A DNA stretch of 64,000 bases, from assembly GCA_964525755.1 (NCBI GenBank), contig CAZGIK010000003.1:50279-114278 (forward strand), given 5' to 3'. This document shows positions 1 through 64,000 of this stretch, piece by piece. The notes beneath the pieces were generated by a model. The model saw only the letters and a program-made list of their open reading frames with translations. It made no database searches and was not told the DNA's origin. Origin of the DNA: an uncultured Verrucomicrobiota bacterium. Lineage in GTDB: Bacteria; Verrucomicrobiota; Verrucomicrobiia; Limisphaerales; UBA9464. The position numbers and the translations under genes are program-made. Each line of letters begins with the position of its first letter. Positions within the stretch are counted from its first letter, which is position 1.

Positions 1-164
1 GCCGATGGGGGCCATCCGGCGGACGATCGACCGGCTGCCGCCCGGGACCCGGGTGGTGACCGTCCCCGAGTTCTTCGTCCTCCTGGGGCCGCTCGCCCCG
101 GGGCGGGGGAATCCGGGTTCCGGGCCTTGACCGCCGGGTGGCGGAAACAAGACTCGCCGGGCGC

Positions 165-2270
165 ATGGCGTTCGACCTGGAATCCCTGAACCCCGAGCAG
201 CGGGCCGCGGTGGTCACCCACGGCGGGCCGGTGCTGATCCTGGCCGGTGCCGGCACGGGGAAGACCCGGACGCTGACCTGCCGGATCGCGCACATGATCG
301 CGCGGGGCATTCCGCCCGGCCGCCTGCTGGCGGTGACGTTCACCAACAAGGCGGCCCGGGAGATGCAGCAGCGGGTCAACGAGATGGTGCCCCGGCGCCG
401 GGCCGACGAGTCCGGGGAGAAGCCGGAGCGGCCCACCATCTGCACCTTCCACTCGCTGTGCGTCCGGATCCTCCGCCAGCACATCGACCGCCTCGGCTAC
501 AAGCGCAACTTCGTCATCTACGACGCCGGCGACCAGCTCGCGGCGATGCGCAAGGTCCTCAGCACGATCTCCGCGCGGGGTGAGAAGACCGATGCCGGGG
601 CGGTGCTGGCGGTGCTCAGCCGCTACAAGAACTCCGGCCCCGACGCCCGGGTGTTCGCCGACGAGAGCGTCACCGCCCTCGCCCAGATGGTCTCGGCCCG
701 GTACGAGTCGGCCCTCCGGGCCGCCAACGCGGTGGACTTCGACGACCTGATCCTGCTGACCCTGCGGCTGTTCCGGGAGCATCCCGACGCGCTCGAGGCC
801 TGCCGGCAGCGGTGGACCCATGTGATGGTCGACGAGTACCAGGACACCAACGGCACCCAGTTCGAGCTCGTCCAGGCGCTGACCCGGGAGTCGCGTAACC
901 TGTGTGTGGTGGGGGATGACGACCAGTCCATCTACGGGTGGCGCGGGGCGGAGATCGCCAACATCCTCAACCTGGAACAGCACTTCCCCGAGGTCCGGGT
1001 CATCAAGCTCGAGCAGAACTACCGGTCCACCAACACCATCCTCCAGGCCGCCAACGCGGTCATCCGCAACAATCCGATGCGCCGGGGGAAGAACCTCTGG
1101 TCCGCGAAGGGGCAGGGCGGGAAGATCCTCCTGCAGTGCTTCCCTGACGACGAGGAGGAGGCCCGCACGGTGGTGGAGAACATCGAGTACGACCGGCTGG
1201 CCCACCGGGTCGGCTGGGGGCGCCAGGCGATCCTGTTCCGCACCAACCTGCAGTCCCGTCCGATCGAGACCGCCCTGCGCAAGGCGCGGGTCCGGTACCG
1301 GCTGATCGGCGGGCAGAGTTTCTTCGATCGGCGCGAGGTCCGGGACTTCCTCGCCTACGTGAAGACCTTCGTGAACCCGGAGGACGACGTCGCCCTGCTG
1401 CGGATCGCCAACACGCCGGCGCGGGGGTTGAGCGACGTGACCCGGGAGCGGTTGCTCGCGGCCAGTGCGGAGCGCAAGACCAGCGTCTTCCGGGTGATGC
1501 ACCACACCGACGTCCTCGGTTCCTTCCAGACGCGCACCCGCGAGGCCATCGCCGCGTTCACCACGTTCATCGACCGGGTGCGCGAACCCCTGGAGGGGAG
1601 CCATCCCATCTCCCTGGAAGGCTGGGCCCAGGGCTGGCTGGACGAGACCGGCTACCTGGAGGACCTGCGCCGGCAGGAGAAGGATCCCGAGGTGGCGGAG
1701 AACCGGGTGAAGAACCTGCGCGAGATGCTGGCCGACCTCGACGGACCCATCCCCGAGGTTCCCGGGGCGGAGGGGGCGTTGCCCGTCGCCCGTCCACCGG
1801 TGGCCCCGCGGTATCAGGGGAGTCCCCGGGACCGGTTGGACGAGTATCTGGCCGACCTGACCCTGGACCAGGACCGGAGCGACGACGAGACCGATGCCGG
1901 GGACGCGGTGACGCTCATCACGATGCACGCGGCGAAGGGGTTGGAGTACCCGCACGTGCATATCGTGGGGGTCGAGGACGGCCTGTTGCCCCACTCGCGG
2001 AGCAAGGTCGAGGGGACGCTGGACGAGGAGCGTCGGCTCTTCTACGTGGCCATCACCCGGGCGCAGGAGAGCCTGAAGGTGAGCCACTGTGCCGCCCGGA
2101 GGAAGTACGGCCAGAAGCTGCCCTGCCATCCGTCGCCGTTCCTCAACGAGCTGCCGTCCGAGTGCGTGGAGCACGCCGAAGAGGCGGCATCGGCGGTGGT
2201 GGATGCCCAGTCCGGCGACGATTTCTTCGCCCGGATGCGCGCGGCGATCGAGGACGACTCCGAGTCCTGA
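165..2270 (+). CDS. ATP-dependent SF1A DNA helicase, Rep/UvrD/PcrA family
   Basis: Motifs LAGAGTGKT, TFTNKAAREM, VDEYQD, VGDDDQSIYGWRGA, LEQNYRS, TMHAAKGLEY, EERRLFYVAITRA. ATG at 165 chosen over the ORF-track GTG at 138. Confidence 0.93.
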   Translation: MAFDLESLNPEQRAAVVTHGGPVLILAGAGTGKTRTLTCRIAHMIARGIPPGRLLAVTFTNKAAREMQQRVNEMVPRRRADESGEKPERPTICTFHSLCVRILRQHIDRLGYKRNFVIYDAGDQLAAMRKVLSTISARGEKTDAGAVLAVLSRYKNSGPDARVFADESVTALAQMVSARYESALRAANAVDFDDLILLTLRLFREHPDALEACRQRWTHVMVDEYQDTNGTQFELVQALTRESRNLCVVGDDDQSIYGWRGAEIANILNLEQHFPEVRVIKLEQNYRSTNTILQAANAVIRNNPMRRGKNLWSAKGQGGKILLQCFPDDEEEARTVVENIEYDRLAHRVGWGRQAILFRTNLQSRPIETALRKARVRYRLIGGQSFFDRREVRDFLAYVKTFVNPEDDVALLRIANTPARGLSDVTRERLLAASAERKTSVFRVMHHTDVLGSFQTRTREAIAAFTTFIDRVREPLEGSHPISLEGWAQGWLDETGYLEDLRRQEKDPEVAENRVKNLREMLADLDGPIPEVPGAEGALPVARPPVAPRYQGSPRDRLDEYLADLTLDQDRSDDETDAGDAVTLITMHAAKGLEYPHVHIVGVEDGLLPHSRSKVEGTLDEERRLFYVAITRAQESLKVSHCAARRKYGQKLPCHPSPFLNELPSECVEHAEEAASAVVDAQSGDDFFARMRAAIEDDSES

Positions 2271-2301
2271 GGGGGCATCGTCACCCCCGAGAGCCGGACT
2301 G

Positions 2302-2340
2302 GAAACAGAAGGGCCGGCGCGCCGAGGGGCGGGCCGGCCC
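2302..2340 (-). terminator. Probable intrinsic terminator after the PEP-CTERM gene
   Basis: Stem gggccggc (2311-2318) / gccggccc (2333-2340), followed on the minus strand by TTCTGTTTCC. Confidence 0.5.
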
Positions 2341-2363
2341 GTGGAAGACGGGGAGGGCGGGGC

Positions 2364-3314
2364 TCAGCGGCGTCGTCGGAGGCCGAAGCCGAGCAGCGCG
2401 GCCCCGGCGGCCAGCAGGGCGACGGTCCCCGGCTCGGGCACCGCCTCCACCCGGACATTGTCCACCAGGCCGAAGCTCAGGGCCGGGTTGTCGGACACGG
2501 ACGAGAACACGTCCCAGTAGCCGATCCCCACCTGGCCGCCGGCGGCGAGGCTGGAGTCGGTGACCGTGGCGATCGGGAGGCCGTCGATCGACCACTGGAC
2601 CGTATTGCCATCCTTGACCACCTCCACCTGGCGCCAGGCGAGGCCGACGGTCCCCGGATTGAGTCCGCCGGTCTGCTGGGGATGGGCGTCGATCTGGCTC
2701 TGCGGGGCGCCCTGTCCGCCGGGGAAGGCGGTGTGGTAGTAGGCGTTGTTCGCCTCCTGCGGGAAGGTCCCGGTTCCGCCGGCGGCGTAGACCCCGCTGG
2801 CATCATTGAGGGCGGCCCCGTTCAGGTAGGCCCGGTAGTCGGTCGACGAGCCCCCCTCGCCGTCCACGGCGAAGAACGCCCCCGGGGCGCTGCCCGCCTT
2901 GAGGACCGAGGTGCCGTCGGCGCCCACGCCGACCGTCACGAACTCCGTCGAGCCGGCCCCGCCGCCGGGCAGCGGGCCGTTGACGTTGATCCACATGTCG
3001 AACCGGACGATGTAGCTGTCCGGCAGGCTGACGCCGGCGGGGTAGGCGGTGATGCCGGCGGCGGCGGCGGGTGCCTCCATGTTGGCCGTCAGCTTCAGGC
3101 CGAAGGTCGAGCCGGCGGAGTTGGGTGCCGACGGGATGCCATCGGCGCTGTAGTCGTAGCGGAAGAACGCCGCGGTGTCGGCGTCCTGTGCGAGGTTCCA
3201 CGAAGCCGACGAATCGACGTCGAAGGCGTCGGAGAAGTAGACCTGCCCGTGGAGGGCGGGCGCGAGGGCGAGGCCAAGGGCCGCGCAGGCGATCGAGGTT
3301 GGGAGGGTTTTCAT
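2364..3314 (-). CDS. PEP-CTERM sorting-domain protein
   Basis: Signal peptide MKTLPTSIACAALGLALAPALHG; C-terminal VPEPGTVALLAAGAALLGFGLRRRR. Confidence 0.9.
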   Translation of the reverse strand: MKTLPTSIACAALGLALAPALHGQVYFSDAFDVDSSASWNLAQDADTAAFFRYDYSADGIPSAPNSAGSTFGLKLTANMEAPAAAAGITAYPAGVSLPDSYIVRFDMWINVNGPLPGGGAGSTEFVTVGVGADGTSVLKAGSAPGAFFAVDGEGGSSTDYRAYLNGAALNDASGVYAAGGTGTFPQEANNAYYHTAFPGGQGAPQSQIDAHPQQTGGLNPGTVGLAWRQVEVVKDGNTVQWSIDGLPIATVTDSSLAAGGQVGIGYWDVFSSVSDNPALSFGLVDNVRVEAVPEPGTVALLAAGAALLGFGLRRRR

Positions 3315-3369
3315 GGGGCCAGCAGATCGGACCGTTCGATTTGTGCTCCTCCACCCGGGCCGGCGCAAC

Positions 3370-3453
3370 CCGGGAATTCGTCAGGTGGAGTCTCCTTTTG
3401 TTCCCCCGGGCGAGTCTCCTTTTGCTCCCACCCCGACACCCCGGGAATTCGTC
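3370..3453. repeat. Nested direct repeats in the divergent PEP-CTERM/sbtA intergenic region
   Basis: ccgggaattcgtc at 3370-3382 and 3441-3453 brackets gagtctccttttg at 3388-3400 and 3412-3424. Confidence 0.7.
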
Positions 3454-3576
3454 GGGAGCCCATCGGGGGCCGGAGTGCCCGTCCCCGCGGTGGCTCGGTG
3501 GAGGGCGGTTCGCCGGATTCTCCCGGCCGGGCCTTGCCAAAGGGGGTGGGGCTGGGGTGGGGTGACGGGTGTCCGG

Positions 3577-4572
3577 ATGAGTTCCGATCTCCTTGCCGCC
3601 CTCCAGGCCAACCTCCTTTCCCCGGCTTTCCTGTTCTTTCTGCTGGGGGTCGTCGCCACGCTGGTCCGGAGCGATCTCCGCTTTCCCGAGGCGCTGTACC
3701 TGACGCTGACCATCTACCTGCTGGTGGCGATCGGCTTCAAGGGCGGGGTGGCCCTGTCGGAGGCCGGTTGGCGCCGGGTGTGGGCACCGTGCCTGACGGC
3801 CGTCGTGCTCGGGGCCCTGATTCCCCTCTGGGCGTATCCGGTCCTCACCCGGATCGGCCGGCTGTCGGCCGTCGACGCCGCCGCCCTGGCGGCGCACTAC
3901 GGGTCGGTCAGCGCGGTCACCTTCATCGCCGCCACCAACTACCTGCGGCAGGTGAACGTGCCGTTTCCCGGCTATGGATCCGCCTTCCTCGCGGTCATGG
4001 AGGCGCCGGCGATCGTGGTGGGGGTGTTGTTGGGACGCCGGGCCGCGTCGGGCGGCGGCCCGCTCGGGCCGGTGCTCCGTCAATCGCTGCGCGAGGCGTT
4101 CACCGGCCGGTCGGTCCTGCTCCTGGTGGGGGGGCTGGTGATCGGATGGGCCAGCGGTCCGCGGGGCGCCGAGGCGACCGCCGGGTTCCTGGTGACCCCC
4201 TTCCAGGGGATCCTCGCGCTGTTCCTGCTGGAGATGGGGATGGTGGCGGCGCGGCGGTTCGCCGACCTGCGTCGGGTGGGGCCGTTCCTCGTCGGATTCG
4301 GGGTGGTGGCGCCGATCCTGAACGCGGTGATCGGGGTGGTGGCGGGGCGGGTGGCGGGGCTGGACACCGGCGGGGCGATGCTGCTCGGGACCCTGGCGGC
4401 CAGCGCGAGCTACATCGCGGCGCCCGCGGCCATGCGCCTGGCCCTGCCCGAGGCCAATCCCACCCTCTACCTCACCTCCGCCCTGGCGATCACCTTCCCG
4501 TTCAACCTCGCCGTCGGCCTCCCCCTCTACCTGGAACTCGCCCGGCGCATCGTCCCCCCCGTCGTCCCATGA
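3577..4572 (+). CDS. sbtA: Sodium-dependent bicarbonate transport family permease (SbtA-like)
   Basis: N-terminus LLSPAFLFFLLG..SDLRFPE..YLLVAIGFKGG; AAHYGSVSAVTF; ASASYIAAPAAMR; SALAITFPFNL; about 10 hydrophobic helices. Confidence 0.88.
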   Translation: MSSDLLAALQANLLSPAFLFFLLGVVATLVRSDLRFPEALYLTLTIYLLVAIGFKGGVALSEAGWRRVWAPCLTAVVLGALIPLWAYPVLTRIGRLSAVDAAALAAHYGSVSAVTFIAATNYLRQVNVPFPGYGSAFLAVMEAPAIVVGVLLGRRAASGGGPLGPVLRQSLREAFTGRSVLLLVGGLVIGWASGPRGAEATAGFLVTPFQGILALFLLEMGMVAARRFADLRRVGPFLVGFGVVAPILNAVIGVVAGRVAGLDTGGAMLLGTLAASASYIAAPAAMRLALPEANPTLYLTSALAITFPFNLAVGLPLYLELARRIVPPVVP

Positions 4573-4871
4573 AGCTCCATCCCATGAAGCTGGTCACCAT
4601 CGTCTGCGAAGCCCTGGCACGGGAACCGGTCCTCGGCCTCGTCGCCGCAGGCGGCGCGCACGGGTGGACGCTGGGCACCGTGGAGGGTTCGGGGCACCAG
4701 GGGGAACGGATCGCCGACATCCCCGAGTTCGCCAACATCCGGATCGAGGTGATCGTGCCGGCGGCGGTCGCCGAGGTGCTCCTCGACCGGCTGCAGCGGG
4801 AGTTCTTCCCGCGGTACGCGATGGTGGCCTACGAGTCGGACATCCGGGTCCTCCGGCCGGGCAAGTACTGA
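4569..4871 (+). CDS. sbtB: PII-like regulator SbtB
   Basis: MKLHPMKLVTIVCEA..GAHGWT..GSGHQG..NIRIEVIV; ATGA overlap with the sbtA stop. Confidence 0.82.
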   Translation: MKLHPMKLVTIVCEALAREPVLGLVAAGGAHGWTLGTVEGSGHQGERIADIPEFANIRIEVIVPAAVAEVLLDRLQREFFPRYAMVAYESDIRVLRPGKY

Positions 4872-4935
4872 TGGAGGCGCCGGGCCGACGGGATTCCGCT
4901 GGAGTCCGTCGGGTGCCGTCCTAACGTGGGGGCCC

Positions 4936-5625
4936 GTGACGAAGACGTTCGCCGAGACCGGACTCCCCGGCCGCCTGATTGCCGTGGAAGGGCTCGACGG
5001 GTCGGGCAAGTCGACCCAGATCCGTCTGCTCAAGCGGTGGCTGGAGGGGCGGGGGCTCAAGGTGTACTTCAGCGAGTGGAACTCGTCGGCGCTGGTGAAG
5101 AGCGCCACCAGCAAGGGGAAGAAGCAGAACCTGCTGACCCCGACCACCTTCAGCCTGATCCACGCCACCGACTTCGCCGACCGCTACGAGCGTCAGCTCC
5201 TGCCGCTCCTGCGGGCGGGGTATCTGGTCCTGTGCGACCGGTATGTCTTCACCGCGTACGCCCGGGACGTGGTCCGGGGCTGTCAGCCGGCGTGGGTTCG
5301 CGGCGTGTACCGGTTCGCGGCCCGGCCCGACATCACCTTCCTCTTCAAGGCCCGGCTCGACATCTCCCTCGCCCGCATCCTGGACAACCGACCCACCCTG
5401 AAGCACCACGAGGCCGGGATGGATCTCCACCTGTCCCCCGATCCGTACGAGAGCTTCCGCATCTTCCAGGGCCGCATCTTCGAGCAGTACCTGGCCCTCA
5501 GCACCGAGTTCGACTTCGTGGAGGTCGATGCCAACCGCCGGATCGAGGAGCAGCAGGATTTCGTCCGCCAGCTGGTGGCCTCCCGGGTGGACCTCGAGGC
5601 CTTCCGACGGGGGCCTGTCGCCTAG
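4936..5625 (+). CDS. Thymidylate kinase-like protein (copy 1)
   Basis: LIAVEGLDGSGKST P-loop; ATDFAD; LCDRY. Confidence 0.8.
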   Translation: MTKTFAETGLPGRLIAVEGLDGSGKSTQIRLLKRWLEGRGLKVYFSEWNSSALVKSATSKGKKQNLLTPTTFSLIHATDFADRYERQLLPLLRAGYLVLCDRYVFTAYARDVVRGCQPAWVRGVYRFAARPDITFLFKARLDISLARILDNRPTLKHHEAGMDLHLSPDPYESFRIFQGRIFEQYLALSTEFDFVEVDANRRIEEQQDFVRQLVASRVDLEAFRRGPVA

Positions 5626-5642
5626 CCACGATTCCCATTCCC

Positions 5643-6410
5643 ATGCCTGCACGTCCCCCATCAGCGCGAAAGCCCGCCCGTGAACGTCCCGAGCGGGTGG
5701 TCGTTCCCCGGGTCACCCCCAAGCGCTTCCTCGGCTCCGGGCTGCCCGGGGTGGAGCTGGAGAAGCTCAGCGGGAAGCTGATCGTGGTGGAGGGCGCGGA
5801 CGGCTCCGGGCGGTCGACCCAGATCGCCCGGCTCATCACCTGGCTCGAGGACACCGGGCATCACACCGTGCAGGTGGGGCTCAAGCGGTCGACGCTCGTC
5901 AGCGAGGAACTGGAGCAGGCGCAGCAGGGGAACATCCTCAGCCACACCACCCTTTCCCTGTTCTACGCGACCGATTTCGCCGACCAGCTGGAGAACATCA
6001 TCCTCCCGGCCCTTCGGGCGGGTTCCATGGTGCTGGCCGACCGGTACATCTACACCCTCATGGCGCGGGACCTGGTCCGGGGGCTGGATCCGGAGTGGCT
6101 GCGCAACCTGTATGGGATCGCCCTGGTGCCCGACGCGGTGTTCTACCTGGAGGTGCGGCCGGAGGTGCTGGTCCAGCGGGTCCTCGCCAAGACCCAGGCG
6201 CTGGACTACTGGGAAAGCGGGATGGACCTCGGCCTGTCGGGCGACATGTACGACAGCTTTCTCGAGTATCAGGCGCGCATGCGGGACACGTTCCGGCGAC
6301 TCCAGAAAGACCACGGACTCACCCTGGTGGACGGCGAGCGGCCGGTCGTGGAGGTCTTCGGGGAACTGCAGCGGCGCATCGGGCGCCTGCTCAGCGGCCG
6401 GCAGCCCTAG
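5643..6410 (+). CDS. Thymidylate kinase-like protein (copy 2, Walker A Lys replaced by Arg)
   Basis: LIVVEGADGSGRST; ATDFAD; LADRY; paralogue of the upstream gene. Confidence 0.78.
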   Translation: MPARPPSARKPARERPERVVVPRVTPKRFLGSGLPGVELEKLSGKLIVVEGADGSGRSTQIARLITWLEDTGHHTVQVGLKRSTLVSEELEQAQQGNILSHTTLSLFYATDFADQLENIILPALRAGSMVLADRYIYTLMARDLVRGLDPEWLRNLYGIALVPDAVFYLEVRPEVLVQRVLAKTQALDYWESGMDLGLSGDMYDSFLEYQARMRDTFRRLQKDHGLTLVDGERPVVEVFGELQRRIGRLLSGRQP

Positions 6411-6516
6411 CCTGTATTTTTTGATGGGAATTTGGCTCGCAATCCTGTCGTTGAACGGCGATGAAATGGCCTGTGGATGGGCGAGTTAGGGGACAGGTCC
6501 GGGAGGAAATATCCGA

Positions 6517-6544
6517 TTGACTTCTGGGCTCCCCTGCCTAGCCT
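6517..6544 (+). promoter_or_regulatory. Putative sigma-70 promoter for the FecR gene
   Basis: TTGACT (6517-6522), 16-nt spacer, TAGCCT (6539-6544), in an AT-richer intergenic region. Confidence 0.4.
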
Positions 6545-6582
6545 GCCGCTGTTCGTTAACCCAACTCGAAAAAGCTTTCACC

Positions 6583-7299
6583 ATGAAGAAAACTGGAACG
6601 CTTAACCGACTCGCTCTGGCGGGCGTGTTGCTGGCGCTGTCCGGCAGCCTTGCTGTCGCCGCACCGCAAACTGGCAAGGCTGAGGTGACTGCCCTTCGGG
6701 GCACTGCCCAGATTGGCAATGTGGCCGCCAAGGTGGGCGACGTCGCCACCCAAGGTTCGGTCATCACCACGGGTTCGCGCTCCCTGTTGGACCTCTATCT
6801 TGGCGCCAACGGCCCGACCCTTCAGGTTCAGGAGAATTCCTCGCTGACCTTGGCCGAGTTGACCGCTGATGAGTCGGGTCCCGAGCCGGTGGCGAACACC
6901 AAGATCACCCTGACCCAGGGACGGGTGTCCGGGTTCGTCAAGAAGTCCTCTTCCTCCTCGACCTACGTGGTCGAGACCCCGACCACCACGGCGGCCATCC
7001 GCGGGACGACCTATCTGGTCTCCGCCGAGGGTTTTGTCTGGGTCTGGGATGGATGCGTGGAGATCGCGTTCCGCAACCCGAGCAGCCGGGCCTTGCAGAA
7101 CTTCACCGTGTGCGCCGGCCAGATGTTCGACCCGAACATCCCGGGCATCGTGAACAACAACATTCCGTTCCCGCCGGTCCTGTCGCCGTCGAGCCGCCAG
7201 GCGGTGGGTCCCCAGGGGCCGATCGTGAACCTCTCGCCGGTGCGGCCCGCAGGTGGTTCGGCTGGTGAGACGACCCCTGAACCCGTGATCGAGGATTGA
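6583..7299 (+). CDS. Exported FecR-domain protein
   Basis: Signal peptide; GSVITTGSRSLLDL; TKITLTQGRV; YVVETPTTTAAIRGT (FecR-type TP..A.IRGT). Confidence 0.8.
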   Translation: MKKTGTLNRLALAGVLLALSGSLAVAAPQTGKAEVTALRGTAQIGNVAAKVGDVATQGSVITTGSRSLLDLYLGANGPTLQVQENSSLTLAELTADESGPEPVANTKITLTQGRVSGFVKKSSSSSTYVVETPTTTAAIRGTTYLVSAEGFVWVWDGCVEIAFRNPSSRALQNFTVCAGQMFDPNIPGIVNNNIPFPPVLSPSSRQAVGPQGPIVNLSPVRPAGGSAGETTPEPVIED

Positions 7300-7333
7300 G
7301 TTCCTCCATGGCCCGTGACGGGCAATGAGTTTC

Positions 7334-7366
7334 GAAACCCAGGGGAAACCCTGGGTTTCTTTTTTT
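7334..7366 (+). terminator. Strong intrinsic terminator
   Basis: gaaacccaggg-GAAA-ccctgggtttc perfect 11-bp stem followed by a T tract. Confidence 0.85.
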
Positions 7367-7373
7367 CCTGAAC

Positions 7374-9749
7374 GTGTTCCGACGGTTCCCGGTTTGGATG
7401 GGCGCCGGACTGGCTGCAGTGGCCGGGCTCCTCTGCGTCCTTTCCCATTTTCTGGAGACCTCGTTTGTGGCCTCACAAGCCGCCTTGGCCGATGCCCGGG
7501 CGGTGGGTGATTCGGATGCGGATCGGCTCCGGTTCCTCGATCGGGCCACGCGTCGACGGGAGCGCCGGCAGCGATTGGATGTCGTCCAGCGGTTGGAGTG
7601 GATGACCTACGACTGGCGGATGCGCCGCCTGGCGCAGTCGGCCACGCGCCCCACACCCGACCTGGGGCTCGTCCTCGCCGACAACTCGACGGTGGAGCGA
7701 TTGGCCTTGGGCCTGGTGATTCCGGGCGAGAACTGGGACCTGTTCTGGCCCCGGTGGCCGGTGTACGGCCGACTTCTCCGCGAGCTCCGGGCACAGGGAG
7801 CCGGAGCGGTGGCCTTTGACATCCTGCTGACCGACCGGCGGTTCTCGGAGGACCGCCTGGTGCGGATGGGGGCGGACGGCGAGGCGGAGGCGTATTCGTC
7901 GGACCGCGAGTTCGCCCGTGAGCTGGCCGCCGACGGGGCGCCTGCCTTCCTGGCCCTCGAGCCCGATGCCCTGCCCATGCCCCTGTTCCACGGGGCCGCG
8001 GCCGGCGTGGGGGATGTGTCCTCGCCCAAGGATGCCGATGGCGTGGCCCGTCGGATCCGGGCCTTCACGGAGTACCGGTGGATCCATCCCGAACTCGGGC
8101 GATTGGCCGATGCGTGGGGAGTGAACCTCGAGGTGACCCCGGAGGATGCCGTGCGGATCGTGGATCCGCGGACGGGCACGGAGCATCTCTTCGAGCCCGA
8201 CCCCGAGGGCATGGTGAGTCTGCCGCTGCGATGGGATCGCCCGGGGCTGCCCGTCCGTCGCCGCGTCGCGGTCCGGCAGGTGCAGCGGGTCTGGCACCTT
8301 GGCATCGCGCTGGCCGCACACCGTCTGGGGCTGGATCTGGAGGGGGCTGAGCGGACGGCGGACGGGGTGGTGATCCCGGGTGCGAACGGCATCCGGCGTC
8401 GGCTGCCGGTGGATCGCCAGGGCTACCTTCCCGTGTGCTGGGGGCTTGAGATCAACCAGGACGGACGGTTCTCGCAGGCGAACCTCGCCGATGTGCTGGG
8501 CGATGCCATGGAGCGCGGCACCAATCCGCCGCCGGACGGGAATCCCTGGCGGGATCGGCTGATCGTCGTGGGCAGCACCGCGTCGGGGAACAACCTGGCC
8601 GACCGCGGGGCCACGCCGCTCGACAACTCGGACTACCTGGTGACCACCTACCTCAATGTGGCCCGGATGGTCATCGACGACGAGTTCATCGAACCCCTCC
8701 CGCTGCGGGTCCGTCTCCTGCTGGTGGTCTGCCTCGCGGGGTTGTCGGCCACGATCACCTGGAATCTGCGGGCCCATGTGGCGCCCTGGTGGATCCTCGT
8801 CGCGGGCGTCGGCTGGGTGGCGATGGCTGCCGAGATGTTCACCGCGCTGCGGATCTGGGTGCCGGTGGCCCATCCCCTGATCGGCGGCCTGCTCCTCCCG
8901 TTCGCCGGGATGGTCACCTGCCGGGTTTTCTTCGAACAACGGGAACAGCAGCGCATCCGGGGCATCTTTGCCCGCATGGTGTCCCCGAACATCGTCCAGG
9001 AGGTGCTGGAAACCCGGAAGGTGGCCCTGGGGGGCGCCCGCCGCGAGATCACCGTGCTGTTTGCCGACATCCGCGGATTCAGCGCCCTGACCGACCGCCG
9101 GCAGCGGGCGGCGGAGGAGACGGTGCGTCGGCTCGGCCTGACCGGACCGGCGGCCGAGGCGCATTTCGAGGCCGAGGCACGGAAGGTCCTCGAGACCGTG
9201 AACCTCTACCTGGCGGCCATCGCCGACGTGGTGAAGCTCCACCAGGGCACGCTCGACAAGTACATCGGGGACTGTGTGATGGCCTTCTGGGGAGCGCCCA
9301 CGGACAACCCGCGCCACGCGGTGCAGGCGGTCGAGGCCGGGATCGAGATCCAGCGCGCCGTGGCCCGGCTGAACCGTCAGCGGGCCCGGCCGGATGCCGA
9401 CCCGGACGATGTCGACGCGGCCGTGCTCCAGGTTGGCACCGGGATCAACACGGGCCCGGTGACGGTCGGCCTCATGGGTTCCGAGGCGCACATCGTGAAC
9501 TACACCGCCTTTGGCCGGGAGGTGAACCTGGCCAGCCGCCTCGAGGGGGTGGCCGGCCATGCGCGGGTGGTGATCGGTGCGAACACCTTCGCCCACCTCG
9601 GGCGCAACGCCCCCGGCCTGGCCGGCCGTTGCCGTGCCCTCGACCGGGTCCAGGTCAAGGGCTTCCAGGAGCCGGTGGCCGTCTATGAGGTGGCGTGGCG
9701 GGAGGAGACTCCCGGGGACTCTCCCCGGGAGTCGACGGCCGGGCTCTGA
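7374..9749 (+). CDS. CHASE2-domain class III adenylate cyclase
   Basis: CHASE2 motifs (WPRWPVY..LL..L..GA.AVAFDIL; DADGVARR; LIVVGSTA); three TM helices; cyclase TVLFADIRGFS, LDKYIGDCVMAFWG, YTAFGREVNLASRLE. Confidence 0.9.
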   Translation: MFRRFPVWMGAGLAAVAGLLCVLSHFLETSFVASQAALADARAVGDSDADRLRFLDRATRRRERRQRLDVVQRLEWMTYDWRMRRLAQSATRPTPDLGLVLADNSTVERLALGLVIPGENWDLFWPRWPVYGRLLRELRAQGAGAVAFDILLTDRRFSEDRLVRMGADGEAEAYSSDREFARELAADGAPAFLALEPDALPMPLFHGAAAGVGDVSSPKDADGVARRIRAFTEYRWIHPELGRLADAWGVNLEVTPEDAVRIVDPRTGTEHLFEPDPEGMVSLPLRWDRPGLPVRRRVAVRQVQRVWHLGIALAAHRLGLDLEGAERTADGVVIPGANGIRRRLPVDRQGYLPVCWGLEINQDGRFSQANLADVLGDAMERGTNPPPDGNPWRDRLIVVGSTASGNNLADRGATPLDNSDYLVTTYLNVARMVIDDEFIEPLPLRVRLLLVVCLAGLSATITWNLRAHVAPWWILVAGVGWVAMAAEMFTALRIWVPVAHPLIGGLLLPFAGMVTCRVFFEQREQQRIRGIFARMVSPNIVQEVLETRKVALGGARREITVLFADIRGFSALTDRRQRAAEETVRRLGLTGPAAEAHFEAEARKVLETVNLYLAAIADVVKLHQGTLDKYIGDCVMAFWGAPTDNPRHAVQAVEAGIEIQRAVARLNRQRARPDADPDDVDAAVLQVGTGINTGPVTVGLMGSEAHIVNYTAFGREVNLASRLEGVAGHARVVIGANTFAHLGRNAPGLAGRCRALDRVQVKGFQEPVAVYEVAWREETPGDSPRESTAGL

Positions 9750-9773
9750 ACCCGTGGAAGCCGGGGTGTCGGG

Positions 9774-10571
9774 TCAGTTGTCGCCATCCAGCAGGCCGCC
9801 GAGGCCGCCGAGGACCGAGCCCTCCCCCCGTCGCGTGCCGCCGGCCTTGGGGGCGGCGGCGTAGATCCGGTCGGCCAGCCGGCTCAACGGCAGGGACTGG
9901 AGCCATACCCGGCCCGGCCCGCGGAGCGTGGCGAAGAACAACCCCTCGCCGCCGAACAGGGCGGACTTGATCTTGCCCACGTACTGGATGTCGAAATCGA
10001 CCCCGCGGGTGAATCCGACCACGCATCCGGTGTCGACCCGGAGCACCTCGCCGGGGGCGAGATCCCGGCTCATCAGGGTTCCGCCGGCGTGGACGAACGC
10101 CCAGCCGTCGCCCTGCAGGCGCTGCATGATGAATCCCTCGCCGCCGAAGAGTCCCGCGCCGAGGCGGCGGTTGAAGGCGATGCCCACGCTGACGCCCTTG
10201 GCGGCACAAAGGAACGAGTCCTTCTGGGCGATCACCTCGCCCCCGACCTCCGACAGGTGGATGGGGACGATCCTGCCGGGGTACGGGGCCCCGAACGCGG
10301 CCCGGGCCTTCTGCTGGGACTGGTTCTGGAAGACGGTCATGAAGAGGGATTCCCCGGTCAGGAGCCGCTTTCCCGCGCCCATCAATGCCCCGAGGAACCC
10401 GGAGTTCTGCTGGGATCCGTCGCCGAAGATGGTCTCCATCTGGATGCCATCCTCCATGTACATCATGCCCCCGGCCTCGGCCACGACCGCCTCCATGGGA
10501 TCCAGCAGGACCTCCACATACTGCATGTCATCCCCGTGGATCTCGTACTCGATCTCGTGCATTGCTGGCAT
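9774..10571 (-). CDS. TIGR00266 / AIM24-family protein
   Basis: [35 protein letters not shown]; GESLFMTVF; QKDSFLCAA; [15 protein letters not shown]; [11 protein letters not shown]. Confidence 0.9.
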
Positions 10572-10669
10572 CTTCGTGTCTCCTCTCTGGTTGGTGTTCT
10601 TCGTTGAACCCGCGGGATGGCGGATTGTTTCGGCCGACAGGGTGTGCCGCAGGCTGGCACGACCCCGGA

Positions 10670-12568
10670 TCATTCGTCGAGGTCGGCCCGGCCCCAGTCC
10701 TCCGGCCGGCCCTGGACCCCGGAACGCGGCGCCCAGGCCAGGCGGCACTCGTTGATGTTCTCGCCGGGGGCGGCCCCTTCCTTGTCGCCGTCGTAGACCA
10801 GCACGTTGAACCCGATCCGGCGGCCCCGGGCGGGGTCGAACCCGATCTCGGCCAGCGGGATCCACGCCCGGATCAGGTATCCCCCCACGACCCGGGCCGA
10901 CCAGAGCCGGGTGCCGGGTGCCGTCCGCTCCACCGGACCGGCGTCCCGGTCGGCATCCCGGGCCCCCCGCACGCGTCCGGAGCGGTCGAAGGGGAAGATG
11001 CCCACCTTGAAGGCCCCGAGGGTGTGCTCGGACCCGGGCGCCGGATCGAAGCACAGCTCCACCGAGTCGCTCCGCCAGTGGCCGCGGATGTCGTCGGGCT
11101 CGATGTTGCTGACCACGCGGTCGTCCGCCACCCGGACCTCCACCGCGATCCGGCGCCCGTCATGGGCGATCCGAAACTCCGCGCTGGAGTCGGCCGGACC
11201 GTCGTTCCTTCCCTGCCACGTCCGGGTGGACTCGATCCCCTGCGCCGGGAGCCCGGCCCAGACGGCGTCGTCCACGGGGGCGTCCGGCGCCGGCAGCCGA
11301 TCCATCCGGGGGATCCGGAGGCGGGGCACGGGATGCAGCCGGGCCGCGACCCGGACCTCCCGACCGTCCACCGTGCCCGCCGCGGCGATCTCGACGTCCG
11401 TCGACGCCGTGCCGGGTGGCGTGACCTGGAGGATGCGGAATCGGGAAGGGGGGCGGCGGTCGGGTCCCAGATCGAGGCGGGCGGGCTCGATGCGCCAACC
11501 TTCCGGCACCATGAAGTCCACGCGGCCGCCGTCGCTGTCGCCCACGAGTTCGATGGGCACCGGCGTCGCCTCGCCGGCGACCACGGGGATGTCGGGACCG
11601 AACGCCGTGGCGGTATGCTCCACGCCCTGTTCCCGGATCCATTCCTCGTACCGGGCCACGGCCGGGCGGGGGAGAAACCGGACGGGTGCCGCCGGCTGCG
11701 GGTCGACCCAGCCGCTCGGGATCCGCGGGGGCAGGGGCCCGTCCACGGGGAGGCCGCGGAACAGGTCCCCCTCGCCGTCCTGGAACGGCACCACGCTCTT
11801 CACGAGCTGGAGCTGTTGCGGTCGGCCCAGCCAGGGGGCGCCGGCGAATCCGCCGAATCCCTGGGAGCGGTGCTGCGAGAGGGCCTCTCCGGCCACGACC
11901 GCCGGCAGGCGTCCGTCGGGCAGGGGGGTGGTGACGGTGACGGTGGCGGTGAAGGGCCCCGCACCGCCATGGTAGAGCTTCCGCACCTGCCAGGGCGACA
12001 ACCCCTCCTGGAGGATCTGCCCTGGGAAACGGCCGGGGTCGGCTGCGGCGTCGAACGCCTCGACCGCCAGGCGTCCGGCGGCCTGGTGGTTGCCGTGCTG
12101 TCCCGGGGTCGGTGCGGGGTTCATGGTCACGATCACCTCCGGGCGCAGGGTCCGGACCAGGCGCACCAGGCGTTCGAGGGTCTCCTCGTGGCCCCACTGC
12201 TCCAGCGTCACCGACTGGCTCTCGGTGTAGGCGAAGTCCTCGCGGTCGAGGAAATGGCAGGCCCGGACGCCCAGGCGGTCGAGGCAGGCCCGGAGTTCCG
12301 CCTCGCGGAGGATCCCGAGGGCCCGTCCCGCCTGGGTGCCCACCATGTTCCCGCCACCCTCGCCCCGCGTGCAGTAGACGTGCGCCACCACCCGGCCATC
12401 CCCCAGCGCGGTCCGGGCCACCAGGGAAGCCACCCCGGTCTCATCGTCGGGATGGGCGAAGACGCCGAGGAGGTCGGTCTTGAGCAGGGCGGCGCCGACG
12501 GGCGGTTCGGCGGCGGGAAGCGACAGCGCGGCCAGCAGGCCGAGGCCGGCGGCGAAGGGGAGTTTCAC
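10670..12568 (-). CDS. Exported PIG-L/LmbE deacetylase with C-terminal CBM9-like sugar-binding domain
   Basis: Signal peptide; VFAHPDDE; TRGEGGGN; HGNHQAAG; C-terminal [20 protein letters not shown]. Confidence 0.8.
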
Positions 12569-12657
12569 CCGGCCAGTCCATCATGCCGTCGCCGGGCGGG
12601 CAGCCCCAAAATCCCGGTCCGGTCCGGGCGGTCCCCCCGGAATCTGCGGTCAGGCCC

Positions 12658-13368
12658 TCAGGCGGCGCGGGCCGCCCGGGTGGTCTCGAGGTGACGGATC
12701 ATGCTGGCGAAGATCCAGCGTCCGTCCTCGCTGCCCAGCACCGCCTCGCTGGCGCGGTCCGGATGCGGCATCAGGCCGGCGACGTTGAACGTCTCGTTGG
12801 CGATGCCGGCGATGTTGCGCAGCGAGCCGTTGGGATTGCTGGTGTCGGTGGCCTGACCGGCGGCGTCGCAGTACTGCCAGAGGATCTGCCGGTTGGACTC
12901 GATGCGGGCGAGGGTGTCGGGATCGGCGTAGTAGCAGCCCTCGCCGTGGGCGATGGGGATGCGGAGGAGCTGCCCGGCGGGGGTCTCGCGGGTGAAGGGC
13001 GTCTCCGGGTTGGCCACACGGAGGTGCACCTGCTCGCAGCGGAACCGGAGGTCCCGGTTGCGGATGAGCGCGCCCGGCAGCAGTCCGGCCTCGCACAGGA
13101 TCTGGAACCCGTTGCAGATGCCGAGGACCAGTCCGCCGGCCCGGGCGAACTCCTGGACGGCCTGCAGGACCGGGCTGAACCGGGCGATGGCCCCGCAGCG
13201 GAGGTAGTCCCCGTAGCTGAAGCCGCCCGGCACGATCACCGCATCGGCCGCGCCGAGCGAGGTGTCCTTGTGCCAGACGAGCTCCGACGTGTGGCCCAGC
13301 ACCCGGACGGCGTGGACGCAATCCTGGTCGCAGTTGGAGGCGGGGAACTGGAGGACGGCGAAGTGCAT
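12658..13368 (-). CDS. purQ: Phosphoribosylformylglycinamidine synthase subunit PurQ
   Basis: FPASNCD; [16 protein letters not shown]; LGICNGFQ; IAHGEG; LMPHPDR. Confidence 0.96.
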
Positions 13369-13396
13369 CGCGGCGGGGGGGGCGGCGGGCGCGGGG

Positions 13397-13642
13397 TCAG
13401 TCGGCGATCTCGAGCCGGTAGTCCTCGATCACCGGGTTGCTCAGGAACCGGTGGGCGGCCTCGTTGAGGGCCTTCTCGGCCGCCGCCCGGTCGGTGCCCG
13501 GTGCCAGGTCGATCTCCACGTACTTGCCGACATGCACGCCGGTCACCCCCTGGTATCCCATGTGCTCAAGGGCGTTCTGGACCGTCTTCCCCTGGGGATC
13601 GAGGACGGCCTTCTTCGGCGTGATGACAATCTTCGCTTTCAT
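13397..13642 (-). CDS. purS: Phosphoribosylformylglycinamidine synthase subunit PurS
   Basis: [31 protein letters not shown]. Confidence 0.95.
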
Positions 13643-13737
13643 GGACGCGGGTCGGGTCCCGGACGGGACCGGCGGACTGTGCGACGGGTCCCCGGAGCCG
13701 GCCAGCGAATTTCCGCGCCGTTGCCGGTCTGTCCGGG

Positions 13738-14946
13738 CTAGCCCGGATTTCTCACCGCCTTTCTGCTGCGGCTGGCTGCAAGCCCGCCTGGCGGCGTTGG
13801 CCTCGCGTTCCTCGCCGGACAGTATGTGGTCATACAGCCCGGTTCGGAACCGCTTCGGCCGCCTTGCCAGACAGGCTTTCGCTGCGCCTCGCGACGAAAG
13901 TCGGTGAGAAATCCGGGCTGCCGCCCTCGCTGCTGCTGCTGCTGCATCTCCTGCTGCACCAGGATCTCGTCCTCGAGGTTCACGAACGGCTGGAAGATGT
14001 AGGTGCGGAAGAGGGCGTCGCCGATCTCGTTGAGCTTCACCTGGACCTGGTCGAGGTAGTCGTGGAGGCCCACGGCGAAGATCTCGTCGATCGTCCCGAA
14101 CTCCAGTTCGGCGAGGAGCCGCCCGCTGAGCTTCTCCGCCTCGTTGCTGAAGCGCCGCTCGGGCACGCCGGAGATGCTCCGCAGGGAGCCGTCGAGGCGT
14201 TCCACGCAGAAGCGGAGCGATCGCGGGAACTCCGGGCTGAGGAGCAGGTACTCGGCGACGAGGCGGGGATGGACCTCGCTGCCGTGGATGGCCTTGTAGC
14301 CGTCCCACGCGGAGCACGAGCGCAGGATGGCCGACCAGCCGAGGGCGTCGGCCTGGTTGACCGCCGCGGGGAGCCCCCGGGCCGGGAGGGTGTCGTGGCG
14401 GAGGTCGATCATCCGCGTCGTCTTGTCGGACCGTTCCAGGAACTTGCCGGCCTGGAGGAAGTGCCAGCCCTCGTTGTGGGTCGTCGAGGCGTAGCTGATC
14501 CCGACGAACGTCAGCGAGCTGGAGCGGATCTGGTGGAGGAAATCGAACGGGCTCTGGTCCCAGCATTCCCGGGCCTCGGCCGAGCGGAGGAACAGGTAGA
14601 GGCGGTTCAGTTCCTCCCACATCTCGGCCGGGATCTGGTCCCGCACCATCCGGGCGTTCTCCCGGGCCTGGGCGACGGACGAGACCACCGAGTTCGGGTT
14701 GCGGGTCTCGAACACGAGGAACTCGGTCGCCAGCGGCGCCGTGATCCGGTCGTGCAGGGTGAGGTAGGCCTCCTCGTCGCCGGTCGACGCCAGGATCGGC
14801 CGCCATCGCGCCCCGGCCTGCTCCTCGTCGAGTCGGCGGGAGTCGAGCTGGAGCTGGACGTTCACGTCGACGATCCGGGCGGTGTTGTCGGCCCGCTCGA
14901 TGTACCGGGCCATCCAGTAGAGGGAGTTTGCGACTCGGGAGAGCAT
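13738..14946 (-). CDS. Alpha-E domain protein (DUF403) with MITE-derived C-terminal extension
   Basis: MLSRVANSLYWMARYIERADNTAR; LERSDKTTR; FPRSLRFC; after QQEMQQQQQ the frame runs through the MITE to TAG. Confidence 0.88.
   Translation of the reverse strand: MLSRVANSLYWMARYIERADNTARIVDVNVQLQLDSRRLDEEQAGARWRPILASTGDEEAYLTLHDRITAPLATEFLVFETRNPNSVVSSVAQARENARMVRDQIPAEMWEELNRLYLFLRSAEARECWDQSPFDFLHQIRSSSLTFVGISYASTTHNEGWHFLQAGKFLERSDKTTRMIDLRHDTLPARGLPAAVNQADALGWSAILRSCSAWDGYKAIHGSEVHPRLVAEYLLLSPEFPRSLRFCVERLDGSLRSISGVPERRFSNEAEKLSGRLLAELEFGTIDEIFAVGLHDYLDQVQVKLNEIGDALFRTYIFQPFVNLEDEILVQQEMQQQQQRGRQPGFLTDFRREAQRKPVWQGGRSGSEPGCMTTYCPARNARPTPPGGLAASRSRKAVRNPG
13740..13919. mobile_element. 180-bp MITE-like element with perfect 18-bp terminal inverted repeats
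   Basis: agcccggatttctcaccg (13740-13757) is the reverse complement of cggtgagaaatccgggct (13902-13919). Internal hairpin ctttcg..cgaaag; no transposase ORF. Confidence 0.72.
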
Positions 14947-14999
14947 GGGAAGGGGGGGCGTGGGAGGGGGTGGTTTCGGGGGGGCGCTCGGGGTCCGGT

Positions 15000-16439
15000 T
15001 CACTCGTCGCCGTAGAGCACCCAGGTGTCCTTGCTGCCGCCACCCTGCGAGGAGTTGACCACGAGCGATCCCTCCCGCAGGGCCACCCGGGTGAGGCCGC
15101 CGGGAACGATGACCGTCTTCTCCCCGTAGAGGATGAACGGCCGCAGGTCCACGTGCCGTCCCGCGAACCGTCCGTCTCCGACATGCGTCGGGTGGGTGGA
15201 GAGCGAGATCATCGGCTGGGCGATGTAGTTGCGCGGGTCCCGCTCGATCGCCCCGCGGAAATCCGTCCGCTCGGCCGCCGTCGCCCGCGGTCCCATCAGC
15301 ATCCCGTACCCGCCCGACTCGTTGGCGGCCTTGACCACCAGCTGGTCGAGGTGGTCGAGGATGTACGCCCGGTCCGACTCCTCGCTGGCGAGGTAGGTGG
15401 GCACATTCGGCAGGATCGGGTCCTGGTCGAGGTAGTATTTGATCATCCGCGGGACGAAATAGTAGATGACCTTGTCGTCCGCGATGCCGGTCCCGATGGA
15501 GTTGGCGAGCGACACGCTGCCGGTGCGATAGGCATTGACCAGGCCCGGCACCCCGAGGACCGAGTCGCGCCGGAAGACCGTCGGGTCGAGGAAGTCGTCA
15601 TCGAGTCGCCGGTAGATGACGTGCACCGGCTGCAGGCCCTTGGTGGTGCGCATGTACACCCGGGCGTCGCGCACCACGAGGTCGCGGCCCTCGACGATCT
15701 CGATCCCCATCTGCCGGGCGAGGTAGGTGTGCTCGAAGTAGGCGCTGTTGTGCACGCCCGGGGTGAGCAGCACCACGGTGGGATCGGCCACGCCCGCCGG
15801 GGCGATGTGCTGCAGCATGGTGAGCAGCTCCTGCGGATAGTGGTCCACCGGACGCACCCCCACCTCGGGGAACAGGTTCGGGAAGGTCCGCTGCATCGCC
15901 CGCCGGTTCTCCAGCACGTAGGACACCCCGCTGGGACAACGGCCGTTGTCCTCGAGCACCATGTAGGTGCCGTCGGCCCCGCGGATCAGGTCGGTCCCGC
16001 AGATGTGGATGTAGATGTCCCTGGGGACGGCGAAATCCACGAACTCCCGGCGGAAGTGGCGTCCGGAGAAGATGTAGTGCCCCGGGATCACCCCGTCCTT
16101 GATGATCTTCTGGCCGTGGTAGATGTCGTGGAGGAACAGGTTCAGCGCGGTGATCCGCTGGACGAGGCCGGCCTCGATGTGTTCCCACTCGCGGGCCGGG
16201 ATGATCCGGGGGACGAGGTCGAAGGGGAAGATGCGCTCGGTGCCCTGCTGGTCGCCGTAGACGTTGAAGGTGATGCCCTGCCGGAGGAAGGCCAGGTCGA
16301 GGTCGCGCCGGCGTTCGTCGAAGTCGGCGAGGGACATCCCGGCGAAGTGCGCCTGGAGCCGCTCATAGTGCCGCCTCGGGACGCCCCCGGGGGCGAACAT
16401 CTCGTCGAAGAACTCCTTCGGATCGTAACCCTTCAGCAC
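15000..16439 (-). CDS. Circularly permuted type 2 ATP-grasp protein (DUF404/DUF407)
   Basis: [22 protein letters not shown]; [14 protein letters not shown]; VVLLTPG..NSAYFEH; GGYGML; RHVDLRPF; [27 protein letters not shown]. Confidence 0.95.
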
Positions 16440-16595
16440 AGGCGGGATCCTATGGGCGCGGGCCCGGTCCGGGACAAGCCGGCAATGGCCCGGACGATGG
16501 AAAACCTTTCATCGATCGCCCCGCCCGGCCCGCTCCCGCGCGCCGCGCGTGGGGAGACTGGACGCGGGGGACGACGGTCGTCAGGTTGGCCGGGC

Positions 16596-16922
16596 ATGCG
16601 ACCGACGGATCTGCAGCCCATCGGCTCGGAACTGGCCATCCGGTGGGCGGACGGCCGGGAGAGCTTCGTTCCCCTGGAGACCCTGCGGAAGTTCTGCCCC
16701 TGCGCGGGGTGTCTCGGGGAGAAGGACATCTTCGGCAATGTCTACAAGGCGCCCGAGCGCCCGTACGGCCCGGGGGCGTTCGAGCTGCGGGAACTCCGCC
16801 CGGTGGGCGGCTACGCGGTGCAGCCGGTGTGGGCCGACGGCCACGCCACGGGGCTGTACACTTGGGAGTGGCTGGAGCGGCTGGCGTCGGCCGGTGCCGG
16901 CGGGCCGGTGCCGGCGGAGTGA
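16596..16922 (+). CDS. DUF971 / gamma-butyrobetaine hydroxylase N-like metal-binding protein
   Basis: LAIRWADG..LRKFCPCAGC..VGGYAVQPVWADGHATGLYTWEWL. Confidence 0.85.
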   Translation: MRPTDLQPIGSELAIRWADGRESFVPLETLRKFCPCAGCLGEKDIFGNVYKAPERPYGPGAFELRELRPVGGYAVQPVWADGHATGLYTWEWLERLASAGAGGPVPAE

Positions 16923-16943
16923 GCCGCAGGGGGGCGCCGTCGC

Positions 16944-19900
16944 ATGTCCAGCCCGACCCCGGAGCAGGCTGCCGCGATCGCCGCCGAGGGCGACGTCCTG
17001 GTCATGGCGGGGGCCGGCACCGGCAAGACCCGCACCCTGGTCGAGCGCTTGGTGGAGCGGCTGACCCGCCCGGTCGACCCCCTGTCGCTCGACCGGGTCC
17101 TCATGGTCACCTTCACCGAGGCGGCGGCGGCGGAGATGCGCGGTCGGCTCCGGGAGCGGCTGGTCCGACGCGTGGCGGAGGCCCCGGACGACGTCCACCT
17201 GGCCCGTCAGCTCCTGCTGCTCGACACGGCGGACATCGGGACCCTCCACGGGTTCTGCCTCCGGCTGATCCGCGGGCATTTCCACGAACTCGAACTGGAT
17301 CCGCAGCTGGAGGTGCTCGACGACGCGGCGGCGCGGCGGATGTCGGCCGACACCCTCGCCGCCGTGCTCCGTCCGCTCTACGGGGGTGGGGACGCGCTGG
17401 GGGCGGCGGTCCGGGAGCTGGCGCAGGTGCAGTTCGACGGGGATGTCGACCGCCTCGAGCAGACGATCCTCGCCCTGCATGCCCGGCTGCGTTCGCTGGC
17501 GGATCCGGACGGATGGCTGCGGCGGGCGCGTGCCGTGTGGGAGGAGGGGGGGGCGGCGATGCAGCGGTCCGCGCTCGTCGAGGCGTTGGGCGGATGGGCG
17601 GCGGGATGGGTCGACCGGCTGACGCCCCTCGCCCCCGACAACCCCAAGGCCGCCGAGCTCCTGCCCCGGCTCACGGCCCTGGCGGCGGGCACGGGGGAAC
17701 CCGGGGCGGTGCTGGAGGCCCTGGCCGGGGCCGACGCGTCCTGGCCCAAGAAGATGAAGACCCGGTTGCGCGAGCCGCTGAAGGGATTCTTCGACGACGT
17801 GGCGGCCCTCCGCTCCTGGTGGGACATCCCCGTGGACGGACCCGATCCGGTGCTCGAGGACTGGCAGTGGTGCCGTCCGCGGATGCACGCCCTCCTCGAG
17901 GTGCTCCACCGGTTCTCGTCGGAGTACGCCCGCCGGAAGCGGGCGGCCGGACGCCTCGATTTTTCCGACCTCGAGCAGTTCGCCCTCGACCTGTTGGGAC
18001 ATCGGCCCGGCGCGGCGTCGGCCACGCCGGCGGCGGCGGCCTGCCGGTCGCAGTACGACCTGGTGCTGGTCGACGAGGCGCAGGACGTGAACGAGGCGCA
18101 GGATGCGATCCTGCGGGCCGTGGCGCGGCCGGCGCCCGACGGGAACCGGTTCCTCGTGGGAGACGTGAAGCAGTCGATCTACCGGTTCCGGTTTGCCGAG
18201 CCGCGGCTCTTCCAGGACTACGCCCGCGACTGGGGAACGTCCGGCGGGCCCGGGCGGGTGCTGCCCCTTACCGGGAACTTCCGCTCGGCCGAGTCGCTGC
18301 TCGGGTTCGTGAACGACCTCTTCCACGCCATCCAGCGTCCCGAGGCGGGCGGGGTGGCCTACGATGCCGAGGCACGGCTGCGCTTCGGCGCCCCGGAACA
18401 GCGGGCCGCGCTGTCGGCCGCCGCCGACCCGGCGCCGCGGGTCGAGGTGCACCTCCAGCTGCCCGCCGCGGCGGCGGAGGACGGCGACCCGGCGCCGGGG
18501 GGCGGCGAGGATGCCGAGGAGGTGTCCGCGCTCCAGGCCGAGGCCCGTCGGGTGGCCCTCGAACTCCGGCGCCTCCGCGACGGGGGATTCCGGGTGTGGG
18601 ACGCCGCGCTGGGCGGGTTCCGTCCGGTGGGCTGGGGCGACATGGCCGTCCTGCTCCGGGCCGAGCGCACGCGCATCGCCGACTTCGCCGCGGCGTTCCG
18701 CACGGTCGGCGTGCCCCTCGTGGCGCGGCAGGGCGACTTCTTCACCCGGCTCGAGGTGTCCGACCTGCACGCCGTGCTCCGCCTGGTCGACAATCCGCTG
18801 CAGGACATCCCGGTTCTCACCGCCCTGCGTTCCCCGCTGGTGGGCATGTCCGACGTGAACGAACTGGCCGCGGTGCGGATGTTCGCCCGTCGGGAGAAGC
18901 CGTGGTGGACGTTGCTGCAGCGGTTCCACCGGGCCGGTCGGGAACTGTGCGCCGCCCATCCGGGGTTGGCCGATGGCGAGCCCTGTCCGTGTCCGGCGGA
19001 GCCGCCGCCGCTGACGGATGCCGACGGGCGTCCGGTGCTGGAGGGGGCGGATGTCTTCCTCCACCCGGCCACCGCCCTTCCGGCGGCCCGGGCGTGGGTG
19101 CGGGTGGACCGGTTCCTGGGGTGGCATGCGGCGTGGCGGCAGCTGGGGCGTCAGGGATCGATGCGGGCGCTGCTGGAGGCGGTGCTCGACGACACCGGGT
19201 ACGAGGCCCGGCTGGCCGGGAATTCCGGCGGCGCGGATGCCCTGGCCAACGTGCGGCAGCTCCTCGAGGTGGCGCGGCGTTTCGACCGCTCGCAGCGGGG
19301 CGGCGTGTACCGGTTCCTGTCGCATCTCGACGACCTCCATGCGGCCGACGCGCTCGAGGCCGGCGCCGGCGCGGCGGCGGGCGATGCCGTCCAGTTGCTG
19401 ACCATCCACCGGAGCAAGGGCCTCGAGTTCCCGGTGGTGGCGGTGGCGAACCTCGGCAGCCGGTTCCACCTGGGCGACCTGCACGCCGCCCGGGTCCTGT
19501 TCGACGAGCGGCGCGGACTGTGCCCGCGGGTGGTGACGCCGCGCGGGCAGGACTATCCCTCGCTGCCCCTCTGGCTGGCCCGGAGGGACGAGATGCGGGA
19601 GCGCCTGGGCGAGGAGATCCGCCTGCTGTACGTGGCCTTCACCCGGGCCCGGGACCGGCTCCTGCTGTTCGGGACGACGCGGCGGGCGGATCCCTCCGAA
19701 GCCTGGGCGCCGGTGGCCGGGGCGGCCCGGGCCGCGGGTGGGGCCGGGGGGGCCCGCCTGCCCGTCCATGACCTGCTGGGGGCCGCGGATCCCCTCGGGT
19801 GGCTCGGTCCCGCGCTGGGCGCCCTGTCCGAGCCGGACTGGGCCTCGCGGCCCTCGGGACGGTCGGAACGGTTCACCTGGCAGGTCCATTCCACCCCGCC

Positions 19901-20672
19901 CGAGGTGGCGGCGGTGGTGCCGCTGCCGGAATCCGGGCCGGCGGATGCCGGGGAGTCGGTGGACCCGGGCTGGCGTTATCCGCACGAGCCGGCCACCCGG
20001 GAGCCGGCGAAGACCACGGTCACCGCGCTGCGACGGCGGGCGTCGCTGGAGGATCCGGACGACGCGACCCCGTTTCCCGGCTCCGCCGGCGGGACCGCCG
20101 GGCGGCGTGGAGGCGGGGCGGGGAACCGCTCGGCGGCCGAGCGGGGCACGCTGCATCACCGCTTCCTCGAACATGTGGATCCGGCGGCCTGCGGATCGGC
20201 CGACGGGGTCGGGTCGGAACGCGATCGCCTGGTGCGGGAGGGGCACCTGCGGGCCGACGAGGCCGCGGCGCTGGATCTCCCGGCGCTGGTGCGCTTCTGG
20301 GAATCCCCGCTCGGTGTCCGGGCCCGGGAGGCGGCGGCCGCCGGAAGCCTGCGCCGGGAGTTCCCCTTCACCGTGCGCCTCGACGGGGCGGACCTCCGGT
20401 CGGTCGGGATCACGGCGGATGGCCTGGCCGACGGCGAGTTCGTGGTGGCGCAGGGGGTGATCGACCTGGCGGGTGAGGATGCCGACGGCCTGTGGATCCT
20501 GGACTTCAAGACCGATGCCGTGTCGCCGGGGGCGTCCACCGCCGAGCGCGCCGCGGCCTACCGTCCGCAGCTGCGGGCGTATGCCCTGGCGCTCGGGCGC
20601 ATCCTGGGGCGGCCGGTGACCGGTTGCTGGCTGCACTTCCTCGCCACCGGCGCGTCGGTGCAGGTGGGGTAG
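16944..20672 (+). CDS. addA: AddA-type helicase-nuclease (UvrD helicase plus C-terminal PD-(D/E)xK nuclease)
   Basis: AGAGTGKT; TFTEAAAAEMR; DEAQD; VGDVKQSIYRFR; TIHRSKGLEF; RLLYVAFTRAR; RecB-type nuclease QGVIDL..ILDFKTD..QLRAYA. Confidence 0.88.
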   Translation: MSSPTPEQAAAIAAEGDVLVMAGAGTGKTRTLVERLVERLTRPVDPLSLDRVLMVTFTEAAAAEMRGRLRERLVRRVAEAPDDVHLARQLLLLDTADIGTLHGFCLRLIRGHFHELELDPQLEVLDDAAARRMSADTLAAVLRPLYGGGDALGAAVRELAQVQFDGDVDRLEQTILALHARLRSLADPDGWLRRARAVWEEGGAAMQRSALVEALGGWAAGWVDRLTPLAPDNPKAAELLPRLTALAAGTGEPGAVLEALAGADASWPKKMKTRLREPLKGFFDDVAALRSWWDIPVDGPDPVLEDWQWCRPRMHALLEVLHRFSSEYARRKRAAGRLDFSDLEQFALDLLGHRPGAASATPAAAACRSQYDLVLVDEAQDVNEAQDAILRAVARPAPDGNRFLVGDVKQSIYRFRFAEPRLFQDYARDWGTSGGPGRVLPLTGNFRSAESLLGFVNDLFHAIQRPEAGGVAYDAEARLRFGAPEQRAALSAAADPAPRVEVHLQLPAAAAEDGDPAPGGGEDAEEVSALQAEARRVALELRRLRDGGFRVWDAALGGFRPVGWGDMAVLLRAERTRIADFAAAFRTVGVPLVARQGDFFTRLEVSDLHAVLRLVDNPLQDIPVLTALRSPLVGMSDVNELAAVRMFARREKPWWTLLQRFHRAGRELCAAHPGLADGEPCPCPAEPPPLTDADGRPVLEGADVFLHPATALPAARAWVRVDRFLGWHAAWRQLGRQGSMRALLEAVLDDTGYEARLAGNSGGADALANVRQLLEVARRFDRSQRGGVYRFLSHLDDLHAADALEAGAGAAAGDAVQLLTIHRSKGLEFPVVAVANLGSRFHLGDLHAARVLFDERRGLCPRVVTPRGQDYPSLPLWLARRDEMRERLGEEIRLLYVAFTRARDRLLLFGTTRRADPSEAWAPVAGAARAAGGAGGARLPVHDLLGAADPLGWLGPALGALSEPDWASRPSGRSERFTWQVHSTPPEVAAVVPLPESGPADAGESVDPGWRYPHEPATREPAKTTVTALRRRASLEDPDDATPFPGSAGGTAGRRGGGAGNRSAAERGTLHHRFLEHVDPAACGSADGVGSERDRLVREGHLRADEAAALDLPALVRFWESPLGVRAREAAAAGSLRREFPFTVRLDGADLRSVGITADGLADGEFVVAQGVIDLAGEDADGLWILDFKTDAVSPGASTAERAAAYRPQLRAYALALGRILGRPVTGCWLHFLATGASVQVG

Positions 20673-20678
20673 GGGGGG

Positions 20679-23600
20679 TCAGTCGCCGCGGAGGGAGGCG
20701 ACGAGGCGACCCCGGCAGGCGTGCCGGGTGGCCAGCCAGGTCCAGGCGAGGCCGTTGACGAGGACCGCGGCCAGGGTGAGGGCGAGGGAGGTCCACGGCA
20801 TGCCGCCGCCGCCCGACCGGATGGCCGGCAGGACCGCGGCCAGCGCCGCGACCAGTCCCACCGCCAACCCCGCGGCCAGGAGCAGCGCGTGTTCCATCAG
20901 GATCAGCCGACGGACCCGTCGGCCGGAGAACCCCACCGCCTGGAGCACCCCCAGCTCGGCCCGGCGTTCGTGCACGTTCCGCAGGACCACCACCCCCAGG
21001 CCGAAACTCCCCAGCAGGAGGCCCAGTCCACCCAGCACCTGGAAGGTGTTCAGGTAGGTGTTCTGGACGGCGTTGTAGCGGTCCAGGCGGTCGGCGGTGC
21101 CGGTGAGTTCCAGTCCGACGTCCTGCAGGGCCCGGGTGAGCGTCGCCGCCACCTCCGGGGCCCGGCCGTCCGGCACCTCGATCAGGAATGCGCGGTGGCC
21201 GGAGGCCGACGGGTACCGCTGCACGAGGGCGGCCTCGTCGATCACGAGGCGGCCCTGGAGGATCGAGTTGGCCACCGCGCCGACGATGCGGAGGCGGAAC
21301 GGGCGTCCGTTCTCGTCGAGGTAGTCGATCGTGTCGCCCACCTGGAGCTTGAGGGCCCACTGCAGCGATGCGGCGTCGCCGATGGCCGGGATCTCGTCGG
21401 GCGGCGTCCCGGGGCCGGTCCGGAGCGCCTCCCATGGCGAGCCCGACGGGAGGCCGGGCGCGGTGCGCGTGAACGAGAAGGCGCCCCGGGAGGCGAGGTC
21501 GCCGGGGCGCACCCCGAGCAGGCTGGGCCGTCCCGCGCGGTTCAGGTTGAGGCAGCTGGCCTCGTCGCCTTCCCGGACACGGAGCGGGACGATCCCCACG
21601 CCGTCGAGGTCCGCGGGGGCCAGTCCGAACGCCTCCAGGCCCCGGGCCGACTCCAGGTCCTCGGCCACCGGAAGGGCGGTCTCCCCCCACAGGGCGAAGC
21701 CGCCGGTGCCCCCGGTGCGGAGGCCGGCATCGCGTCGGGCGTCGAGCCGGTTGGCGCCGACGGCGACGATGAGGAAGGCGGCGGCGGCGAGCAGGGCGAC
21801 GGTGGCCAGGGAGCGTCGGGGCTTGCGGGCCGGTGCGCGGAGCGCGAGGCCGGGCAGGCTCCGGGCCGGCGGACGGCGCCCCCGGTCGCGGCGGCGGGTC
21901 ATGTCGCGCACCGCGGCCAGCCCGGCGAGGAGGAGGAGGCTGCCGGCGCCGAAGAACCACGGCGGCTGCTGCGACACCGGGCGTCCGCCGGCGGCGAGGA
22001 CGAGTCCCAGCCCGGCGAGCCCGAGCACCGGCGCCATCCAGCGCCCGGCCCACCGCCCGGTTCCCGGAGCGCGGCCGGCTTCGGTGGCCCCCTCGTTCAG
22101 CAGTTCGCGGGCGGGGCGCCGGAGGGTCGTGCGCAACGCGACCCGGAGCGTGCCGGCCGCCGCCGCCACCCCGAGGGCCATCCCCGTGGCCAGGGTCGAC
22201 GGCCGGACATGGAAATCCAGCCCCGCGCCGGCGACGGCATCGCTCCAGATCGTGTTGAGGCCCCAGAGGACCGCGCGCCCGTAGCCGAGTCCGGCCAGGG
22301 TCCCCGGCACGCCGGCCACCACCGCGAGGAGCAGGCCCTCGCGGAAGTAGAGCCGACGCACCCGCGACGCGGGCCATCCGATCGCCAGCAGGGTTCCCAG
22401 CTCCCGGGCGCGCTGTTCCAGTCCGAACTGGAACAGCAGCGAGGTGAGCAGGAGGGCGGCGGCGATGAGGAAGAAGCTGAACGCGATGAACAGTCCGCCG
22501 AAATCCCGGGCCATCCCCCCGGACGCGGCCTCGATCGCCTCCGCCCGGACGGGGCGCAGCCCGAGCCCGAGGTCCGCCGGGGCAAGGGCGCCGCGGACGC
22601 GCGCCGCCACGCGGTCGCGGAGGGCCGACGGGTCGGGATGCCCGGGCGGGACCAGCCACCGGACGCCGGTCAGGTCGCCGAACCGGTTCGCCCAGAGGCG
22701 ACGTCCGGCGGACAGGCTGATGAAGGCCTTGGGGGTGCCCCGCCAGTCCTTCCAGTAGTCCTCGTCCTTCTGCCGGATGGTGTGGACCAGCGGGAAGCCC
22801 GCGTCCCACTCGTGGGTGCTCTCCGCCTTGGCCAGTCCGGGAAACTCCGGCATCAGGGTACGGTCCGCGTGCAGCCCGCGCAGGGGGACCACCGACCGGA
22901 CGCGGAACTCGTTGGTGGCCTCCTGCAGGCGGGTCCCGCTGTCGGCCCGGTAGTAGGTGACGGTCACCCGGTCGCCCGGGCCCACGCCGAGGTCGGCGGC
23001 CAGCCACTCGCCCACCACGATCTCGTCATCCGCCAGGTCGGCCGGCGTGTAGGGCGGGCCGACCGCCGTGACCATGGAATACGGGGTGAGGTCCTCCCCG
23101 TGGGCCAGCCCGTTGACCAGGTAGGTCAGCACCGGAACGGGTTTGATCCCGTCGACGTCGACCGTTGCTGCCCCGGCCACCGGGGGTTCGAGGAAGATGC
23201 GCCGGCTGCGGAGTTCGACCGCCGACGGGGCCCGTTCGCCCCCGGTCAGTTCCGCGGCCGGGGCCGCGAGATCCACGGAAAGCTCCAGGTCGGTCAGCGT
23301 GGCGTGTTCCCGGATTCCCGCCGTGGCGCGGACCGGATCGGGGGCGGGCTGTCCTTCGGACGGCCCCGCGGCCAGCACGTTGGCGCGTCCGGACTGCCCG
23401 GTGACCCGGGCCAGGTCCTCGTGGCGGACGAAGGCGTTCAACGGGGCCTCCTGGTTGGCGGCGAGGCTGAAGTTCCCCAGTTGGGCCGGGGAGACGATAC
23501 CGCGGACCTCGACCCGCAGGGCGACGCTGGTCTGGTCGCGGGGGGCGATCACGGCGTCGAGCGACAGGGCGCCGGGCTTGTGCAGGCGGAGGATGAGCGT

Positions 23601-24053
23601 GTCGCCCGGCCGGGCGGAAAGCTGTCGGGCGAGGGCCGGGTTCAGCAGGACGCCCCCGGGGCCCGGATCCGGGACCGGCTCGGTGGCGAGTCGCCAGAAA
23701 TCGGGTCCGACCCCGAGCACCTGGATCCGGTTGGCCCGCGCGGTGCCGTCCTGGCGGGTGGCCAGCGCCGGGAGGCGAAGGGCGGTGGCCCAGGCCTCCG
23801 TGGCCGGGGGCGGCTCGGCGCCGAAGGCCGGGCCGCCGGGATCGTTCCCGAAGAACCGGTCGTGTCCGTCGTGCGCCAGGGTGATCCGTCCGAGGCGCTC
23901 CAGGGCGCGTCGCCGGAGGGTGTCCCGGACGGCGTCCCCCACCGACAGGGCGCCGACGAGGACCGCGGTGGCGATGGCGGCGCCGAGGACCACCCCGGCG
24001 TGGGCGCGTCGATGGAACCAGAGGCTGCGGAGGGCGATGGCGAGGGAGTTCAT
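20679..24053 (-). CDS. Large ABC transporter permease, FtsX/MacB-like (two permease repeats)
   Basis: SLWFHRRAH..GAAIATAVLVGALSVGD; EQRARELGTLLAIGW; ERRAELGVLQAVGF; immediately downstream of the ATPase gene. Confidence 0.88.
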   Translation of the reverse strand: MNSLAIALRSLWFHRRAHAGVVLGAAIATAVLVGALSVGDAVRDTLRRRALERLGRITLAHDGHDRFFGNDPGGPAFGAEPPPATEAWATALRLPALATRQDGTARANRIQVLGVGPDFWRLATEPVPDPGPGGVLLNPALARQLSARPGDTLILRLHKPGALSLDAVIAPRDQTSVALRVEVRGIVSPAQLGNFSLAANQEAPLNAFVRHEDLARVTGQSGRANVLAAGPSEGQPAPDPVRATAGIREHATLTDLELSVDLAAPAAELTGGERAPSAVELRSRRIFLEPPVAGAATVDVDGIKPVPVLTYLVNGLAHGEDLTPYSMVTAVGPPYTPADLADDEIVVGEWLAADLGVGPGDRVTVTYYRADSGTRLQEATNEFRVRSVVPLRGLHADRTLMPEFPGLAKAESTHEWDAGFPLVHTIRQKDEDYWKDWRGTPKAFISLSAGRRLWANRFGDLTGVRWLVPPGHPDPSALRDRVAARVRGALAPADLGLGLRPVRAEAIEAASGGMARDFGGLFIAFSFFLIAAALLLTSLLFQFGLEQRARELGTLLAIGWPASRVRRLYFREGLLLAVVAGVPGTLAGLGYGRAVLWGLNTIWSDAVAGAGLDFHVRPSTLATGMALGVAAAAGTLRVALRTTLRRPARELLNEGATEAGRAPGTGRWAGRWMAPVLGLAGLGLVLAAGGRPVSQQPPWFFGAGSLLLLAGLAAVRDMTRRRDRGRRPPARSLPGLALRAPARKPRRSLATVALLAAAAFLIVAVGANRLDARRDAGLRTGGTGGFALWGETALPVAEDLESARGLEAFGLAPADLDGVGIVPLRVREGDEASCLNLNRAGRPSLLGVRPGDLASRGAFSFTRTAPGLPSGSPWEALRTGPGTPPDEIPAIGDAASLQWALKLQVGDTIDYLDENGRPFRLRIVGAVANSILQGRLVIDEAALVQRYPSASGHRAFLIEVPDGRAPEVAATLTRALQDVGLELTGTADRLDRYNAVQNTYLNTFQVLGGLGLLLGSFGLGVVVLRNVHERRAELGVLQAVGFSGRRVRRLILMEHALLLAAGLAVGLVAALAAVLPAIRSGGGGMPWTSLALTLAAVLVNGLAWTWLATRHACRGRLVASLRGD

Positions 24054-24055
24054 GC

Positions 24056-24766
24056 TCAGGCCAGCTGTCCGTCGCGCACCTCGACCGTCCGGTCGAGCAA
24101 CCGGGCGAGGTCCAGGGAATGGGTCACCACCACCAGGGTCACGCCCTGCTCCCGGTTCAGTTCCAGCAGCAGGCGGGAGAGGTTCTCCGCGCTCGACCGG
24201 TCGAGCGCCCCCGTGGGTTCGTCGGCGAGGAGCATCCGGGGCTGGTTGATCAGGGCCCGGACCACGGCGACCCGCTGGCATTCCCCACCCGACAGCCTTC
24301 CGGGGAGGTGGTCGAGTCGCGGCGCCAGTCCGACCCGGTCGAGCAGCGTTCGCGCCCGTCCCTCGGCATCGGCGGGGGCCCGTCCGGTGCCGGCCAGGGT
24401 CGGTACCAGCACGTTCTCGAGGACCGTGAGGTGGGGCAGGAGGTGGTGGGACTGGAAGATGAATCCGATCGACCGCCGACGGACCTCGGCCAGGGCCGCC
24501 TCGTCCAGTTGGCCGAGGTCGCGTCCGTCGAGGCGGATGGAACCGCTGTCGGGACGGTCGAGTGTGCCGATCAGGTTGAGGAGCGTGGTCTTGCCCGATC
24601 CGCTGGGTCCGAGGATGGCCACCGCCTCACCGGCCCCGATCCGGAGGGAGACACCCCGCAGCACCGGCACCGGCGGCGCGCCATCGGCACCGCCGTAGGT
24701 CTTGGTCACGTCGGTCACTTCCAGCAGGGGGCCGTCGGATGGCATGGCGTCGACCGTAGCGTCCAC
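24056..24766 (-). CDS. ABC transporter ATP-binding protein, LolD/MacB-like
   Basis: GPSGSGKTT; IGFIFQSHHLLP; LSGGECQRVAVVRAL; LLADEPTGALD; VVVTH. Start could instead be the ATG at 24745. Confidence 0.93.
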   Translation of the reverse strand: MDATVDAMPSDGPLLEVTDVTKTYGGADGAPPVPVLRGVSLRIGAGEAVAILGPSGSGKTTLLNLIGTLDRPDSGSIRLDGRDLGQLDEAALAEVRRRSIGFIFQSHHLLPHLTVLENVLVPTLAGTGRAPADAEGRARTLLDRVGLAPRLDHLPGRLSGGECQRVAVVRALINQPRMLLADEPTGALDRSSAENLSRLLLELNREQGVTLVVVTHSLDLARLLDRTVEVRDGQLA

Positions 24767-24842
24767 CGGCGGTCCGGCAAAGCACGCGGCCCGCCTGTTC
24801 GACCCGGCTGGCTACCGCGTCGGGGGCTGCGGAGGCCACCAC

Positions 24843-24978
24843 GGTGTCAGGCTCCCTGTGGGCCGCGCGGCCGGGAAGTGGGGACGGGGGTGTCAGGCTC
24901 CCGGTCGGGATGATGGCACCCGGGGTGACAGGCCCGGTTTGGGCGATCGAGGTGCGTGGATGGGGGTGTCAGGCTTCC
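24843..24978 (+). repeat. Three direct copies of ggtgtcaggct(c/t)cc
   Basis: Copies at 24843-24856, 24889-24902 and 24965-24978. Confidence 0.75.
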
Positions 24979-24983
24979 GGGTC

Positions 24984-25359
24984 GAGGTCGGAATCGGGAT
25001 CGACCTCCCTCCACCCCGCCCCTTTTCGCCGTCATCCGGAGCGCCGGGCTCCTGCGAGGCGGGGGCGAGCGGGGAGAACTCATTATCGTCCGCAGATTTC
25101 GCAGATTTCCGCAGATGCCGGGAGGCTCCGGAGCAGGGGAGGGAGAACGACAACAAAGGGTGCGAAGGGACGAAGATCATGGATGCCTTCTCTCGCTCGG
25201 GACCCTGCTGCCCGCTGCATGCGTTTCCCCGTAGCCGCGGCCGGTAGGCCGCCGGTCTGTGCTTCCTCCGAGCTCCGCCGCCCATGGCGATTTGTGTGCC
25301 CCTCCGCGCCTCAGCGCCTCCGCGGGAAAAAAAAGTCTCTTCCTCCCACTTCCCTCTGA
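24984..25359. repeat. Modular palindromic repeat element, left arm of the filled copy
   Basis: Shares modules with 40193-40652, including 66 identical nt (25104-25169 = 40263-40328), a GTAG hairpin at 25231, and the ctccgcg..cccacttccctctga module. Confidence 0.9.
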
Positions 25360-25367
25360 ACATCAGG

Positions 25368-25481
25368 GACGCGGGGCGGCTGACGAACAGGGTCGACGCG
25401 GTGGAGACCACGAAGTACACGTACGCCCATGGCCTGCTGGCGACCGAGGACGGTCCGTGGGCAGACAACACCGTGGCCTGA
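25368..25481 (+). pseudogene. RHS/YD-repeat gene fragment
   Basis: Translates as DAGRLTNRVDAVETTKYTYAHGLLATEDGPWADNTVA*, resembling verrucomicrobial RHS core repeats; no start codon, ends in a stop. Confidence 0.65.
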
Positions 25482-25500
25482 GATAACAGCCGGGGGGCAT

Positions 25501-26046
25501 ATGATAAATCGAAAGGGACGACGCTTCTGGGTTACTGCTATGGCGTTGGTCGCGCTTTGCATGACGGGTTGTGAAGGGAGGTTGCTGAAAATTGAGACCA
25601 GTGTAATGGCTCCAACCGTTACGAATGGGTCTAGGCTGGTGCTCAACAGGAAATGGACCTCGATTCAAAGGGGGGATGTGGTCGTGTTTACGATGCCGAC
25701 ATCCCGACAAAGTGTCTCGATAATGCGGGTCTATGCAATTGCTGGTGATACAGTTCAATATGATGCAAGGGCGGAAAAGTTGATGGTGCTAGATTCTAAT
25801 GGGTCGCGGGTGTCGCATGCTCCTGTGTCGGTTGATGCTAAACATGCAATGAAGATCGAGGAACAACTGGGTCCTGGAAAGTTGTTTGTTATGGGGGATA
25901 ATATGTACGACAGCTTCGACAGTAGGTATTGGGGCTTGCTCGATGAAGCTAGGGTGTTGGGGGTGGTCCCAGCATCGGCGATAGCCGGTGCGAGCGACGC
26001 GAAATGGCGTGCCATGGCGGTTGGAGAGGAGGCAATCATCCAATAG
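25501..26046 (+). CDS. Signal peptidase I (S26)-fold predicted lipoprotein, catalytic Ser/Lys apparently absent
   Basis: RGDVVVF; AIAGDTV; LFVMGDNMYDSFDSRYWG; lipobox-like LCMTGC; IETSVM and SIMRV occupy the IPSGSM and YIKRV positions; visibly lower GC than flanks. Confidence 0.78.
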   Translation: MINRKGRRFWVTAMALVALCMTGCEGRLLKIETSVMAPTVTNGSRLVLNRKWTSIQRGDVVVFTMPTSRQSVSIMRVYAIAGDTVQYDARAEKLMVLDSNGSRVSHAPVSVDAKHAMKIEEQLGPGKLFVMGDNMYDSFDSRYWGLLDEARVLGVVPASAIAGASDAKWRAMAVGEEAIIQ

Positions 26047-26115
26047 CTCGGATTTTGCACCAGTTCGGAGGTGGATTGGTTGGAGAGCTCGCGGTCAGCC
26101 CCGAATGCGTCGTTG

Positions 26116-26340
26116 GAAGGGCTCAAAGCCCGCTTTACACGGGCGTATGGAACTCGCACCCGCGTGAGGCCCGTGGGCGGCCGACACGGTGGGCCGGACG
26201 CTGGACATGGCGGGGCGGATGACCGGGTTGACCGAGCAGGGGCCTGCCTGCAGTTGGCTGTCGGTCCCTGCCGGGACCGAACCGCTCGCGGGAGCTCGCG
26301 GCTCCGGATGGGTGTGGAGGCCCCGGCGGCAACCTGGCTC
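26116..26340. repeat. Modular palindromic repeat element, right arm of the filled copy
   Basis: gaagggctcaaagcccgc matches 40658-40675; hairpin tcggtccc-tgcc-gggaccga; 38-mer gggaccgaaccgctcgcgggagctcgcggctccggatg at 26273-26310. Confidence 0.9.
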
Positions 26341-26370
26341 CCGTCCACTCCCGGTCGGGGTCGCTGTTGG

Positions 26371-27081
26371 TCAGGACACCGGTCCCGGCTGGGCGAGGAG
26401 GGCGACTTCGCGGAGGGGGAAGAGCAGTTGGCCCGCCCGTCGAAGGATCCGGAAGGTGGTCTCGCCCCGGCCGAGGCGGACGGCGAGGCGGGCGGCAAAC
26501 CGGTCGTAGCCGTAGCGGCGCAGGCCGACGCGCGTGACGGTGAAGCCGCAGACCGTGGCGAGCATTCCGAGGGTCTGCGGGGTCCAGGCAAAGAGGTGCC
26601 GGTTGGGCTCGTCCGGCCGGAAGCTCCGACCCGCCCGACCGTACTCATAGGGCACCACCACCAGGAGCCTGCCCACCGGACGCAGGAGTCGCCGGAGCTC
26701 AACCAGCACGGCGGCGGGATCGGCGACGTGTTCCAGGGAATGATGGGCGAGGGCGATGTCGAAGGATCCCGCCGGGAAGTCGGCGGAGTCCTCGACGAAC
26801 TCCGCCCCGACGGCCTCCACCTCGGCGCGTAGGAAGACGGACGCGTCCATGCCCACCCGGCGGCGGCAGCGGAGGTCGGCGAGGTTCCATCCGGCGCCGC
26901 ATCCGAACTCGAACAGGGAGGCGTCGGCGGGGACATCCGGTTGCAGCCGCCGGGCCCGGGCCCGGCGGACCCACGCGAGCGCCTCGGGGGGCAACCCCCG
27001 CTTGTCGCCGTGGTAGGACCGGCCCCGGGATCCCTCGTAGTGGTTTCGGGCGGCATCCATCGATGCCGCGGAGGCTGCCAT
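26371..27081 (-). CDS. Class I SAM-dependent methyltransferase
   Basis: LFEFGCGAG; GMD; FDIALAHHSLEHV.DP..LRRLLRPVGRLLVVVP. Confidence 0.82.
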   Translation of the reverse strand: MAASAASMDAARNHYEGSRGRSYHGDKRGLPPEALAWVRRARARRLQPDVPADASLFEFGCGAGWNLADLRCRRRVGMDASVFLRAEVEAVGAEFVEDSADFPAGSFDIALAHHSLEHVADPAAVLVELRRLLRPVGRLLVVVPYEYGRAGRSFRPDEPNRHLFAWTPQTLGMLATVCGFTVTRVGLRRYGYDRFAARLAVRLGRGETTFRILRRAGQLLFPLREVALLAQPGPVS

Positions 27082-27173
27082 GGGGCGGTCACCGGGCGAA
27101 GGGGGAACCGCACCCGCGCGCCCGCAGGCGCCGCTGTCCTTGCGTCGTCGCCGGTGCGGGAGAGAGTGGGGGC

Positions 27174-27950
27174 GTGCACGCGGTTCCGGCCCCCATCGCC
27201 TCCCTCCAAGCCCTGCGCGGGAAACGTCCCGTCGCCGCCCTGACCGCCTACGACTACCCGACCGCCCGCCTGCTGGACGAGGCGGGAGTGGACCTGCTGC
27301 TGGTGGGGGATTCGCTGGGGATGGTCGTCCTGGGGCATCCCGACACCACCTCGGTGACCCTGGCCGACATGGAGCATCATGTGCGGGCCGTGGCCCGGGC
27401 GGGGACCCGGGCACCGGTGGGGGGCGACCTGCCGTTCCGCACGTACGACACGCCGTCGATGGCGGTGGAGTCGGCGCGCCGGCTCACCGCTGCGGGCGCC
27501 GCGTGGGTGAAGGCGGAGGGCGGTCGGGAGATCCTGCCACAGGTGGAGGCCATCCTGGGGGCGGGGATCCCGTTCTGCGGCCACCTGGGCATGCTCCCGC
27601 AACATGTGCTGGAGGAGGGGGGCAAGTACCGGGTCAAGGGGCGTGACGATGCCGGCCGGGCCGGCCTGCTGGCGGATGCGGCCGCCCTGGAGGCGGCGGG
27701 GGCGTTCGCCTGTGTCCTCGAGTTGGTGACGCCACCCGTCGCCGCGGAGATCACCGGCGCGGCGCGGCGGATGCTGACGATCGGGATCGGGTCGGGCCCG
27801 GACTGCGACGGGCAGATCCTGGTGACGCACGACCTGGTGGGGGCGTTCCCGTGGTTCACCCCGAAGTTTGTCACCCCGAGGGTGCGGACGGGCGAGGCGA
27901 TCCGGGACGCGGCGGCGGGGTGGGTCCGGGACCTGGCGGCCGGCCGGTGA
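27174..27950 (+). CDS. panB: 3-methyl-2-oxobutanoate hydroxymethyltransferase
   Basis: LTAYDYPTARLLDEAGVDLLLVGDSLGM; GDLPF; GHLGMLPQ; IGIGSGPDCDGQILVTHDL. Start approximate. Confidence 0.95.
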   Translation: MHAVPAPIASLQALRGKRPVAALTAYDYPTARLLDEAGVDLLLVGDSLGMVVLGHPDTTSVTLADMEHHVRAVARAGTRAPVGGDLPFRTYDTPSMAVESARRLTAAGAAWVKAEGGREILPQVEAILGAGIPFCGHLGMLPQHVLEEGGKYRVKGRDDAGRAGLLADAAALEAAGAFACVLELVTPPVAAEITGAARRMLTIGIGSGPDCDGQILVTHDLVGAFPWFTPKFVTPRVRTGEAIRDAAAGWVRDLAAGR

Positions 27951-27978
27951 TGCCGGGCCGGTCGTCGTCGGGTTCCGA

Positions 27979-29178
27979 TCAGGGCTCGACCAGGACCGGC
28001 ATCCCGACCCAGGCCATCTGGCGCAGGAAGTCGGCGTTCCAGTTCGCCAGCCGGAAGCAGCCATGGCTTTCGGTGCGGCCGACCTGTTCCGGCGAGGGGG
28101 TGCCGTGGATGCCGTAGCCCGGCCGGTCGAGACCGATCCAGGCCACCCCGACGGGATTGTTGGGGCCCGGTGGGATGACCAGGCGGCGCCCCAAGCGTCG
28201 GCCCTCCTCCGATTCGGGGAACACCCGGGGGTCGAACGTGTAGTTGGGTTCGGCGACGAGGGTGACGACGTGCAGGTCGCCCACCGGCCGGCGGTCGGCG
28301 ATGCGTCCGATGCTGCACGGGAAGTGGGCGATCAGGATGCCGGACTCGTCGAAGGCGCGGAGGTGGCGATGGGACAGGCTGATCCGGACCCGGGCGGCCC
28401 GGCGGGGGGTGGGGAAGCGGGCGGCGGGCACGGCCAGCACGGTTCCGGGGGTGATCCGTGACCAGTCGATGGTCGGGTTGAGCTGCCGGAGCAATCGGGG
28501 GTGGGCGTGGGTGCGTTCGGCCACCCGCTCGAGGAGGTTCTCGTGGGGCAGCCCGGAAGCCTGGGACTTGTCCCACCAGGTGGTCGGGGTCGGGGCCAGT
28601 CCCGTGAGGTCGGCCTCGCCGACGGTGTACGGGCCGATCGCGGGCCGGTCGATGCGCAGGACGGCCCGGGTGGGGGCGTCGAGGCGGCCGGTCTGCTCGA
28701 GGGCCTGCTGGAGCTGGAACGAGCGGATGGCCGCCGCGGTCTGGGCTCCGAGCACCCCGTCGATCGACCCTCCGTTGATTCCGTGGGAGGCCAGCTGCAC
28801 CTGCGCCTCCAGCACATCGGCCACCGGCCGGCTTCCCGGCACCGTGGCGGTGGCCGGGGTGGCGGGCGACAGCGGACCGCGGGGGGCGCCGACGACCGGG
28901 GGCAGGTCGATCGCGGCCGAGGTCCCGTTGGTGACCGGTTCCCGGGCGATCGGCGTCCGGGCGGTGTCCGGGAGGAGCGAGGGGCGGGGATCCGGGATGG
29001 CGATTCCGCCGGGGGTGGGGAGGGGGTCGACGGTTCCGCCGGGCAGCCATCCCTGCCGCCAGGCGATGCTGCCGAGGGCGAGTGCGGCCAGCAGGAGCAG
29101 CCAGCGTCCCGGGGACGGCGCCGGGCGCCGGCCGGCCTCGCCGGGGAGGCGGAATCGGGTTCTGGGTCGTGCGGGCAC
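27979..29178 (-). CDS. L,D-transpeptidase (YkuD) with peptidoglycan-binding domains
   Basis: N-terminal TM helix; IDGVLGAQTAAAIRSFQ; GPNNPVGVAWIGL..YGIHGT..SHGCFRL. Confidence 0.9.
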   Translation of the reverse strand: MPARPRTRFRLPGEAGRRPAPSPGRWLLLLAALALGSIAWRQGWLPGGTVDPLPTPGGIAIPDPRPSLLPDTARTPIAREPVTNGTSAAIDLPPVVGAPRGPLSPATPATATVPGSRPVADVLEAQVQLASHGINGGSIDGVLGAQTAAAIRSFQLQQALEQTGRLDAPTRAVLRIDRPAIGPYTVGEADLTGLAPTPTTWWDKSQASGLPHENLLERVAERTHAHPRLLRQLNPTIDWSRITPGTVLAVPAARFPTPRRAARVRISLSHRHLRAFDESGILIAHFPCSIGRIADRRPVGDLHVVTLVAEPNYTFDPRVFPESEEGRRLGRRLVIPPGPNNPVGVAWIGLDRPGYGIHGTPSPEQVGRTESHGCFRLANWNADFLRQMAWVGMPVLVEP

Positions 29179-29203
29179 CGCGCCGAGTCTCCGTCAGTCC
29201 GGT

Positions 29204-29644
29204 TCAGACGTCGATCACCGGTCCACTGCCACCGCCCGATCCCCGATCCCCTCCCGATCCGCCCGGGGGGCGGCCCGGACCGTTGCCCGGGCGCGGGCCG
29301 AGGAAGAGTCCGGCCACGAAGGTGACGAACGAGATGATCAGCGCCCCCCAGAAGGCGGCCCAGAACCCGTCGACATGGAACCCCTTCACCAGTCCGCCCA
29401 CGCCCCAGAGCAGGAGGGCGTTGATGACGAGGAGGCCGAGGCCGAAGGTCAGGAGGACCAGGGAGATCGACACCAGCACCAGCAGGGGGCGGACGAAGGC
29501 GTTGAGGAGGCCGAGGAGAAGGGAGGCGACGAGGAGGCTCCCGGTGGTGTCGTAGTGGATGCCGCCGACGATGTTGGCGGCGACGAGCACGCCGACCGTG
29601 GTGATCAGCCAGCGTTGGAGGAACTGGACGGTGCCTGCATGCAC
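29204..29644 (-). CDS. 4-TM phage-holin-family (YvlD/DUF360) membrane protein
   Basis: LLLGLLNAFVRPLLVLVSISLVLLTFGLGLLVINALLLW..GFHVDGFWAAFWGALIIS. Confidence 0.85.
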   Translation of the reverse strand: MHAGTVQFLQRWLITTVGVLVAANIVGGIHYDTTGSLLVASLLLGLLNAFVRPLLVLVSISLVLLTFGLGLLVINALLLWGVGGLVKGFHVDGFWAAFWGALIISFVTFVAGLFLGPRPGNGPGRPPGGSGGDRGSGGGSGPVIDV

Positions 29645-29831
29645 GGGGGCAATAGCGCAGAGGGGCGTGGCCGGGGCAAGGGGCAAAGCCGGGTGGGGCG
29701 GGGCCGGTGAGCGGAGATTCGACCGCACGGAACCCATCGAACTCAAAAGGGCTCCGTGCGAAGCTGAACTGCGGCGGGCAGTGCCTCGCGGAGACGCTAG
29801 CGTCCCCGCATGCGGGCTGTCCGGCCGGAAC

Positions 29832-29884
29832 GGTGGCACAAGTCTCCCGCCGCCCGTAGCCGCGGTCGGTAGGCCGCCGGTCCC
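29832..29884 (+). repeat. GTAG-type REP-like palindrome
   Basis: ccGTAGccgcggtcggtaggccgccggtc; near-identical to 25229-25257 and 41381-41409. Confidence 0.75.
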
Positions 29885-30253
29885 CACTTCCTCAGCCGGA
29901 ACCATGCAGTCGGATCAGTCGTGTCGGCCGGATCTTCTTCCGCAGATCCTTCTTCGTTCGCTCGTTGTCCCGCGGCCGTGTGGACGTCTCGCTCACTCCC
30001 CGCCCTGCGGAAAGACCTCCGGGGCCACGGCTTTCCTCCCGACCGCATGGCTCCGGCCAGGATCCCTGCCCGTTCATCCGGAATCATGACGCGCGAGTTG
30101 CTTTGGCGCCCCGGAACCTCCTCACTCGAGGCACGGACAGGCTCTTGCACGTGGATATGGGCCAGGTTGCGCGTCTTGACTTGCGGGGGCGATTGATTCG
30201 TCGTTCGAAGACGCTCAAAGGGTGGAACACACCCGGCAAAGAATCCTTCCCTC

Positions 30254-30823
30254 ATGAACATCATCACCACCCTGGCGGCACTTGCAGCAACCATCAGCCT
30301 TTCCCAGGCAGCCAGCTTCGACTTCACAACGACACTGAGCGGTGATCAGGAAGTGCCTCCAAACACCTCGACGCGTACCGGCACAGGGACGGCCACCTAC
30401 GACTCCGCAACCAGGTTGTTGACGATCAGTGGAACGTTTACAGCGCCGGCATTTGATGTCCCTGATTCCTGGGGCGGCGGGGGTGGATTCGGATCCGGTG
30501 GGGGGTTGGTCGGGCTCGCGTCAATTTACACCAGCGCTCATGTGCATCGAGGTACTGCGGGCGTCACCGGCGACGTCGTGTTTGGACTCACCTTCGATTC
30601 CGCGCTCAGCGGATCCTTCAACGGCTCCGGCGTTCTCACGGAGTCCGACGAAACAGCCCTTTTCGCTTCAGGTCTGTACATCAATTTTCACAATGGCATT
30701 TATCCGGATGGCGAGATTCGGGGCCAATTGATCCCCGTCCCCGAACCCGAAACCTATGCCACGCTGGCAGGCCTCGGCCTCATCGGCTTCGGACTCTGGC
30801 GGCGTCGCGCGACTCGCGCGTAG
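30254..30823 (+). CDS. CHRD-domain PEP-CTERM protein
   Basis: LSGDQEVPP..TGTGTAT; AHVHRG; LYINFHNGIYPDGEIRGQL; VPEPETYATLAGLGLIGFGLWRRR. Confidence 0.9.
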   Translation: MNIITTLAALAATISLSQAASFDFTTTLSGDQEVPPNTSTRTGTGTATYDSATRLLTISGTFTAPAFDVPDSWGGGGGFGSGGGLVGLASIYTSAHVHRGTAGVTGDVVFGLTFDSALSGSFNGSGVLTESDETALFASGLYINFHNGIYPDGEIRGQLIPVPEPETYATLAGLGLIGFGLWRRRATRA

Positions 30824-30977
30824 GCCCGGGACTCCACCCCGGCAGAAGGCCTGCGGCGTGGGGGCGGCTACCGGGCCTCAACCCGGACGAGACCCGCGGC
30901 GCCGTCAGTGGGCCTTGGGGTAGAGCTGACCGGAAACTGCGAGGGGTCCTGTTTTCGCGGAAACGGCCCGGGGGCGA

Positions 30978-31265
30978 GGCACCGGGAACCCGCGGATTAT
31001 CATCCGCAGCCACGGGGCGCCGCGCTGGTTTTGACTTCGGCGGGAAGCGTCCGCGCCACGCCGTTTCGGAAGCCGGACCGGGGCTTGCGGGGACGCTCGC
31101 GTCACCGCATGGAAGTGGCCCGGCAGGGACGGTGGCGCGAGGCTCCTGCCGGGCTGCGCCCTGCCGCCGCCCCGCTCCCGGCGTTCGTGGCGGAGGCCGG
31201 TAGGCCGCCGTGCCCTTCGCCATCCCTGCCCATGGCCGTCCGTGTTCCTCCGCGTCTCAGTGCCG
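30978..31265. repeat. Repeat cluster on the left of the ECF sigma gene
   Basis: aggcaccgggaacccgcggattatcatccgcagc and cggtggcgcgaggctcctgccg..ccccgctcccggcgttcgtg both recur in the same orientation at 33182-33470. Confidence 0.85.
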
Positions 31266-31321
31266 CAAGAAATGAACCGTTCCTTCCCAACTTCGCCTTG
31301 GGCCGGCGGACGAAAGCGGCA

Positions 31322-32806
31322 TCACTCGGGTCGGCGGGATTGCCGCTCGGGCGGAAAGGCGTTCTCTTGCTCCCACGCCAGCAACTCCTCGAAGGAGTCC
31401 TTGCCAACAATCCTGGCAGAGCCGTCAGCGTGGAGATATGCCCGTGCGACGCTCCCCCTGGGGCCGACGGTGAAGTCTGACCGTCGTGCAATGATCGTTC
31501 CACTTCGTTCACGCGCAGGAATGTCCTCAATGTTTCCGTGAAACAGCATCACCACATCCCCGGCCCCCAGGATCTCCTCAGGCTTGGTATTGGGGGCCTT
31601 GGCAATCGAGGATAGAATCCCGGGCAGCTCCGATTCGGTTGGATACCAACCGTTGTTCTCCTGAGCGTGGACCATCAGATCGAGCCCAAGGCGACGCAAG
31701 GGATACATCTTGCGCACAGGCATCTGCTCCCATTCCGCCTGATCAAAGTCTTCCGGATCCACTTCAGGTGGAGCCGAGAGTGTCCCCGGCTCACTCGACG
31801 CCACGGCGATCTCCTGATCCCTATCGCTTGCCTTGCCTAGCTCTGCCAACTGCCGTCGAAGGGCAGCGATCTCGCCCCGAAGTCTGGGCAAGTCCACAAT
31901 GTCCCGCTTGAGCCGATCGATCTGTTCGTCACGCAGTTGGATCGACTCCCGTGCTTGGTGCTGTTCGGCTGTAAGCTTGCTGTGGGCTTCGTTGATGAGC
32001 GCCTGGTGATCCGCGCGCAACCGCTCCGCTTCACGTTCCCGCACGAGGTACGTGGTGGTCCCGGTCGCAGCGACGGTCGCGAGGATGGCGGCCGCGGTCT
32101 TGAGGTTCGGCAGGTTCATGAGGGTTGTGGTGATATGCGTGGCGGCGATGGCTGTGGCGGACGCGGTGGTGAGTCCGGTCAGGGCGCTTACGACAATCGT
32201 GGCACCCAAGCCCGCCGGCGCGACGACTGCCGCCTGGGTGGCGAGGGCGGTGGTGAGCAGGCCGGTCGAGAGGGCGCCGCCGCGTCTGCCGAAGATTCCG
32301 CGCAGCTTGTCGAGTGCTCGGCTCACGCGCTTGCGGGCGGCCTCCTCGCTGATGCCGAGTTCGACGCCAACCTCCCGCAACTGCCGGTTGTCCAGAAACC
32401 GCAGGACGAGCGCGTCGCGGTCCTCGGCCGGGAGTTCCTCGAGCGCGCCCTCGAGTTCGGCGGCGATCCATTCGGGTTCAGGCGCGGTCTCGTGGGTCTG
32501 CATTGCGGCGGCGGTTTGCTCGCGTTGACGGCGACGGCCCTCGGCGCGGCTGGCGTTGAGGGCATGATGCCGAGCGGTGTGATAGAGCCAGCCGGCCAGC
32601 GGTCGTCCCTCGCGAATCTCACCCGCCTTTTGGGCGAGCAGCAGAAAGACGCCTTGCGCGGTCTCCTCGGCGAGGCGGCGATCGCCCAGAATCCGCCTGG
32701 AGGTTGCGAACACCAAGTTGAGGTGGCGGTTCACCATTTGCCGGAAGGCGTCCTCGGAACGCTCCCGGACGAACGCGCGCAACAGTTCCTGATCGCTCGC
32801 TTGCAT
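31322..32806 (-). CDS. ECF sigma-70 factor with TM segment and long C-terminal extension
   Basis: SDQELLRAFV..DAFRQMVNRH; AQGVFLLLAQKA; LAGWLY; LPAEDRDALVLRF..EVGVELGISEEAARKRVSRALDKLR; then Ala/Thr linker, hydrophobic helix, coiled coil and a domain ending RAYLHADGS. Confidence 0.9.
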   Translation of the reverse strand: MQASDQELLRAFVRERSEDAFRQMVNRHLNLVFATSRRILGDRRLAEETAQGVFLLLAQKAGEIREGRPLAGWLYHTARHHALNASRAEGRRRQREQTAAAMQTHETAPEPEWIAAELEGALEELPAEDRDALVLRFLDNRQLREVGVELGISEEAARKRVSRALDKLRGIFGRRGGALSTGLLTTALATQAAVVAPAGLGATIVVSALTGLTTASATAIAATHITTTLMNLPNLKTAAAILATVAATGTTTYLVREREAERLRADHQALINEAHSKLTAEQHQARESIQLRDEQIDRLKRDIVDLPRLRGEIAALRRQLAELGKASDRDQEIAVASSEPGTLSAPPEVDPEDFDQAEWEQMPVRKMYPLRRLGLDLMVHAQENNGWYPTESELPGILSSIAKAPNTKPEEILGAGDVVMLFHGNIEDIPARERSGTIIARRSDFTVGPRGSVARAYLHADGSARIVGKDSFEELLAWEQENAFPPERQSRRPE

Positions 32807-33135
32807 CTTCTTCCTTCTGATCTCCGCCGAGAGTCGAAACCGGACGGGGAAAGTGCGGTGGGGCTTTCCGGCAGGACACTGAGCACTCAACCGCCAACAT
32901 CCAACGCCCTGGGCGGGTCCATCCGGATGAAGGGGGGATGGCATCATCGGTTGACGATCGCGGCGAGGCTCCGGTCTTCCATTCTGTGATCGGGCTTCCC
33001 TCGAACCGGGGGGCGGAAGCAGCACCGGCCGTCCCCGGGGTCACCCCCGCCATGTGCACGGGATCGGTTGTCCGGGCGAAGAGTGGCCATGCCGGGACCG
33101 TTGCGGGCTGACTCCCAACCGGCCTCACACGTGGG

Positions 33136-33470
33136 CACGGAGACACGGAGGGGATGTCGGGAGCGGAGCGGCGCGGTATCAAGGCACCGGGAACCCGCGG
33201 ATTATCATCCGCAGCTAAGGTGCCCGGCGCCGCCTTGGAGCGGAGCCGGACGTGTGTGGGATGCCCGGGGCGGGGCGCTTCGCCGTTCGCCGATGGGCAC
33301 CGTCCTCGCCGTAGCCGACGCCGATCGGCGGCCGGTGGCGTTTGGGTCCGTCCAAAGCGGTGTCGACGCCCCGCTCTGCCACCGCAGTCCATATGGGCGC
33401 CGGTCCGGAACGGTGGCGCGAGGCTCCTGCCGAGCTGCGCCCTGCAGCCGCCCCGCTCCCGGCGTTCGTG
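33136..33470. repeat. Repeat cluster on the right of the ECF sigma gene
   Basis: Shares modules with 30978-31265; 33136-33217 also closely matches 41084-41162. Confidence 0.85.
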
Positions 33471-33514
33471 CGGGGCCTCGTGACGACGGGTGTGCCTTTC
33501 GCCCCCCGGCGTGG

Positions 33515-34549
33515 TCACCGGGCGGCGGCCGGGCCGGTGTCGATGGGGAACTCGAGCTGTTCCTCCCGTCCAAGGGCGCGGGCATCGATTCCGAGCCGGC
33601 GGAGCGTGGCGGCGAACTCGGTGGCGAACCCGTGCACGGTGTAGACCCGGCGGGGGGCGACGCGTCGGACCATCTCGAGGAGATCGGGATGGTCGGCATG
33701 GTCGCTCAGGGGGAACACGGCGTCGGCCCGGGACCGGTAACGGCTCCCCGGATCCAGGGCCCAGCCGGAGAGCATCGCCACCCGGCTCCGGCCGAGGCGT
33801 TGCCGGAGGGCCTCGATCCGGGCGCCGGGCGGGGCGAGGACCACGTGCCCCCGGGCCTCGTCGGGATTCCACGGGGCCGCCGGAGGCAGGGTCCGGCCCA
33901 GGGTGCGGTAGACCGTGTTCATGCGGGTGACGTTGGGATCGGGCATCACCGGGAGGCCGGTGTCGATCAGGGCGGTCTGGATCTCCTGGGCCTTGCCCAG
34001 GGAGTAGCCGAGGAGGACCGGGACCTCCCCGTTGTCCACCGTCTCGCGACAGAACCGCCGGATCGCGTCCAGCACCTGGTCGGTCGGGGGAAAGACGTAC
34101 CGGGGCAGACCGAAGGTGGTCTCCATCACGAGGACATCGGCCGGTCGCGGGGTGCAGGGCTCGGTGGAGAGGCCCGGGCGGAGCTTGAAGTCGCCGGTGT
34201 ACAGGAGGGAACCGTCGGGTGTCTCCAGGTGGAGCATGGCCGAGCCGAGGATATGCCCGGCGGGCAGGAGGGTGATCCGGCCCGGTTGCGCGAGCCCGAG
34301 CGACATCGCGTCGGCCGGTTCACCGAACGCGAGGGTGTGCTCGATGCGTTCCCCCGGGACCCGGGCCCGCATGAGGTGGCCGGTCTCCGGGGTGAGGACC
34401 ACGCGGGCGTGCCGGCCCGTGTGGTCGCTGTGGGCGTGGGAGACGAAGACCGTCGACTCCGGCCCGACCCGGTTCCGGGCATCGAGCCACAGGTCCGGTC
34501 CGGGCAGGTGGATCGACCCGCGGCGGAGGGCGAGGTCCGGTCCGGTCAT
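33515..34549 (-). CDS. MBL-fold / beta-CASP nuclease (ligase-associated DNA damage response exonuclease-like)
   Basis: FVSHAHSDH; LPAGHILGSAM; LLYTGDFK; LVMETTFG; GYSLGKAQE; LSDHADH; YTVHGF. Confidence 0.85.
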   Translation of the reverse strand: MTGPDLALRRGSIHLPGPDLWLDARNRVGPESTVFVSHAHSDHTGRHARVVLTPETGHLMRARVPGERIEHTLAFGEPADAMSLGLAQPGRITLLPAGHILGSAMLHLETPDGSLLYTGDFKLRPGLSTEPCTPRPADVLVMETTFGLPRYVFPPTDQVLDAIRRFCRETVDNGEVPVLLGYSLGKAQEIQTALIDTGLPVMPDPNVTRMNTVYRTLGRTLPPAAPWNPDEARGHVVLAPPGARIEALRQRLGRSRVAMLSGWALDPGSRYRSRADAVFPLSDHADHPDLLEMVRRVAPRRVYTVHGFATEFAATLRRLGIDARALGREEQLEFPIDTGPAAAR

Positions 34550-34595
34550 CGGGAGGGACGCTGCGGCGCGGGCCGGCTTCGGGGTGGGCGGTGCG

Positions 34596-36403
34596 CTACC
34601 AGCGGGGGCGGTCGGCGAGGTACAGGTGGCCGGCACGTGCCGAGCCCGCGTAGGCGTTGAGGAGGGGGAAGCCCTTGGGAAGGTTCCGTCGCACCAGGGC
34701 GTCGAGGTACAGCCAGCCCCAGCGGTAGCTGTTCACGTCGGTCACCAGCAGGCGGACCGGCGCCTCGGTGGTGTAGGGCGACAGGTACAGGGCGTTGACC
34801 GGCTTGAGGAAGTCGTGGACGGCGTAGAAGTCCTCGCGGTCCTCGGGGCTCTGGATGCGCAGGGGGAGCTGGATGCAGTCCCGGTTTCCGTACCAGGCGA
34901 CCGCCCACGGGATGTCGCTCATCATGAGTTCGGACTCCGTGATGAACCCGGCCAGTTCCCGGACCACGGCCGGACGGTAGACCGGTTCCACGAGCGGGTA
35001 GGTGCGTGGGGGGAGGACCGACGTGAGGAGTGGCAGGCTGAGCACGAACCAGGCGGCGCCGACCGCCATGCGGCGGAAGAGGTCGTGTCCGAACGGCGTG
35101 CTGTCGAGCAGGGTGAAGAAGAAGGCGGCACCGTAGAGGAACACCACCGGGGCGAGCAGGCACAGGAGGTTCTCCGAGTTCACGGCGGGGACCATGAGGG
35201 ACAGCTGGGTGGTGCCGAGGCACTCGACCACGAACAGGAGGCCGAGCGCGGCGAGGAGGAACCATCGGAGCCGGGAGGGGGTGCGTCCGGAGAACCTCAG
35301 GATGAGGCCGGCGAGGAAGAGGAAGGTCAGCCAGTTGCCGCCGAGGGACGGGATGCCCTCGCGGAATTTCGCGGCGCCCTCGGTGGCCAGCTTGACGCGG
35401 TACTCGGTGAAGGTGGGCTGGCGCGCGGGGGCCTGGAGGAGGCGTTCGCGATGGTCCTCGGGGAACTCGATGGTGCGGCTCTGGAGGGCGTACCCGGCCG
35501 TGCCGAAGGGATGTCCGCTCAGGTGGTGGTTGCGGGCCAGCCAGGGGCTGATGACCAGCAGGAAGGCGGCGACGGCGGCTGCGGCCATGGACCCGCGGCG
35601 CGAGCCGGCGCAGAGGAGGAAGCCGGCCACCGGGAGGATGAGCCAGCCGAAGGCGTACCGGGTGAGGCATCCGATGCCGACGAGGAGTCCGGCGAGGACG
35701 GCGAGTCCGAGGAGCGGCCCGGCGGGCGGCGGGGGCTGGGGATGGGCGAGGACCGGGGTGCGCTGGTCGATGTGGACCAGGGTGATGGCAAGGCCGAGGG
35801 TGACGGCCAGCAGGAACGGGGTGGAGAGGCCGTTGCTGCTCATGCGCCAGAACAGCTCGGTGCTGGCGAGCGCGGCGGCGGCGAGCGCGCCGGTGGCCGG
35901 GTCGAAGAGCCGTCGGCCGAGCCGCCAGGTCATCCAGGCCGCCAGCGCCAGCCAGCCGAGGTTGAAGACCGTCACCGCCACCTCGGCCCACGGGCGTTGC
36001 CCCGACTCGTCGCCGGGCACGGCGTCGCGCCACGCGGCGGGCATCGCCTTGAACAGGCCGGCCAGCAGGACGGGATAGACCGGGGGATTCTGGATGTCGG
36101 GGTGGGGCCGGCGGAGGAGGTCGGGATCCGGCTGGCCGCGTTCCACCGCCCGGTCCAGTTGCAGGCGGACGCTGAGCGGGCGGATGTAGTGGGTGGTGTA
36201 CCCGCGGCCGGTGGCGATGTTGTGGGCCAACTGGGCGGTGTCCATCGCCTCCGGATTGCTGAAGTTGCGCGCCTCGGTGAGGAGGTAGAGGGCGAGGACG
36301 GCGCCGGCGGCGAGGGTGCCGGCAATCCAGACCAGCCAGCGCCGGCCGGCCCCCTCCTCGAGGAGGTGGATGTAGTCCTGGATGCCTTTGGGGGGTTGGT
36401 TCA

Positions 36404-36404
<1 letters not shown>
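34596..36404 (-). CDS. Multi-TM GT-C glycosyltransferase (GT39/ArnT/PMT-like)
   Basis: EAMDTAQLAHNIATGRGYTT; PPVYPVLLA; CLTRY; PWLARN; many TM helices. Confidence 0.72.
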
Positions 36405-37828
<1,424 letters not shown>

Positions 37829-37865
37829 GGCGGCGGGGGTCCAATGCGCGGGACGGGGAGGTGGA

Positions 37866-39146
37866 TCAGGCGCGGACGGGGGCCGGTCGGCCGGTGCCGA
37901 GGAGCCGCGGGCTGGGCTCCATCAGCGGGAGCCAGAGCCGGAAGGTGGTGCCCTGGTGGACGCGGCTGTCCATCTCGACCCGGCCGCCGTGGTCGCGGAT
38001 GATCCGCTGGACGATCATCAGGCCAAGGCCGGTGCCCTTCTCCTTGGTGGTGTAGAAGGGTTGGAAGATCCGCTGGAGCTGCTCCGGGGGGATGCCGCCC
38101 CCGGTGTCGGTGATGGAGAGCCAGACCGCGTCCGGGGTGGCGCCGGAGGCGAGGGTGAGGCGTCCGCCGCGCTGCATGGCCTGCATGGCGTTCTTGATGA
38201 GGTTGACCAGCACCTGCTTGATCTGGGCGGGGTCGCACCGGGCGGCGGGGAGGCGGGGCGCCAGGCGGTCCTCGACCTCCAGGCCCCGGTTGTCGAGCTC
38301 GGGGCGGAGCAGGTCGAGCGTGGCGCGGGCGACGTCGTTGAGGACGGCCGCCTCGAACCGCGGGGGCGTGGGACGGAGGGCCTGGAGGAACTCGGTGATG
38401 ATGTAGTCCAGGCGCCCGATCTCCCCCTGGGCCACGTCGAGGTAGCCGTCCATGCGTCCGGCCAGTTCCAGCACCTCGTCGGTCCCCATCGTGTCCCCCC
38501 CGGGGCGTCCGGAGCGGCCGTCGGCGGATGCGGTGCCGCACAGGAGGCGGAGGCGCTTGATCTCGCGGGTCAGGAGCTGGAGGTGGATGTGGATGGCGTT
38601 GAGGGGATTCCCGATCTCGTGCGCGACGCTGGCGGCGAGGAGGGTGAGGGCGTGGAGGCGTTCGCTCTCGATGACCTCGGAGGTCTGCTGGCGCAGCTCG
38701 GTCTGGTCGTGGACGATGAGGACCACGCCGTCCGTGCCGTCGCGTCCGCCGGCCAGCGGGGTGGCGAGGACGCGGAGGAAGCGCGGGCGGGGGTATTCCA
38801 CCTCCAGTTCCGTCCGGTACACCCCGCGGTTCTCCCCGGGGTCGCCCTGCCGCAGCCGGTCCCAGTCGAGCCCGGGCAGGAAGCGTCCGATCGGCAGCCC
38901 CTCCGCGCCGTCCGCCGGCACGCCGACCAGTCCCGGGGCGGCCTGGTTGGCGTAGAGGATCCGTCCGTCCGCATCCAGCACCAGCACGCCGTCGGCGATC
39001 GAGTTGAACACCGTCTCGAGGAACGCCCGCTCGCGGGCCAGTTGCTGGACGACCGTCTGGAGCCCCTCCGGATCGATCCGGCCGATCCGGCCCAGGACCT
39101 TGTCGAGGAAGCTCGACTTGCCCGACGCCTTGCGCTTCACAGCCAT
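37866..39146 (-). CDS. Soluble PAS-domain sensor histidine kinase
   Basis: PAS (VFNSIADGVLVLD..ILYANQAA); AHEIGNPL; QVLVNLIKNA; DTGGGI; FYTTKEKGTGLGL; no TM helix seen. Confidence 0.92.
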   Translation of the reverse strand: MAVKRKASGKSSFLDKVLGRIGRIDPEGLQTVVQQLARERAFLETVFNSIADGVLVLDADGRILYANQAAPGLVGVPADGAEGLPIGRFLPGLDWDRLRQGDPGENRGVYRTELEVEYPRPRFLRVLATPLAGGRDGTDGVVLIVHDQTELRQQTSEVIESERLHALTLLAASVAHEIGNPLNAIHIHLQLLTREIKRLRLLCGTASADGRSGRPGGDTMGTDEVLELAGRMDGYLDVAQGEIGRLDYIITEFLQALRPTPPRFEAAVLNDVARATLDLLRPELDNRGLEVEDRLAPRLPAARCDPAQIKQVLVNLIKNAMQAMQRGGRLTLASGATPDAVWLSITDTGGGIPPEQLQRIFQPFYTTKEKGTGLGLMIVQRIIRDHGGRVEMDSRVHQGTTFRLWLPLMEPSPRLLGTGRPAPVRA

Positions 39147-40135
39147 TTCTTGCGCTTGAAGTAGAAGACGGTGAGGGCGGTGAGAACGGCGGTGAGCCCC
39201 GTCACGAACCAGTAGCCGTGGCGCCAGTGGATCTCCGGGGTGTGCTGGAAGTTCATCCCGTACCAGCTGGCGATGACGGTCGCCGGGGTGGTGATCACCG
39301 TGATGATGGTGAGGAGCTTCACCACCTCGCTGGTGCGGTTGGAGGAGAGGTTGAGGTAGATCTGGAGGATGCCGGTGATGGAGTCGATGTACCCCTGGGC
39401 CAGCTCGGAGATGCGGAACAGTCCGTCGTAGACGTCGCGGTAGTACGGCACGAGGTGGGCGCGGATGAGCTTGAACTCGCCGCGGGCGAACCGGGCGAGG
39501 ACCTCGCGCTGGGGGCCGATGATCTGGCGCAGGTGATGGACCTCCTTCTTCACCTGGATCAGCCGCTGGAGGGTCTGGGGTTCGGGATGCTGGAGGACGT
39601 CGTCCTCGAGGTCGGAGATCTCGAGGCTGAGTTCGTCCAGCGCCGGCTTGTAGTGTTCCACCAGGGCGTCGAGGAGGGCGTGGGCGACGCGGTCGGGGGC
39701 CCGGGCGACGTGCACCGTGCTCTTCAGGCAGCGTTCCTCGGTCTGCTGGATCGGCCGCAGGGGGACGGGGTGGTAGGTGACGAGGAAGTTCTTCCCGAGG
39801 AAGAAGTTCAGTTCGCTGGTGGCGAACACGCCGTCCTTGCGGCTGTAGTCGACCGCGTGGATGACCATGAACAGGTAGGGGGCGAAATGGTCGTCCTCCT
39901 TCGGCTCGTAGGTCTCCACCTTGGGCGACTGGCTCAGGTTGATGCAGTCGTCGATCGACAGGGGGTGGAAATGGAAGACGCCCTCGAGGATCTGGCGGGT
40001 TTCCTCCGGGGTGGCCGCCTCGAGATCGACCCAGAGGAACAGGTTGGTGTCCGCCAGGAGGGTCGGCATGAGGAACACCTCGATGTCGCGGCTGTGCAAC
40101 CGGCCCTGGGTGGTGAAGGCGAACGAGCGGATCAT
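39137..40135 (-). CDS. corA: Magnesium/cobalt transporter CorA
   Basis: FLWVDL; FHFHPLSIDDC; PKVETY; C-terminal IASWYGMNF (GMN signature) and two TM helices. Confidence 0.93.
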   Translation of the reverse strand: MIRSFAFTTQGRLHSRDIEVFLMPTLLADTNLFLWVDLEAATPEETRQILEGVFHFHPLSIDDCINLSQSPKVETYEPKEDDHFAPYLFMVIHAVDYSRKDGVFATSELNFFLGKNFLVTYHPVPLRPIQQTEERCLKSTVHVARAPDRVAHALLDALVEHYKPALDELSLEISDLEDDVLQHPEPQTLQRLIQVKKEVHHLRQIIGPQREVLARFARGEFKLIRAHLVPYYRDVYDGLFRISELAQGYIDSITGILQIYLNLSSNRTSEVVKLLTIITVITTPATVIASWYGMNFQHTPEIHWRHGYWFVTGLTAVLTALTVFYFKRKKWL

Positions 40136-40192
40136 GAGCGGCGGGCTCAGAGTCGCGAAAGCGGACGGGCGGGGCAAGACACCACGGCGTCC

Positions 40193-41460
40193 TCCGGAGC
40201 GCCGAGCTCCTGCGAGGCGGGGGCACGGCGGGGAGAACCCGTATTCATCCGCAGATTTCGCCGATTTCCGCAGATGCCGGGAGGCTCCGGAGCAGGGGAG
40301 GGAGAACGACAACAAAGGGTGCGAAGGGGCGAAGATCAGGGATGCCTTCCCTCGTTCGGGGCCCTGCGGCCCGCTGCCTGCGATTCCCCGCAGCCGCGGC
40401 CGTCAGGCCGCGGGTCCGTGCCCCGGAGCGTTGCCGCCGATGGCCGTTCGTGTTCTTCGTAGCGGCGGCCGTTAGGCCGCCGTGCCCCCTGCTTCCTTCG
40501 AGCCGCGCTGCCGCTTCGGGTGGGTCCCTCGTAGCCGCGGCCGATAGGCCGGCGGTCCGCTCCTCGAAGCTCCACCGCTCATCGCCGCTCGCATTCCTCC
40601 GCGTCTCAGCGCCTCCGCGGGAAAAAAGTCTCTTCCTCCCACTTCCCTCTGAGTGCCGAAGGGGTCAAAGCCCGCTTTTGACACAAGCGGCTGGAGCCTG
40701 GGCCTGCTTGAGCCCGTGGGCGGACGCCACGGCGAGCCGGACGCTGGACACGGCGGGGCGGATGACCGGGTTGACCGTGGAGGGGACTGCCTGTGGTTGG
40801 GCGTCGGTCCCTGCCGGGACCGAACCGCTCGCGGGAGCTCGCGGCTCCGGATGGGCGCGGAGGCACCTGCGGCAACCCGGCTCTTCTCCGCGCGGGGTCG
40901 GGGTCGGAATCGGAATCGATCTCCCTCCACCCGGCCCCTCTTCGCCTTCTTCCGGAGCGCCGAGCTCCTGCGAGGCGGGGGCAAAAGGGCGAAGGTCGTC
41001 GATCCGGTAGTTCTCTCCGTGTCTCCGTGCCCCTGTGAGAGATCGCCTCAGGGCTGATTCCGGATGGGCCTCACACAGCGACACGAAGACACGGAGGGGA
41101 TGCCGGGAGCGGAGCGGGGCGGTGGCGAGGCGCCGGGGACCGCGGATTATCATCCGCAGCTACGGGGCGTCGCGCGGATCTGGACTGGCGTGGGACGGGG
41201 CTCGCGGGGACGCCCGCGCCACCGCAGGTGGGCCCGGGGCCTGGAGGCAGCACCGGCCGTCTCATGACCGCCGCCACTCATGCGGGTGGGGAGGGTTTGG
41301 CCGTCGGTCCCTTTCGGGACCGAACCGCTCGCGGGAGCTCGCGGCTCCGGATGCGCGCGGAGGCGCGAGGCTCCCGCCGCCCGTAGCCGCGGCCGATAGG
41401 CCGCCGGTCACCACTTCCTCAGAGCTCCACCGCCCGTGGCGGTCCGTGTTCCTCCGCGTT
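40193..41460. repeat. Largest cluster of the modular palindromic repeat (empty unit plus additional modules)
   Basis: tccggagcgccgagctcctgcgaggcgggggc at 40193 and 40951 (758 bp apart); GTAG hairpins at 40459, 40531, 41383; 38-mer at 40816 and 41316; gtcaaa..tttgac hairpin at 40664-40683. Confidence 0.92.
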
Positions 41461-41538
41461 CTCCGAGAGGCACCGGGGGCGTGCGCAGGGAGGGAGCCAT
41501 TGACGAGCGGGCAGGTGAGGCGAAGCGTTGCCTGGCGA

Positions 41539-42516
41539 ATGATTTCCGGGGAACTCAACACCGACGTGCTGGTCGTTGGCGCGGGCATGGCGGGATTGAT
41601 GGCTGCCGCCGAACTGCAGCAGGCCGGCCGGTCGGTCCGGGTTCTCGACAAGGGACGCGGGGTCGGCGGACGCCTCGCCAGCCGCAGGATCGACGGGGTC
41701 ACGTTTGACCACGGGGCCCAGTGCCTCACCACCCGCGATTCCCGCCTCGCGGTCGGAACGTGGCGCGATCGTTTGGGCGATGTGCTGGTGGCATGGCGCC
41801 CGGGATCGACCGCGGAGGACCGGGAACGCTGCCACTGGCGCGGGAAACCCTCCATGTCCGCGGTGGCCAAGCATCTGGCGCGCGGGTTGGAGGTGCATCT
41901 GGAAGCCGTTGTGACGGGCCTGTGTCGGGACGGAGACCGGTGGAGCGCCACCACCGCCAGCGGCGCCACCTTCTCCGCCCGGGCCGTGGTGCTCACGCCG
42001 CCGGTGCCCCAGTCGCTCGCGTTGCTCGACGCGGGCGGCGTGCCGATCGCAACCGAACTCCGTTCCCGGCTGACCGCGATCGAATACGATCGGTGCCTCG
42101 CGGTGATGGCCCTGCTGGACGGGCCGTCCCGCGTCCCTCCTCCGGGTGGCGTGGCGCCGACCTCGGGTCCCATTGCCTGGATCACCGACAACCTGCTGAA
42201 GGGAATCTCGTCGGAACCGGCCGTGACCCTGCATACGACTCCCGGGTTCAGCGCGAAACACTGGGATCGCGATCGGCAGGAGAGCGGGCGAGTCCTGCTC
42301 GACGCGGGTGCGGAGTGGCTGGGCGCCGGGGTTCGGACGTTTCAGGTGCACGGTTGGCGGTACAGCCGGCCGCGGGTCCTTGATCCGGACCGTTGCCGGG
42401 TCGTCGATGCGTCGGGGTCGTTGATCCTGGCGGGGGACGCCTTCGGATGCGGGGGAGTCGAGGGAGCCGCCTTGTCCGGGTTGGCGGCGGCGGAATCGAT
42501 TCTGCAGGCTTGGTGA
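41539..42516 (+). CDS. FAD/NAD(P)-dependent oxidoreductase, renalase-like
   Basis: VVGAGMAGL..VLDKGRGVGGRLASRR; FDHGAQ; HGWRYSRP; LAGDAFG..VEGAALSG. Confidence 0.88.
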   Translation: MISGELNTDVLVVGAGMAGLMAAAELQQAGRSVRVLDKGRGVGGRLASRRIDGVTFDHGAQCLTTRDSRLAVGTWRDRLGDVLVAWRPGSTAEDRERCHWRGKPSMSAVAKHLARGLEVHLEAVVTGLCRDGDRWSATTASGATFSARAVVLTPPVPQSLALLDAGGVPIATELRSRLTAIEYDRCLAVMALLDGPSRVPPPGGVAPTSGPIAWITDNLLKGISSEPAVTLHTTPGFSAKHWDRDRQESGRVLLDAGAEWLGAGVRTFQVHGWRYSRPRVLDPDRCRVVDASGSLILAGDAFGCGGVEGAALSGLAAAESILQAW

Positions 42517-42563
42517 TGGTTGACCGCACGCCGGGCGGGTGCACCGGTGGAGCGGGAATGAAG
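42516..42563 (+). repeat. 48-bp direct repeat, copy 1 (copy 2 at 44154-44201)
   Basis: atggttgaccgcacgccgggcgggtgcaccggtggagcgggaatgaag versus atggttgaccggacgcgggttgggtgcaccggtggaacgggaatgaag; 43/48 identical. Confidence 0.85.
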
Positions 42564-42572
42564 GGGAGGACA

Positions 42573-42878
42573 GAAGGGGTCAACGCCCGTTTTTTGCACA
42601 AGTGGCTGGAACCCGCACCCGCTTGAGGCCCGTGGTGACCGTGCGGGGGCCTGCCCGTCGTTGGGCATCGGTCCCTTCCGGGACCGAACCGCTCGCAGGA
42701 GCTCGCGGCTCCGGATGGGCGCGGAGGCGCCGGCGGCAACCTGGCGCCCATCCCTCCCTCCGGGGATCGGATCGGAGTCGACCTCCCCACGTTCCCTTCC
42801 ATCAGCCCGGTTTTCCGGAGCGCCGAGCTCCTGTGAGGCGGGGGCGCCGGGGCGGAAGGGAACCTTCATCCGCAGATG
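42573..42878. repeat. Further copy of the modular palindromic repeat
   Basis: gaaggggtcaacgccc; tcggtccc-ttcc-gggaccga hairpin; 38-mer with one change at 42680; ggagcgccgagctcc module at 42814; catccgcagat. Confidence 0.88.
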
Positions 42879-42893
42879 AGGGGGCGGCCGGCA

Positions 42894-43979
42894 TCAGGCG
42901 GACGGCGGGAAGACCCACAGTGCCGGACGTCCGACGTTGCAGTGAACCGCCCGGCCCAGCGGTGTGAATGCCGCCCAGGAGTAGTAGAGATTGTTCCGGG
43001 CCAGATTGCCGGCGACGAACCCGGTGTGTGGTCGGGCGAGAGAGCGCAGGCGGATCCGGGCCGCCGGGATCGGGTAGAAGATGTTCTGGAGGACGGCCCG
43101 GGGGTTGCCGTCCTCGCCGATGATCCCGGGGAATCGCCGGATCCAAGTTCCCGCATCCAGACCGGCCGCGGCGGCCCCCCGGTCGGCTGCGAGGACGACA
43201 GCCCGGCTCAGAGCCGGAAGCACGAGCAGGCTGATGAAGGTCCAGAGGGTCATCCAGCAGGCGAGCCCGATCAACGCGAGGCCGGTGGGCAGCGCTGCAA
43301 GACCGAACGCCATCGTGCCGAGGAGGGAGCCGGCCAGGTTCCAGAGAAGCAGCATGAGGAATGCGCGGAGGTGCAACGCCTGTCCGATCTGCCAACGGCG
43401 TCGGAACAGTTCGACCTCCAGCTCCGGCCGCGGCAATCGCTCCCGCCAGCTCTCTGGCAGAAGGACCTCGGCCCGACGGCCCAGTCCGATGATGCCACCG
43501 GTGAAGGCCGGATCGTCCACCGCCTGGAACAACACCGCCGCCCCGCCGGTGCAATTCCCCGGTCGGAGGGGAGCCCCGACGATGGCGCGGTGGAGGAACC
43601 CGCGTCCGAATGCCATCCCGAGCATCGAGACCGCCAGACCCATCCCGAAGCCGCCGGTCCAACGCAGGCTCAGCGCCCCGAGGCTGCCAATCCCGACGAG
43701 GACCAGTGAGTGCACCGCGACGCCGCGGATCCATCGGCGAAGGAACGTGGAGCGTCTCCGGCGGGGCGGCGGCATCAGAATCCATCCGCCCACCGCATCG
43801 AACACCGCCTGCACTCCCAACACGCCGAGGGCGATGGCCCACGGGTGGACCGCGGCAAGCCCGTCGCGTTGGGTCCTCAGCACCACGAGTCCGGCGACCG
43901 CCGTGATGACCCAGAATCCCACGTTCGTGATGCCCAGCCGCAATCGACGCCGGGCCAGGGAGGATTGCTCCGATGTCAG
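42894..43979 (-). CDS. Membrane protein with degenerate M48 (Ste24/HtpX)-like fold; probable CTG start
   Basis: About 7 hydrophobic helices; PAFTGGIIG..VLLP..ELEVELFRRRW and LSRAVVLAADRGA align by eye to M48 motifs; GGAGG lies 7 nt upstream of CTG at 43979. Confidence 0.6.
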   Translation of the reverse strand: MTSEQSSLARRRLRLGITNVGFWVITAVAGLVVLRTQRDGLAAVHPWAIALGVLGVQAVFDAVGGWILMPPPRRRRSTFLRRWIRGVAVHSLVLVGIGSLGALSLRWTGGFGMGLAVSMLGMAFGRGFLHRAIVGAPLRPGNCTGGAAVLFQAVDDPAFTGGIIGLGRRAEVLLPESWRERLPRPELEVELFRRRWQIGQALHLRAFLMLLLWNLAGSLLGTMAFGLAALPTGLALIGLACWMTLWTFISLLVLPALSRAVVLAADRGAAAAGLDAGTWIRRFPGIIGEDGNPRAVLQNIFYPIPAARIRLRSLARPHTGFVAGNLARNNLYYSWAAFTPLGRAVHCNVGRPALWVFPPSA

Positions 43980-44195
43980 TTCGCCGCCTCCGTGGACCCC
44001 GTCCGCAGGGGGCACGCCGGGTTTCGGGGACGACGTCGGTGAGGACCCCGGGGGCCGGGTGTCGACGCCGATCGAACCTGCTGGAGCCTGAAGCGCTGCC
44101 ACCCGGCCAACGTTCCGCGGTTGGTCGGAACTGCAACCGGGGACGGGGGGTGCATGGTTGACCGGACGCGGGTTGGGTGCACCGGTGGAACGGGA

Positions 44196-44375
44196 ATGAA
44201 GAAGGCCGATCTGCCCACCAAGATCTGTGTCGCCTGTGCCCGACCCTTCGCCTGGCGCAAGAAGTGGGAGCGGGATTGGGATCATGTCCGGTACTGCTCC
44301 GACGCCTGCCGTCGCGGGGTCCATCCGCTGGCCTGTCGCACGACCGGGCGCGCGCCGCATTCGGGAAGGTCCTGA
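44196..44375 (+). CDS. DUF2256 small zinc-finger-like protein
   Basis: [40 protein letters not shown]. Confidence 0.9.
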
Positions 44376-44422
44376 TCCTGCAGGCGACTTGCGGAGGCGC
44401 GGATTCGACGCTTTCTAGCGGG

Positions 44423-46051
44423 GTGCGGATCCGTTCGGCCCGGACGCTTCGTGGCGTCCTTGTTTCCCTTCGACTCGGTTGGCTGTTGCTCTCCGTGGCA
44501 ACCGGCCGGGCTCCGGCGTGCGGAGCGGCAGTTGCCGGACAGCCCCGGGATGAGTCCGCAGCCCTCTTCGACGAGCCCCTGGTGGTCCTGGATATCACCC
44601 TCAAACCGGAGGACTGGGAGGCCCTCTCGCTGCAGACCCTGGAGGAGCCGAAGCTCCATGCCGAATCCACGGTGCGTTGGGGGGATCGCACCTGGAAGAA
44701 CGTCGGCATCAAGCTCAAGGGGTCCTACGGGAGTTTCCAACCGGCCGCGGAGCGTCCCGGCCTGACCCTCGACTTCGACAAGTTCAAGGGATGCCGCCCC
44801 TTCGTGGGGTTGACCAAGTTGCATCTGAACAACGGCGCCCAGGACGAATCCCGCCTCCATGAATGGCTGGGCGGTGAGCTGGCGCGGGCTGCCGGCGTGC
44901 CCGCGGGCCGCTGCACCCATGCCTGGCTGCGACTGCAGGGCGTCGACCGCGGGGTGTACGTGGTTCGGGAGGCTTTCACCCCGGAGATGCTTTCGGCGTG
45001 GTTCGGTCCACCGGGCCGCGGGGAGCTTCATGATCCCGGGCGCGGCGGGGACCTGGACCCGCACATGAAGCGGCGCGGTGGCAACGCGGACTCCGACGGA
45101 AGCCTGGGCGCCCTCATCGACGCCTGCGGGCGGGCCGATCCGGCGGACCGGGCGACCGCCCTCGCCGCGGCCCTGGACATCGGGGCCTTCACCGCCTTCA
45201 CCGCGGCCGAGGTGCTCCTGGGCCATTGGGACGGCTACGCGCTGGCGGCCAACAACTACCGGGCCTACCGACGGCCGCAGGACGGCCGCTTCGTGTTCCT
45301 CGCCCATGGGATGGACCAGATTCTCGGCGACCCCGATGCCCCGCTGTTCACGGACTTCCAGGGCATGGTCGCCGGGGCCTTGCGGGAGATCCCGGGGCAG
45401 TCGCACGCCTGGGCTGCGGAGCTGCGTCGGCAGGTGGACACCGTGTGGAGCCGGGAAGGCTGGGAGGGTCGGATCCGAGCCCGTGCATCGATGCTGGCGG
45501 CCGCCGTGGAGGTGCACGACCCGGACCAAGCGTCGACCCTGCGCGAGCTCGGGGCGGATCTTGCCCGTCGGTTTGGGGAACGCCTGGCGTTCGCCCGTCC
45601 GGCCACCCGCACGTCTCCGCGGGCTCTTGCCCATGCCCGATCAGGCCCGGTTCTCCTCGCGGACGGCTGGCATCCCGACCGTGATCCGCATCCGGAGATG
45701 GTTTTCCAGGTGCCGACCGACACCGATCGCACCTGGCGCCTGGGTGCGGAGCGCCCCGGGGTGGGATCGTGGCGTCAGACGCTGGATCTGCCCCCCGGCC
45801 GGTACCGGTTCTCGGCGCGGGTCACGACCTCCGGGGTCTCGGTCGAGGACTTCGAGTCACCGCGCGGGGCCGGGTTGCGGGTGTTGGGAGGGGAGGTCCG
45901 ATCCCGCTCCTGGGTCCGTGGCAACCGGCGCGAGCGGCAGTGCCGGCTGGAGTTCGAGGCCAGTGGCCCGGTCTGCCTCCTGCTCGAGCTGCGTGCGGGA
46001 TCCGGCGTGGCCGGATTCGACGCGGATTCCTTGTGGCTGGAACCGCGGTGA
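44423..46051 (+). CDS. CotH kinase family protein
   Basis: VGIKLKGSYGSF; LTLDFDKF; KLHLNN..QDESRLHE; GVYVVRE; HWDGY..NNYR; FLAHGMDQ. Start approximate. Confidence 0.82.
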   Translation: MRIRSARTLRGVLVSLRLGWLLLSVATGRAPACGAAVAGQPRDESAALFDEPLVVLDITLKPEDWEALSLQTLEEPKLHAESTVRWGDRTWKNVGIKLKGSYGSFQPAAERPGLTLDFDKFKGCRPFVGLTKLHLNNGAQDESRLHEWLGGELARAAGVPAGRCTHAWLRLQGVDRGVYVVREAFTPEMLSAWFGPPGRGELHDPGRGGDLDPHMKRRGGNADSDGSLGALIDACGRADPADRATALAAALDIGAFTAFTAAEVLLGHWDGYALAANNYRAYRRPQDGRFVFLAHGMDQILGDPDAPLFTDFQGMVAGALREIPGQSHAWAAELRRQVDTVWSREGWEGRIRARASMLAAAVEVHDPDQASTLRELGADLARRFGERLAFARPATRTSPRALAHARSGPVLLADGWHPDRDPHPEMVFQVPTDTDRTWRLGAERPGVGSWRQTLDLPPGRYRFSARVTTSGVSVEDFESPRGAGLRVLGGEVRSRSWVRGNRRERQCRLEFEASGPVCLLLELRAGSGVAGFDADSLWLEPR

Positions 46052-46070
46052 GGACGTGTCCTTACGACCC

Positions 46071-46898
46071 TCAGCCGGGAGTCGTCCCGTCCCCGTCCGG
46101 GGTCCGGAAGCCTGCCAGGCCCTTGTAGCGGGCCACCTCCGGCGGCAGCGTCCGCAGCATCCGCCGGAAGGCCTCCCCGGCGCCGGTCGCCGCGAGCACT
46201 TCCCGCAGCGGCCACACCCGAACGTGGATCAGGAACAACAGCGTCCGTCCACCGGGTCCGCATCGCAGGAACGCCTGCTCCTCCAGACGGAACCATGCCG
46301 ATTCCGGACCCAGTCCGTCCAACCGCGCCCGGCCGCGGGATGGATGCAGGTCCAGTTCCCCGCTGGCGGCGAGGCCCCAGTTCTCCCGCTCGTACACGCG
46401 GTCGGGCTCCAGTTGATCGAGAAACCGCGCGATCCTGGGTCCCAGTTCCCGGTTCAAGCCCGGTACCGGGGCATGAACCTCCGCCAGACCCTTCCCCACC
46501 TTCTCCCGTGGATCCCACCCGCTCGGGAAACACACGCTGCCCCCGGCGAACACGAACCCGTCCGCATCGTGCTCCAGAAGGACGAAGTCCGGAGCCCATC
46601 GTTTCGACACCTCCAACGCCCGTTCCCGCGGCGTCCCTGCCGGGATGGAACGGGTCAGGGCACCGTCCAGGACACCTTCCGCATCGCTCCAGAGCCGATC
46701 CGCCGCCTCCGTCCACACGAAGACCTCGTCCCGCCGTTCCGCCAGGAGTTGACCCCGCTCCCCGAGTATTCCGGGGCCGGGTTCGCCCCGCTCCAGCCAT
46801 CCGGTACGACCCGGCCGGAGGTGGAATCGGAACGCGAAGGAATCGCCCGCGAACAGCCGGCCCAGACCGGTCCACGGCGGGCACGGGCCATAAGTCAT
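46071..46898 (-). CDS. DUF3445 / heme-dependent oxidative N-demethylase alpha-subunit family protein
   Basis: PDFVLLE..GGSVCFPSGWDPREKVG..EVHAPVPGLN..YERENWG..FRLEEQ. Confidence 0.8.
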   Translation of the reverse strand: MTYGPCPPWTGLGRLFAGDSFAFRFHLRPGRTGWLERGEPGPGILGERGQLLAERRDEVFVWTEAADRLWSDAEGVLDGALTRSIPAGTPRERALEVSKRWAPDFVLLEHDADGFVFAGGSVCFPSGWDPREKVGKGLAEVHAPVPGLNRELGPRIARFLDQLEPDRVYERENWGLAASGELDLHPSRGRARLDGLGPESAWFRLEEQAFLRCGPGGRTLLFLIHVRVWPLREVLAATGAGEAFRRMLRTLPPEVARYKGLAGFRTPDGDGTTPG

Positions 46899-47146
46899 CC
46901 GCCCGGATGCAGGTTCACCGGGTGCCATGGGTCAATGGGGGGTGCGCTCCGACCGCAGCCATTCGGATTGGCCGAGCGGTCCCCCCGAGAGCCGAATCCT
47001 TCGGAGCCTCCGGGCCGTCAGCAGTATCCATGCGTCAGGCTCGGTTGTGTCGGCTGGATCATACGGCCCGGCTTGGAATGGATTCGGCCGCCATCCCCTA
47101 CGGGCTGTCGCGACGTCTCTCGATGAAAAGCGGTGGGAAACTCGGG

Positions 47147-47410
47147 TCAACGCCGGTTGTAGATTTCGCGACGATGGCCGACGTAGTGAAGGAAGATGCG
47201 GCCGGCCGCCAGGTCGAACTCGTAGAGCACGCGGTAATCTCCGACCCGCAGCTTGAATTCAGGCCGGCCAGCCAGGCGTTGGTGAGGAAACGAATCCAAC
47301 CGCGAGCCCATGTCGTCCACCCTGCTCTGAACCGAGGTGCGGGTGTCGGCTGGAAGCGCGTCGAAGGACCGAACAAAGATTGCCGACCAGATTTGGAGCG
47401 CGGCCGCCAC
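47147..47410 (-). CDS. RelE/ParE-family type II toxin
   Basis: FKLRVGDYRVLYEFD..LHYVGHRREIY. Confidence 0.88.
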   Translation of the reverse strand: MAAALQIWSAIFVRSFDALPADTRTSVQSRVDDMGSRLDSFPHQRLAGRPEFKLRVGDYRVLYEFDLAAGRIFLHYVGHRREIYNRR

Positions 47411-47416
47411 CGCGGA

Positions 47417-47602
47417 TCAAGGCTGGCGGGTGATGAAATGGCCGGTCGCGATCTCTCGACGCGATTGATCCAGCCTTTCTTTGACTTCATCCGACAGTTC
47501 CAACTGGTCCTCCAAGTAGTCGGCGATCCAAGCCTGGAGGGCTTCAATCTCCTCGCGCTTCAGCCTGGGAATGGCCGCCTCGATCTCTTGAACTGTGCTC
47601 AT
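47417..47602 (-). CDS. Putative antitoxin of the RelE module
   Basis: 61-aa acidic protein MSTVQEIEAAI..LSDEVKERLDQSRREIA, directly upstream of the toxin. Confidence 0.72.
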   Translation of the reverse strand: MSTVQEIEAAIPRLKREEIEALQAWIADYLEDQLELSDEVKERLDQSRREIATGHFITRQP

Positions 47603-47778
47603 GGGAAAGACTTAAACGGCGGCTTCTCCTCCGGCAAGCCTCCCGGTTCTTCCCTCTGGAACCTCGCGGAGCAACGCCGGGTTGTGGCACAGAACGGCCG
47701 CGGCGATGAGCGGAAGAATCCGTCGACCCGTCCGCAGGCGACGGAGGACTCACCTCGGAGTTACCCGACAGCTCCAAG

Positions 47779-49026
47779 TCATCGCCGGGAGACGGTCGGT
47801 CGTCGGCGAACGTGGATGGCCTTGAGGTAGCGGGCTTCGGGGAAGGTGGCGGGATGGTCGGGTGCGTGGCCGGTCACGCGAACCTCCGTCCAGCCCCCGC
47901 CGGGAAGACCGAGCGCCCGCCGCACGGCGCCCAGGAACTCCTCCTCGGTGACATGGGCCGAGCACGAGGCGGCGACGAGCCAGCCCCCGGGACGTACCCG
48001 GCGGGCGCAGTCGGCCGCCAGGCGTCCGTAGGCGGCGATCGCCCCGGTGCGTTCGGTCTCGCGCCGGGCCAGCGAGGGCGGGTCGCAGACGACGACGTCG
48101 AACGAGCGCCGCGGACCGGTGGCCAGCCAGGCGAAGGCGTCGGCCTGGACGGTCTCATGGACGGCGCGGGCCACCGAGGGGTCCTCGGCGTTCAAGGCGA
48201 AGTTCGCCCGGGCGGCGGCGAGGGCGTGGGGACTGAGGTCGAGGTCGGTCACCCGGATCGCACCGCCACGGGCCGCATGGAGCGAGAACCCGCCGCTGAA
48301 GCTGAAGGCGTTCAGGACCTCGGCGCCCGAACTCATCCCGCCCACGAGGCGGCGGTTGTCGCGCTGGTCGAGGAAGAACCCCGTCTTCTGGCCCCGGACA
48401 ACATCGGAACGGAACCGCAGCCGGTCCTCGGTGAAGACGACCGACTCCGCGGTGTCGGTGCCGATGAGGTTGGAGCCGTCCTGCCAGCCGTCGGCGGTGT
48501 CCGGGGTCTGTGCGTTGCGGCTGAGCCGGAGCACCACGCGTCGGCCGTCGCCGAGTTCCGTCAGGTGTCGGCGCAGCCTGGGGAGCCAGGGACGCCACGC
48601 GGTGGTGTAGAGCTTGAGCACCCAGGTGTCGGCGTACTGGTCGAGCACCAGCCCCGGCCAGCCGTCGCTCTCGCCGTTCACCAGCCGGCAGCCGTTGGTC
48701 GCGGCATCGAGGATCCCCGCACGCCTTCCGAAGGCCGCGGTCCATCGCTGGATCCACCAGGCGTCGTCGACTGTCACCGGGCTTCCCGTGTGGAGGATCC
48801 GGAGGCGGATGGGAGACGCGGGGTCGAACAGGGCGAGGGCGAGGAAGCGGTCGTGGCGGTCGTACACGACGGCGATTTCCCCGGGGTCGCCGGGCCGGTT
48901 CAGGGAACGGATCCGGTCGGCATAGACCCAGGGATGTCCCGAGTGCACCGCCCGTTCGGCCGCCGGCGTCAGCCGCGCCCGCAGTCGGGGGCGGGCGGGC
49001 GGGGGCGGGCCGGCGTCGGGATTCAT
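47779..49026 (-). CDS. rlmI: RlmI-like class I SAM-dependent rRNA m5C methyltransferase
   Basis: GHPWVY; RLVNGESDGWPGLVLDQY; GQKTGFFLDQRDNR; VLNAFSFSGGF; VVCDPP; ASCS; PEARYLK. Confidence 0.85.
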   Translation of the reverse strand: MNPDAGPPPPARPRLRARLTPAAERAVHSGHPWVYADRIRSLNRPGDPGEIAVVYDRHDRFLALALFDPASPIRLRILHTGSPVTVDDAWWIQRWTAAFGRRAGILDAATNGCRLVNGESDGWPGLVLDQYADTWVLKLYTTAWRPWLPRLRRHLTELGDGRRVVLRLSRNAQTPDTADGWQDGSNLIGTDTAESVVFTEDRLRFRSDVVRGQKTGFFLDQRDNRRLVGGMSSGAEVLNAFSFSGGFSLHAARGGAIRVTDLDLSPHALAAARANFALNAEDPSVARAVHETVQADAFAWLATGPRRSFDVVVCDPPSLARRETERTGAIAAYGRLAADCARRVRPGGWLVAASCSAHVTEEEFLGAVRRALGLPGGGWTEVRVTGHAPDHPATFPEARYLKAIHVRRRPTVSRR

Positions 49027-49781
49027 GGGGCGTCCGCCGTGTCCTGCAGCGAGGCGAGGACCGCCGGATCCCGGACATCGACCCAGCGTCCCTCGATCCG
49101 GAGCCCGGCCACCCGGAGCCCGGCGTCGACCATGGCGATGAGGGCGTCGGTCAGCTCGAACTCCCCGCGGGGTGAGCGCTGGAGACGGGCGGTGAAGTCG
49201 AAAAGGCGGGGCCGGAAGATGTAGATCCCGGCGTTGTACCACACCGGTTGCCCGGGCCGGGGCCAGCCATCCGCCCGGAGCGCGTCGAGCTGGGCCGGCG
49301 AGGGCTTCTCGACCAGCCGGGTGAGGCAGAAGGCGTCGTCGAAGAAATTCAGCCCGCCCTGGGTGACGTCCTGTCCCTCGGTGACGGTCACCAGGGCCTC
49401 GAACGGCCCGCCCCGCCAGCGGGCGACCATGTCCTGGTAGGTCTGTGGGCGGACGAGGATGTCGCCGTAGGTGAGGAGGAAGTCGTCGGTTCCGACGAAC
49501 TCCCGGGCCAGTTCCGGCGCCTTGCCCGTTCCGTCCTGGACCTCCTGGCGGGCGTAGGCGAGGCGCATGCCGATGCGGGAACCGTCGCCGAAGTGGTTCT
49601 CGATCACCTCCGCCCGCCATCCGGTGATGAGGCAGGCCTCGTGGATGCCGGCGTCGCGGAGGCCTTCCAGGATGTGCTCCAGGATGGGCCGCCCCTGGAC
49701 CGGCAGCATGGGTTTGGGAAGGTCGCTGGTGAGGGCACCCATGCGGGTGCCCTTTCCGGCGGCGAGGAGGACGGCCTTCAT
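49023..49781 (-). CDS. Sugar-phosphate nucleotidyltransferase family protein
   Basis: MKAVLLAAGKGTRMG..PKPMLPV.GRPILE; YGD; LVEKP; SPRGEFELTDA. Confidence 0.88.
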   Translation of the reverse strand: MKAVLLAAGKGTRMGALTSDLPKPMLPVQGRPILEHILEGLRDAGIHEACLITGWRAEVIENHFGDGSRIGMRLAYARQEVQDGTGKAPELAREFVGTDDFLLTYGDILVRPQTYQDMVARWRGGPFEALVTVTEGQDVTQGGLNFFDDAFCLTRLVEKPSPAQLDALRADGWPRPGQPVWYNAGIYIFRPRLFDFTARLQRSPRGEFELTDALIAMVDAGLRVAGLRIEGRWVDVRDPAVLASLQDTADAP

Positions 49782-49839
49782 GGCGGGGTGCGGGAGGGGC
49801 AGGCCGTGGAGGCGGTCGGCGGGGAGCTGCGGGGAGCGG

Positions 49840-51069
49840 TCAGGCCCCGAACTTGTCGAACATCTTGGCGTTCGCCTGCATGAGGCGGATCAGGTACTTC
49901 GCCTCGAAGATCCCCAGGGAGCCGGAGTTCGCACCCGTCTCGGTGAACCGGTCCAGCTTGTCATGGCCGCTGTAGGCGGAGTGGAGGAGGACCGGCTGCG
50001 GATGCCAGGAGTGGCCCTTGACCGCGCACGGGGTGGAGTGGTCGCCGGTGATGGCGAGCACGTCCGGCTTGCGGGCGAGCAGCACGGGCAGGGCGGCGTC
50101 GAACTCCTCGATCGCCTTCACCTTGGCGGCGAAGTTCCCGTCCTCGCCGGCCTTGTCGGTGTACTTGAAGTGGATGAAAAAGAAGTCGTGGTCGTCGTAG
50201 AGCCGGACATAGTGCTCGAACTGCTCCCGGATCGTCTGGGCGCCCTCGACGATCGTCATGCCGACCAGTTGGGCGAGGCCCTTGTACATGGGGTACACGG
50301 CGAGGGCGGCGGGGCGGAGCTGGTAGCGTTCCTGGAAGGTGGGGATGGCCGGCTGATGGGCGATGCCGCGGAGGAGGAAGCCGTTGGCCGGGCGCTCGTT
50401 CTTCAGCACCGGCAGGGCGGCCTTGTAGAAGTCGGCGATCAGCTTCGCGACCTTCTTCTGGCCGGCGTTCGATGCCTGGACCGGCTTGGCGGCGGCGATC
50501 GGGAGGCCCTCGCGGTTCGGGTCGGTGTCGGTGAGGGGGCCCTCGAGGCCGGCGCCGCGGAAGATGACCACGAAGCGGTGTTCCTTGCCCGGGGTGATGA
50601 TCACCTGGGTGGTGCCGATCTTCTTGATCTTCGCGGCGAGCAGGGCGCAGAGGCGTTCGCAGGTCTCGGTGGGGATCCGTCCGGCGCGGCGGTCGGTGAC
50701 CAGGCCCTTGTCGTCGAGGGTGCAGAAGTTGGCCCGGGCGCAGACGTCGCCCGCCTTGAGTTCCACGCCGAGGCCCAGGGCCTCGATCACGCCCCGGCCG
50801 ACCTCGAACTCGAGCGGGTCGTATCCGAAGAGGGCGAGGTGGCCGGGGCCGCTGCCCGGGGTGATGCCCGGGGCGACGGGGATCATGCGCCCCTGGGCCG
50901 AGCCGCTGCGGTTGAGGGCGTCGAGGTTCGGGGTGCGGGCCGCCTCCAGCGGGGTGAGGTTCCCGTGGGCCGCCGTGGCGATGTCGCCCAGTCCGTCCAG
51001 CACCACCAGCACCAGCTTGGCACCGGTCTGGATCGTCAGCTTCGAATACATCGCGTCGAGGTTGCTCAT
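49840..51069 (-). CDS. apgM: 2,3-bisphosphoglycerate-independent phosphoglycerate mutase, ApgM type
   Basis: VVLDGLGD; TPLEAARTPNLD; PGSGPGHLALFGYDP; TDKAGEDG; ITGDHSTP..HSWHPQP. Confidence 0.93.
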   Translation of the reverse strand: MSNLDAMYSKLTIQTGAKLVLVVLDGLGDIATAAHGNLTPLEAARTPNLDALNRSGSAQGRMIPVAPGITPGSGPGHLALFGYDPLEFEVGRGVIEALGLGVELKAGDVCARANFCTLDDKGLVTDRRAGRIPTETCERLCALLAAKIKKIGTTQVIITPGKEHRFVVIFRGAGLEGPLTDTDPNREGLPIAAAKPVQASNAGQKKVAKLIADFYKAALPVLKNERPANGFLLRGIAHQPAIPTFQERYQLRPAALAVYPMYKGLAQLVGMTIVEGAQTIREQFEHYVRLYDDHDFFFIHFKYTDKAGEDGNFAAKVKAIEEFDAALPVLLARKPDVLAITGDHSTPCAVKGHSWHPQPVLLHSAYSGHDKLDRFTETGANSGSLGIFEAKYLIRLMQANAKMFDKFGA

Positions 51070-51129
51070 AGGCGGCGGCGAAAATGGCGGGGTGGCCCGG
51101 GGCGGTCAACGCTCCGGGTGGGCGCCCGA

Positions 51130-51687
51130 TCAAGGAGCGGCCATTGCGAGGATCAGCGGCCGACAACGACGGAAAGAGGCCTCGATTTCCGGGAATGGGG
51201 GGACGAGCGCCTGTTCCATGGCATCTGCGAGACAGGTTCGCGGGATCCGATCGGTCTCGATCAGGTAGCGGGCGTCGGCAAGGTCGAGCTCATCCAGGCC
51301 GCGCATCATCTTCGTCAGGACCAGGTCCACGGTCGCCGGACGCCATAGCTCGAGCCAGCGGGTCGCCGGCCGCGGGAGGCGGACGAGGTGGTCTTCCCAA
51401 CACCGGCGCAGGATCACCATGTCGGCCGGGAAGAGATGTGTGATGTACAGACCTTCGGACTGGAGGTTCCGATTTGTCTGGTCCTGTGCCGCCCAGAATC
51501 CGTCATCCGCGGTCAGTGCCTCGGTCTGGCTCATGGGGATGATGGCATCGACATCCAGTGACCTGGCGATGGAGTCCGGCGGTGTTGGGAATCCCAACTG
51601 GATCGCTGCCCGGCCGTAGAGGATCAGCCGGACGGGGTGATCGAGATGCCCGTCGAGGGTGGTCAGGATTCGGGAGGCGTTGTCCAT
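51130..51687 (-). CDS. Predicted nucleotidyltransferase (DUF6036/AbiEii-like), candidate toxin
   Basis: LILYGRAAIQLG..RSLDVDAII (G..DxD NTase motif); DLVLTKMMRG.DELDLADARYL. Confidence 0.68.
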   Translation of the reverse strand: MDNASRILTTLDGHLDHPVRLILYGRAAIQLGFPTPPDSIARSLDVDAIIPMSQTEALTADDGFWAAQDQTNRNLQSEGLYITHLFPADMVILRRCWEDHLVRLPRPATRWLELWRPATVDLVLTKMMRGLDELDLADARYLIETDRIPRTCLADAMEQALVPPFPEIEASFRRCRPLILAMAAP

Positions 51688-52193
51688 CGGTCGGGGCTGG
51701 GTCGAATCCACTGGGCGCGTGTTCCCCGTCCGGCGCGGGTCCACCCGGTCATGGCGACGAATCGTGTCGGGTGGGGCAGGATGCCCTCCGGCACGTCGGG
51801 TGCCTTGGGCAAGAGGTCGATCAGGCGGGTCCAGAAGGGGTTGTCCGGCTCGAACTGGTGTCCGGCCCGAGCCACTGCGGCGAGCATCGCCTCGCAGCGC
51901 TCCATTCGGGCGAGGCGGGCGAGGATCGCCGGGTCGTTGCCCGCCGCCGCCACCATGGCAGCCCCCATGCGAAGGGCTTCCGGCGACCACTCGATACCGC
52001 CGTGCAGCAGGGCGATCGCCAGTTCCTCGTTTGAAACACGTTCCGGTCCCGGGTCCTGTGGGGCGTCCCCGGCCGCTCCGGCGTAGTAACGGCATCCCCG
52101 TCCGACGGCGAGGGCCATCAGGTTCTGCGCTCCGCCCAGCCCCCTGCCCCCGAGCTTGCGAAGCAGTGGGGACAGGTGTTCGGTCGTTCCCAT
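51663..52193 (-). CDS. Hypothetical protein overlapping the nucleotidyltransferase start, candidate antitoxin
   Basis: 176-aa ORF (SNEELAIALLH..ILPHPTRFV.MTG) whose 3' end overlaps the downstream gene by 25 nt. Confidence 0.62.
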   Translation of the reverse strand: MGTTEHLSPLLRKLGGRGLGGAQNLMALAVGRGCRYYAGAAGDAPQDPGPERVSNEELAIALLHGGIEWSPEALRMGAAMVAAAGNDPAILARLARMERCEAMLAAVARAGHQFEPDNPFWTRLIDLLPKAPDVPEGILPHPTRFVAMTGWTRAGRGTRAQWIRPSPDRWTTPPES

Positions 52194-52410
52194 ACGACGG
52201 CTCGTGGTCACCACCCCCGGATCCTAGTGCTCCCGGATGCCATGCTCAATCCCCGCCCCCTGATGCGGGTCCGGCAGACCCGCTGCAGCTGGATCGGGCG
52301 TGGCAGCGAGTTCCCGTCCGCAGCAGCCTCGTCCTTTGTGTCATCCCCCCCGGGGCGGTCAACAGAGGGGTTGCCATCGGACCGCCGCGGCCCATGGTGG
52401 GGTTCCTGCG

Positions 52411-53364
52411 ATGAGTTCGTGCGCCGTTTCCGCCCCGTCCGCCGCCGGCACCCCGGCGGTTTCCCCGATCCCTCTGGTCCCGCGTCCGCGCCTGCCGGAG
52501 TGGCTGAAGGTCCAGTTGCCCACCAGCAGCGCCTTTGTCCGCACCCGTGCCCTGCTGGGCGACCTCCGGCTGAACACGGTGTGCGAGAGCGCGAAGTGCC
52601 CGAACCACTGGGAGTGTTGGAGCCGGGGGACGGCCACCTTCATGATCGCGGGCGACCGTTGCACCCGGGCGTGCGGATTCTGCGCGGTCGACACCGCCCG
52701 TCCGCTGCCGCTGGACCCGGGCGAGCCCGGGCGGGTGGCCGAGGCGACCCGGCGGATGGGTCTGAAGCACGTCGTCATCACGGCGGTGGCCCGGGACGAC
52801 CTGGCCGACGGCGGGGCGGCCCATTTCGAGTCCACCATCGCGGCGGTGCGGGAGCTGAATCCGGGGATCGTGGTCGAGGTGCTCACGCCGGACTTTCTGG
52901 ATCGTGACGCGGCGCTCGACCGGGTGCTGGCGGCGCGGCCGGACATCTTCAACCACAACCTCGAGACCGTGCGCCGCCTCACGCCGTCGGTCCGGCACCG
53001 GGCCACCTACGACCGTTCCCTGACCGTCCTGCGCAAGGCGAAGGAGCGCGGCGGTTCGGGGATGCACACCAAGTCCGGGATGATGCTGGGACTGGGGGAG
53101 CATCCGGAGGAGGTGCGGGAGTCGATGGCCGACCTCCGGGCGGCGGGGGTCGACATCCTGACGCTGGGCCAGTACCTGCAGCCGACGCGGCAGCATCTGC
53201 CGGTGGTTTCCTTCGTTCCCCCGGCGGTGTTCGACGAGTACCGGATGCTGGGGGAATCCATGGGATTCGTCCACGTGGCGAGCGGGCCTCTGGTGCGGAG
53301 CTCGTACCACGCCGACGAGTTCCAGCCGGGGATCGCGGCCGGGGAGCCCGCGGAACGGGCCTAG
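52411..53364 (+). CDS. lipA: Lipoyl synthase
   Basis: RLPEWLK; TVCESAKCPNHWECW; GDRCTRACGFC; FNHNLETV; GQYLQP; GPLVRSSYHA. Confidence 0.96.
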   Translation: MSSCAVSAPSAAGTPAVSPIPLVPRPRLPEWLKVQLPTSSAFVRTRALLGDLRLNTVCESAKCPNHWECWSRGTATFMIAGDRCTRACGFCAVDTARPLPLDPGEPGRVAEATRRMGLKHVVITAVARDDLADGGAAHFESTIAAVRELNPGIVVEVLTPDFLDRDAALDRVLAARPDIFNHNLETVRRLTPSVRHRATYDRSLTVLRKAKERGGSGMHTKSGMMLGLGEHPEEVRESMADLRAAGVDILTLGQYLQPTRQHLPVVSFVPPAVFDEYRMLGESMGFVHVASGPLVRSSYHADEFQPGIAAGEPAERA

Positions 53365-53395
53365 CCCGGGCTGGCCCGGGCCGGGTGTGCGGCTC

Positions 53396-54562
53396 CTACT
53401 CCGTGGCCGGGGCGTCGGTCGGGGCCGGTCCGAGGGTCAGGTCGACCAACTCGCCCGGCAGGACCCGGAATCCGCCGGGGATGGCCACGAGGATGGGGAG
53501 TCCGTATTCGGCCGACGGGCTGGCGGCGGGCCGGATGGGATCGATCGAGAGGGTGCCGCCGGGCCGTGGGGGCAGGAGTTCGGGGAGGATGGGTTCCAGC
53601 TGGGTGCCGGTGCGGAGGATCTCGGAGTCGGCCGACTGCCCGGAACGGCCGCGGCTCCGGAGTCGGACCTTCTGTCCCGGGACCGGCTCGGTGGTGAACG
53701 GTTGCCGGAGGTAGGCCACGATGTGCTGGGAGCGGTCGGCGCTGATGGTGAGGATCGGCTCCCCGGCGAGGACGTTCTCGCCGTCGTGCCGATGGACCAT
53801 GCTGACGAACCCGTCCATGGGGGCGAGCAGGGGCACGGGACGCAACTGGATCTCGATGGCCTCGAGGGCGCGCTCCTCGACCGCGAGGGCGGCGCGGACC
53901 GAGCTGGGGAGGTCGGCGTCGATCTTCCGGCTGTTCGGCTCGAACTCCGCCATCGCCCGGGCGAGTTCATCGACCAGGACCGTCTGTTCGGCGACCTGGT
54001 CGCGGAGTGAGTCGCGGTCGCGCTCGGCGACCTGGACATCGAAGATGGAGGCGACGGGGAACGGGGTGCCGTTGGTGGTCTGGAGGTTCCGGACCCGATC
54101 CAGCTCGAACTCCTGGAATGCCAGCTGGGCCCGCAGGTCGGCCAGTTTCACCCGGTCGCGCATCCAGTCGAGGCGGAGGTTGAGGTAGTTGATCTCGTTG
54201 TTGTCGCGGCGGAGGCGCGGTTCGATGGCGGTGCGGGCGAGTTCGATCCGGGCCTTGCTCAGTTCCGCCTGGGCCTCGACCAGGCGGGGGTCCGCGAGGA
54301 TCAGTTCGGCCACCGCCTGTCCGGCGGCCACCTGTTCCAGGGGGGCGACCAGCACCCGGGTGAGGCGTCCCGGCACCGTGCTGCTGACCAGGGTGCGACG
54401 GCTTTCCGCCTCGCCCACGATCGCGGCCGGTCCCTCATAGGAACGCCACTGGAACACCACCAGGGTGACGAGGGCGGCGAACACCAGGAACGGGACCACG
54501 TTGACACGGATCTCCCGGAAGATCGTGCCCGGCGGGCTGGGGATGGGGGGGAGGCGTTCCAT
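53396..54562 (-). CDS. HlyD-family periplasmic adaptor (membrane fusion) protein
   Basis: N-terminal TM helix; lipoyl half VSSTVPGRLTRVLV..VAAGQAVAEL; coiled coil; LLAPMDGFVS..GENVLAGEPILTI; ends GELVDL. Confidence 0.82.
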   Translation of the reverse strand: MERLPPIPSPPGTIFREIRVNVVPFLVFAALVTLVVFQWRSYEGPAAIVGEAESRRTLVSSTVPGRLTRVLVAPLEQVAAGQAVAELILADPRLVEAQAELSKARIELARTAIEPRLRRDNNEINYLNLRLDWMRDRVKLADLRAQLAFQEFELDRVRNLQTTNGTPFPVASIFDVQVAERDRDSLRDQVAEQTVLVDELARAMAEFEPNSRKIDADLPSSVRAALAVEERALEAIEIQLRPVPLLAPMDGFVSMVHRHDGENVLAGEPILTISADRSQHIVAYLRQPFTTEPVPGQKVRLRSRGRSGQSADSEILRTGTQLEPILPELLPPRPGGTLSIDPIRPAASPSAEYGLPILVAIPGGFRVLPGELVDLTLGPAPTDAPATE

Positions 54563-54563
54563 G

Positions 54564-55259
54564 TCAGACCTCCGATTCCTCCTCGGCCCGAAGGCTGGTC
54601 ACCCGGGACACCCCGGGGAAGGACTTCACCTCGGTCATCAGCTCGTCCATGCGGCCGGCGTCGCGGAGCAGGAGCCGGTAGGAGAGGTCCGCGCCGTCGT
54701 GGCCCTGGGCGCTCCGCTGGCTGGCCACCACCGTGCGGCGTGCGTGGCGTTCCAGCAGGAGGGCCAGGTCGGGGAGTTCACCCAGCGGACGTCCCCAGTG
54801 CAGGTTCAGGATCAGGTCGAACCGGTGCCGGCTGCCGAACTGGGTCCAGTGCAGGTAGAGCATCAGGAGGGCGAACAGGGCGCTGCCGATGACCGCCGTG
54901 CCGAACTTCCGGGTCCCGGCCGCCATGCCGATGGTGATGCTGGCGAGGATGTAGCTGGTGTCGAGGGTGTCGCGGAGGATGTTCCGGAAGCGGACGATGG
55001 CGAACACGGCCATGAGGCCGAAGGCGATGAGGAGGTTGTTGGCCATCACCATCATCACCAGGGCGACGATCACACAGAGGACCACCAGCGAGTTGACGAA
55101 CGAGCGGGAGTAGCTGAGGCCGGAGTGGCAGATCATGTAGATCCAGGCCACGACGTGCCCGCACAGGAACGCGATCAGGAGGCCCAGCACCATGCCGCGG
55201 ACGTCGTCCGGTGCGGTGCCGAAGTTGGCGCGGGTGATCCAGTCCATGGTGTTCCCCAT
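54564..55259 (-). CDS. DUF4956 membrane protein
   Basis: YSRSFVNSL; AFGLMAVFAIVRFRNILRDTLDTSYIL..IGMAAG; ACT-like C-terminus. Confidence 0.9.
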   Translation of the reverse strand: MGNTMDWITRANFGTAPDDVRGMVLGLLIAFLCGHVVAWIYMICHSGLSYSRSFVNSLVVLCVIVALVMMVMANNLLIAFGLMAVFAIVRFRNILRDTLDTSYILASITIGMAAGTRKFGTAVIGSALFALLMLYLHWTQFGSRHRFDLILNLHWGRPLGELPDLALLLERHARRTVVASQRSAQGHDGADLSYRLLLRDAGRMDELMTEVKSFPGVSRVTSLRAEEESEV

Positions 55260-55262
55260 CGT

Positions 55263-56105
55263 TCAGGCCTCCTGGAGCAGCCCGGCGATCCGGTCCTGCC
55301 GCTCCTGGCGTCGCCGCTCCGAGGCGCCGTAGTCCAGCCCCGGGGGCAGCATCGGCCCCTCGCGCTGGAAGTGGTGTTCCCCCTTGGCGGCGATCCCGTC
55401 GGCGTACTTCGACGCGGATCCCTGCCGCAGGTTGAAGACGCGCACCATCTCCTTGAACCAGTCGGGGAACCGTCCGGTGAACTTGAGTTCGAGGATCACC
55501 AGGTTGCCGAACACGCGGCTCGGGTCGTCCATCCGGGCGCTGAATCGGGTGACGAACTCCGGGGAGATGAGGACGTTGCGGTCCATGGTGACGCGGACGG
55601 AGTTGTCCGACGGGCTGATCCATGCCTCCCGCTCATAGAAGACGTGGGCGGTGGGGGCGGCGCGGTCGCGCAGCATCAGCTGGACGAACCGCTGGATGGC
55701 GACGAGCTGCCGGGGGTCGCCCGAGACGAGGTCCTCCGGTCCCGGCAACTGTCCGGCCAGGACCGCCTCCACGGCCTGCCGCTTCACCCCGCCGCGCTGC
55801 TTCAGGATCGCCTCGTTCATCCGGCGCTTGATCTCGAAGTAGATCGGCGTGGTGGGGTTGTCCTCGTAGAACCGGAGACGCAACTTGTAGCGGTTCTTGT
55901 TGCCATTGATCGTCCCCCAGTAGATCGCCAGGTCGTCGGAGTCGAGATACAGGTTGTGGATCGTGTAGGAAAGGTTCGGCCGCCCCGCCCCGTACTCGTC
56001 GATCTCGAGGTACGAACGCACGAAGTCCCGGATCATCAGGGCGAGATCCTCCGGGATGACATACTTCAGCTCCCAGCGCTGAAGCTGCATCTGGTCTTCG
56101 GCCAT
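55263..56105 (-). CDS. VTC (polyphosphate polymerase)-domain protein, CYTH/TTM fold
   Basis: RWELKY; NLYLDS; RYKLRLRFY; FEIKRR; YEREAW; RVTMDRN; ILELKF; SKYADG. Confidence 0.9.
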   Translation of the reverse strand: MAEDQMQLQRWELKYVIPEDLALMIRDFVRSYLEIDEYGAGRPNLSYTIHNLYLDSDDLAIYWGTINGNKNRYKLRLRFYEDNPTTPIYFEIKRRMNEAILKQRGGVKRQAVEAVLAGQLPGPEDLVSGDPRQLVAIQRFVQLMLRDRAAPTAHVFYEREAWISPSDNSVRVTMDRNVLISPEFVTRFSARMDDPSRVFGNLVILELKFTGRFPDWFKEMVRVFNLRQGSASKYADGIAAKGEHHFQREGPMLPPGLDYGASERRRQERQDRIAGLLQEA

Positions 56106-56371
56106 TCTCTTACTTGGACTTCAGTCGGGTCTCCGGGCTGTGTGTGCTGTCGGCCATGCCCTCCTCGGGCTTCCGGGTTGCCGCCCAGACGTGACGCAAT
56201 CGACGCCAGACTGTCAAGCGGCCCTCCGGAAACGCAGTGCTGCGAAAGGAGGAGTCGACGGAAAGGACTTAGCAGTCGCCGTGCCGGTTGCCGGGGATGG
56301 GGCGGGGTATCGGTCCGGGATTGAATGGGTTGACCGGTATTCCGTCCGACGACAGGTTGATTCCACTTCAT

Positions 56372-56770
56372 ATGCGTACCCTGATCCCCCTTTCCCTCGT
56401 GTCCGGGCTCGCCCTCTGGGGCGGGTTGCGGGCGGCCGATGTCGACGTCAGCAAGCTCCCGCCGGCCTCCGGCAAGGCCGGGGTGACGTTCGAGAAGGAC
56501 ATCCGTCCCCTGTTCGAGAAGTCCTGCTTCAAGTGTCACGGGCCCGAGAAGCAGAAGGGGGATCTCCGACTCGACACCCTGGAGGCGACCCTGAAGGGCG
56601 GCGAGGGCGGCCCGAGCGTGGTGGCCAAGGACAGCGCCAAGAGCACGATCGTCCACACCGTGGCGCGCCTCGACGAGGACTATGCCATGCCTCCCGAGGG
56701 CAAGGGGGATCCGTGGACCAAGGAGCAGGTCGGCCTCCTCCGCGCCTGGATCGACCAGGGCGCGAAGTGA
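56372..56770 (+). CDS. Planctomycete-type cytochrome c domain protein
   Basis: Signal peptide; VTFEKDIRPLFEKSCFKCHG (CxxCH); KGDLRLD; AMPP; LLRAWIDQGAK. Confidence 0.88.
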   Translation: MRTLIPLSLVSGLALWGGLRAADVDVSKLPPASGKAGVTFEKDIRPLFEKSCFKCHGPEKQKGDLRLDTLEATLKGGEGGPSVVAKDSAKSTIVHTVARLDEDYAMPPEGKGDPWTKEQVGLLRAWIDQGAK

Positions 56771-59700
56771 TCAGGGGATCACCCGGACCCGGAAGTAGTA
56801 CGGGATCCGCGCATCCAGCGCCGGCAGGGTGACCTGCTGGTCCGATCCGTCGCCGTACACGAGTTCCGAGTAGGGGATCCAGTCGACGAGATCCTGGCTG
56901 CCCTCGAGGAGGTATTCGCGATCGGGCCGGGTGTTCCACGACACCCGGACGGTCCGGTTGGGGAGTTCCGCCGGTGCCTCCACCCGGAGGAAGGAGTCCG
57001 GGTCCGACGGATCCGTCCCAGCCTGGAACTCCCGCAGGTCGCTCATCCCGTCGAGATCGGAGTCCGTCCCGGCCGGACGCGGATCGGTGTTGCCGAGGAA
57101 CTCGATCTCCCAGAGGTCGGAGATGCCGTTCCGGTTGTCGTCGGGGAAGGTGTAGGTGCCGGCGAAGACGAGGGCGTTGGTGGTCCCGCCCAGTTGACCG
57201 GACTGCGGGGGCGGGGTGACGTGGAAGGGCACCGGCTGCCAGGTAATGGTGTAGTCGCCCGGGGGCACGTTGGTGGGGAAATGCCGGCCCCGGCCGGCGA
57301 TCAGGGCCGGTCCGTCGAGGTGGAACCGGGCCTGGGCGAGGTTGTTCGACACCACGAGGAGCGTTGACGGGACCGTGTTGATGTCGACCCCGATGTCATC
57401 GATCAGCCAGCCGAGGCGGTCGATGGCGCTGAAGCTGAACATCTGGTAGTTGAACCGGAAGCGGACGACCCGGCCGAGGTACCGGGAGATGTCGATCTCG
57501 ACCTCCTCCCATCCGTCCGACGCCTCCTCCGGGTTGGCCCAGAGGGCGTTCCAGCTGGCGCCGTTGTCGGCCGACACGGCGATCTGGGCGATCTCCAGGC
57601 TGAAGTCGGCGAAGTCGTCGCCGGTGGACGGGGTGGTGAAGTCGTAGTGATGCCAGAAGCGGAGGGTGGCGCGGTTGCCGCCGAGGAGGCTCACGGCGGG
57701 GCTGACGAGGTCGGTGATGGCGAGGTCGACGACCTCGCCGCCGAGGTTGGTACCCCAGCAGTTGGTGCCGGAGCGGGCGGTGACGCCGAAGCGGTTCACC
57801 GGACGCCCGTACTGCCAGGCCGAGTTGAGGAAGGCGCCGGAATCCTCCTCGTCGTCGAAGAACCCCCCGGTGAGCCCGTCGTCGTTGAACACCGCCCAGC
57901 CCGTCCGTCCGGACTCGAGGTCGTCGACCCACGGCGGGGTGACCGGACGGAGGGTCCGCAGGCGGTGGAGCGCCCCGTCGTTGTCGTCGACCGCCGCGTT
58001 GCCCGCAGCGTCGCGGCTGACCACCTGGTAGTAGTAGTCCCGGTCGGGGATCAGTCCGGTGAGGAGCACCTCGTGGTAGGTGGCCAGCTCGGCGCTGTAG
58101 GCGGTGCGGGTGAGGAACGTGGGGTCGCCGGGACTCTCGCCGTACCGCACCAGCGCGTCCGACGGCTTGTCCGTCTCCCAGAACACATAGGCCTCGTTGT
58201 ACGAGGGCTCGTGATCCACGCCGAAGGCGGCGGGCGCCACGGTGTCGACCGCCGCGAAGGTGCCGGCGGTGCGGCCGGCGTCGTCGAGATAGACGGCGTC
58301 GATCCGGTCGCCGTGCGCGGCGGGCAGCCGCGGGACGGCCTCCCCCGGCGGCAGCGGCGGACCGGCGGGCGCCGCACCCGGCGGCCGGTCGACCAGCACC
58401 AGCCGTCCCCGGAAGATGCCGGGCACCGGGGTGGCGAAGCACTCGACCGTCACCGGTCCCGCCTGGCCGGCGACCGACACCCCGACCGGCACCGAGGTCT
58501 CGCCGATGCGCCGGGCGTCGGTCACCTCGACCACCGCCGAGGCGGGGATGGTGTACGCGATGCGGTCGAAGGCGACGGTGGAGATGCCCCCGAGGCCCGG
58601 CAGGAGGAACTCGAGGGCGTTGCCCAGCACGGTGGCGCGGTTGTCGGGTGCGGGGGCGTCCGCCGGGACCGCCTCGAGGGGGAAGGAGAAGTAGACCACG
58701 CGGCCCCGGCTGTCGCTGCCGGTCCGAGGATGCCGCAACCCGACCACCCGCCCGTCCTCCTGCAGGAACACCGGGGCGGCATTGGTGGACACCTGGAGGT
58801 GGTCGGGGCCGTCCTCCCAGACGATCCCGAGGATGTCGATGAAGAACCCGCTGGGGAACGCCTGGTAGTCGAGTCCGATGGTGGCCCCGCTCCCGACCGG
58901 ATCCCCCGGCACGCTTTCGACGAACGTGGCGCCCTGGTCGACCAGGTACTCGTCCACGTGCAGCACCCGACGCCGGAAGTCCTCCTGCTGTTGTTCGTCG
59001 AGGCGCGAGAGGAGGTCGAAGGACGCGATGAAGAGGGATCCGCCGGCGTCGGCGTAGGCGGTGAGGGCCGCGATCAGCCCCGGGGGCGGGGACTGGAGTT
59101 CCTCCGGCCGCCACAGCACGAGGCGGTAGGGCTTGAGGTCCTCGAAGCGGGGGGCGACACCCCGTGCCCCGGTGTCCCAGACCTCGTAGTCGACCCCGAG
59201 CTGGTCGAGGGTGTCGGTCCAGGTCTCCGGCCCGGGGTAGGGCGACTCGCTGAGGATCCCGTCGGGTCCGAAGATGGCCTCGGGACTGTAGACCAGCAGG
59301 GCGGTGGGGGTGCGGGGGCCGACGAACCGGAACATCCGGCCGCCGTTGTCGTTGGTGCTGGTGTTCCCGGCCGGGTCGGTCGAGACGACGTGGAACAGGT
59401 AGGTCTCGCCCGGGGTCACCGCGGGCAGCTCGACGCGGTGGCGCTGCCGGAAGGCGGGATCGGACACCACCTGGGTGACGGCGTTGGAGGGGCCGAAGAC
59501 CACCCGGGAGTTCGCCGGTTCGCCGGTGAGCCAGGTGATGCCGACCCGGCCGAACTGCCCGGCGGCGACCACGTCCGAAATCGCTGGCGGCTGGGCGTCG
59601 ACCATCGCCGTCGCCCGACGTTCCCCGGGCGGGTCCGCATCCACATACACCGCCGTGAGCACGTCGCCGTCCACGCCGCTGAGGAGTCCGTCGGCCGGAT

Positions 59701-62044
59701 CGGCCGGGGCGTCGGTGATGTCGATCGTCCCGGTGAAGGTCCCCCCGTTCCCGGCCGGTTGCAGGGTGACCGTCAGGCCGTCCGGTTCACGCGGGCCGGA
59801 CACCCGCACGGCGACCGACGTGTTCCCGGTGAGCTGCTGGTCGACCACCCGGAGCAGGGCGGTGGCGGGGGAGCGGTAGGCGGGGCGGTCCCACGAGACC
59901 ACGCCCTCGCCGGGGGCGGGCAGCTGGCCGGAGACCACGAGGGCGAAGTCCTGGCCGGGGGTGGGGGTGGGCCCGCCGCGGATGTCCTGGACCACGTTCA
60001 CGCCGCGGACCCGGACCACGTACTCCCCGGCGATCGGGGTGGAGAGGTGGACCGCCTCGACGTTGTTGATCGGGTCCCCCACCGGCGTGCCGGCGACCGA
60101 CTCGCCGTCGGCGAAGGCATTGCCGCGGTAGAGGATGCCGTTGGGGTCGACGACCTCGAGGTCGAGGTCGTTGACCAGGGCCGGGATGGCGGCGGGGAGG
60201 CCGGGGACGTCGGTGTAGACCAGGGTGACCTTGAGGGTGTCGTCCGGGCCGACCACCACCCGGCGCTCGAAGACGTCGCCGGAGGCGAGGACCGGCCCCT
60301 GGTCGGTGAACTCGTGGCGGCGGTCGGAATCGATCAGGTTCTCCAGGTCGATCCGACCCCATCCCTCGTCGTTGTTCGGCACCGGCCCGGTGTCCCCGAC
60401 CACGACGCCCGGGTCGAAGGGATCGTCGATGTCGCCCGGGACCACGCCGGTGGACATGTCGATGGCCGAGTTGATGAGGGCGGCCTTGACGAGGGCGGGC
60501 GACGGGGTGAGGCCGCCGCGGGTGGTGCGGTACCACTGGATGAACACCGCGCAGGCGCCGCTGGCGTGGGGGCCGGACTGGGAGGTGCCGCCCTGGTAGA
60601 GGTAGTACTCGTCGATCGGCGACCAGGCGTTCTCCTCGCCCGAGGCGGCGGACTTGAGGGAGGCGATCCACGTGCCGGGGGCGACGATGTCCGGCTTGAT
60701 CCGGCCGTCCTCGGCCGGGCCGCGGCTGGAGAAGTCGGCCATCACCTCGGGGCCGGAATCGTAGATGCCGAAGGTGTAGCGGCTGTTCTCGGTGGCGCCG
60801 GTGGCGATCACGTTCTTGGCCACCGCCGGGGTGCCGATGGTCTGCCCGCCCGGGCCGGAGTTGCCGGCGCTGAACTCGAGGACGTACTGCTGGTCGCCCG
60901 GGGTGACCGCGTCGGCATCGCGCACCAGTGCGTCGAATTCCGCCGCGGTCAGGTCGTACCTGCCCTGGGTGTCGTCACCCCAGGAGTTGGATCCCACGTA
61001 GGCGCCGGCCCGGACGGCGTCGCGTGTCAGGTGCTCGAAGGAGGGCGGCGGGCGGTAGTTGCCCTGCCCGTCGAAGATCCGCTGGGCGACGATGTGGGCC
61101 CCGGGGGCGACCCCGAGTCCGTAGAGGAACCCCTCCTCGTCCGTGGTTCCCACGGCCGCGTTGCCGGCGACGATCCCCGCCACGTGGGTGCCGTGGCTGT
61201 GTTCGTCCGAGGCGTCCGGCAGGTTGTCGTAGGCGAACAGGGCGTCGACCCGTCCCTCCAGGTCCGGGTGCATGAACTCCAGGTCGCCGAGGTCGAGCCC
61301 GGAGTCCGCGACCGCCACGGTGACCCCGGCGCCGTCGAACCCGAGCTGATGCACCGCCGCCCGCGTGCCGGCCTCGAAGTCGTCGCCGGCCACGATCTTG
61401 GTCGCGATCTCGTCGAAGAGCCGCATGCGTCGGGCGGGCTCGATCCACACCACCGCCGACGAGCCGGCCAGTCGCCAGAGGCGCCGGGCGTCGACCGTTC
61501 CCTCGGCGAAGGTGCCCACGGCGAACTGCCGCAGGCGGGTGGTCCCGCGGAGCTGCCGGGCGACGGCGGCCTTCCCGGCGGGGGTCACCCCGGGGTGGAG
61601 GAGCAGCCGCACCGGCACCTCGCCGCCGCCGGCCGCCCGAAGGATCGAGGCGAGGTCGGCATCGACCTTGTGACGGGGTTCGAACGGGCCGAGCCATCGG
61701 ATGAACGGCAGGGCGCGGATGGCCTCCGGACGGGCGCCGGAGAGGCGGGCGATGAAGGCGTTCTCGGGGATGAAGTGCAGCAGTTCGACCCCCAGGGGTG
61801 CCAGCGCCTCCCGTCCGGCCGGATCGGGGCGTCCCTCGAACTGGACCAGGAAGAGCCCGTCGACCGTCGTCTCCCCGACGGCGGCCCGCGCCGCGGCCCG
61901 GGAACGGTCGGGTTCGGGTGTCTCGATGCTCCCGTTGCGCAGACGGATGGCCGGCCCTGCCATCGCCATCCCCCCGCCGGATCCCGGGTCCGCCGCCAGC
62001 AGCCCGAGCAGCAGCAGGACCAGGAGGGCGGGGACACGGTTCAT
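56771..62044 (-). CDS. Secreted multidomain S8 subtilase (1757 aa)
   Basis: Triad VAVADSG, HSHGTHVAG, GGTSQS; oxyanion FSAGNSG; two FN3-like repeats (WLTGEPANSRV, WETDKPSDALVRYG); jelly-roll WGTN..LVSP..LRFWHHY; DSDLDGMSD repeat; C-terminal tail ending YYFRVRVIP. Confidence 0.92.
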   Translation of the reverse strand: MNRVPALLVLLLLGLLAADPGSGGGMAMAGPAIRLRNGSIETPEPDRSRAAARAAVGETTVDGLFLVQFEGRPDPAGREALAPLGVELLHFIPENAFIARLSGARPEAIRALPFIRWLGPFEPRHKVDADLASILRAAGGGEVPVRLLLHPGVTPAGKAAVARQLRGTTRLRQFAVGTFAEGTVDARRLWRLAGSSAVVWIEPARRMRLFDEIATKIVAGDDFEAGTRAAVHQLGFDGAGVTVAVADSGLDLGDLEFMHPDLEGRVDALFAYDNLPDASDEHSHGTHVAGIVAGNAAVGTTDEEGFLYGLGVAPGAHIVAQRIFDGQGNYRPPPSFEHLTRDAVRAGAYVGSNSWGDDTQGRYDLTAAEFDALVRDADAVTPGDQQYVLEFSAGNSGPGGQTIGTPAVAKNVIATGATENSRYTFGIYDSGPEVMADFSSRGPAEDGRIKPDIVAPGTWIASLKSAASGEENAWSPIDEYYLYQGGTSQSGPHASGACAVFIQWYRTTRGGLTPSPALVKAALINSAIDMSTGVVPGDIDDPFDPGVVVGDTGPVPNNDEGWGRIDLENLIDSDRRHEFTDQGPVLASGDVFERRVVVGPDDTLKVTLVYTDVPGLPAAIPALVNDLDLEVVDPNGILYRGNAFADGESVAGTPVGDPINNVEAVHLSTPIAGEYVVRVRGVNVVQDIRGGPTPTPGQDFALVVSGQLPAPGEGVVSWDRPAYRSPATALLRVVDQQLTGNTSVAVRVSGPREPDGLTVTLQPAGNGGTFTGTIDITDAPADPADGLLSGVDGDVLTAVYVDADPPGERRATAMVDAQPPAISDVVAAGQFGRVGITWLTGEPANSRVVFGPSNAVTQVVSDPAFRQRHRVELPAVTPGETYLFHVVSTDPAGNTSTNDNGGRMFRFVGPRTPTALLVYSPEAIFGPDGILSESPYPGPETWTDTLDQLGVDYEVWDTGARGVAPRFEDLKPYRLVLWRPEELQSPPPGLIAALTAYADAGGSLFIASFDLLSRLDEQQQEDFRRRVLHVDEYLVDQGATFVESVPGDPVGSGATIGLDYQAFPSGFFIDILGIVWEDGPDHLQVSTNAAPVFLQEDGRVVGLRHPRTGSDSRGRVVYFSFPLEAVPADAPAPDNRATVLGNALEFLLPGLGGISTVAFDRIAYTIPASAVVEVTDARRIGETSVPVGVSVAGQAGPVTVECFATPVPGIFRGRLVLVDRPPGAAPAGPPLPPGEAVPRLPAAHGDRIDAVYLDDAGRTAGTFAAVDTVAPAAFGVDHEPSYNEAYVFWETDKPSDALVRYGESPGDPTFLTRTAYSAELATYHEVLLTGLIPDRDYYYQVVSRDAAGNAAVDDNDGALHRLRTLRPVTPPWVDDLESGRTGWAVFNDDGLTGGFFDDEEDSGAFLNSAWQYGRPVNRFGVTARSGTNCWGTNLGGEVVDLAITDLVSPAVSLLGGNRATLRFWHHYDFTTPSTGDDFADFSLEIAQIAVSADNGASWNALWANPEEASDGWEEVEIDISRYLGRVVRFRFNYQMFSFSAIDRLGWLIDDIGVDINTVPSTLLVVSNNLAQARFHLDGPALIAGRGRHFPTNVPPGDYTITWQPVPFHVTPPPQSGQLGGTTNALVFAGTYTFPDDNRNGISDLWEIEFLGNTDPRPAGTDSDLDGMSDLREFQAGTDPSDPDSFLRVEAPAELPNRTVRVSWNTRPDREYLLEGSQDLVDWIPYSELVYGDGSDQQVTLPALDARIPYYFRVRVIP

Positions 62045-62129
62045 GGGTGAGAGGCTAGCCAGTCGCGTGCCGGAAACAAGGCGACCTCATGGACAGCCGA
62101 TGTCCGACCCCGTGCGGCAGGATGCGGGC

Positions 62130-62285
62130 ATGAAACGCGAACTTCGTGGCGGGCCCCGCCGGCAGCTCGACCTCTCCCTCCCGGCCGTCCCGCCGAGTGT
62201 CCGGCGCCCCCGTCGGCCCTGCTCGCGGGAGCGGGCGGCCTGGTGGTTCGACCAGATGCGCCGGGCGGCGGGCGGGGAGTCGTGA
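62130..62285 (+). CDS. Small basic hypothetical protein (51 aa)
   Basis: MKRELRGGPRRQLDLSLPAVPPSVRRPRRPCSRERAAWWFDQMRRAAGGES fills the gap between two minus-strand genes. Confidence 0.5.
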   Translation: MKRELRGGPRRQLDLSLPAVPPSVRRPRRPCSRERAAWWFDQMRRAAGGES

Positions 62286-62345
62286 CCCGCGGACGCGAGC
62301 CGCGGGGGCGGGAAGGTCAGGCCCGGGCTCCGGGACGACCTCGGG

Positions 62346-63815
62346 TCAGTGACCCGGGTTGGCCACCGGGCCGACCCGGAAGTAGCAGGCGTCGGCCGAC
62401 AGCGGCCGGGTGGTGATCCCCGGGCTGGCGGGATCGGTGGGGACCGGTTCCCAGGGGCCGTGCAGCGGGTCGGGGGCCGTCTCCAGGGCGAGCTCGGGCG
62501 GCCAGGACAGGGTGATGCCCGCCCGGGACCGGGAGAGGCGCAGGGCCGGATCGTCCCGTCGTCGCAGGGCGTGGACCAGGGTGTGGCGGGCGACGGCCCG
62601 GCCGAGTTCCCCCCCGGCCCGGTTGGCGCTCTGGAAGTGGATCCCGCCGTAGATCCGGCTGATGCCCGCCTCGTCGGCCGCCTCGGAGAAGCTTCCGAAG
62701 GCCCGTTCCACCCCCGAGAGTCCGTCGGATTCCAGCGCGAACGCGAACCGGTCGTCGCCGTTGACGTGGGCCAGCACGGCCGCCGCGGCGGCGCTGAACG
62801 TGCTGTGCCCGGAGACGTACTCGGGAAAGGGCGGGGTGTCGACCAGCGGGAGCCAGCCGGCATCGGACTGCGTGGCGGGATGTCCGTCCCCGGCTGCGGC
62901 CCGGATGGCGGTGACCGGCCGCCACCCGTCGTGGGCATACTTCGAGTCCCAGGTCGCGATCGCCGCGTCGGCCAGGGCGAGGTTGAGCACGGCGAAGACG
63001 CGGGCGGTCTCGACCAGGTCCCCGTTCCCCCGGGACGCCATCCACAACCGGGCGATCCGGTTCCAGTGCCCCGGCGGGGTGACGGTTCCGGGACCGTCGG
63101 CCCAGAACCGGGCGATCGCGGTCTGGTCGGGTGTCCGAAGGGTGCTGTCGCGGGCCCCGAGGCGGCGGACCTCCTCGAACTCCGCGGCCCAGGCGTCGGT
63201 GGCCGGCGGCGGGGGCGGTCCGGGCCGGAAGGCGTCGGGCCGCGGGAGCAGGAACGGCATCATCACCGCCCATTGGGGCAGGAGGGCGCTGTCGAAGAGG
63301 GGCGGGGTGGGTTCCCACCGGCCCGGCCCCGGCGAGGGCCGGTGGTCGATCCCGCGCTGGGATCCGTCGAACTCCCGCTCGCGGATCAGGTCGAGCGCCA
63401 CGGCCCGGCCCCAGGCCACCCCGTCCCGGACGGGGTTCCCGCCGGGTATCGCGGCGAGTTCCGCCTGGAGCGCGGCGTCGAAGGCGATGGTGAACGCCGG
63501 CCACGCGTGGCGCAGGACCTGGTTGGCGGCGGCCGCGGCGGCGGCCGGGGCCGAGGCCCCGGCCGGGGGCGTGCCGTGGTCGCGGTGGTTCCGGTAGGGC
63601 CCGCCGAGGGCGTTCACGGCGTCGAACTGCGCCAGGTGCAGGATCGCCAGCCAGCGCGAGGCGGCGGGGGGCGGGGTGTTGGAGAAGCGCACCGCCTCGA
63701 CAGCGTCCCGGTTCGCCCGCTCGACCGGCGTCTCCGCCGCCAGCGACGTCCCGCCGGCCGCGAGCCCCAGGCACGCCGCGTACACGGCCACCGTCCGATG
63801 GAGGAAGGGGGGCAT
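62346..63815 (-). CDS. Secreted vanadium-dependent haloperoxidase / PAP2-superfamily protein
   Basis: WDSKYAHDGWRP; TPPFPEYVSGHS; SRIYGGIHF; signal peptide. Confidence 0.88.
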   Translation of the reverse strand: MPPFLHRTVAVYAACLGLAAGGTSLAAETPVERANRDAVEAVRFSNTPPPAASRWLAILHLAQFDAVNALGGPYRNHRDHGTPPAGASAPAAAAAAANQVLRHAWPAFTIAFDAALQAELAAIPGGNPVRDGVAWGRAVALDLIREREFDGSQRGIDHRPSPGPGRWEPTPPLFDSALLPQWAVMMPFLLPRPDAFRPGPPPPPATDAWAAEFEEVRRLGARDSTLRTPDQTAIARFWADGPGTVTPPGHWNRIARLWMASRGNGDLVETARVFAVLNLALADAAIATWDSKYAHDGWRPVTAIRAAAGDGHPATQSDAGWLPLVDTPPFPEYVSGHSTFSAAAAAVLAHVNGDDRFAFALESDGLSGVERAFGSFSEAADEAGISRIYGGIHFQSANRAGGELGRAVARHTLVHALRRRDDPALRLSRSRAGITLSWPPELALETAPDPLHGPWEPVPTDPASPGITTRPLSADACYFRVGPVANPGH

Positions 63816-63818
63816 CGG

Positions 63819-64000
63819 TCAGCGCCCGCGGGGCGTCAGGGCGGCGGTGGGGACGGGGGTCGACTCCAGGGGACCCCAGGCGTCGCCCGCCTCGACCCGG
63901 TGCCGGTGGCTGGTCCCGAGATGCCCGGTCACCCAGTTGTCGCCCCAGGCGAACACCACGCCGTCGGCCCGCAGCGCGAGGGTGAAGTCGTTCCCGGCTG
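63819..64000 (-). CDS. 3' end of an RCC1-repeat protein (runs off the window)
   Basis: AGNDFTLALRADGVVFAWGDN..GHLG, followed by a stop at 63819-63821. Confidence 0.7.
   Translation of the reverse strand, partial: AGNDFTLALRADGVVFAWGDNWVTGHLGTSHRHRVEAGDAWGPLESTPVPTAALTPRGR

What the first reader, a model, noticed from the sequence alone, without database searches (positions are those of the whole stretch)
24984..42878. Modular, circularly permuted ~760-bp repeat unit present both empty and carrying cargo at one fixed position
Seen: at 40.2-41.0 kb the modules run A (tccggagcgccgagctcc, 40193), a 66-nt block, GTAG hairpins, D (..cccacttccctctga, ends 40652), E (gaaggggtcaaagcccgc, 40658), B (38-mer, 40816), C (tcggaatc..ctccctccac), then A again at 40951, a 758-bp period. 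At 25.0-26.3 kb the order is C-A-66nt-GTAG-D, then ~755 bp of foreign-looking DNA (RHS scar plus S26-fold gene), then E-B. So D and E are 5 nt apart in one copy and ~755 nt apart in the other. A third copy at 42.6-42.9 kb reads E-B-C-A. Inference: this behaves like a non-autonomous element that is amplified as a multimer or circle and captures or releases genes at the D/E junction. That is more organised than an ordinary REP/BIME cluster and could be an undescribed cassette system. No mobilising enzyme is in the window.
Basis: partly seen in the sequence, partly recalled or inferred. Interest (0 to 1): 0.8.

Follow-up and report, generated by a model that had tools for sequence, protein, structure and literature searches.

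The report
Repeat flanks of decayed RHS toxin loci
The ~760-bp "unit" is the upstream and downstream non-coding flanks of this bacterium's RHS toxin genes joined together, and the copy "with cargo" is a decayed RHS toxin-immunity locus, so this is known biology in a new lineage and not a new gene-capture system.

Summary
The modules, their order and the 5-nt versus 757-nt D/E spacing are real. An independent assembly reproduces the filled copy.

The "758-bp unit" is not a periodic or circular element. Its parts differ widely in copy number and partners across the genome.
- A-to-D is the conserved upstream flank of every RHS toxin locus in this Verrucomicrobiota genome: 6 of 6 RHS-core hits.
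- E-B is the downstream flank. E's first 30 nt is the conserved upstream box of a Y1-transposase-like gene family, of which only fragments survive here.
- The DNA between D and E forms a decay series: full-length RHS plus immunity gene (6.6 kb); truncated orphan RHS plus immunity gene; RHS scar plus S26-fold gene (this window); a start-codon remnant; nothing.
- C-A, B and the GTAG hairpins belong to a REP/BIME-like repeat network. Its RAYT transposase lies on another contig.

This is a new-lineage example of polymorphic RHS loci with orphan modules set in REP mosaics. How leader-bearing orphans reached at least six loci is unexplained.

The parts
24979..25067 (+). C-A module pair at the left edge of the 25-kb copy (C about 24979-25026, A 25027-25067)
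   Evidence: Repeat families D5 and D8. The C-A pair recurs genome-wide.
25069..25359 (+). RHS 'leader' (a2 to D), including one GTAG hairpin at 25219-25259
   Evidence: Families D4, D6, D17, D18 and D3. The same composite precedes all six RHS-core loci.
25360..25481 (+). RHS scar (module R): YD-repeat fragment ...LTNRVDAVETTKYTYAHGLLATEDGPWADNTVA, closed by TGA at 25479-25481
   Evidence: tblastn to residues about 1330-1379 of the full-length RHS at C19. The same D|R junction occurs in C31, C42, C11 and C24.
25501..26046 (+). S26 (signal-peptidase-fold) lipoprotein-like gene, about 50% GC, in the position where intact loci carry the immunity gene
   Evidence: Pfam PF10502 E 2e-25; TIGR02227 87.6 bits. 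Apart from a 99%-identical copy in one other public assembly (P0001), the nearest relative is 34% identical. Low-GC small ORFs sit in the same position in C19, C1, C31 and C11.
26116..26363 (+). RHS 'trailer' E-e2-B, followed by a truncated C, ending at the stop of the next gene
   Evidence: Families D1, D2 and D10. E has a sharp left end in all copies.
40185..40652 (+). A plus the full leader (a2, a3, a4, three GTAG hairpins at 40378-40418, 40447-40487 and 40519-40559, d1, D)
   Evidence: It is 88-93% identical to the leaders at C1, C19, C24 and C22. Two of the three hairpins fold with z -3.7 and -4.4; the third (40522-40562) is not distinguishable from shuffles, z -0.84.
40653..40866 (+). 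Trailer E-e2-B joined directly to D (the body-less slot)
   Evidence: The same direct junction occurs twice on C14.
40893..40983 (+). Second C-A pair. With B it forms a long hairpin (a REPIN-like inverted doublet).
   Evidence: Inverted repeat I3. The fold of 40797-40990 gives -61.9 kcal/mol, z -3.86, with 0 of 200 shuffles as stable.
40984..41235 (+). X1-X2 palindromic repeat block, which follows B-C-A in 5 of 9 cases
41297..41468 (+). A further B copy plus a GTAG hairpin and a d1-like piece, directly upstream of the renalase-like gene
   Evidence: Families D2, D3, D6 and D12.
42570..42885 (+). Third copy: E, B, C, A and a short a2, filling a convergent spacer that is about 50 nt long in relatives

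Best explanation
The repeat 'unit' is not one element. It is three kinds of repeated DNA lying side by side.

1. The leader. A 420-460-nt non-coding stretch (A, a2...D, then a 65-nt piece 'b' carrying AAGGAG and ATG) is the shared upstream region of this genome's RHS polymorphic-toxin gene family.
2. The trailer. E-e2-B follows the small low-GC immunity-position gene downstream of those loci. It begins with the upstream box of a Y1-transposase-like gene family, of which only fragments remain in this genome.
3. REP/BIME-like modules. These are the C-A pair, B as the inverted partner of A, and the GTAG hairpins. They belong to a genome-wide repeat network with a cognate RAYT on another contig.

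D/E is therefore the slot occupied by the RHS gene body and its immunity gene. The 25-kb copy is a decayed orphan RHS locus: leader, 40-codon YD scar, toxin part deleted, downstream S26-fold gene kept, trailer. The 40-kb copy is a leader joined straight to a trailer, most simply by loss of the whole body.

Shown here: the module architecture, the association with RHS, the graded series of contents, and the presence of a RAYT.

Inferred: that body-less copies arose by deletion; that conserved core, leader and trailer serve as homology arms for recombination and duplication among loci; and that the S26-fold gene is a stranded immunity-type gene.
For: - All six TIGR03696 RHS-core hits above cut-off lie 0.5-5.2 kb downstream of a leader in the same orientation (C1, C11, C19, C24, C31, C42).
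- C19 has a full-length 2009-aa frame. The others match it only from residue about 1336-1343 onward, with shared or private internal deletions.
- The six loci share a near-identical core up to ...YDPNTQRW(V/P)NRDP and then have six unrelated C-terminal tips. Four of the six are followed by an overlapping 50-53% GC small ORF (C19, C1, C31, C11); C24 shows none and C42 runs off its contig.
- E follows that small ORF in C11, C19 and the window.
- Contents between D and E, by copy:
  - 5 nt in the window and in two C14 copies.
  - 65 nt including the RBS and ATGAAGACCGTCCT in C23.
  - A 35-nt scar plus X1/X2 at C3:7.1 kb.
  - A 122-nt scar plus the S26 gene in the window.
  - An orphan RHS plus small ORF, about 1.55 kb, in C11.
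  - A full RHS plus small ORF plus an IS5 fragment, 6.6 kb, in C19.
- Module copy numbers differ 10-fold.
- A-like copies are followed by Y (44), a2 (25), X1 (8) or other DNA (45).
- The RAYT at C50 scores 80.7 bits against NF047646, just above the 80-bit cut-off, and matches PDB 4ER8 TnpA-REP at E 5.6e-6. It is flanked by 148-nt arrays holding Y and a B-like module.
- The E box is conserved upstream of the Y1 gene in all 7 relative loci examined.
- An independent assembly confirms the filled copy.
- Orphan rhs-CT/immunity modules that retain core sequence, and recombination among them, are described in PMC3150448 and PMC3967940.
Against: - The direction of change at the direct D-E junction (window and C14) cannot be proven. 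Those junctions may be one old event, and only C23 carries a tell-tale RHS remnant.
- Classical orphan modules sit in tandem behind the main rhs gene and lack upstream signals. Here at least five orphans each carry the full leader, share one leader|R junction, and lie at separate loci. Simple local decay does not explain that.
- The dispersal mechanism was not identified.
- The immunity role of the small ORFs and of the S26-fold gene rests on position and GC content only. Pfam found nothing for three of the small ORFs or for the three C-terminal tips tested beyond the shared RHS-repeat matches; the C11 small ORF was not scanned.
- No close relatives or reads were available to see presence/absence polymorphism.
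Confidence: 0.7

Rival explanations
1. The leader-slot-trailer block is a non-autonomous mobile carrier. It would be REPIN- or MITE-like, bounded by the inverted A and B modules or by direct C-A repeats. The RAYT or a Y1 transposase would move it in trans, or a circle would recombine into dispersed C-A sites. That would spread RHS toxin-immunity cassettes around the chromosome.
For: - A and the 3' part of B are 80% complementary over 35 nt, and B-C-A folds into a long hairpin.
- Leader-bearing orphans with one shared junction lie at five or more unlinked loci.
- A RAYT flanked by related modules exists.
- Y1 gene fragments adjoin the trailer.
- E has a sharp, invariant left end.
- E-B-C-A fills a spacer that is about 50 nt long in relatives.
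Against: - The left edge of the unit is ragged: with C, without C, or cut inside the C-A linker.
- There is no common right end and no target duplications.
- B-C-A is followed by X1 in 5 of 9 cases and never by Y, although Y follows 44 of 123 A copies. That argues against integration at random C-A sites.
- The RAYT's own flanks carry Y and B-like modules, not the leader.
- In the Y1 family whose upstream box matches E, no intact gene remains in this assembly.
Confidence: 0.15
2. The direct D-E joint is the ancestral state, and RHS bodies were inserted there by a site-specific, integron-like capture mechanism.
For: The window and C14 junctions fall within 2 nt of each other on the D side. The slot holds different toxin tips in different copies.
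Against: - The cargo has no conserved right end or attC-like site. The sequences abutting E are all different.
- C23 keeps the RBS, the ATG and four more codons of the RHS gene next to E.
- The cargo is one gene family in graded states of truncation.
- None of the ten tyrosine recombinases in the genome lies within about 35 kb of a leader or trailer; C25's lies 6.4 kb from an E-like variant.
Confidence: 0.05
3. The leader is mainly a functional regulatory region (a promoter plus a long structured 5' UTR). It was copied along with RHS paralogues, and the body-less copies persist because they drive neighbouring genes or a small RNA.
For: - The leader ends 50 nt before AAGGAG-N5-ATG of the RHS gene.
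- Its short motifs a2 and d1 are conserved as repeats across the genus and order.
- The body-less copy lies in a divergent promoter region.
Against: No Rfam family matches. No expression data exist. Leader fragments end at many different points next to unrelated genes.
Confidence: 0.08
4. The 25-kb locus is a misassembly or two independent repeat insertions.
For: Short-read assemblies often collapse repeats, and several contigs end inside these modules.
Against: An independent 963-nt contig from another run spans D-scar-S26-E-B at 99% identity. The same leader|R junction occurs in four other contigs.
Confidence: 0.02

Closest known systems
Rhs polymorphic toxin loci with orphan rhs-CT/rhsI modules (Dickeya, Yersinia, Salmonella; PMC3150448, PMC3967940)
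   Same: - A conserved YD-repeat core.
- A demarcation motif followed by unrelated C-terminal tips.
- A small downstream gene of lower GC.
- 5'-truncated orphan copies that keep a stretch of core.
- Decay and rearrangement by recombination between conserved parts.
   Different: - The orphans here are not stacked behind the main gene. They are scattered over at least five loci.
- Each carries the complete 460-nt upstream leader, fused at one shared point about 600 residues before the C-terminus.
- Leader and trailer survive as a body-less pair.
- The host is an uncultured freshwater Verrucomicrobiota lineage.
- Toxin and immunity functions are untested.
E. coli K-12 Rhs elements (composite repeated elements with a GC-rich core, AT-rich extension and H-rpt/ISAs1-like pieces; from my own knowledge, not checked in a paper here)
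   Same: Multi-copy composite blocks made of a GC-rich core, lower-GC tips and downstream ORFs, and insertion-sequence debris. They act as dispersed homology for rearrangements.
   Different: The flanks here are REP-like modules and a Y1-family gene remnant rather than H-rpt. The copies are much more decayed.
REP/BIME mosaics and REPIN-RAYT systems (PMC3116915, PMC3337134, PMC5581495; E. coli TnpA-REP structure 4ER8)
   Same: - Short GC-rich hairpin modules at 100-190 copies.
- Inverted doublets that fold as long hairpins.
- Modules combined in fixed relative order with other motifs.
- One intact REP-type RAYT (NF047646) flanked by its own repeats.
   Different: - The RAYT flanks are tandem 148-nt arrays in the same orientation on both sides.
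- Several hairpin families coexist with one intact RAYT.
- Long (over 400 nt) non-hairpin segments are attached to the C-A pair.
Integron gene cassettes
   Same: A fixed slot downstream of a promoter-like region, with variable gene content between conserved sequences.
   Different: There is no adjacent integrase, no attC-like cargo end, and a single cargo family in various states of truncation. Exchange is best explained by homologous recombination.

Membership tests
Rhs polymorphic toxin locus | YD/RHS repeats and the RHS-associated core domain | tested here: met
   TIGR03696 scores 48-77 bits at six loci. RHS_repeat matches are below cut-off in three C-terminal regions. The window's scar aligns to the YD region of the C19 protein.
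Rhs polymorphic toxin locus | A conserved core ending in a demarcation motif, followed by unrelated C-terminal tips | tested here: met
   The six loci are near-identical to ...YDPNTQRW(V/P)NRDP and then diverge completely after a DPxGL-like motif.
Rhs polymorphic toxin locus | A cognate immunity gene immediately downstream | tested here: inconclusive
   Small ORFs of 50-53% GC overlap or abut the RHS stop in C19, C1, C31 and C11. They have no family match and no functional test. In the window the S26-fold gene holds this position.
Rhs polymorphic toxin locus | Orphan modules: 5'-truncated copies that keep core sequence | tested here: met
   C24, C31, C42, C11 and the window start at residue about 1330-1343 of the full-length protein.
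Rhs polymorphic toxin locus | A delivery context (T6SS VgrG/PAAR or another export route) | not tested
   Only a predicted signal peptide (MKTVLSLLAGALCGVLALPASA) was seen at the full-length genes, and it is out of frame with the body as assembled.
REP/REPIN-RAYT system | A RAYT (HUH Y1 transposase of the REP type) in the genome | tested here: met
   The C50 ORF scores 80.7 bits against NF047646 (cut-off 80). It matches PDB 4ER8 at E 5.6e-6. Its Pfam Y1_Tnp score of 18.9 bits is below cut-off.
REP/REPIN-RAYT system | The RAYT is flanked by copies of the repeat it serves | tested here: met
   There are 3.5 and 3.7 copies of a 148-nt unit on the two sides. The unit holds Y (about 188 copies genome-wide) and a B-like module with 40 of 51 identical positions.
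REP/REPIN-RAYT system | The finding's own modules are members of that repeat population | tested here: inconclusive
   A is followed by Y in 44 of 123 copies, and B resembles the RAYT-flank module. But A, C, the GTAG hairpins and the leader are absent from the RAYT flanks themselves.
REP/REPIN-RAYT system | Inverted doublet forming a hairpin (REPIN) | tested here: met
   B-C-A folds at -61.9 kcal/mol, z -3.86.
MITE / transposon with passenger | Precise ends with terminal inverted repeats and target-site duplication | tested here: not met
   An A/B inverted repeat exists. But the left edges are ragged and there is no common right end or duplication.
Integron-like cassette system | An adjacent site-specific recombinase and a recombination site on each cassette | tested here: not met
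   Ten PF00589 hits were found, none within about 35 kb of a leader or trailer; the C25 one lies 6.4 kb from an E-like variant. The cargo ends next to E are all different.

The most novel reading that the evidence does not exclude
The leader-RHS-immunity-trailer block is a mobilisable toxin cassette. A 5'-truncated RHS fused to a portable leader was copied to at least five unlinked sites, either by an HUH (RAYT/Y1) enzyme acting on the REP-like ends or through circular intermediates. If so, REP-type repeats in this lineage spread and shuffle interbacterial toxin genes.
Probability: 0.12. Interest if true: 0.7.

Novelty: new member of a known kind. Interest (0 to 1): 0.3.

Why it matters
The result removes a candidate new cassette system and replaces it with a concrete map. 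An uncultured freshwater Verrucomicrobiota genome has one full-length RHS gene, at least five leader-bearing orphans with six different toxin tips, and several fully eroded loci. All are framed by REP-like repeats.

That matters modestly in three ways:
- It extends the orphan-module picture of RHS evolution to a phylum where it is little studied.
- It shows that conserved non-coding flanks can outlive the gene they framed.
- It leaves one real open point: how identical leader-orphan fusions reached scattered sites.

Tried and rejected
- **E as an IS5 transposase remnant.** The C19 trailer abuts the C-terminal end of an IS5-family gene. The full copy at C26 shows that E is not part of that gene.
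- **e2-B as a degenerate YD-coding remnant.** One frame reads LDTAGRMTGLT. The differences between copies are not synonymous-biased and nothing supports the idea, so I dropped it.
- **Rfam.** No family matched at gathering or at E below 1 in the repeat regions, apart from chance-level hits.
- **Exact-pattern scans.** Scans for A in genome contigs and for D and E in metagenome contigs found nothing.
- **Protein look-up for the window's S26 gene.** The look-up of encoding contigs found nothing. The 99%-identical cluster member P0001, returned by the search for homologous proteins, gave one short Logan contig.
- **Orthologous-locus comparison.** It is limited because same-genus genomes share only 52-65% protein identity. 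The long composite is absent from 30 relatives.
- **Pfam on toxin tips and immunity-position ORFs.** Nothing specific was found. A weak DDE_Tnp_1 hit in the C24 tip is below cut-off.
- **One script** timed out and was rerun.

Full report
**1. Observation**

- A starts at 40193 and again at 40951.
- D ends at 40652, and E starts at 40658.
- In the 25-kb copy D ends at 25359 and E starts at about 26117, so 757 nt lie between them.
- A third partial copy, E-B-C-A, lies at 42570-42846.

The 25-kb and 40-kb copies are 88-100% identical over segments of 31-195 nt. The DNA between D and E at 25 kb has about 50% GC in a 70% GC genome. It consists of a 122-nt YD-repeat fragment and a Peptidase_S26 gene.

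A 963-nt contig assembled from an unrelated public run has the same D-scar-S26-E-B order with 8 differences. This rules out misassembly.

**2. The unit is a mosaic, not a period**

I searched the 758-bp stretch against the whole 4.79-Mb assembly. Its parts have very different copy numbers:
- about 65 for A;
- about 80-90 for each GTAG hairpin;
- about 125 for part of B;
- about 140 for C;
- only 10-25 for the long a3-D and E-e2 segments.

With a looser pattern there are 123 A-like copies, and 85 of them are preceded by C. Their right-hand partner is a hairpin doublet Y in 44, the a2 leader in 25, a palindromic block X1-X2 in 8, and other DNA in 45.

The second A at 40951 is followed by X1-X2, not by a2. 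B-C-A is followed by X1 in 5 of 9 cases genome-wide. So there is no second unit and no multimer. The whole 1.4-kb divergent spacer 40137-41538 is built end to end from repeat modules. The apparent circular permutation comes from C-A being a shared module at the head of several different composites.

**3. What D and E border**

I followed every copy of the D end. It runs into one of three things:
- the same YD fragment as in the window (C31, C42, C11, C24 and two copies near C3:6-7 kb);
- a 65-nt piece 'b' carrying AAGGAG and ATGAAGACC, followed by RHS coding sequence (C1, C19);
- E.

A search with the RHS-associated core model found six loci above cut-off. Each lies directly downstream of a leader in the same orientation.

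C19 holds a full-length 2009-residue frame. C1 is internally deleted. C24, C31, C42, C11 and the window begin at residue about 1330-1343 of the full-length protein, so they share one leader-to-YD junction.

The six proteins are nearly identical up to ...YDPNTQRW(V/P)NRDP. After that they have six unrelated C-terminal ends. In C19, C1, C31 and C11 a small ORF of 50-53% GC overlaps or abuts the stop; C24 shows none and C42 ends at its contig edge. This is the anatomy of polymorphic Rhs toxin loci with orphan rhs-CT/immunity modules, as described in PMC3150448 and PMC3967940.

E follows the small ORF in C11, in C19 (after an IS5 transposase fragment) and in the window.

**4. A graded series at the slot**

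| Copy | DNA between D and E |
|---|---|
| C19 | Full RHS, small ORF and IS5 fragment (6.6 kb) |
| C11 | Orphan RHS and small ORF (about 1.55 kb) |
| Window, 25 kb | 122-nt scar and the S26-fold gene (757 nt) |
| C3:7.1 kb | 35-nt scar and X1-X2 (about 340 nt) |
| C23 | 65 nt comprising b, the ribosome-binding site, ATG and four more RHS codons |
| Window 40.65 kb; C14 (two copies) | 5 nt |

Sources.

The C23 joint can only be read as a deletion from a filled locus. The D-side breakpoints differ by up to 65 nt, and the sequences abutting E are all different. E itself always starts at the same nucleotide.

This pattern fits loss and recombination within a gene family with conserved flanks. It does not fit site-specific capture of discrete cassettes. 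None of the ten tyrosine recombinases in the assembly lies within about 35 kb of a leader or trailer; the one on C25 lies 6.4 kb from an E-like variant.

**5. What the trailer and the short modules are**

A 43-codon fragment (MPRPLRVEYEG...LETLGEA) lies just after E in C11. Pieces of it lie just after B in C19 and C14.
- The same N-terminus heads a multi-copy gene of 310-440 residues in 29 of 31 related genomes.
- One full copy scores above cut-off for Y1_Tnp.
- In all seven loci from relatives that I examined, the gene is preceded at 35-60 nt by a variant of the box GGGGTCAGTCCTCACnnTTGACAC, which matches the first 30 nt of E.

So E is the upstream box of a Y1-transposase-like gene, and in this genome that gene has decayed to fragments.

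Separately, contig C50 carries an intact REP-associated tyrosine transposase. It scores 80.7 bits against NF047646 (cut-off 80) and matches the E. coli TnpA-REP structure 4ER8 at E 5.6e-6. It is flanked on both sides by about 3.6 copies of a 148-nt unit. That unit holds the Y doublet (about 188 copies genome-wide) and a module with 40 of 51 positions identical to B.

A is the inverted counterpart of the 3' part of B, and B-C-A folds as one long hairpin with z -3.86. Two of the window's three GTAG hairpins fold as 8-9-bp GC stems with tetraloops (z -3.7 and -4.4); the third is not distinguishable from shuffles (z -0.84). About 109 copies exist genome-wide.

These features match REP/BIME mosaics and REPIN-RAYT systems (PMC3116915, PMC3337134, PMC5581495).

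**6. Relatives**

LipA places the genome among uncultured freshwater Verrucomicrobiota, in Limisphaerales/Pedosphaera-like MAGs. Thirty related genomes lack the long composite and share only short motifs: a2, d1 and C. The convergent spacer that holds E-B-C-A at 42.5-42.9 kb is about 50 nt long in relatives. Same-genus genomes are only 52-65% identical in protein, so exact insertion boundaries could not be read from them.

**7. Mechanism, and what stays open**

The best-supported reading is as follows. An RHS locus with its upstream leader and downstream trailer was duplicated within this genome. One copy lost the first about 1335 codons, which fused the leader to the YD region. That truncated form spread to several sites and acquired different toxin-immunity tips, with the conserved core and trailer available as homology arms. 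Individual copies then eroded down to scars or to a bare leader-trailer pair.

The window holds one scar copy and one bare pair. The architecture and the RHS association are shown. The order of events, the role of homologous recombination and the immunity role of the S26-fold gene are inferred.

The means by which leader-orphan fusions reached unlinked loci is not explained.
- Against transposition as a discrete unit: ragged left edges, no common right end and no duplications.
- Against recombination into random C-A sites: the non-random X1 partner of B-C-A.
- A role for the RAYT or Y1 enzymes cannot be excluded. I rate it at roughly one in eight.

**8. Verdict**

D/E is a real variable slot, and an HUH enzyme flanked by related modules exists. 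But the slot belongs to RHS toxin loci, the content is one gene family in various states of decay, and the surrounding order is that of a REP/BIME-type mosaic. This is a new member of known kinds and of modest interest.

Noticed in passing
G000 C19:~92504-92590 and C1:~267250-267333 (outside the window): The full-length RHS genes begin with a signal-peptide ORF (MKTVLSLLAGALCGVLALPASATPPRL*). It stops after a run of nine C, and one extra C would fuse it to the 2009-residue frame. This is either an assembly slip repeated in two copies or a phase-variable switch.
   Followed up: no
window 25501-26046: The S26-fold gene is an orphan in sequence space. Apart from a 99% copy in one other public assembly, the best relative among 5.8 billion proteins is 34% identical. 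The Ser-Met and Lys box positions read SVM and IMR, so it is probably not an active signal peptidase.
   Followed up: partly
G000 C50:~20100-21800 (locus L008 834-2473): An intact RAYT gene is flanked on both sides, in the same orientation, by 3.5 and 3.7 tandem copies of a 148-nt unit (94% matches). RAYTs are more usually flanked by inverted REP or REPIN copies.
   Followed up: partly
loci L102-L108 (relatives G016, G021, G022, G023, G025, G028, G029): A multi-copy Y1_Tnp-family gene (up to 31 hits per genome, many with stops) is always preceded by the box GGGGTCAGTCCTCACnnTTGACAC. The box is conserved across several families of the order.
   Followed up: partly
window 40240-40280 and 25085-25118; relatives L005, L006: The motif ATCCGCAGATTTCGC(C/A)GATTTCCGCAGATG, a run of CGCAGATTT-like words, recurs in many genomes of the genus and order, sometimes as inverted pairs about 100 nt apart. 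It may be the same kind of short-word array noted earlier in this genome around a small four-helix-bundle gene.
   Followed up: no
G000 C26:~36300-37100 and C19:98843-99046: C26 carries a full-length IS5-family transposase gene of about 265 residues. A C-terminal fragment of the same gene is wedged between the immunity-position ORF and E at the full-length RHS locus.
   Followed up: partly
G000 C31:62120-62233: An IS200-type TnpA N-terminal fragment (MNYKSLSHTKWECKYHMVFIPKYRRK...) lies between the C31 immunity-position ORF and an E-like sequence at the contig end.
   Followed up: no
G000 C64:~6500-6960: A 136-residue ORF of lower GC, starting MNDPYGL..., lies directly before an E copy. It resembles the DPxGL demarcation of polymorphic toxins and may be another stranded toxin tip.
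   Followed up: no
window 29844-29884, 31175-31215, 30964-31034, 33105-33239: GTAG hairpins and other repeat modules (families D3, D7, D9, D11) bracket the lower-GC CHRD/PEP-CTERM gene (30254-30823) and the ECF sigma-like gene (31322-33025).
   Followed up: no

What the first reader, a model, noticed from the sequence alone, without database searches (positions are those of the whole stretch)
53396..56105. VTC polyphosphate-polymerase domain, DUF4956 and HlyD adaptor in one tight operon
Seen: three co-oriented genes separated by 3 nt and 1 nt, with a perfect TTGACA on the same strand upstream (56212-56217). The VTC protein retains the ExKY and basic tunnel residues. Established: eukaryotic VTC couples polyP synthesis to membrane translocation; bacterial VTC-domain genes commonly pair with DUF4956 and often with CotH, but their function is uncharacterised. 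Inference: the added membrane-fusion protein suggests a machine that makes a phosphate polymer (or phosphorylated glycan) and passes it across the envelope. A CotH kinase sits ~7 kb away.
Basis: partly seen in the sequence, partly recalled or inferred. Interest (0 to 1): 0.68.

Follow-up and report, generated by a model that had tools for sequence, protein, structure and literature searches.

The report
Putative polyphosphate export three-gene operon
A freshwater or soil verrucomicrobium carries a tightly packed, widely conserved three-gene operon that joins a yeast-type polyphosphate-polymerase-like enzyme and a small membrane protein to the periplasmic adaptor of an efflux pump. It looks like an undescribed machine for passing a phosphate polymer out of the cell, but no part of it has been tested.

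Summary
Three minus-strand genes encode a VTC-domain protein (55263-56105), a DUF4956 membrane protein (54564-55259) and a HlyD-type adaptor (53396-54562), with gaps of 3 nt and 1 nt. The host is a Limisphaerales/Pedosphaera-like verrucomicrobium.

- **Conservation.** HlyD directly follows DUF4956 in 79 of 80 related loci, and VTC precedes it in 71 of 80. No other neighbour is conserved.
- **Variants in other orders.** The same core gains a TolC-type gene after HlyD. In one nested clade a phosphate-selective porin takes the place of HlyD. Giant secreted CotH kinases often flank the core.
- **VTC.** The residues that inactivate yeast Vtc4 when mutated are all kept.
- **DUF4956.** It is not Vtc1-like. 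It is a five-helix membrane protein with a cytoplasmic ACT domain, built like MgtC.
- **HlyD.** It folds as a MacA/EmrA-type adaptor.

The most likely reading is an envelope-spanning assembly in which VTC and DUF4956 replace the usual pump and export polyphosphate. This is inferred, not shown.

Points against:
- No bacterial VTC enzyme has been assayed.
- Deleting the streptococcal VTC homologue gave no reported phenotype.
- VTC is unlinked in about 10% of loci.
- The CotH gene 7 kb away is not syntenic.
- The TTGACA has no -10 partner.

I file it as a new variant of a known but uncharacterised module.

The parts
55263..56105 (-). VTC-domain protein (triphosphate-tunnel fold), 280 aa, cytoplasmic. 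Candidate polyphosphate polymerase.
   Evidence: Pfam PF09359, E 7e-40. It aligns to yeast Vtc4 as follows: K14=K200, R76/R78=R264/R266, E91/K93=E279/K281, E206/K208=E426/K428. All of these are invariant in 21 orthologues. It is the only VTC gene in the genome.
54564..55259 (-). DUF4956 inner-membrane protein, 231 aa: five transmembrane helices plus a C-terminal ACT-like domain. Candidate channel or coupling subunit.
   Evidence: Pfam PF16316, 40.2 bits. The AlphaFold model has pLDDT 82, with helices at 20-44, 52-72, 76-92, 98-115 and 119-139, followed by a beta-alpha-beta-beta-alpha-beta domain. Foldseek places the C-terminal domain with ACT domains, including the MgtC C-domain 2LQJ. hhalign against an MgtC protein gives probability 82% and E 1e-5 over 197 columns. 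Y41, G81, R90, F91 and R92 are invariant across 66 diverse members.
53396..54562 (-). HlyD/EmrA/MacA-type periplasmic adaptor (membrane-fusion protein), 388 aa, with an N-terminal membrane anchor.
   Evidence: Pfam HlyD_3 and HlyD_D23. Nearest solved relatives by sequence are LipC, MacA and EmrA. The AlphaFold model has pLDDT 91, with a TM helix at 23-41, a split lipoyl domain, long helices at 92-240 and a beta-barrel at 298-377. The best Foldseek matches are MacA and EmrA, E 3e-15. An N-terminal cytoplasmic motif, LPPIPSPPxxxWREFR, is conserved within the order. The tip residues R156, L160 and S172 are conserved in the family.
55260..55262 (-). 3-nt gap between the VTC stop codon and the DUF4956 start codon.
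   Evidence: The median gap in 65 related loci is 6 nt.
54563..54563 (-). 1-nt gap between the DUF4956 stop codon and the HlyD start codon.
   Evidence: The median gap in 98 related loci is 3 nt, and 90 of the 98 lie between -4 and +6 nt.
56212..56217 (-). TTGACA hexamer upstream of the operon, in the 182-nt divergent spacer shared with a cytochrome c gene. Promoter status is unproven.
   Evidence: The sequence was read. No -10 partner is present, and the promoter scan gives no hits.

Best explanation
The three genes form one operon that encodes a membrane-anchored assembly.
- **Step 1.** The cytoplasmic VTC-domain enzyme takes the gamma-phosphate of ATP and adds it to a growing polyphosphate chain, as yeast Vtc4 does.
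- **Step 2.** It sits on an oligomer of the DUF4956 protein in the inner membrane. The two most conserved motifs of DUF4956 (GLSYSRSFVN and VRFRNxLRD, the latter holding the invariant RFR) lie on its predicted cytoplasmic face. The chain is passed through this oligomer to the periplasm.
- **Step 3.** The HlyD-type adaptor, anchored beside DUF4956, forms the periplasmic duct. An outer-membrane channel encoded elsewhere in this genome completes the route. It would be one of about seven TolC-like genes.
- **Step 4.** The polymer ends up in the periplasm, at the surface or outside. There it may serve the many secreted CotH kinases of this lineage.
- **Regulation.** The ACT domain may be the regulatory input that SPX provides in eukaryotes.

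Shown here: gene order and its conservation, the homologies, residue conservation, the predicted folds, and the alternative partner genes.

Inferred: polymerase activity, the physical complex, DUF4956 as a conduit, outward direction, the identity of the product, and any use by CotH.
For: **Conserved module**
- HlyD follows DUF4956 in all 28 order-level loci whose flank reaches it and in 79 of 80 loci from species genomes. The one exception ends at a contig edge.
- About 500 loci in the species-genome collection match the subfamily motifs.
- The gaps are a few nucleotides.
- No other flanking gene family is kept in more than 20 of 96 loci. In this order the operon ends at HlyD, next to unrelated housekeeping genes.

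**The usual pump is missing**
- No ABC, RND or MFS transporter is adjacent.
- The adaptor is nevertheless a standard MacA/EmrA-type fold.
- Its family keeps the TolC-binding RxxxLxxxxxxS tip motif: R in 54, L in 45 and S in 42 of 60 sequences (motif defined in PMC3391258).

**Context in other orders of the phylum**
- A TolC-family gene follows HlyD in L132, L139, L151 and L179.
- Three loci have VTC-DUF4956 followed by a Porin_O_P phosphate-selective porin.
- In the DUF4956 tree this porin clade is nested inside the HlyD-linked clade, so an outer-membrane phosphate channel took the place of the adaptor.

**VTC**
- It keeps the residues whose mutation (R264A/R266A/E426N) inactivates yeast VTC.

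**Link to secreted CotH kinases**
- CotH flanks the trio in 6 of 15 loci from other orders.
- In 201 genomes of the phylum, 32 have both DUF4956 and CotH, 1 has DUF4956 only, 12 have CotH only and 156 have neither.
- In the order, all 5 genomes that lack CotH also lack the trio.

**A separate polyphosphate route exists**
- The genome has PPK1, so a second, membrane-coupled polyphosphate route would be a specialised one.
Against: - No bacterial VTC-domain protein has been assayed, as far as the searched literature shows.
- The conserved tunnel residues are shared by triphosphate-tunnel hydrolases. They do not prove polymerase activity.
- DUF4956 has no detectable relation to the Vtc1/DUF202 channel subunits. 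No pore has been shown. Its relative MgtC is known as a regulator, not a channel.
- VTC is the least tightly linked gene. It is absent from the spot in 9 of 80 loci and 3 order-level loci and is encoded elsewhere in those genomes. The obligatory pair is therefore DUF4956-HlyD.
- In Streptococcus intermedius, deleting the DUF4956 and CotH homologues changed Pel level and aggregation. Deleting the VTC homologue had no reported effect (PMC12345266).
- In the window's own protein the RLS spacing is broken by a 5-residue insertion at the hairpin tip.
- No outer-membrane gene is in the operon here.
- The phyletic correlations are not corrected for shared ancestry.
Confidence: 0.4

Rival explanations
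1. This would be an efflux pump of a new kind that exports something other than polyphosphate. DUF4956 is the inner-membrane transporter and HlyD (with TolC in trans) is the duct. The VTC-domain protein is a triphosphate-tunnel hydrolase that powers or gates the pump by cleaving ATP or tripolyphosphate, much as MacB powers MacAB-TolC. The cargo could be a small anion, a nucleotide or a cation.
For: - The adaptor fold is closest to MacA and EmrA, which belong to drug and toxin pumps.
- Triphosphate-tunnel enzymes are mostly hydrolases (PMC4641920, listed), and the conserved residues fit that equally well.
- The DUF4956-HlyD pair persists where VTC has moved away.
- The streptococcal VTC deletion was silent while the DUF4956 deletion was not.
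Against: - No triphosphate-tunnel enzyme is known to drive transport.
- The protein belongs to the VTC family rather than to the CYTH hydrolase family.
- A phosphate-selective porin takes the place of HlyD in a nested clade, which points to a phosphate-type cargo.
Confidence: 0.2
2. This would be a regulatory module rather than a conduit. DUF4956 acts like MgtC: it binds and modulates another membrane machine, such as the ATP synthase, a phosphate transporter or a sensor kinase, in response to a ligand sensed by its ACT domain. VTC makes or destroys a small polyphosphate or triphosphate signal. HlyD is a structural partner in the periplasm.
For: - The five-helix plus ACT architecture and the hhalign match to MgtC.
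- JGI labels relatives as YhiD-like.
- The same view is offered for the streptococcal homologue SIR_1592.
- MgtC acts on F1Fo ATP synthase and on phosphate signalling (cited in PMC12345266).
Against: - It does not explain why the partner genes are always envelope-passage parts: an adaptor, TolC or a phosphate porin.
- It does not explain the strict pairing with a VTC enzyme in 32 of 34 phylum-level loci.
- The Pfam MgtC model itself does not match the protein at E 0.01.
Confidence: 0.15
3. This would be an uptake system. Environmental polyphosphate or pyrophosphate enters through an outer-membrane channel and is handed by the adaptor to DUF4956. In the cytoplasm the VTC-domain enzyme, acting as a polyphosphatase, pulls it in and cleaves it. 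The system would be a phosphate-scavenging device.
For: - Porin_O_P family members (OprP and OprO of Pseudomonas, from my own knowledge) serve uptake of phosphate and pyrophosphate. This porin is the third gene in three loci.
- Several triphosphate-tunnel enzymes are tripolyphosphatases (PMC4641920, listed).
Against: - HlyD/TolC assemblies are outward ducts in all characterised cases.
- No periplasmic binding protein and no Pho-type regulator gene lies in or beside the operon.
- The link to secreted CotH kinases fits export better.
Confidence: 0.07
4. The HlyD gene would belong to an unrelated efflux system and merely happen to lie next to a VTC/DUF4956 pair.
For: No outer-membrane or pump gene is in the operon here.
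Against: - The adjacency holds in 79 of 80 loci with a 3-nt median gap, and in several other orders where DUF4956 is only 23-31% identical.
- The flanks are otherwise variable.
Confidence: 0.01

Closest known systems
Eukaryotic VTC complex (yeast Vtc4/Vtc3/Vtc1; PDB 3G3Q, 7YTJ, 8I6V)
   Same: The catalytic domain is homologous (Pfam VTC). The Vtc4 residues K200, R264, R266, K281, E426 and K428 are kept. The enzyme is always encoded beside a membrane protein, which matches the coupling of synthesis to translocation described for VTC (PMC9911596).
   Different: There is no SPX domain. The membrane partner is a separate protein of an unrelated fold, five helices plus ACT instead of three-helix DUF202 subunits. 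The target compartment is the bacterial envelope rather than a vacuole. A periplasmic adaptor is added.
cotH / polyphosphate-polymerase-domain / DUF4956 accessory genes of Gram-positive Pel loci and of Clostridium perfringens NELoc-2 (PMC7112168, PMC12345266, PMC2879425)
   Same: It has the same VTC-DUF4956 core. Genome-level coupling to CotH is strong. The streptococcal DUF4956 homologue is described as MgtC-like with an ACT domain, as found here.
   Different: In this window CotH is not in the operon, and a HlyD adaptor is the third gene. The host has two membranes. No Pel genes are nearby. In the DUF4956 tree the CotH-next loci of this phylum form a separate deep clade from the HlyD-linked ones.
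Tripartite efflux and type I secretion assemblies (MacAB-TolC, EmrAB-TolC, HlyBD-TolC)
   Same: The adaptor has the standard anchor, lipoyl, hairpin and beta-barrel build. Its best structural matches are MacA and EmrA. The family keeps the RLS tip motif. Relatives carry a TolC-family gene right after the adaptor.
   Different: There is no ABC, RND or MFS pump. A VTC enzyme plus DUF4956 stand in its place. No TolC gene is in the operon in this order. The tip motif of the window's own protein is interrupted by a 5-residue insertion.
MgtC/SapB/YhiD family
   Same: Both have about 230 residues, five transmembrane helices and a C-terminal ACT-like domain. hhalign gives probability 82% over the whole length. 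The fold matches the MgtC C-domain 2LQJ.
   Different: The Pfam MgtC model does not match. DUF4956 has its own invariant RFR motif. It is always paired with a VTC enzyme, which MgtC is not.
Synthase-dependent polymer secretion with an adaptor-like co-polymerase (alginate Alg8/Alg44; from my own knowledge, not tested here)
   Same: The logic is the same: a cytoplasm-facing polymerase at the inner membrane, coupled to a protein with a membrane-fusion-protein-like periplasmic domain, so that a polyanion leaves as it is made.
   Different: There the polymer is a polysaccharide and the enzyme is a glycosyltransferase. No sequence relation was tested.

Membership tests
Pfam VTC domain (PF09359), triphosphate-tunnel fold | Sequence match above the curated cut-off | tested here: met
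   137.4 bits against a cut-off of 23, covering model positions 2-233 of 235.
Pfam VTC domain (PF09359), triphosphate-tunnel fold | Tunnel residues equivalent to Vtc4 K200, R264, R266, K281, E426 | tested here: met
   The equivalents are K14, R76, R78, K93 and E206 by profile alignment to 3G3Q. They are invariant in 21 orthologues. The R264A/R266A/E426N mutant is the inactive yeast complex.
Pfam VTC domain (PF09359), triphosphate-tunnel fold | Polyphosphate polymerase activity from ATP | not testable with these tools
   This needs an enzyme assay. No bacterial member was found assayed in the literature searches.
Eukaryotic VTC complex | SPX regulatory domain | tested here: not met
   The 280-aa protein holds only the VTC domain.
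Eukaryotic VTC complex | Three-helix DUF202-type membrane subunits forming the channel | tested here: not met
   The partner is DUF4956, with five helices plus an ACT domain. It has no sequence match to any VTC chain, and no VTC chain appears among the top 50 fold matches.
DUF4956 (PF16316) | Sequence match above the curated cut-off | tested here: met
   40.2 bits against a cut-off of 30.6.
MgtC/SapB family (PF02308) | Match to the family model | tested here: inconclusive
   There is no Pfam MgtC hit at E 0.01. hhalign of the DUF4956 alignment against one MgtC protein gives probability 82% and E 1e-5 over 197 columns.
MgtC/SapB family (PF02308) | Five transmembrane helices followed by an ACT-like cytoplasmic domain | tested here: met
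   The AlphaFold model. Foldseek hits to ACT domains include 2LQJ, with a target-normalised TM-score of 0.58.
Periplasmic adaptor / membrane-fusion proteins (HlyD, EmrA, MacA type) | Membrane anchor, split lipoyl domain, alpha-helical hairpin, beta-barrel domain | tested here: met
   Pfam HlyD_3 and HlyD_D23. Model with pLDDT 91. Foldseek matches to MacA and EmrA, E 3e-15 to 5e-15.
Periplasmic adaptor / membrane-fusion proteins (HlyD, EmrA, MacA type) | RxxxLxxxxxxS tip motif that docks TolC | tested here: inconclusive
   In the family, R156 is kept in 54, L160 in 45 and S172 in 42 of 60 sequences, with canonical spacing wherever the tip insertion is absent. The window's own protein reads R-x3-L-x11-S.
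Tripartite efflux / type I secretion systems | Inner-membrane ABC, RND or MFS transporter encoded with the adaptor | tested here: not met
   The neighbours are VTC, DUF4956, lipA and cytochrome c. No transporter family is conserved in 96 loci.
Tripartite efflux / type I secretion systems | TolC-family outer-membrane factor | tested here: inconclusive
   None is in the operon here or in the order. About seven OEP genes lie elsewhere in the genome. An OEP gene follows the adaptor in L132, L139, L151 and L179 of other orders.
VTC-DUF4956-CotH module | CotH kinase gene adjacent to the pair | tested here: not met
   In the window CotH is 7.3 kb away on the other strand. It is absent from that position in 8 relatives.
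VTC-DUF4956-CotH module | Co-occurrence of CotH with VTC/DUF4956 in the genome | tested here: met
   This genome has 15 CotH matches. Counts in 201 genomes of the phylum are 32, 1, 12 and 156 (both, DUF4956 only, CotH only, neither); Fisher p 5e-26, not corrected for phylogeny.

The most novel reading that the evidence does not exclude
Double-membraned bacteria would have a dedicated secretion system for an inorganic polymer. A PPK-independent, yeast-type polymerase makes polyphosphate at the inner membrane. An MgtC-like protein threads it out, and an adaptor with TolC (or a phosphate porin) carries it across the envelope. Its purpose would be to supply a phosphoryl or energy donor outside the cytoplasm, where there is no ATP, for the large families of secreted CotH kinases.
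Probability: 0.1. Interest if true: 0.9.

Novelty: new variant of a known kind. Interest (0 to 1): 0.6.

Why it matters
Bacteria are thought to make polyphosphate only with PPK1 and PPK2, and only in the cytoplasm. A membrane-coupled VTC-type route that delivers the polymer to the envelope would be a second pathway and a new kind of secretion cargo.

It would also give a testable answer to how exported CotH kinases find a phosphoryl donor. These kinases number 10-41 copies per genome in this lineage.

The three-gene form found here is compact and self-contained, and about 500 loci in the species-genome collection match its subfamily motifs. That makes it a convenient version to express and assay.

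If the enzyme turns out to be a hydrolase, the operon would still define an adaptor-dependent envelope system with no conventional pump.

Tried and rejected
- **Locus search with the HlyD alignment.** It failed because no stretch was conserved enough. The DUF4956 alignment was used instead.
- **Homologue search with the window's DUF4956.** It returned only close relatives and added no diversity.
- **DUF4956 as the bacterial Vtc1.** Rejected. There is no sequence match to any solved chain beyond chance, and no VTC chain appears among the top 50 fold matches.
- **CotH 7 kb away as part of the locus.** Rejected for this order. Eight relatives, five of them in the same genus, have no CotH, lipA or apgM within about 17 kb downstream of HlyD. 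With 15 CotH copies in 4.8 Mb, one within 7.5 kb has roughly a 5% chance.
- **TTGACA as a promoter.** Not supported.
- **Other conserved flanking genes.** None found. Cytochrome c is kept in only about 20 of 96 loci. The genes after HlyD are miaA, mnmE or lipA on the opposite strand.
- **VTC as the only polyphosphate synthase.** Rejected, because PPK1 is present.
- **A linked phosphate porin or TolC in this genome.** Both exist, but on other contigs.
- **The 405-aa exported helical protein after HlyD in L133, L135 and L146.** It has no Pfam match even at E 1 and was left unidentified.
- **VTC structure and co-folding.** No structure model of the VTC protein and no co-fold of the three proteins was made. 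Both prediction slots went to DUF4956 and HlyD, and the tool folds single chains only.


Full report
**What is there**

Window positions 53396-56105 hold three minus-strand genes with high third-position GC (0.90-0.95).
- A 280-aa VTC-domain protein: Pfam PF09359, E 7e-40.
- A 231-aa DUF4956 protein: PF16316, 40 bits against a cut-off of 30.6.
- A 388-aa HlyD-type membrane-fusion protein: HlyD_3 and HlyD_D23 above cut-off, with partial matches to MdtN, EmrA, HlyD and DevB.

The gaps are 3 nt and 1 nt. The operon is bounded by lipoyl synthase, which is convergent, and by a planctomycete-type cytochrome c gene, which is divergent. The TTGACA at 56217-56212 is real. It has no -10 partner, and the promoter scan finds nothing. 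A CotH gene lies at 44177-46051 on the other strand, with apgM, a nucleotidyltransferase and a methyltransferase in between. The genome has a single VTC gene.

**Who carries it**

Titles of related loci place the organism among Limisphaerales/Pedosphaera-like Verrucomicrobiota.

**Conservation in the order**

- An orthologue of the HlyD protein is present in 33 of 41 relatives.
- DUF4956 lies directly upstream of it in every locus whose flank reaches it, and VTC lies upstream of that in most.
- A scan of one genome per species found about 500 loci with the two DUF4956 subfamily motifs. In the best 80, HlyD follows DUF4956 in 79, and the exception is a contig end. VTC precedes DUF4956 in 71.
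- The DUF4956-to-HlyD gap has a median of 3 nt (n = 98). The VTC-to-DUF4956 gap has a median of 6 nt.
- VTC and DUF4956 are 50-85% identical to the window's proteins. HlyD is only 28-57% identical.
- No other neighbour is conserved. The best is cytochrome c, in about 20 of 96 loci. The genes after HlyD are unrelated housekeeping genes on the other strand.

So this is a self-contained three-gene module.

In the 12 genomes without an adjacent VTC gene, a VTC gene lies elsewhere, with no DUF4956 or HlyD beside it. The obligatory pair is therefore DUF4956-HlyD.

**The wider phylum**

In 200 genomes drawn evenly from the rest of the phylum, 32 carry DUF4956. Their 34 loci fall into types:

| Type | Loci |
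|---|---|
| VTC-DUF4956-HlyD | 15 |
| VTC-DUF4956 with a large secreted CotH protein | about 11 |
| VTC-DUF4956 followed by a Porin_O_P phosphate-selective porin | 3 |
| Other | remainder |

- In the 13 trio loci that lie outside the window's own clade, DUF4956 is only 23-31% identical to the window's.
- In the trio loci, a TolC-family gene follows HlyD in at least three.
- An independently annotated Lentisphaerae contig shows VTC, DUF4956, a barrel-sandwich adaptor and OEP in a row.
- CotH directly flanks the trio in 6 of the 15 loci. In three of them it is on the same strand, which gives four-gene operons.

A DUF4956 tree splits with full support into two clades. One holds only CotH-next loci. 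The other holds all HlyD-linked ones, and the porin loci are nested inside it. The adaptor link is therefore old, and in one lineage an outer-membrane phosphate channel took its place.

**CotH**

The CotH gene 7 kb away is not syntenic in eight relatives. CotH is nevertheless greatly expanded, with 15 matches in this genome and 10-41 in relatives, and it is coupled at genome level.
- In the order sample, all five genomes without CotH also lack the trio. Of 36 genomes with CotH, 33 have the trio (Fisher p 7e-5).
- In the phylum sample the counts are 32 with both, 1 with DUF4956 only, 12 with CotH only and 156 with neither.

These tests ignore shared ancestry.

**The proteins**

*VTC.* Profile alignment to yeast Vtc4 maps K14 to K200, R76/R78 to R264/R266, E91/K93 to E279/K281 and E206/K208 to E426/K428. 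All are invariant in 21 orthologues. R264A/R266A/E426N is the inactive yeast complex. These residues are also typical of tunnel hydrolases, so they do not settle the chemistry.

*DUF4956.* It has no solved relative by sequence. Its model (pLDDT 82) has five transmembrane helices and a C-terminal beta-alpha-beta-beta-alpha-beta domain.
- That domain matches ACT domains, including the MgtC C-domain.
- hhalign to an MgtC protein gives 82% probability over the whole length.
- JGI labels relatives YhiD-like.
- A 2025 paper describes the streptococcal homologue the same way.
- Across 66 diverse members only Y41, G81, R90, F91 and R92 are invariant.
- With the ACT domain in the cytoplasm, the two most conserved motifs lie on the cytoplasmic face. 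This is an inference from topology.

*HlyD.* The model (pLDDT 91) has an N-terminal anchor, a split lipoyl domain, long helices and a beta-barrel. Its best matches are MacA and EmrA. The family keeps the RxxxLxxxxxxS motif that docks TolC (PMC3391258). In the window's own protein the tip carries a 5-residue insertion.

**Rest of the genome**

PPK1 is present. About seven TolC-family genes and one phosphate porin lie on other contigs.

**Literature**

- VTC, DUF4956 and CotH genes have been noted together at Gram-positive Pel loci (PMC7112168) and in Clostridium perfringens (PMC2879425).
- In Streptococcus intermedius, deleting the DUF4956 and CotH homologues changed Pel level and aggregation. 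Deleting the VTC homologue had no reported effect.
- I found no assay of a bacterial VTC enzyme and no description of the adaptor-linked form.
- Earlier notes of this scan describe VTC-DUF4956-adaptor-TolC cassettes in other double-membraned bacteria. I confirmed the four-gene form only within this phylum.

**Reading**

The best-supported view has three layers.
- The three genes are one functional unit. This is near certain.
- They form an envelope assembly in which VTC and DUF4956 stand where a pump normally stands. This is likely.
- The product is polyphosphate, exported. This is plausible, at roughly one chance in three.

Rivals are a tunnel-hydrolase-powered pump for another cargo, an MgtC-like regulatory module, and an uptake system. 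Chance adjacency is excluded.

Noticed in passing
whole genome G000 and relatives; in the window 44177-46051: The CotH kinase family is greatly expanded. This 4.8-Mb genome has 15 matches and relatives have 10-41. Many sit in open frames of 1,000-2,800 aa. Those scanned in loci from other orders also carry Laminin_G_3, lamin-tail and Ig-like domains.
   Followed up: partly
L125, L126, L127 (three families of the same class): VTC-DUF4956 is followed directly by a Porin_O_P phosphate-selective porin instead of HlyD. The three loci form a supported clade nested inside the HlyD-linked DUF4956 clade.
   Followed up: yes
L133:2586-3821, L135:2593-3816, L146:2507-3718: A conserved protein of about 405 aa follows HlyD in one family. 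It has a signal peptide and a helix-rich sequence but no Pfam match even at E 1. It may be a very divergent outer-membrane factor.
   Followed up: partly
L149 (genome G191): This locus has the reversed order. A HlyD-type gene sits upstream of a short 185-aa DUF4956 protein, whose match to the DUF4956 profile ends before the ACT region, and no VTC gene is beside them. This is the only DUF4956-bearing genome of the phylum sample without CotH.
   Followed up: no
window 53396-54562, residues 162-166 of the HlyD protein: A 5-residue insertion (TTNGT) sits at the predicted hairpin tip. It is shared with relatives in the same family, among them L003, L006 and L016, and it breaks the canonical RLS spacing that more distant relatives keep. 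It may go with the lack of a dedicated TolC gene.
   Followed up: partly
window 56771-62044 and 62346-63815: A giant 1,757-aa subtilase carries a purple-acid-phosphatase N-domain and a MAM-like domain. Beside it is a PAP2/vanadium-haloperoxidase-like protein. The subtilase and the cytochrome c gene are syntenic with the trio only in a few of the closest loci.
   Followed up: no
window 51130-52214: Overlapping ORFs lie between apgM and lipA. Only a faint DUF6036 nucleotidyltransferase match was found (E 0.0095).
   Followed up: no
G000:C7:16350-16712 and same-genus relatives (L159-L169): The MgtC-domain proteins of this genus are about 413-aa all-membrane proteins with no ACT domain. The classic five-helix plus ACT MgtC was found only in one other genus of the order.
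   Followed up: no
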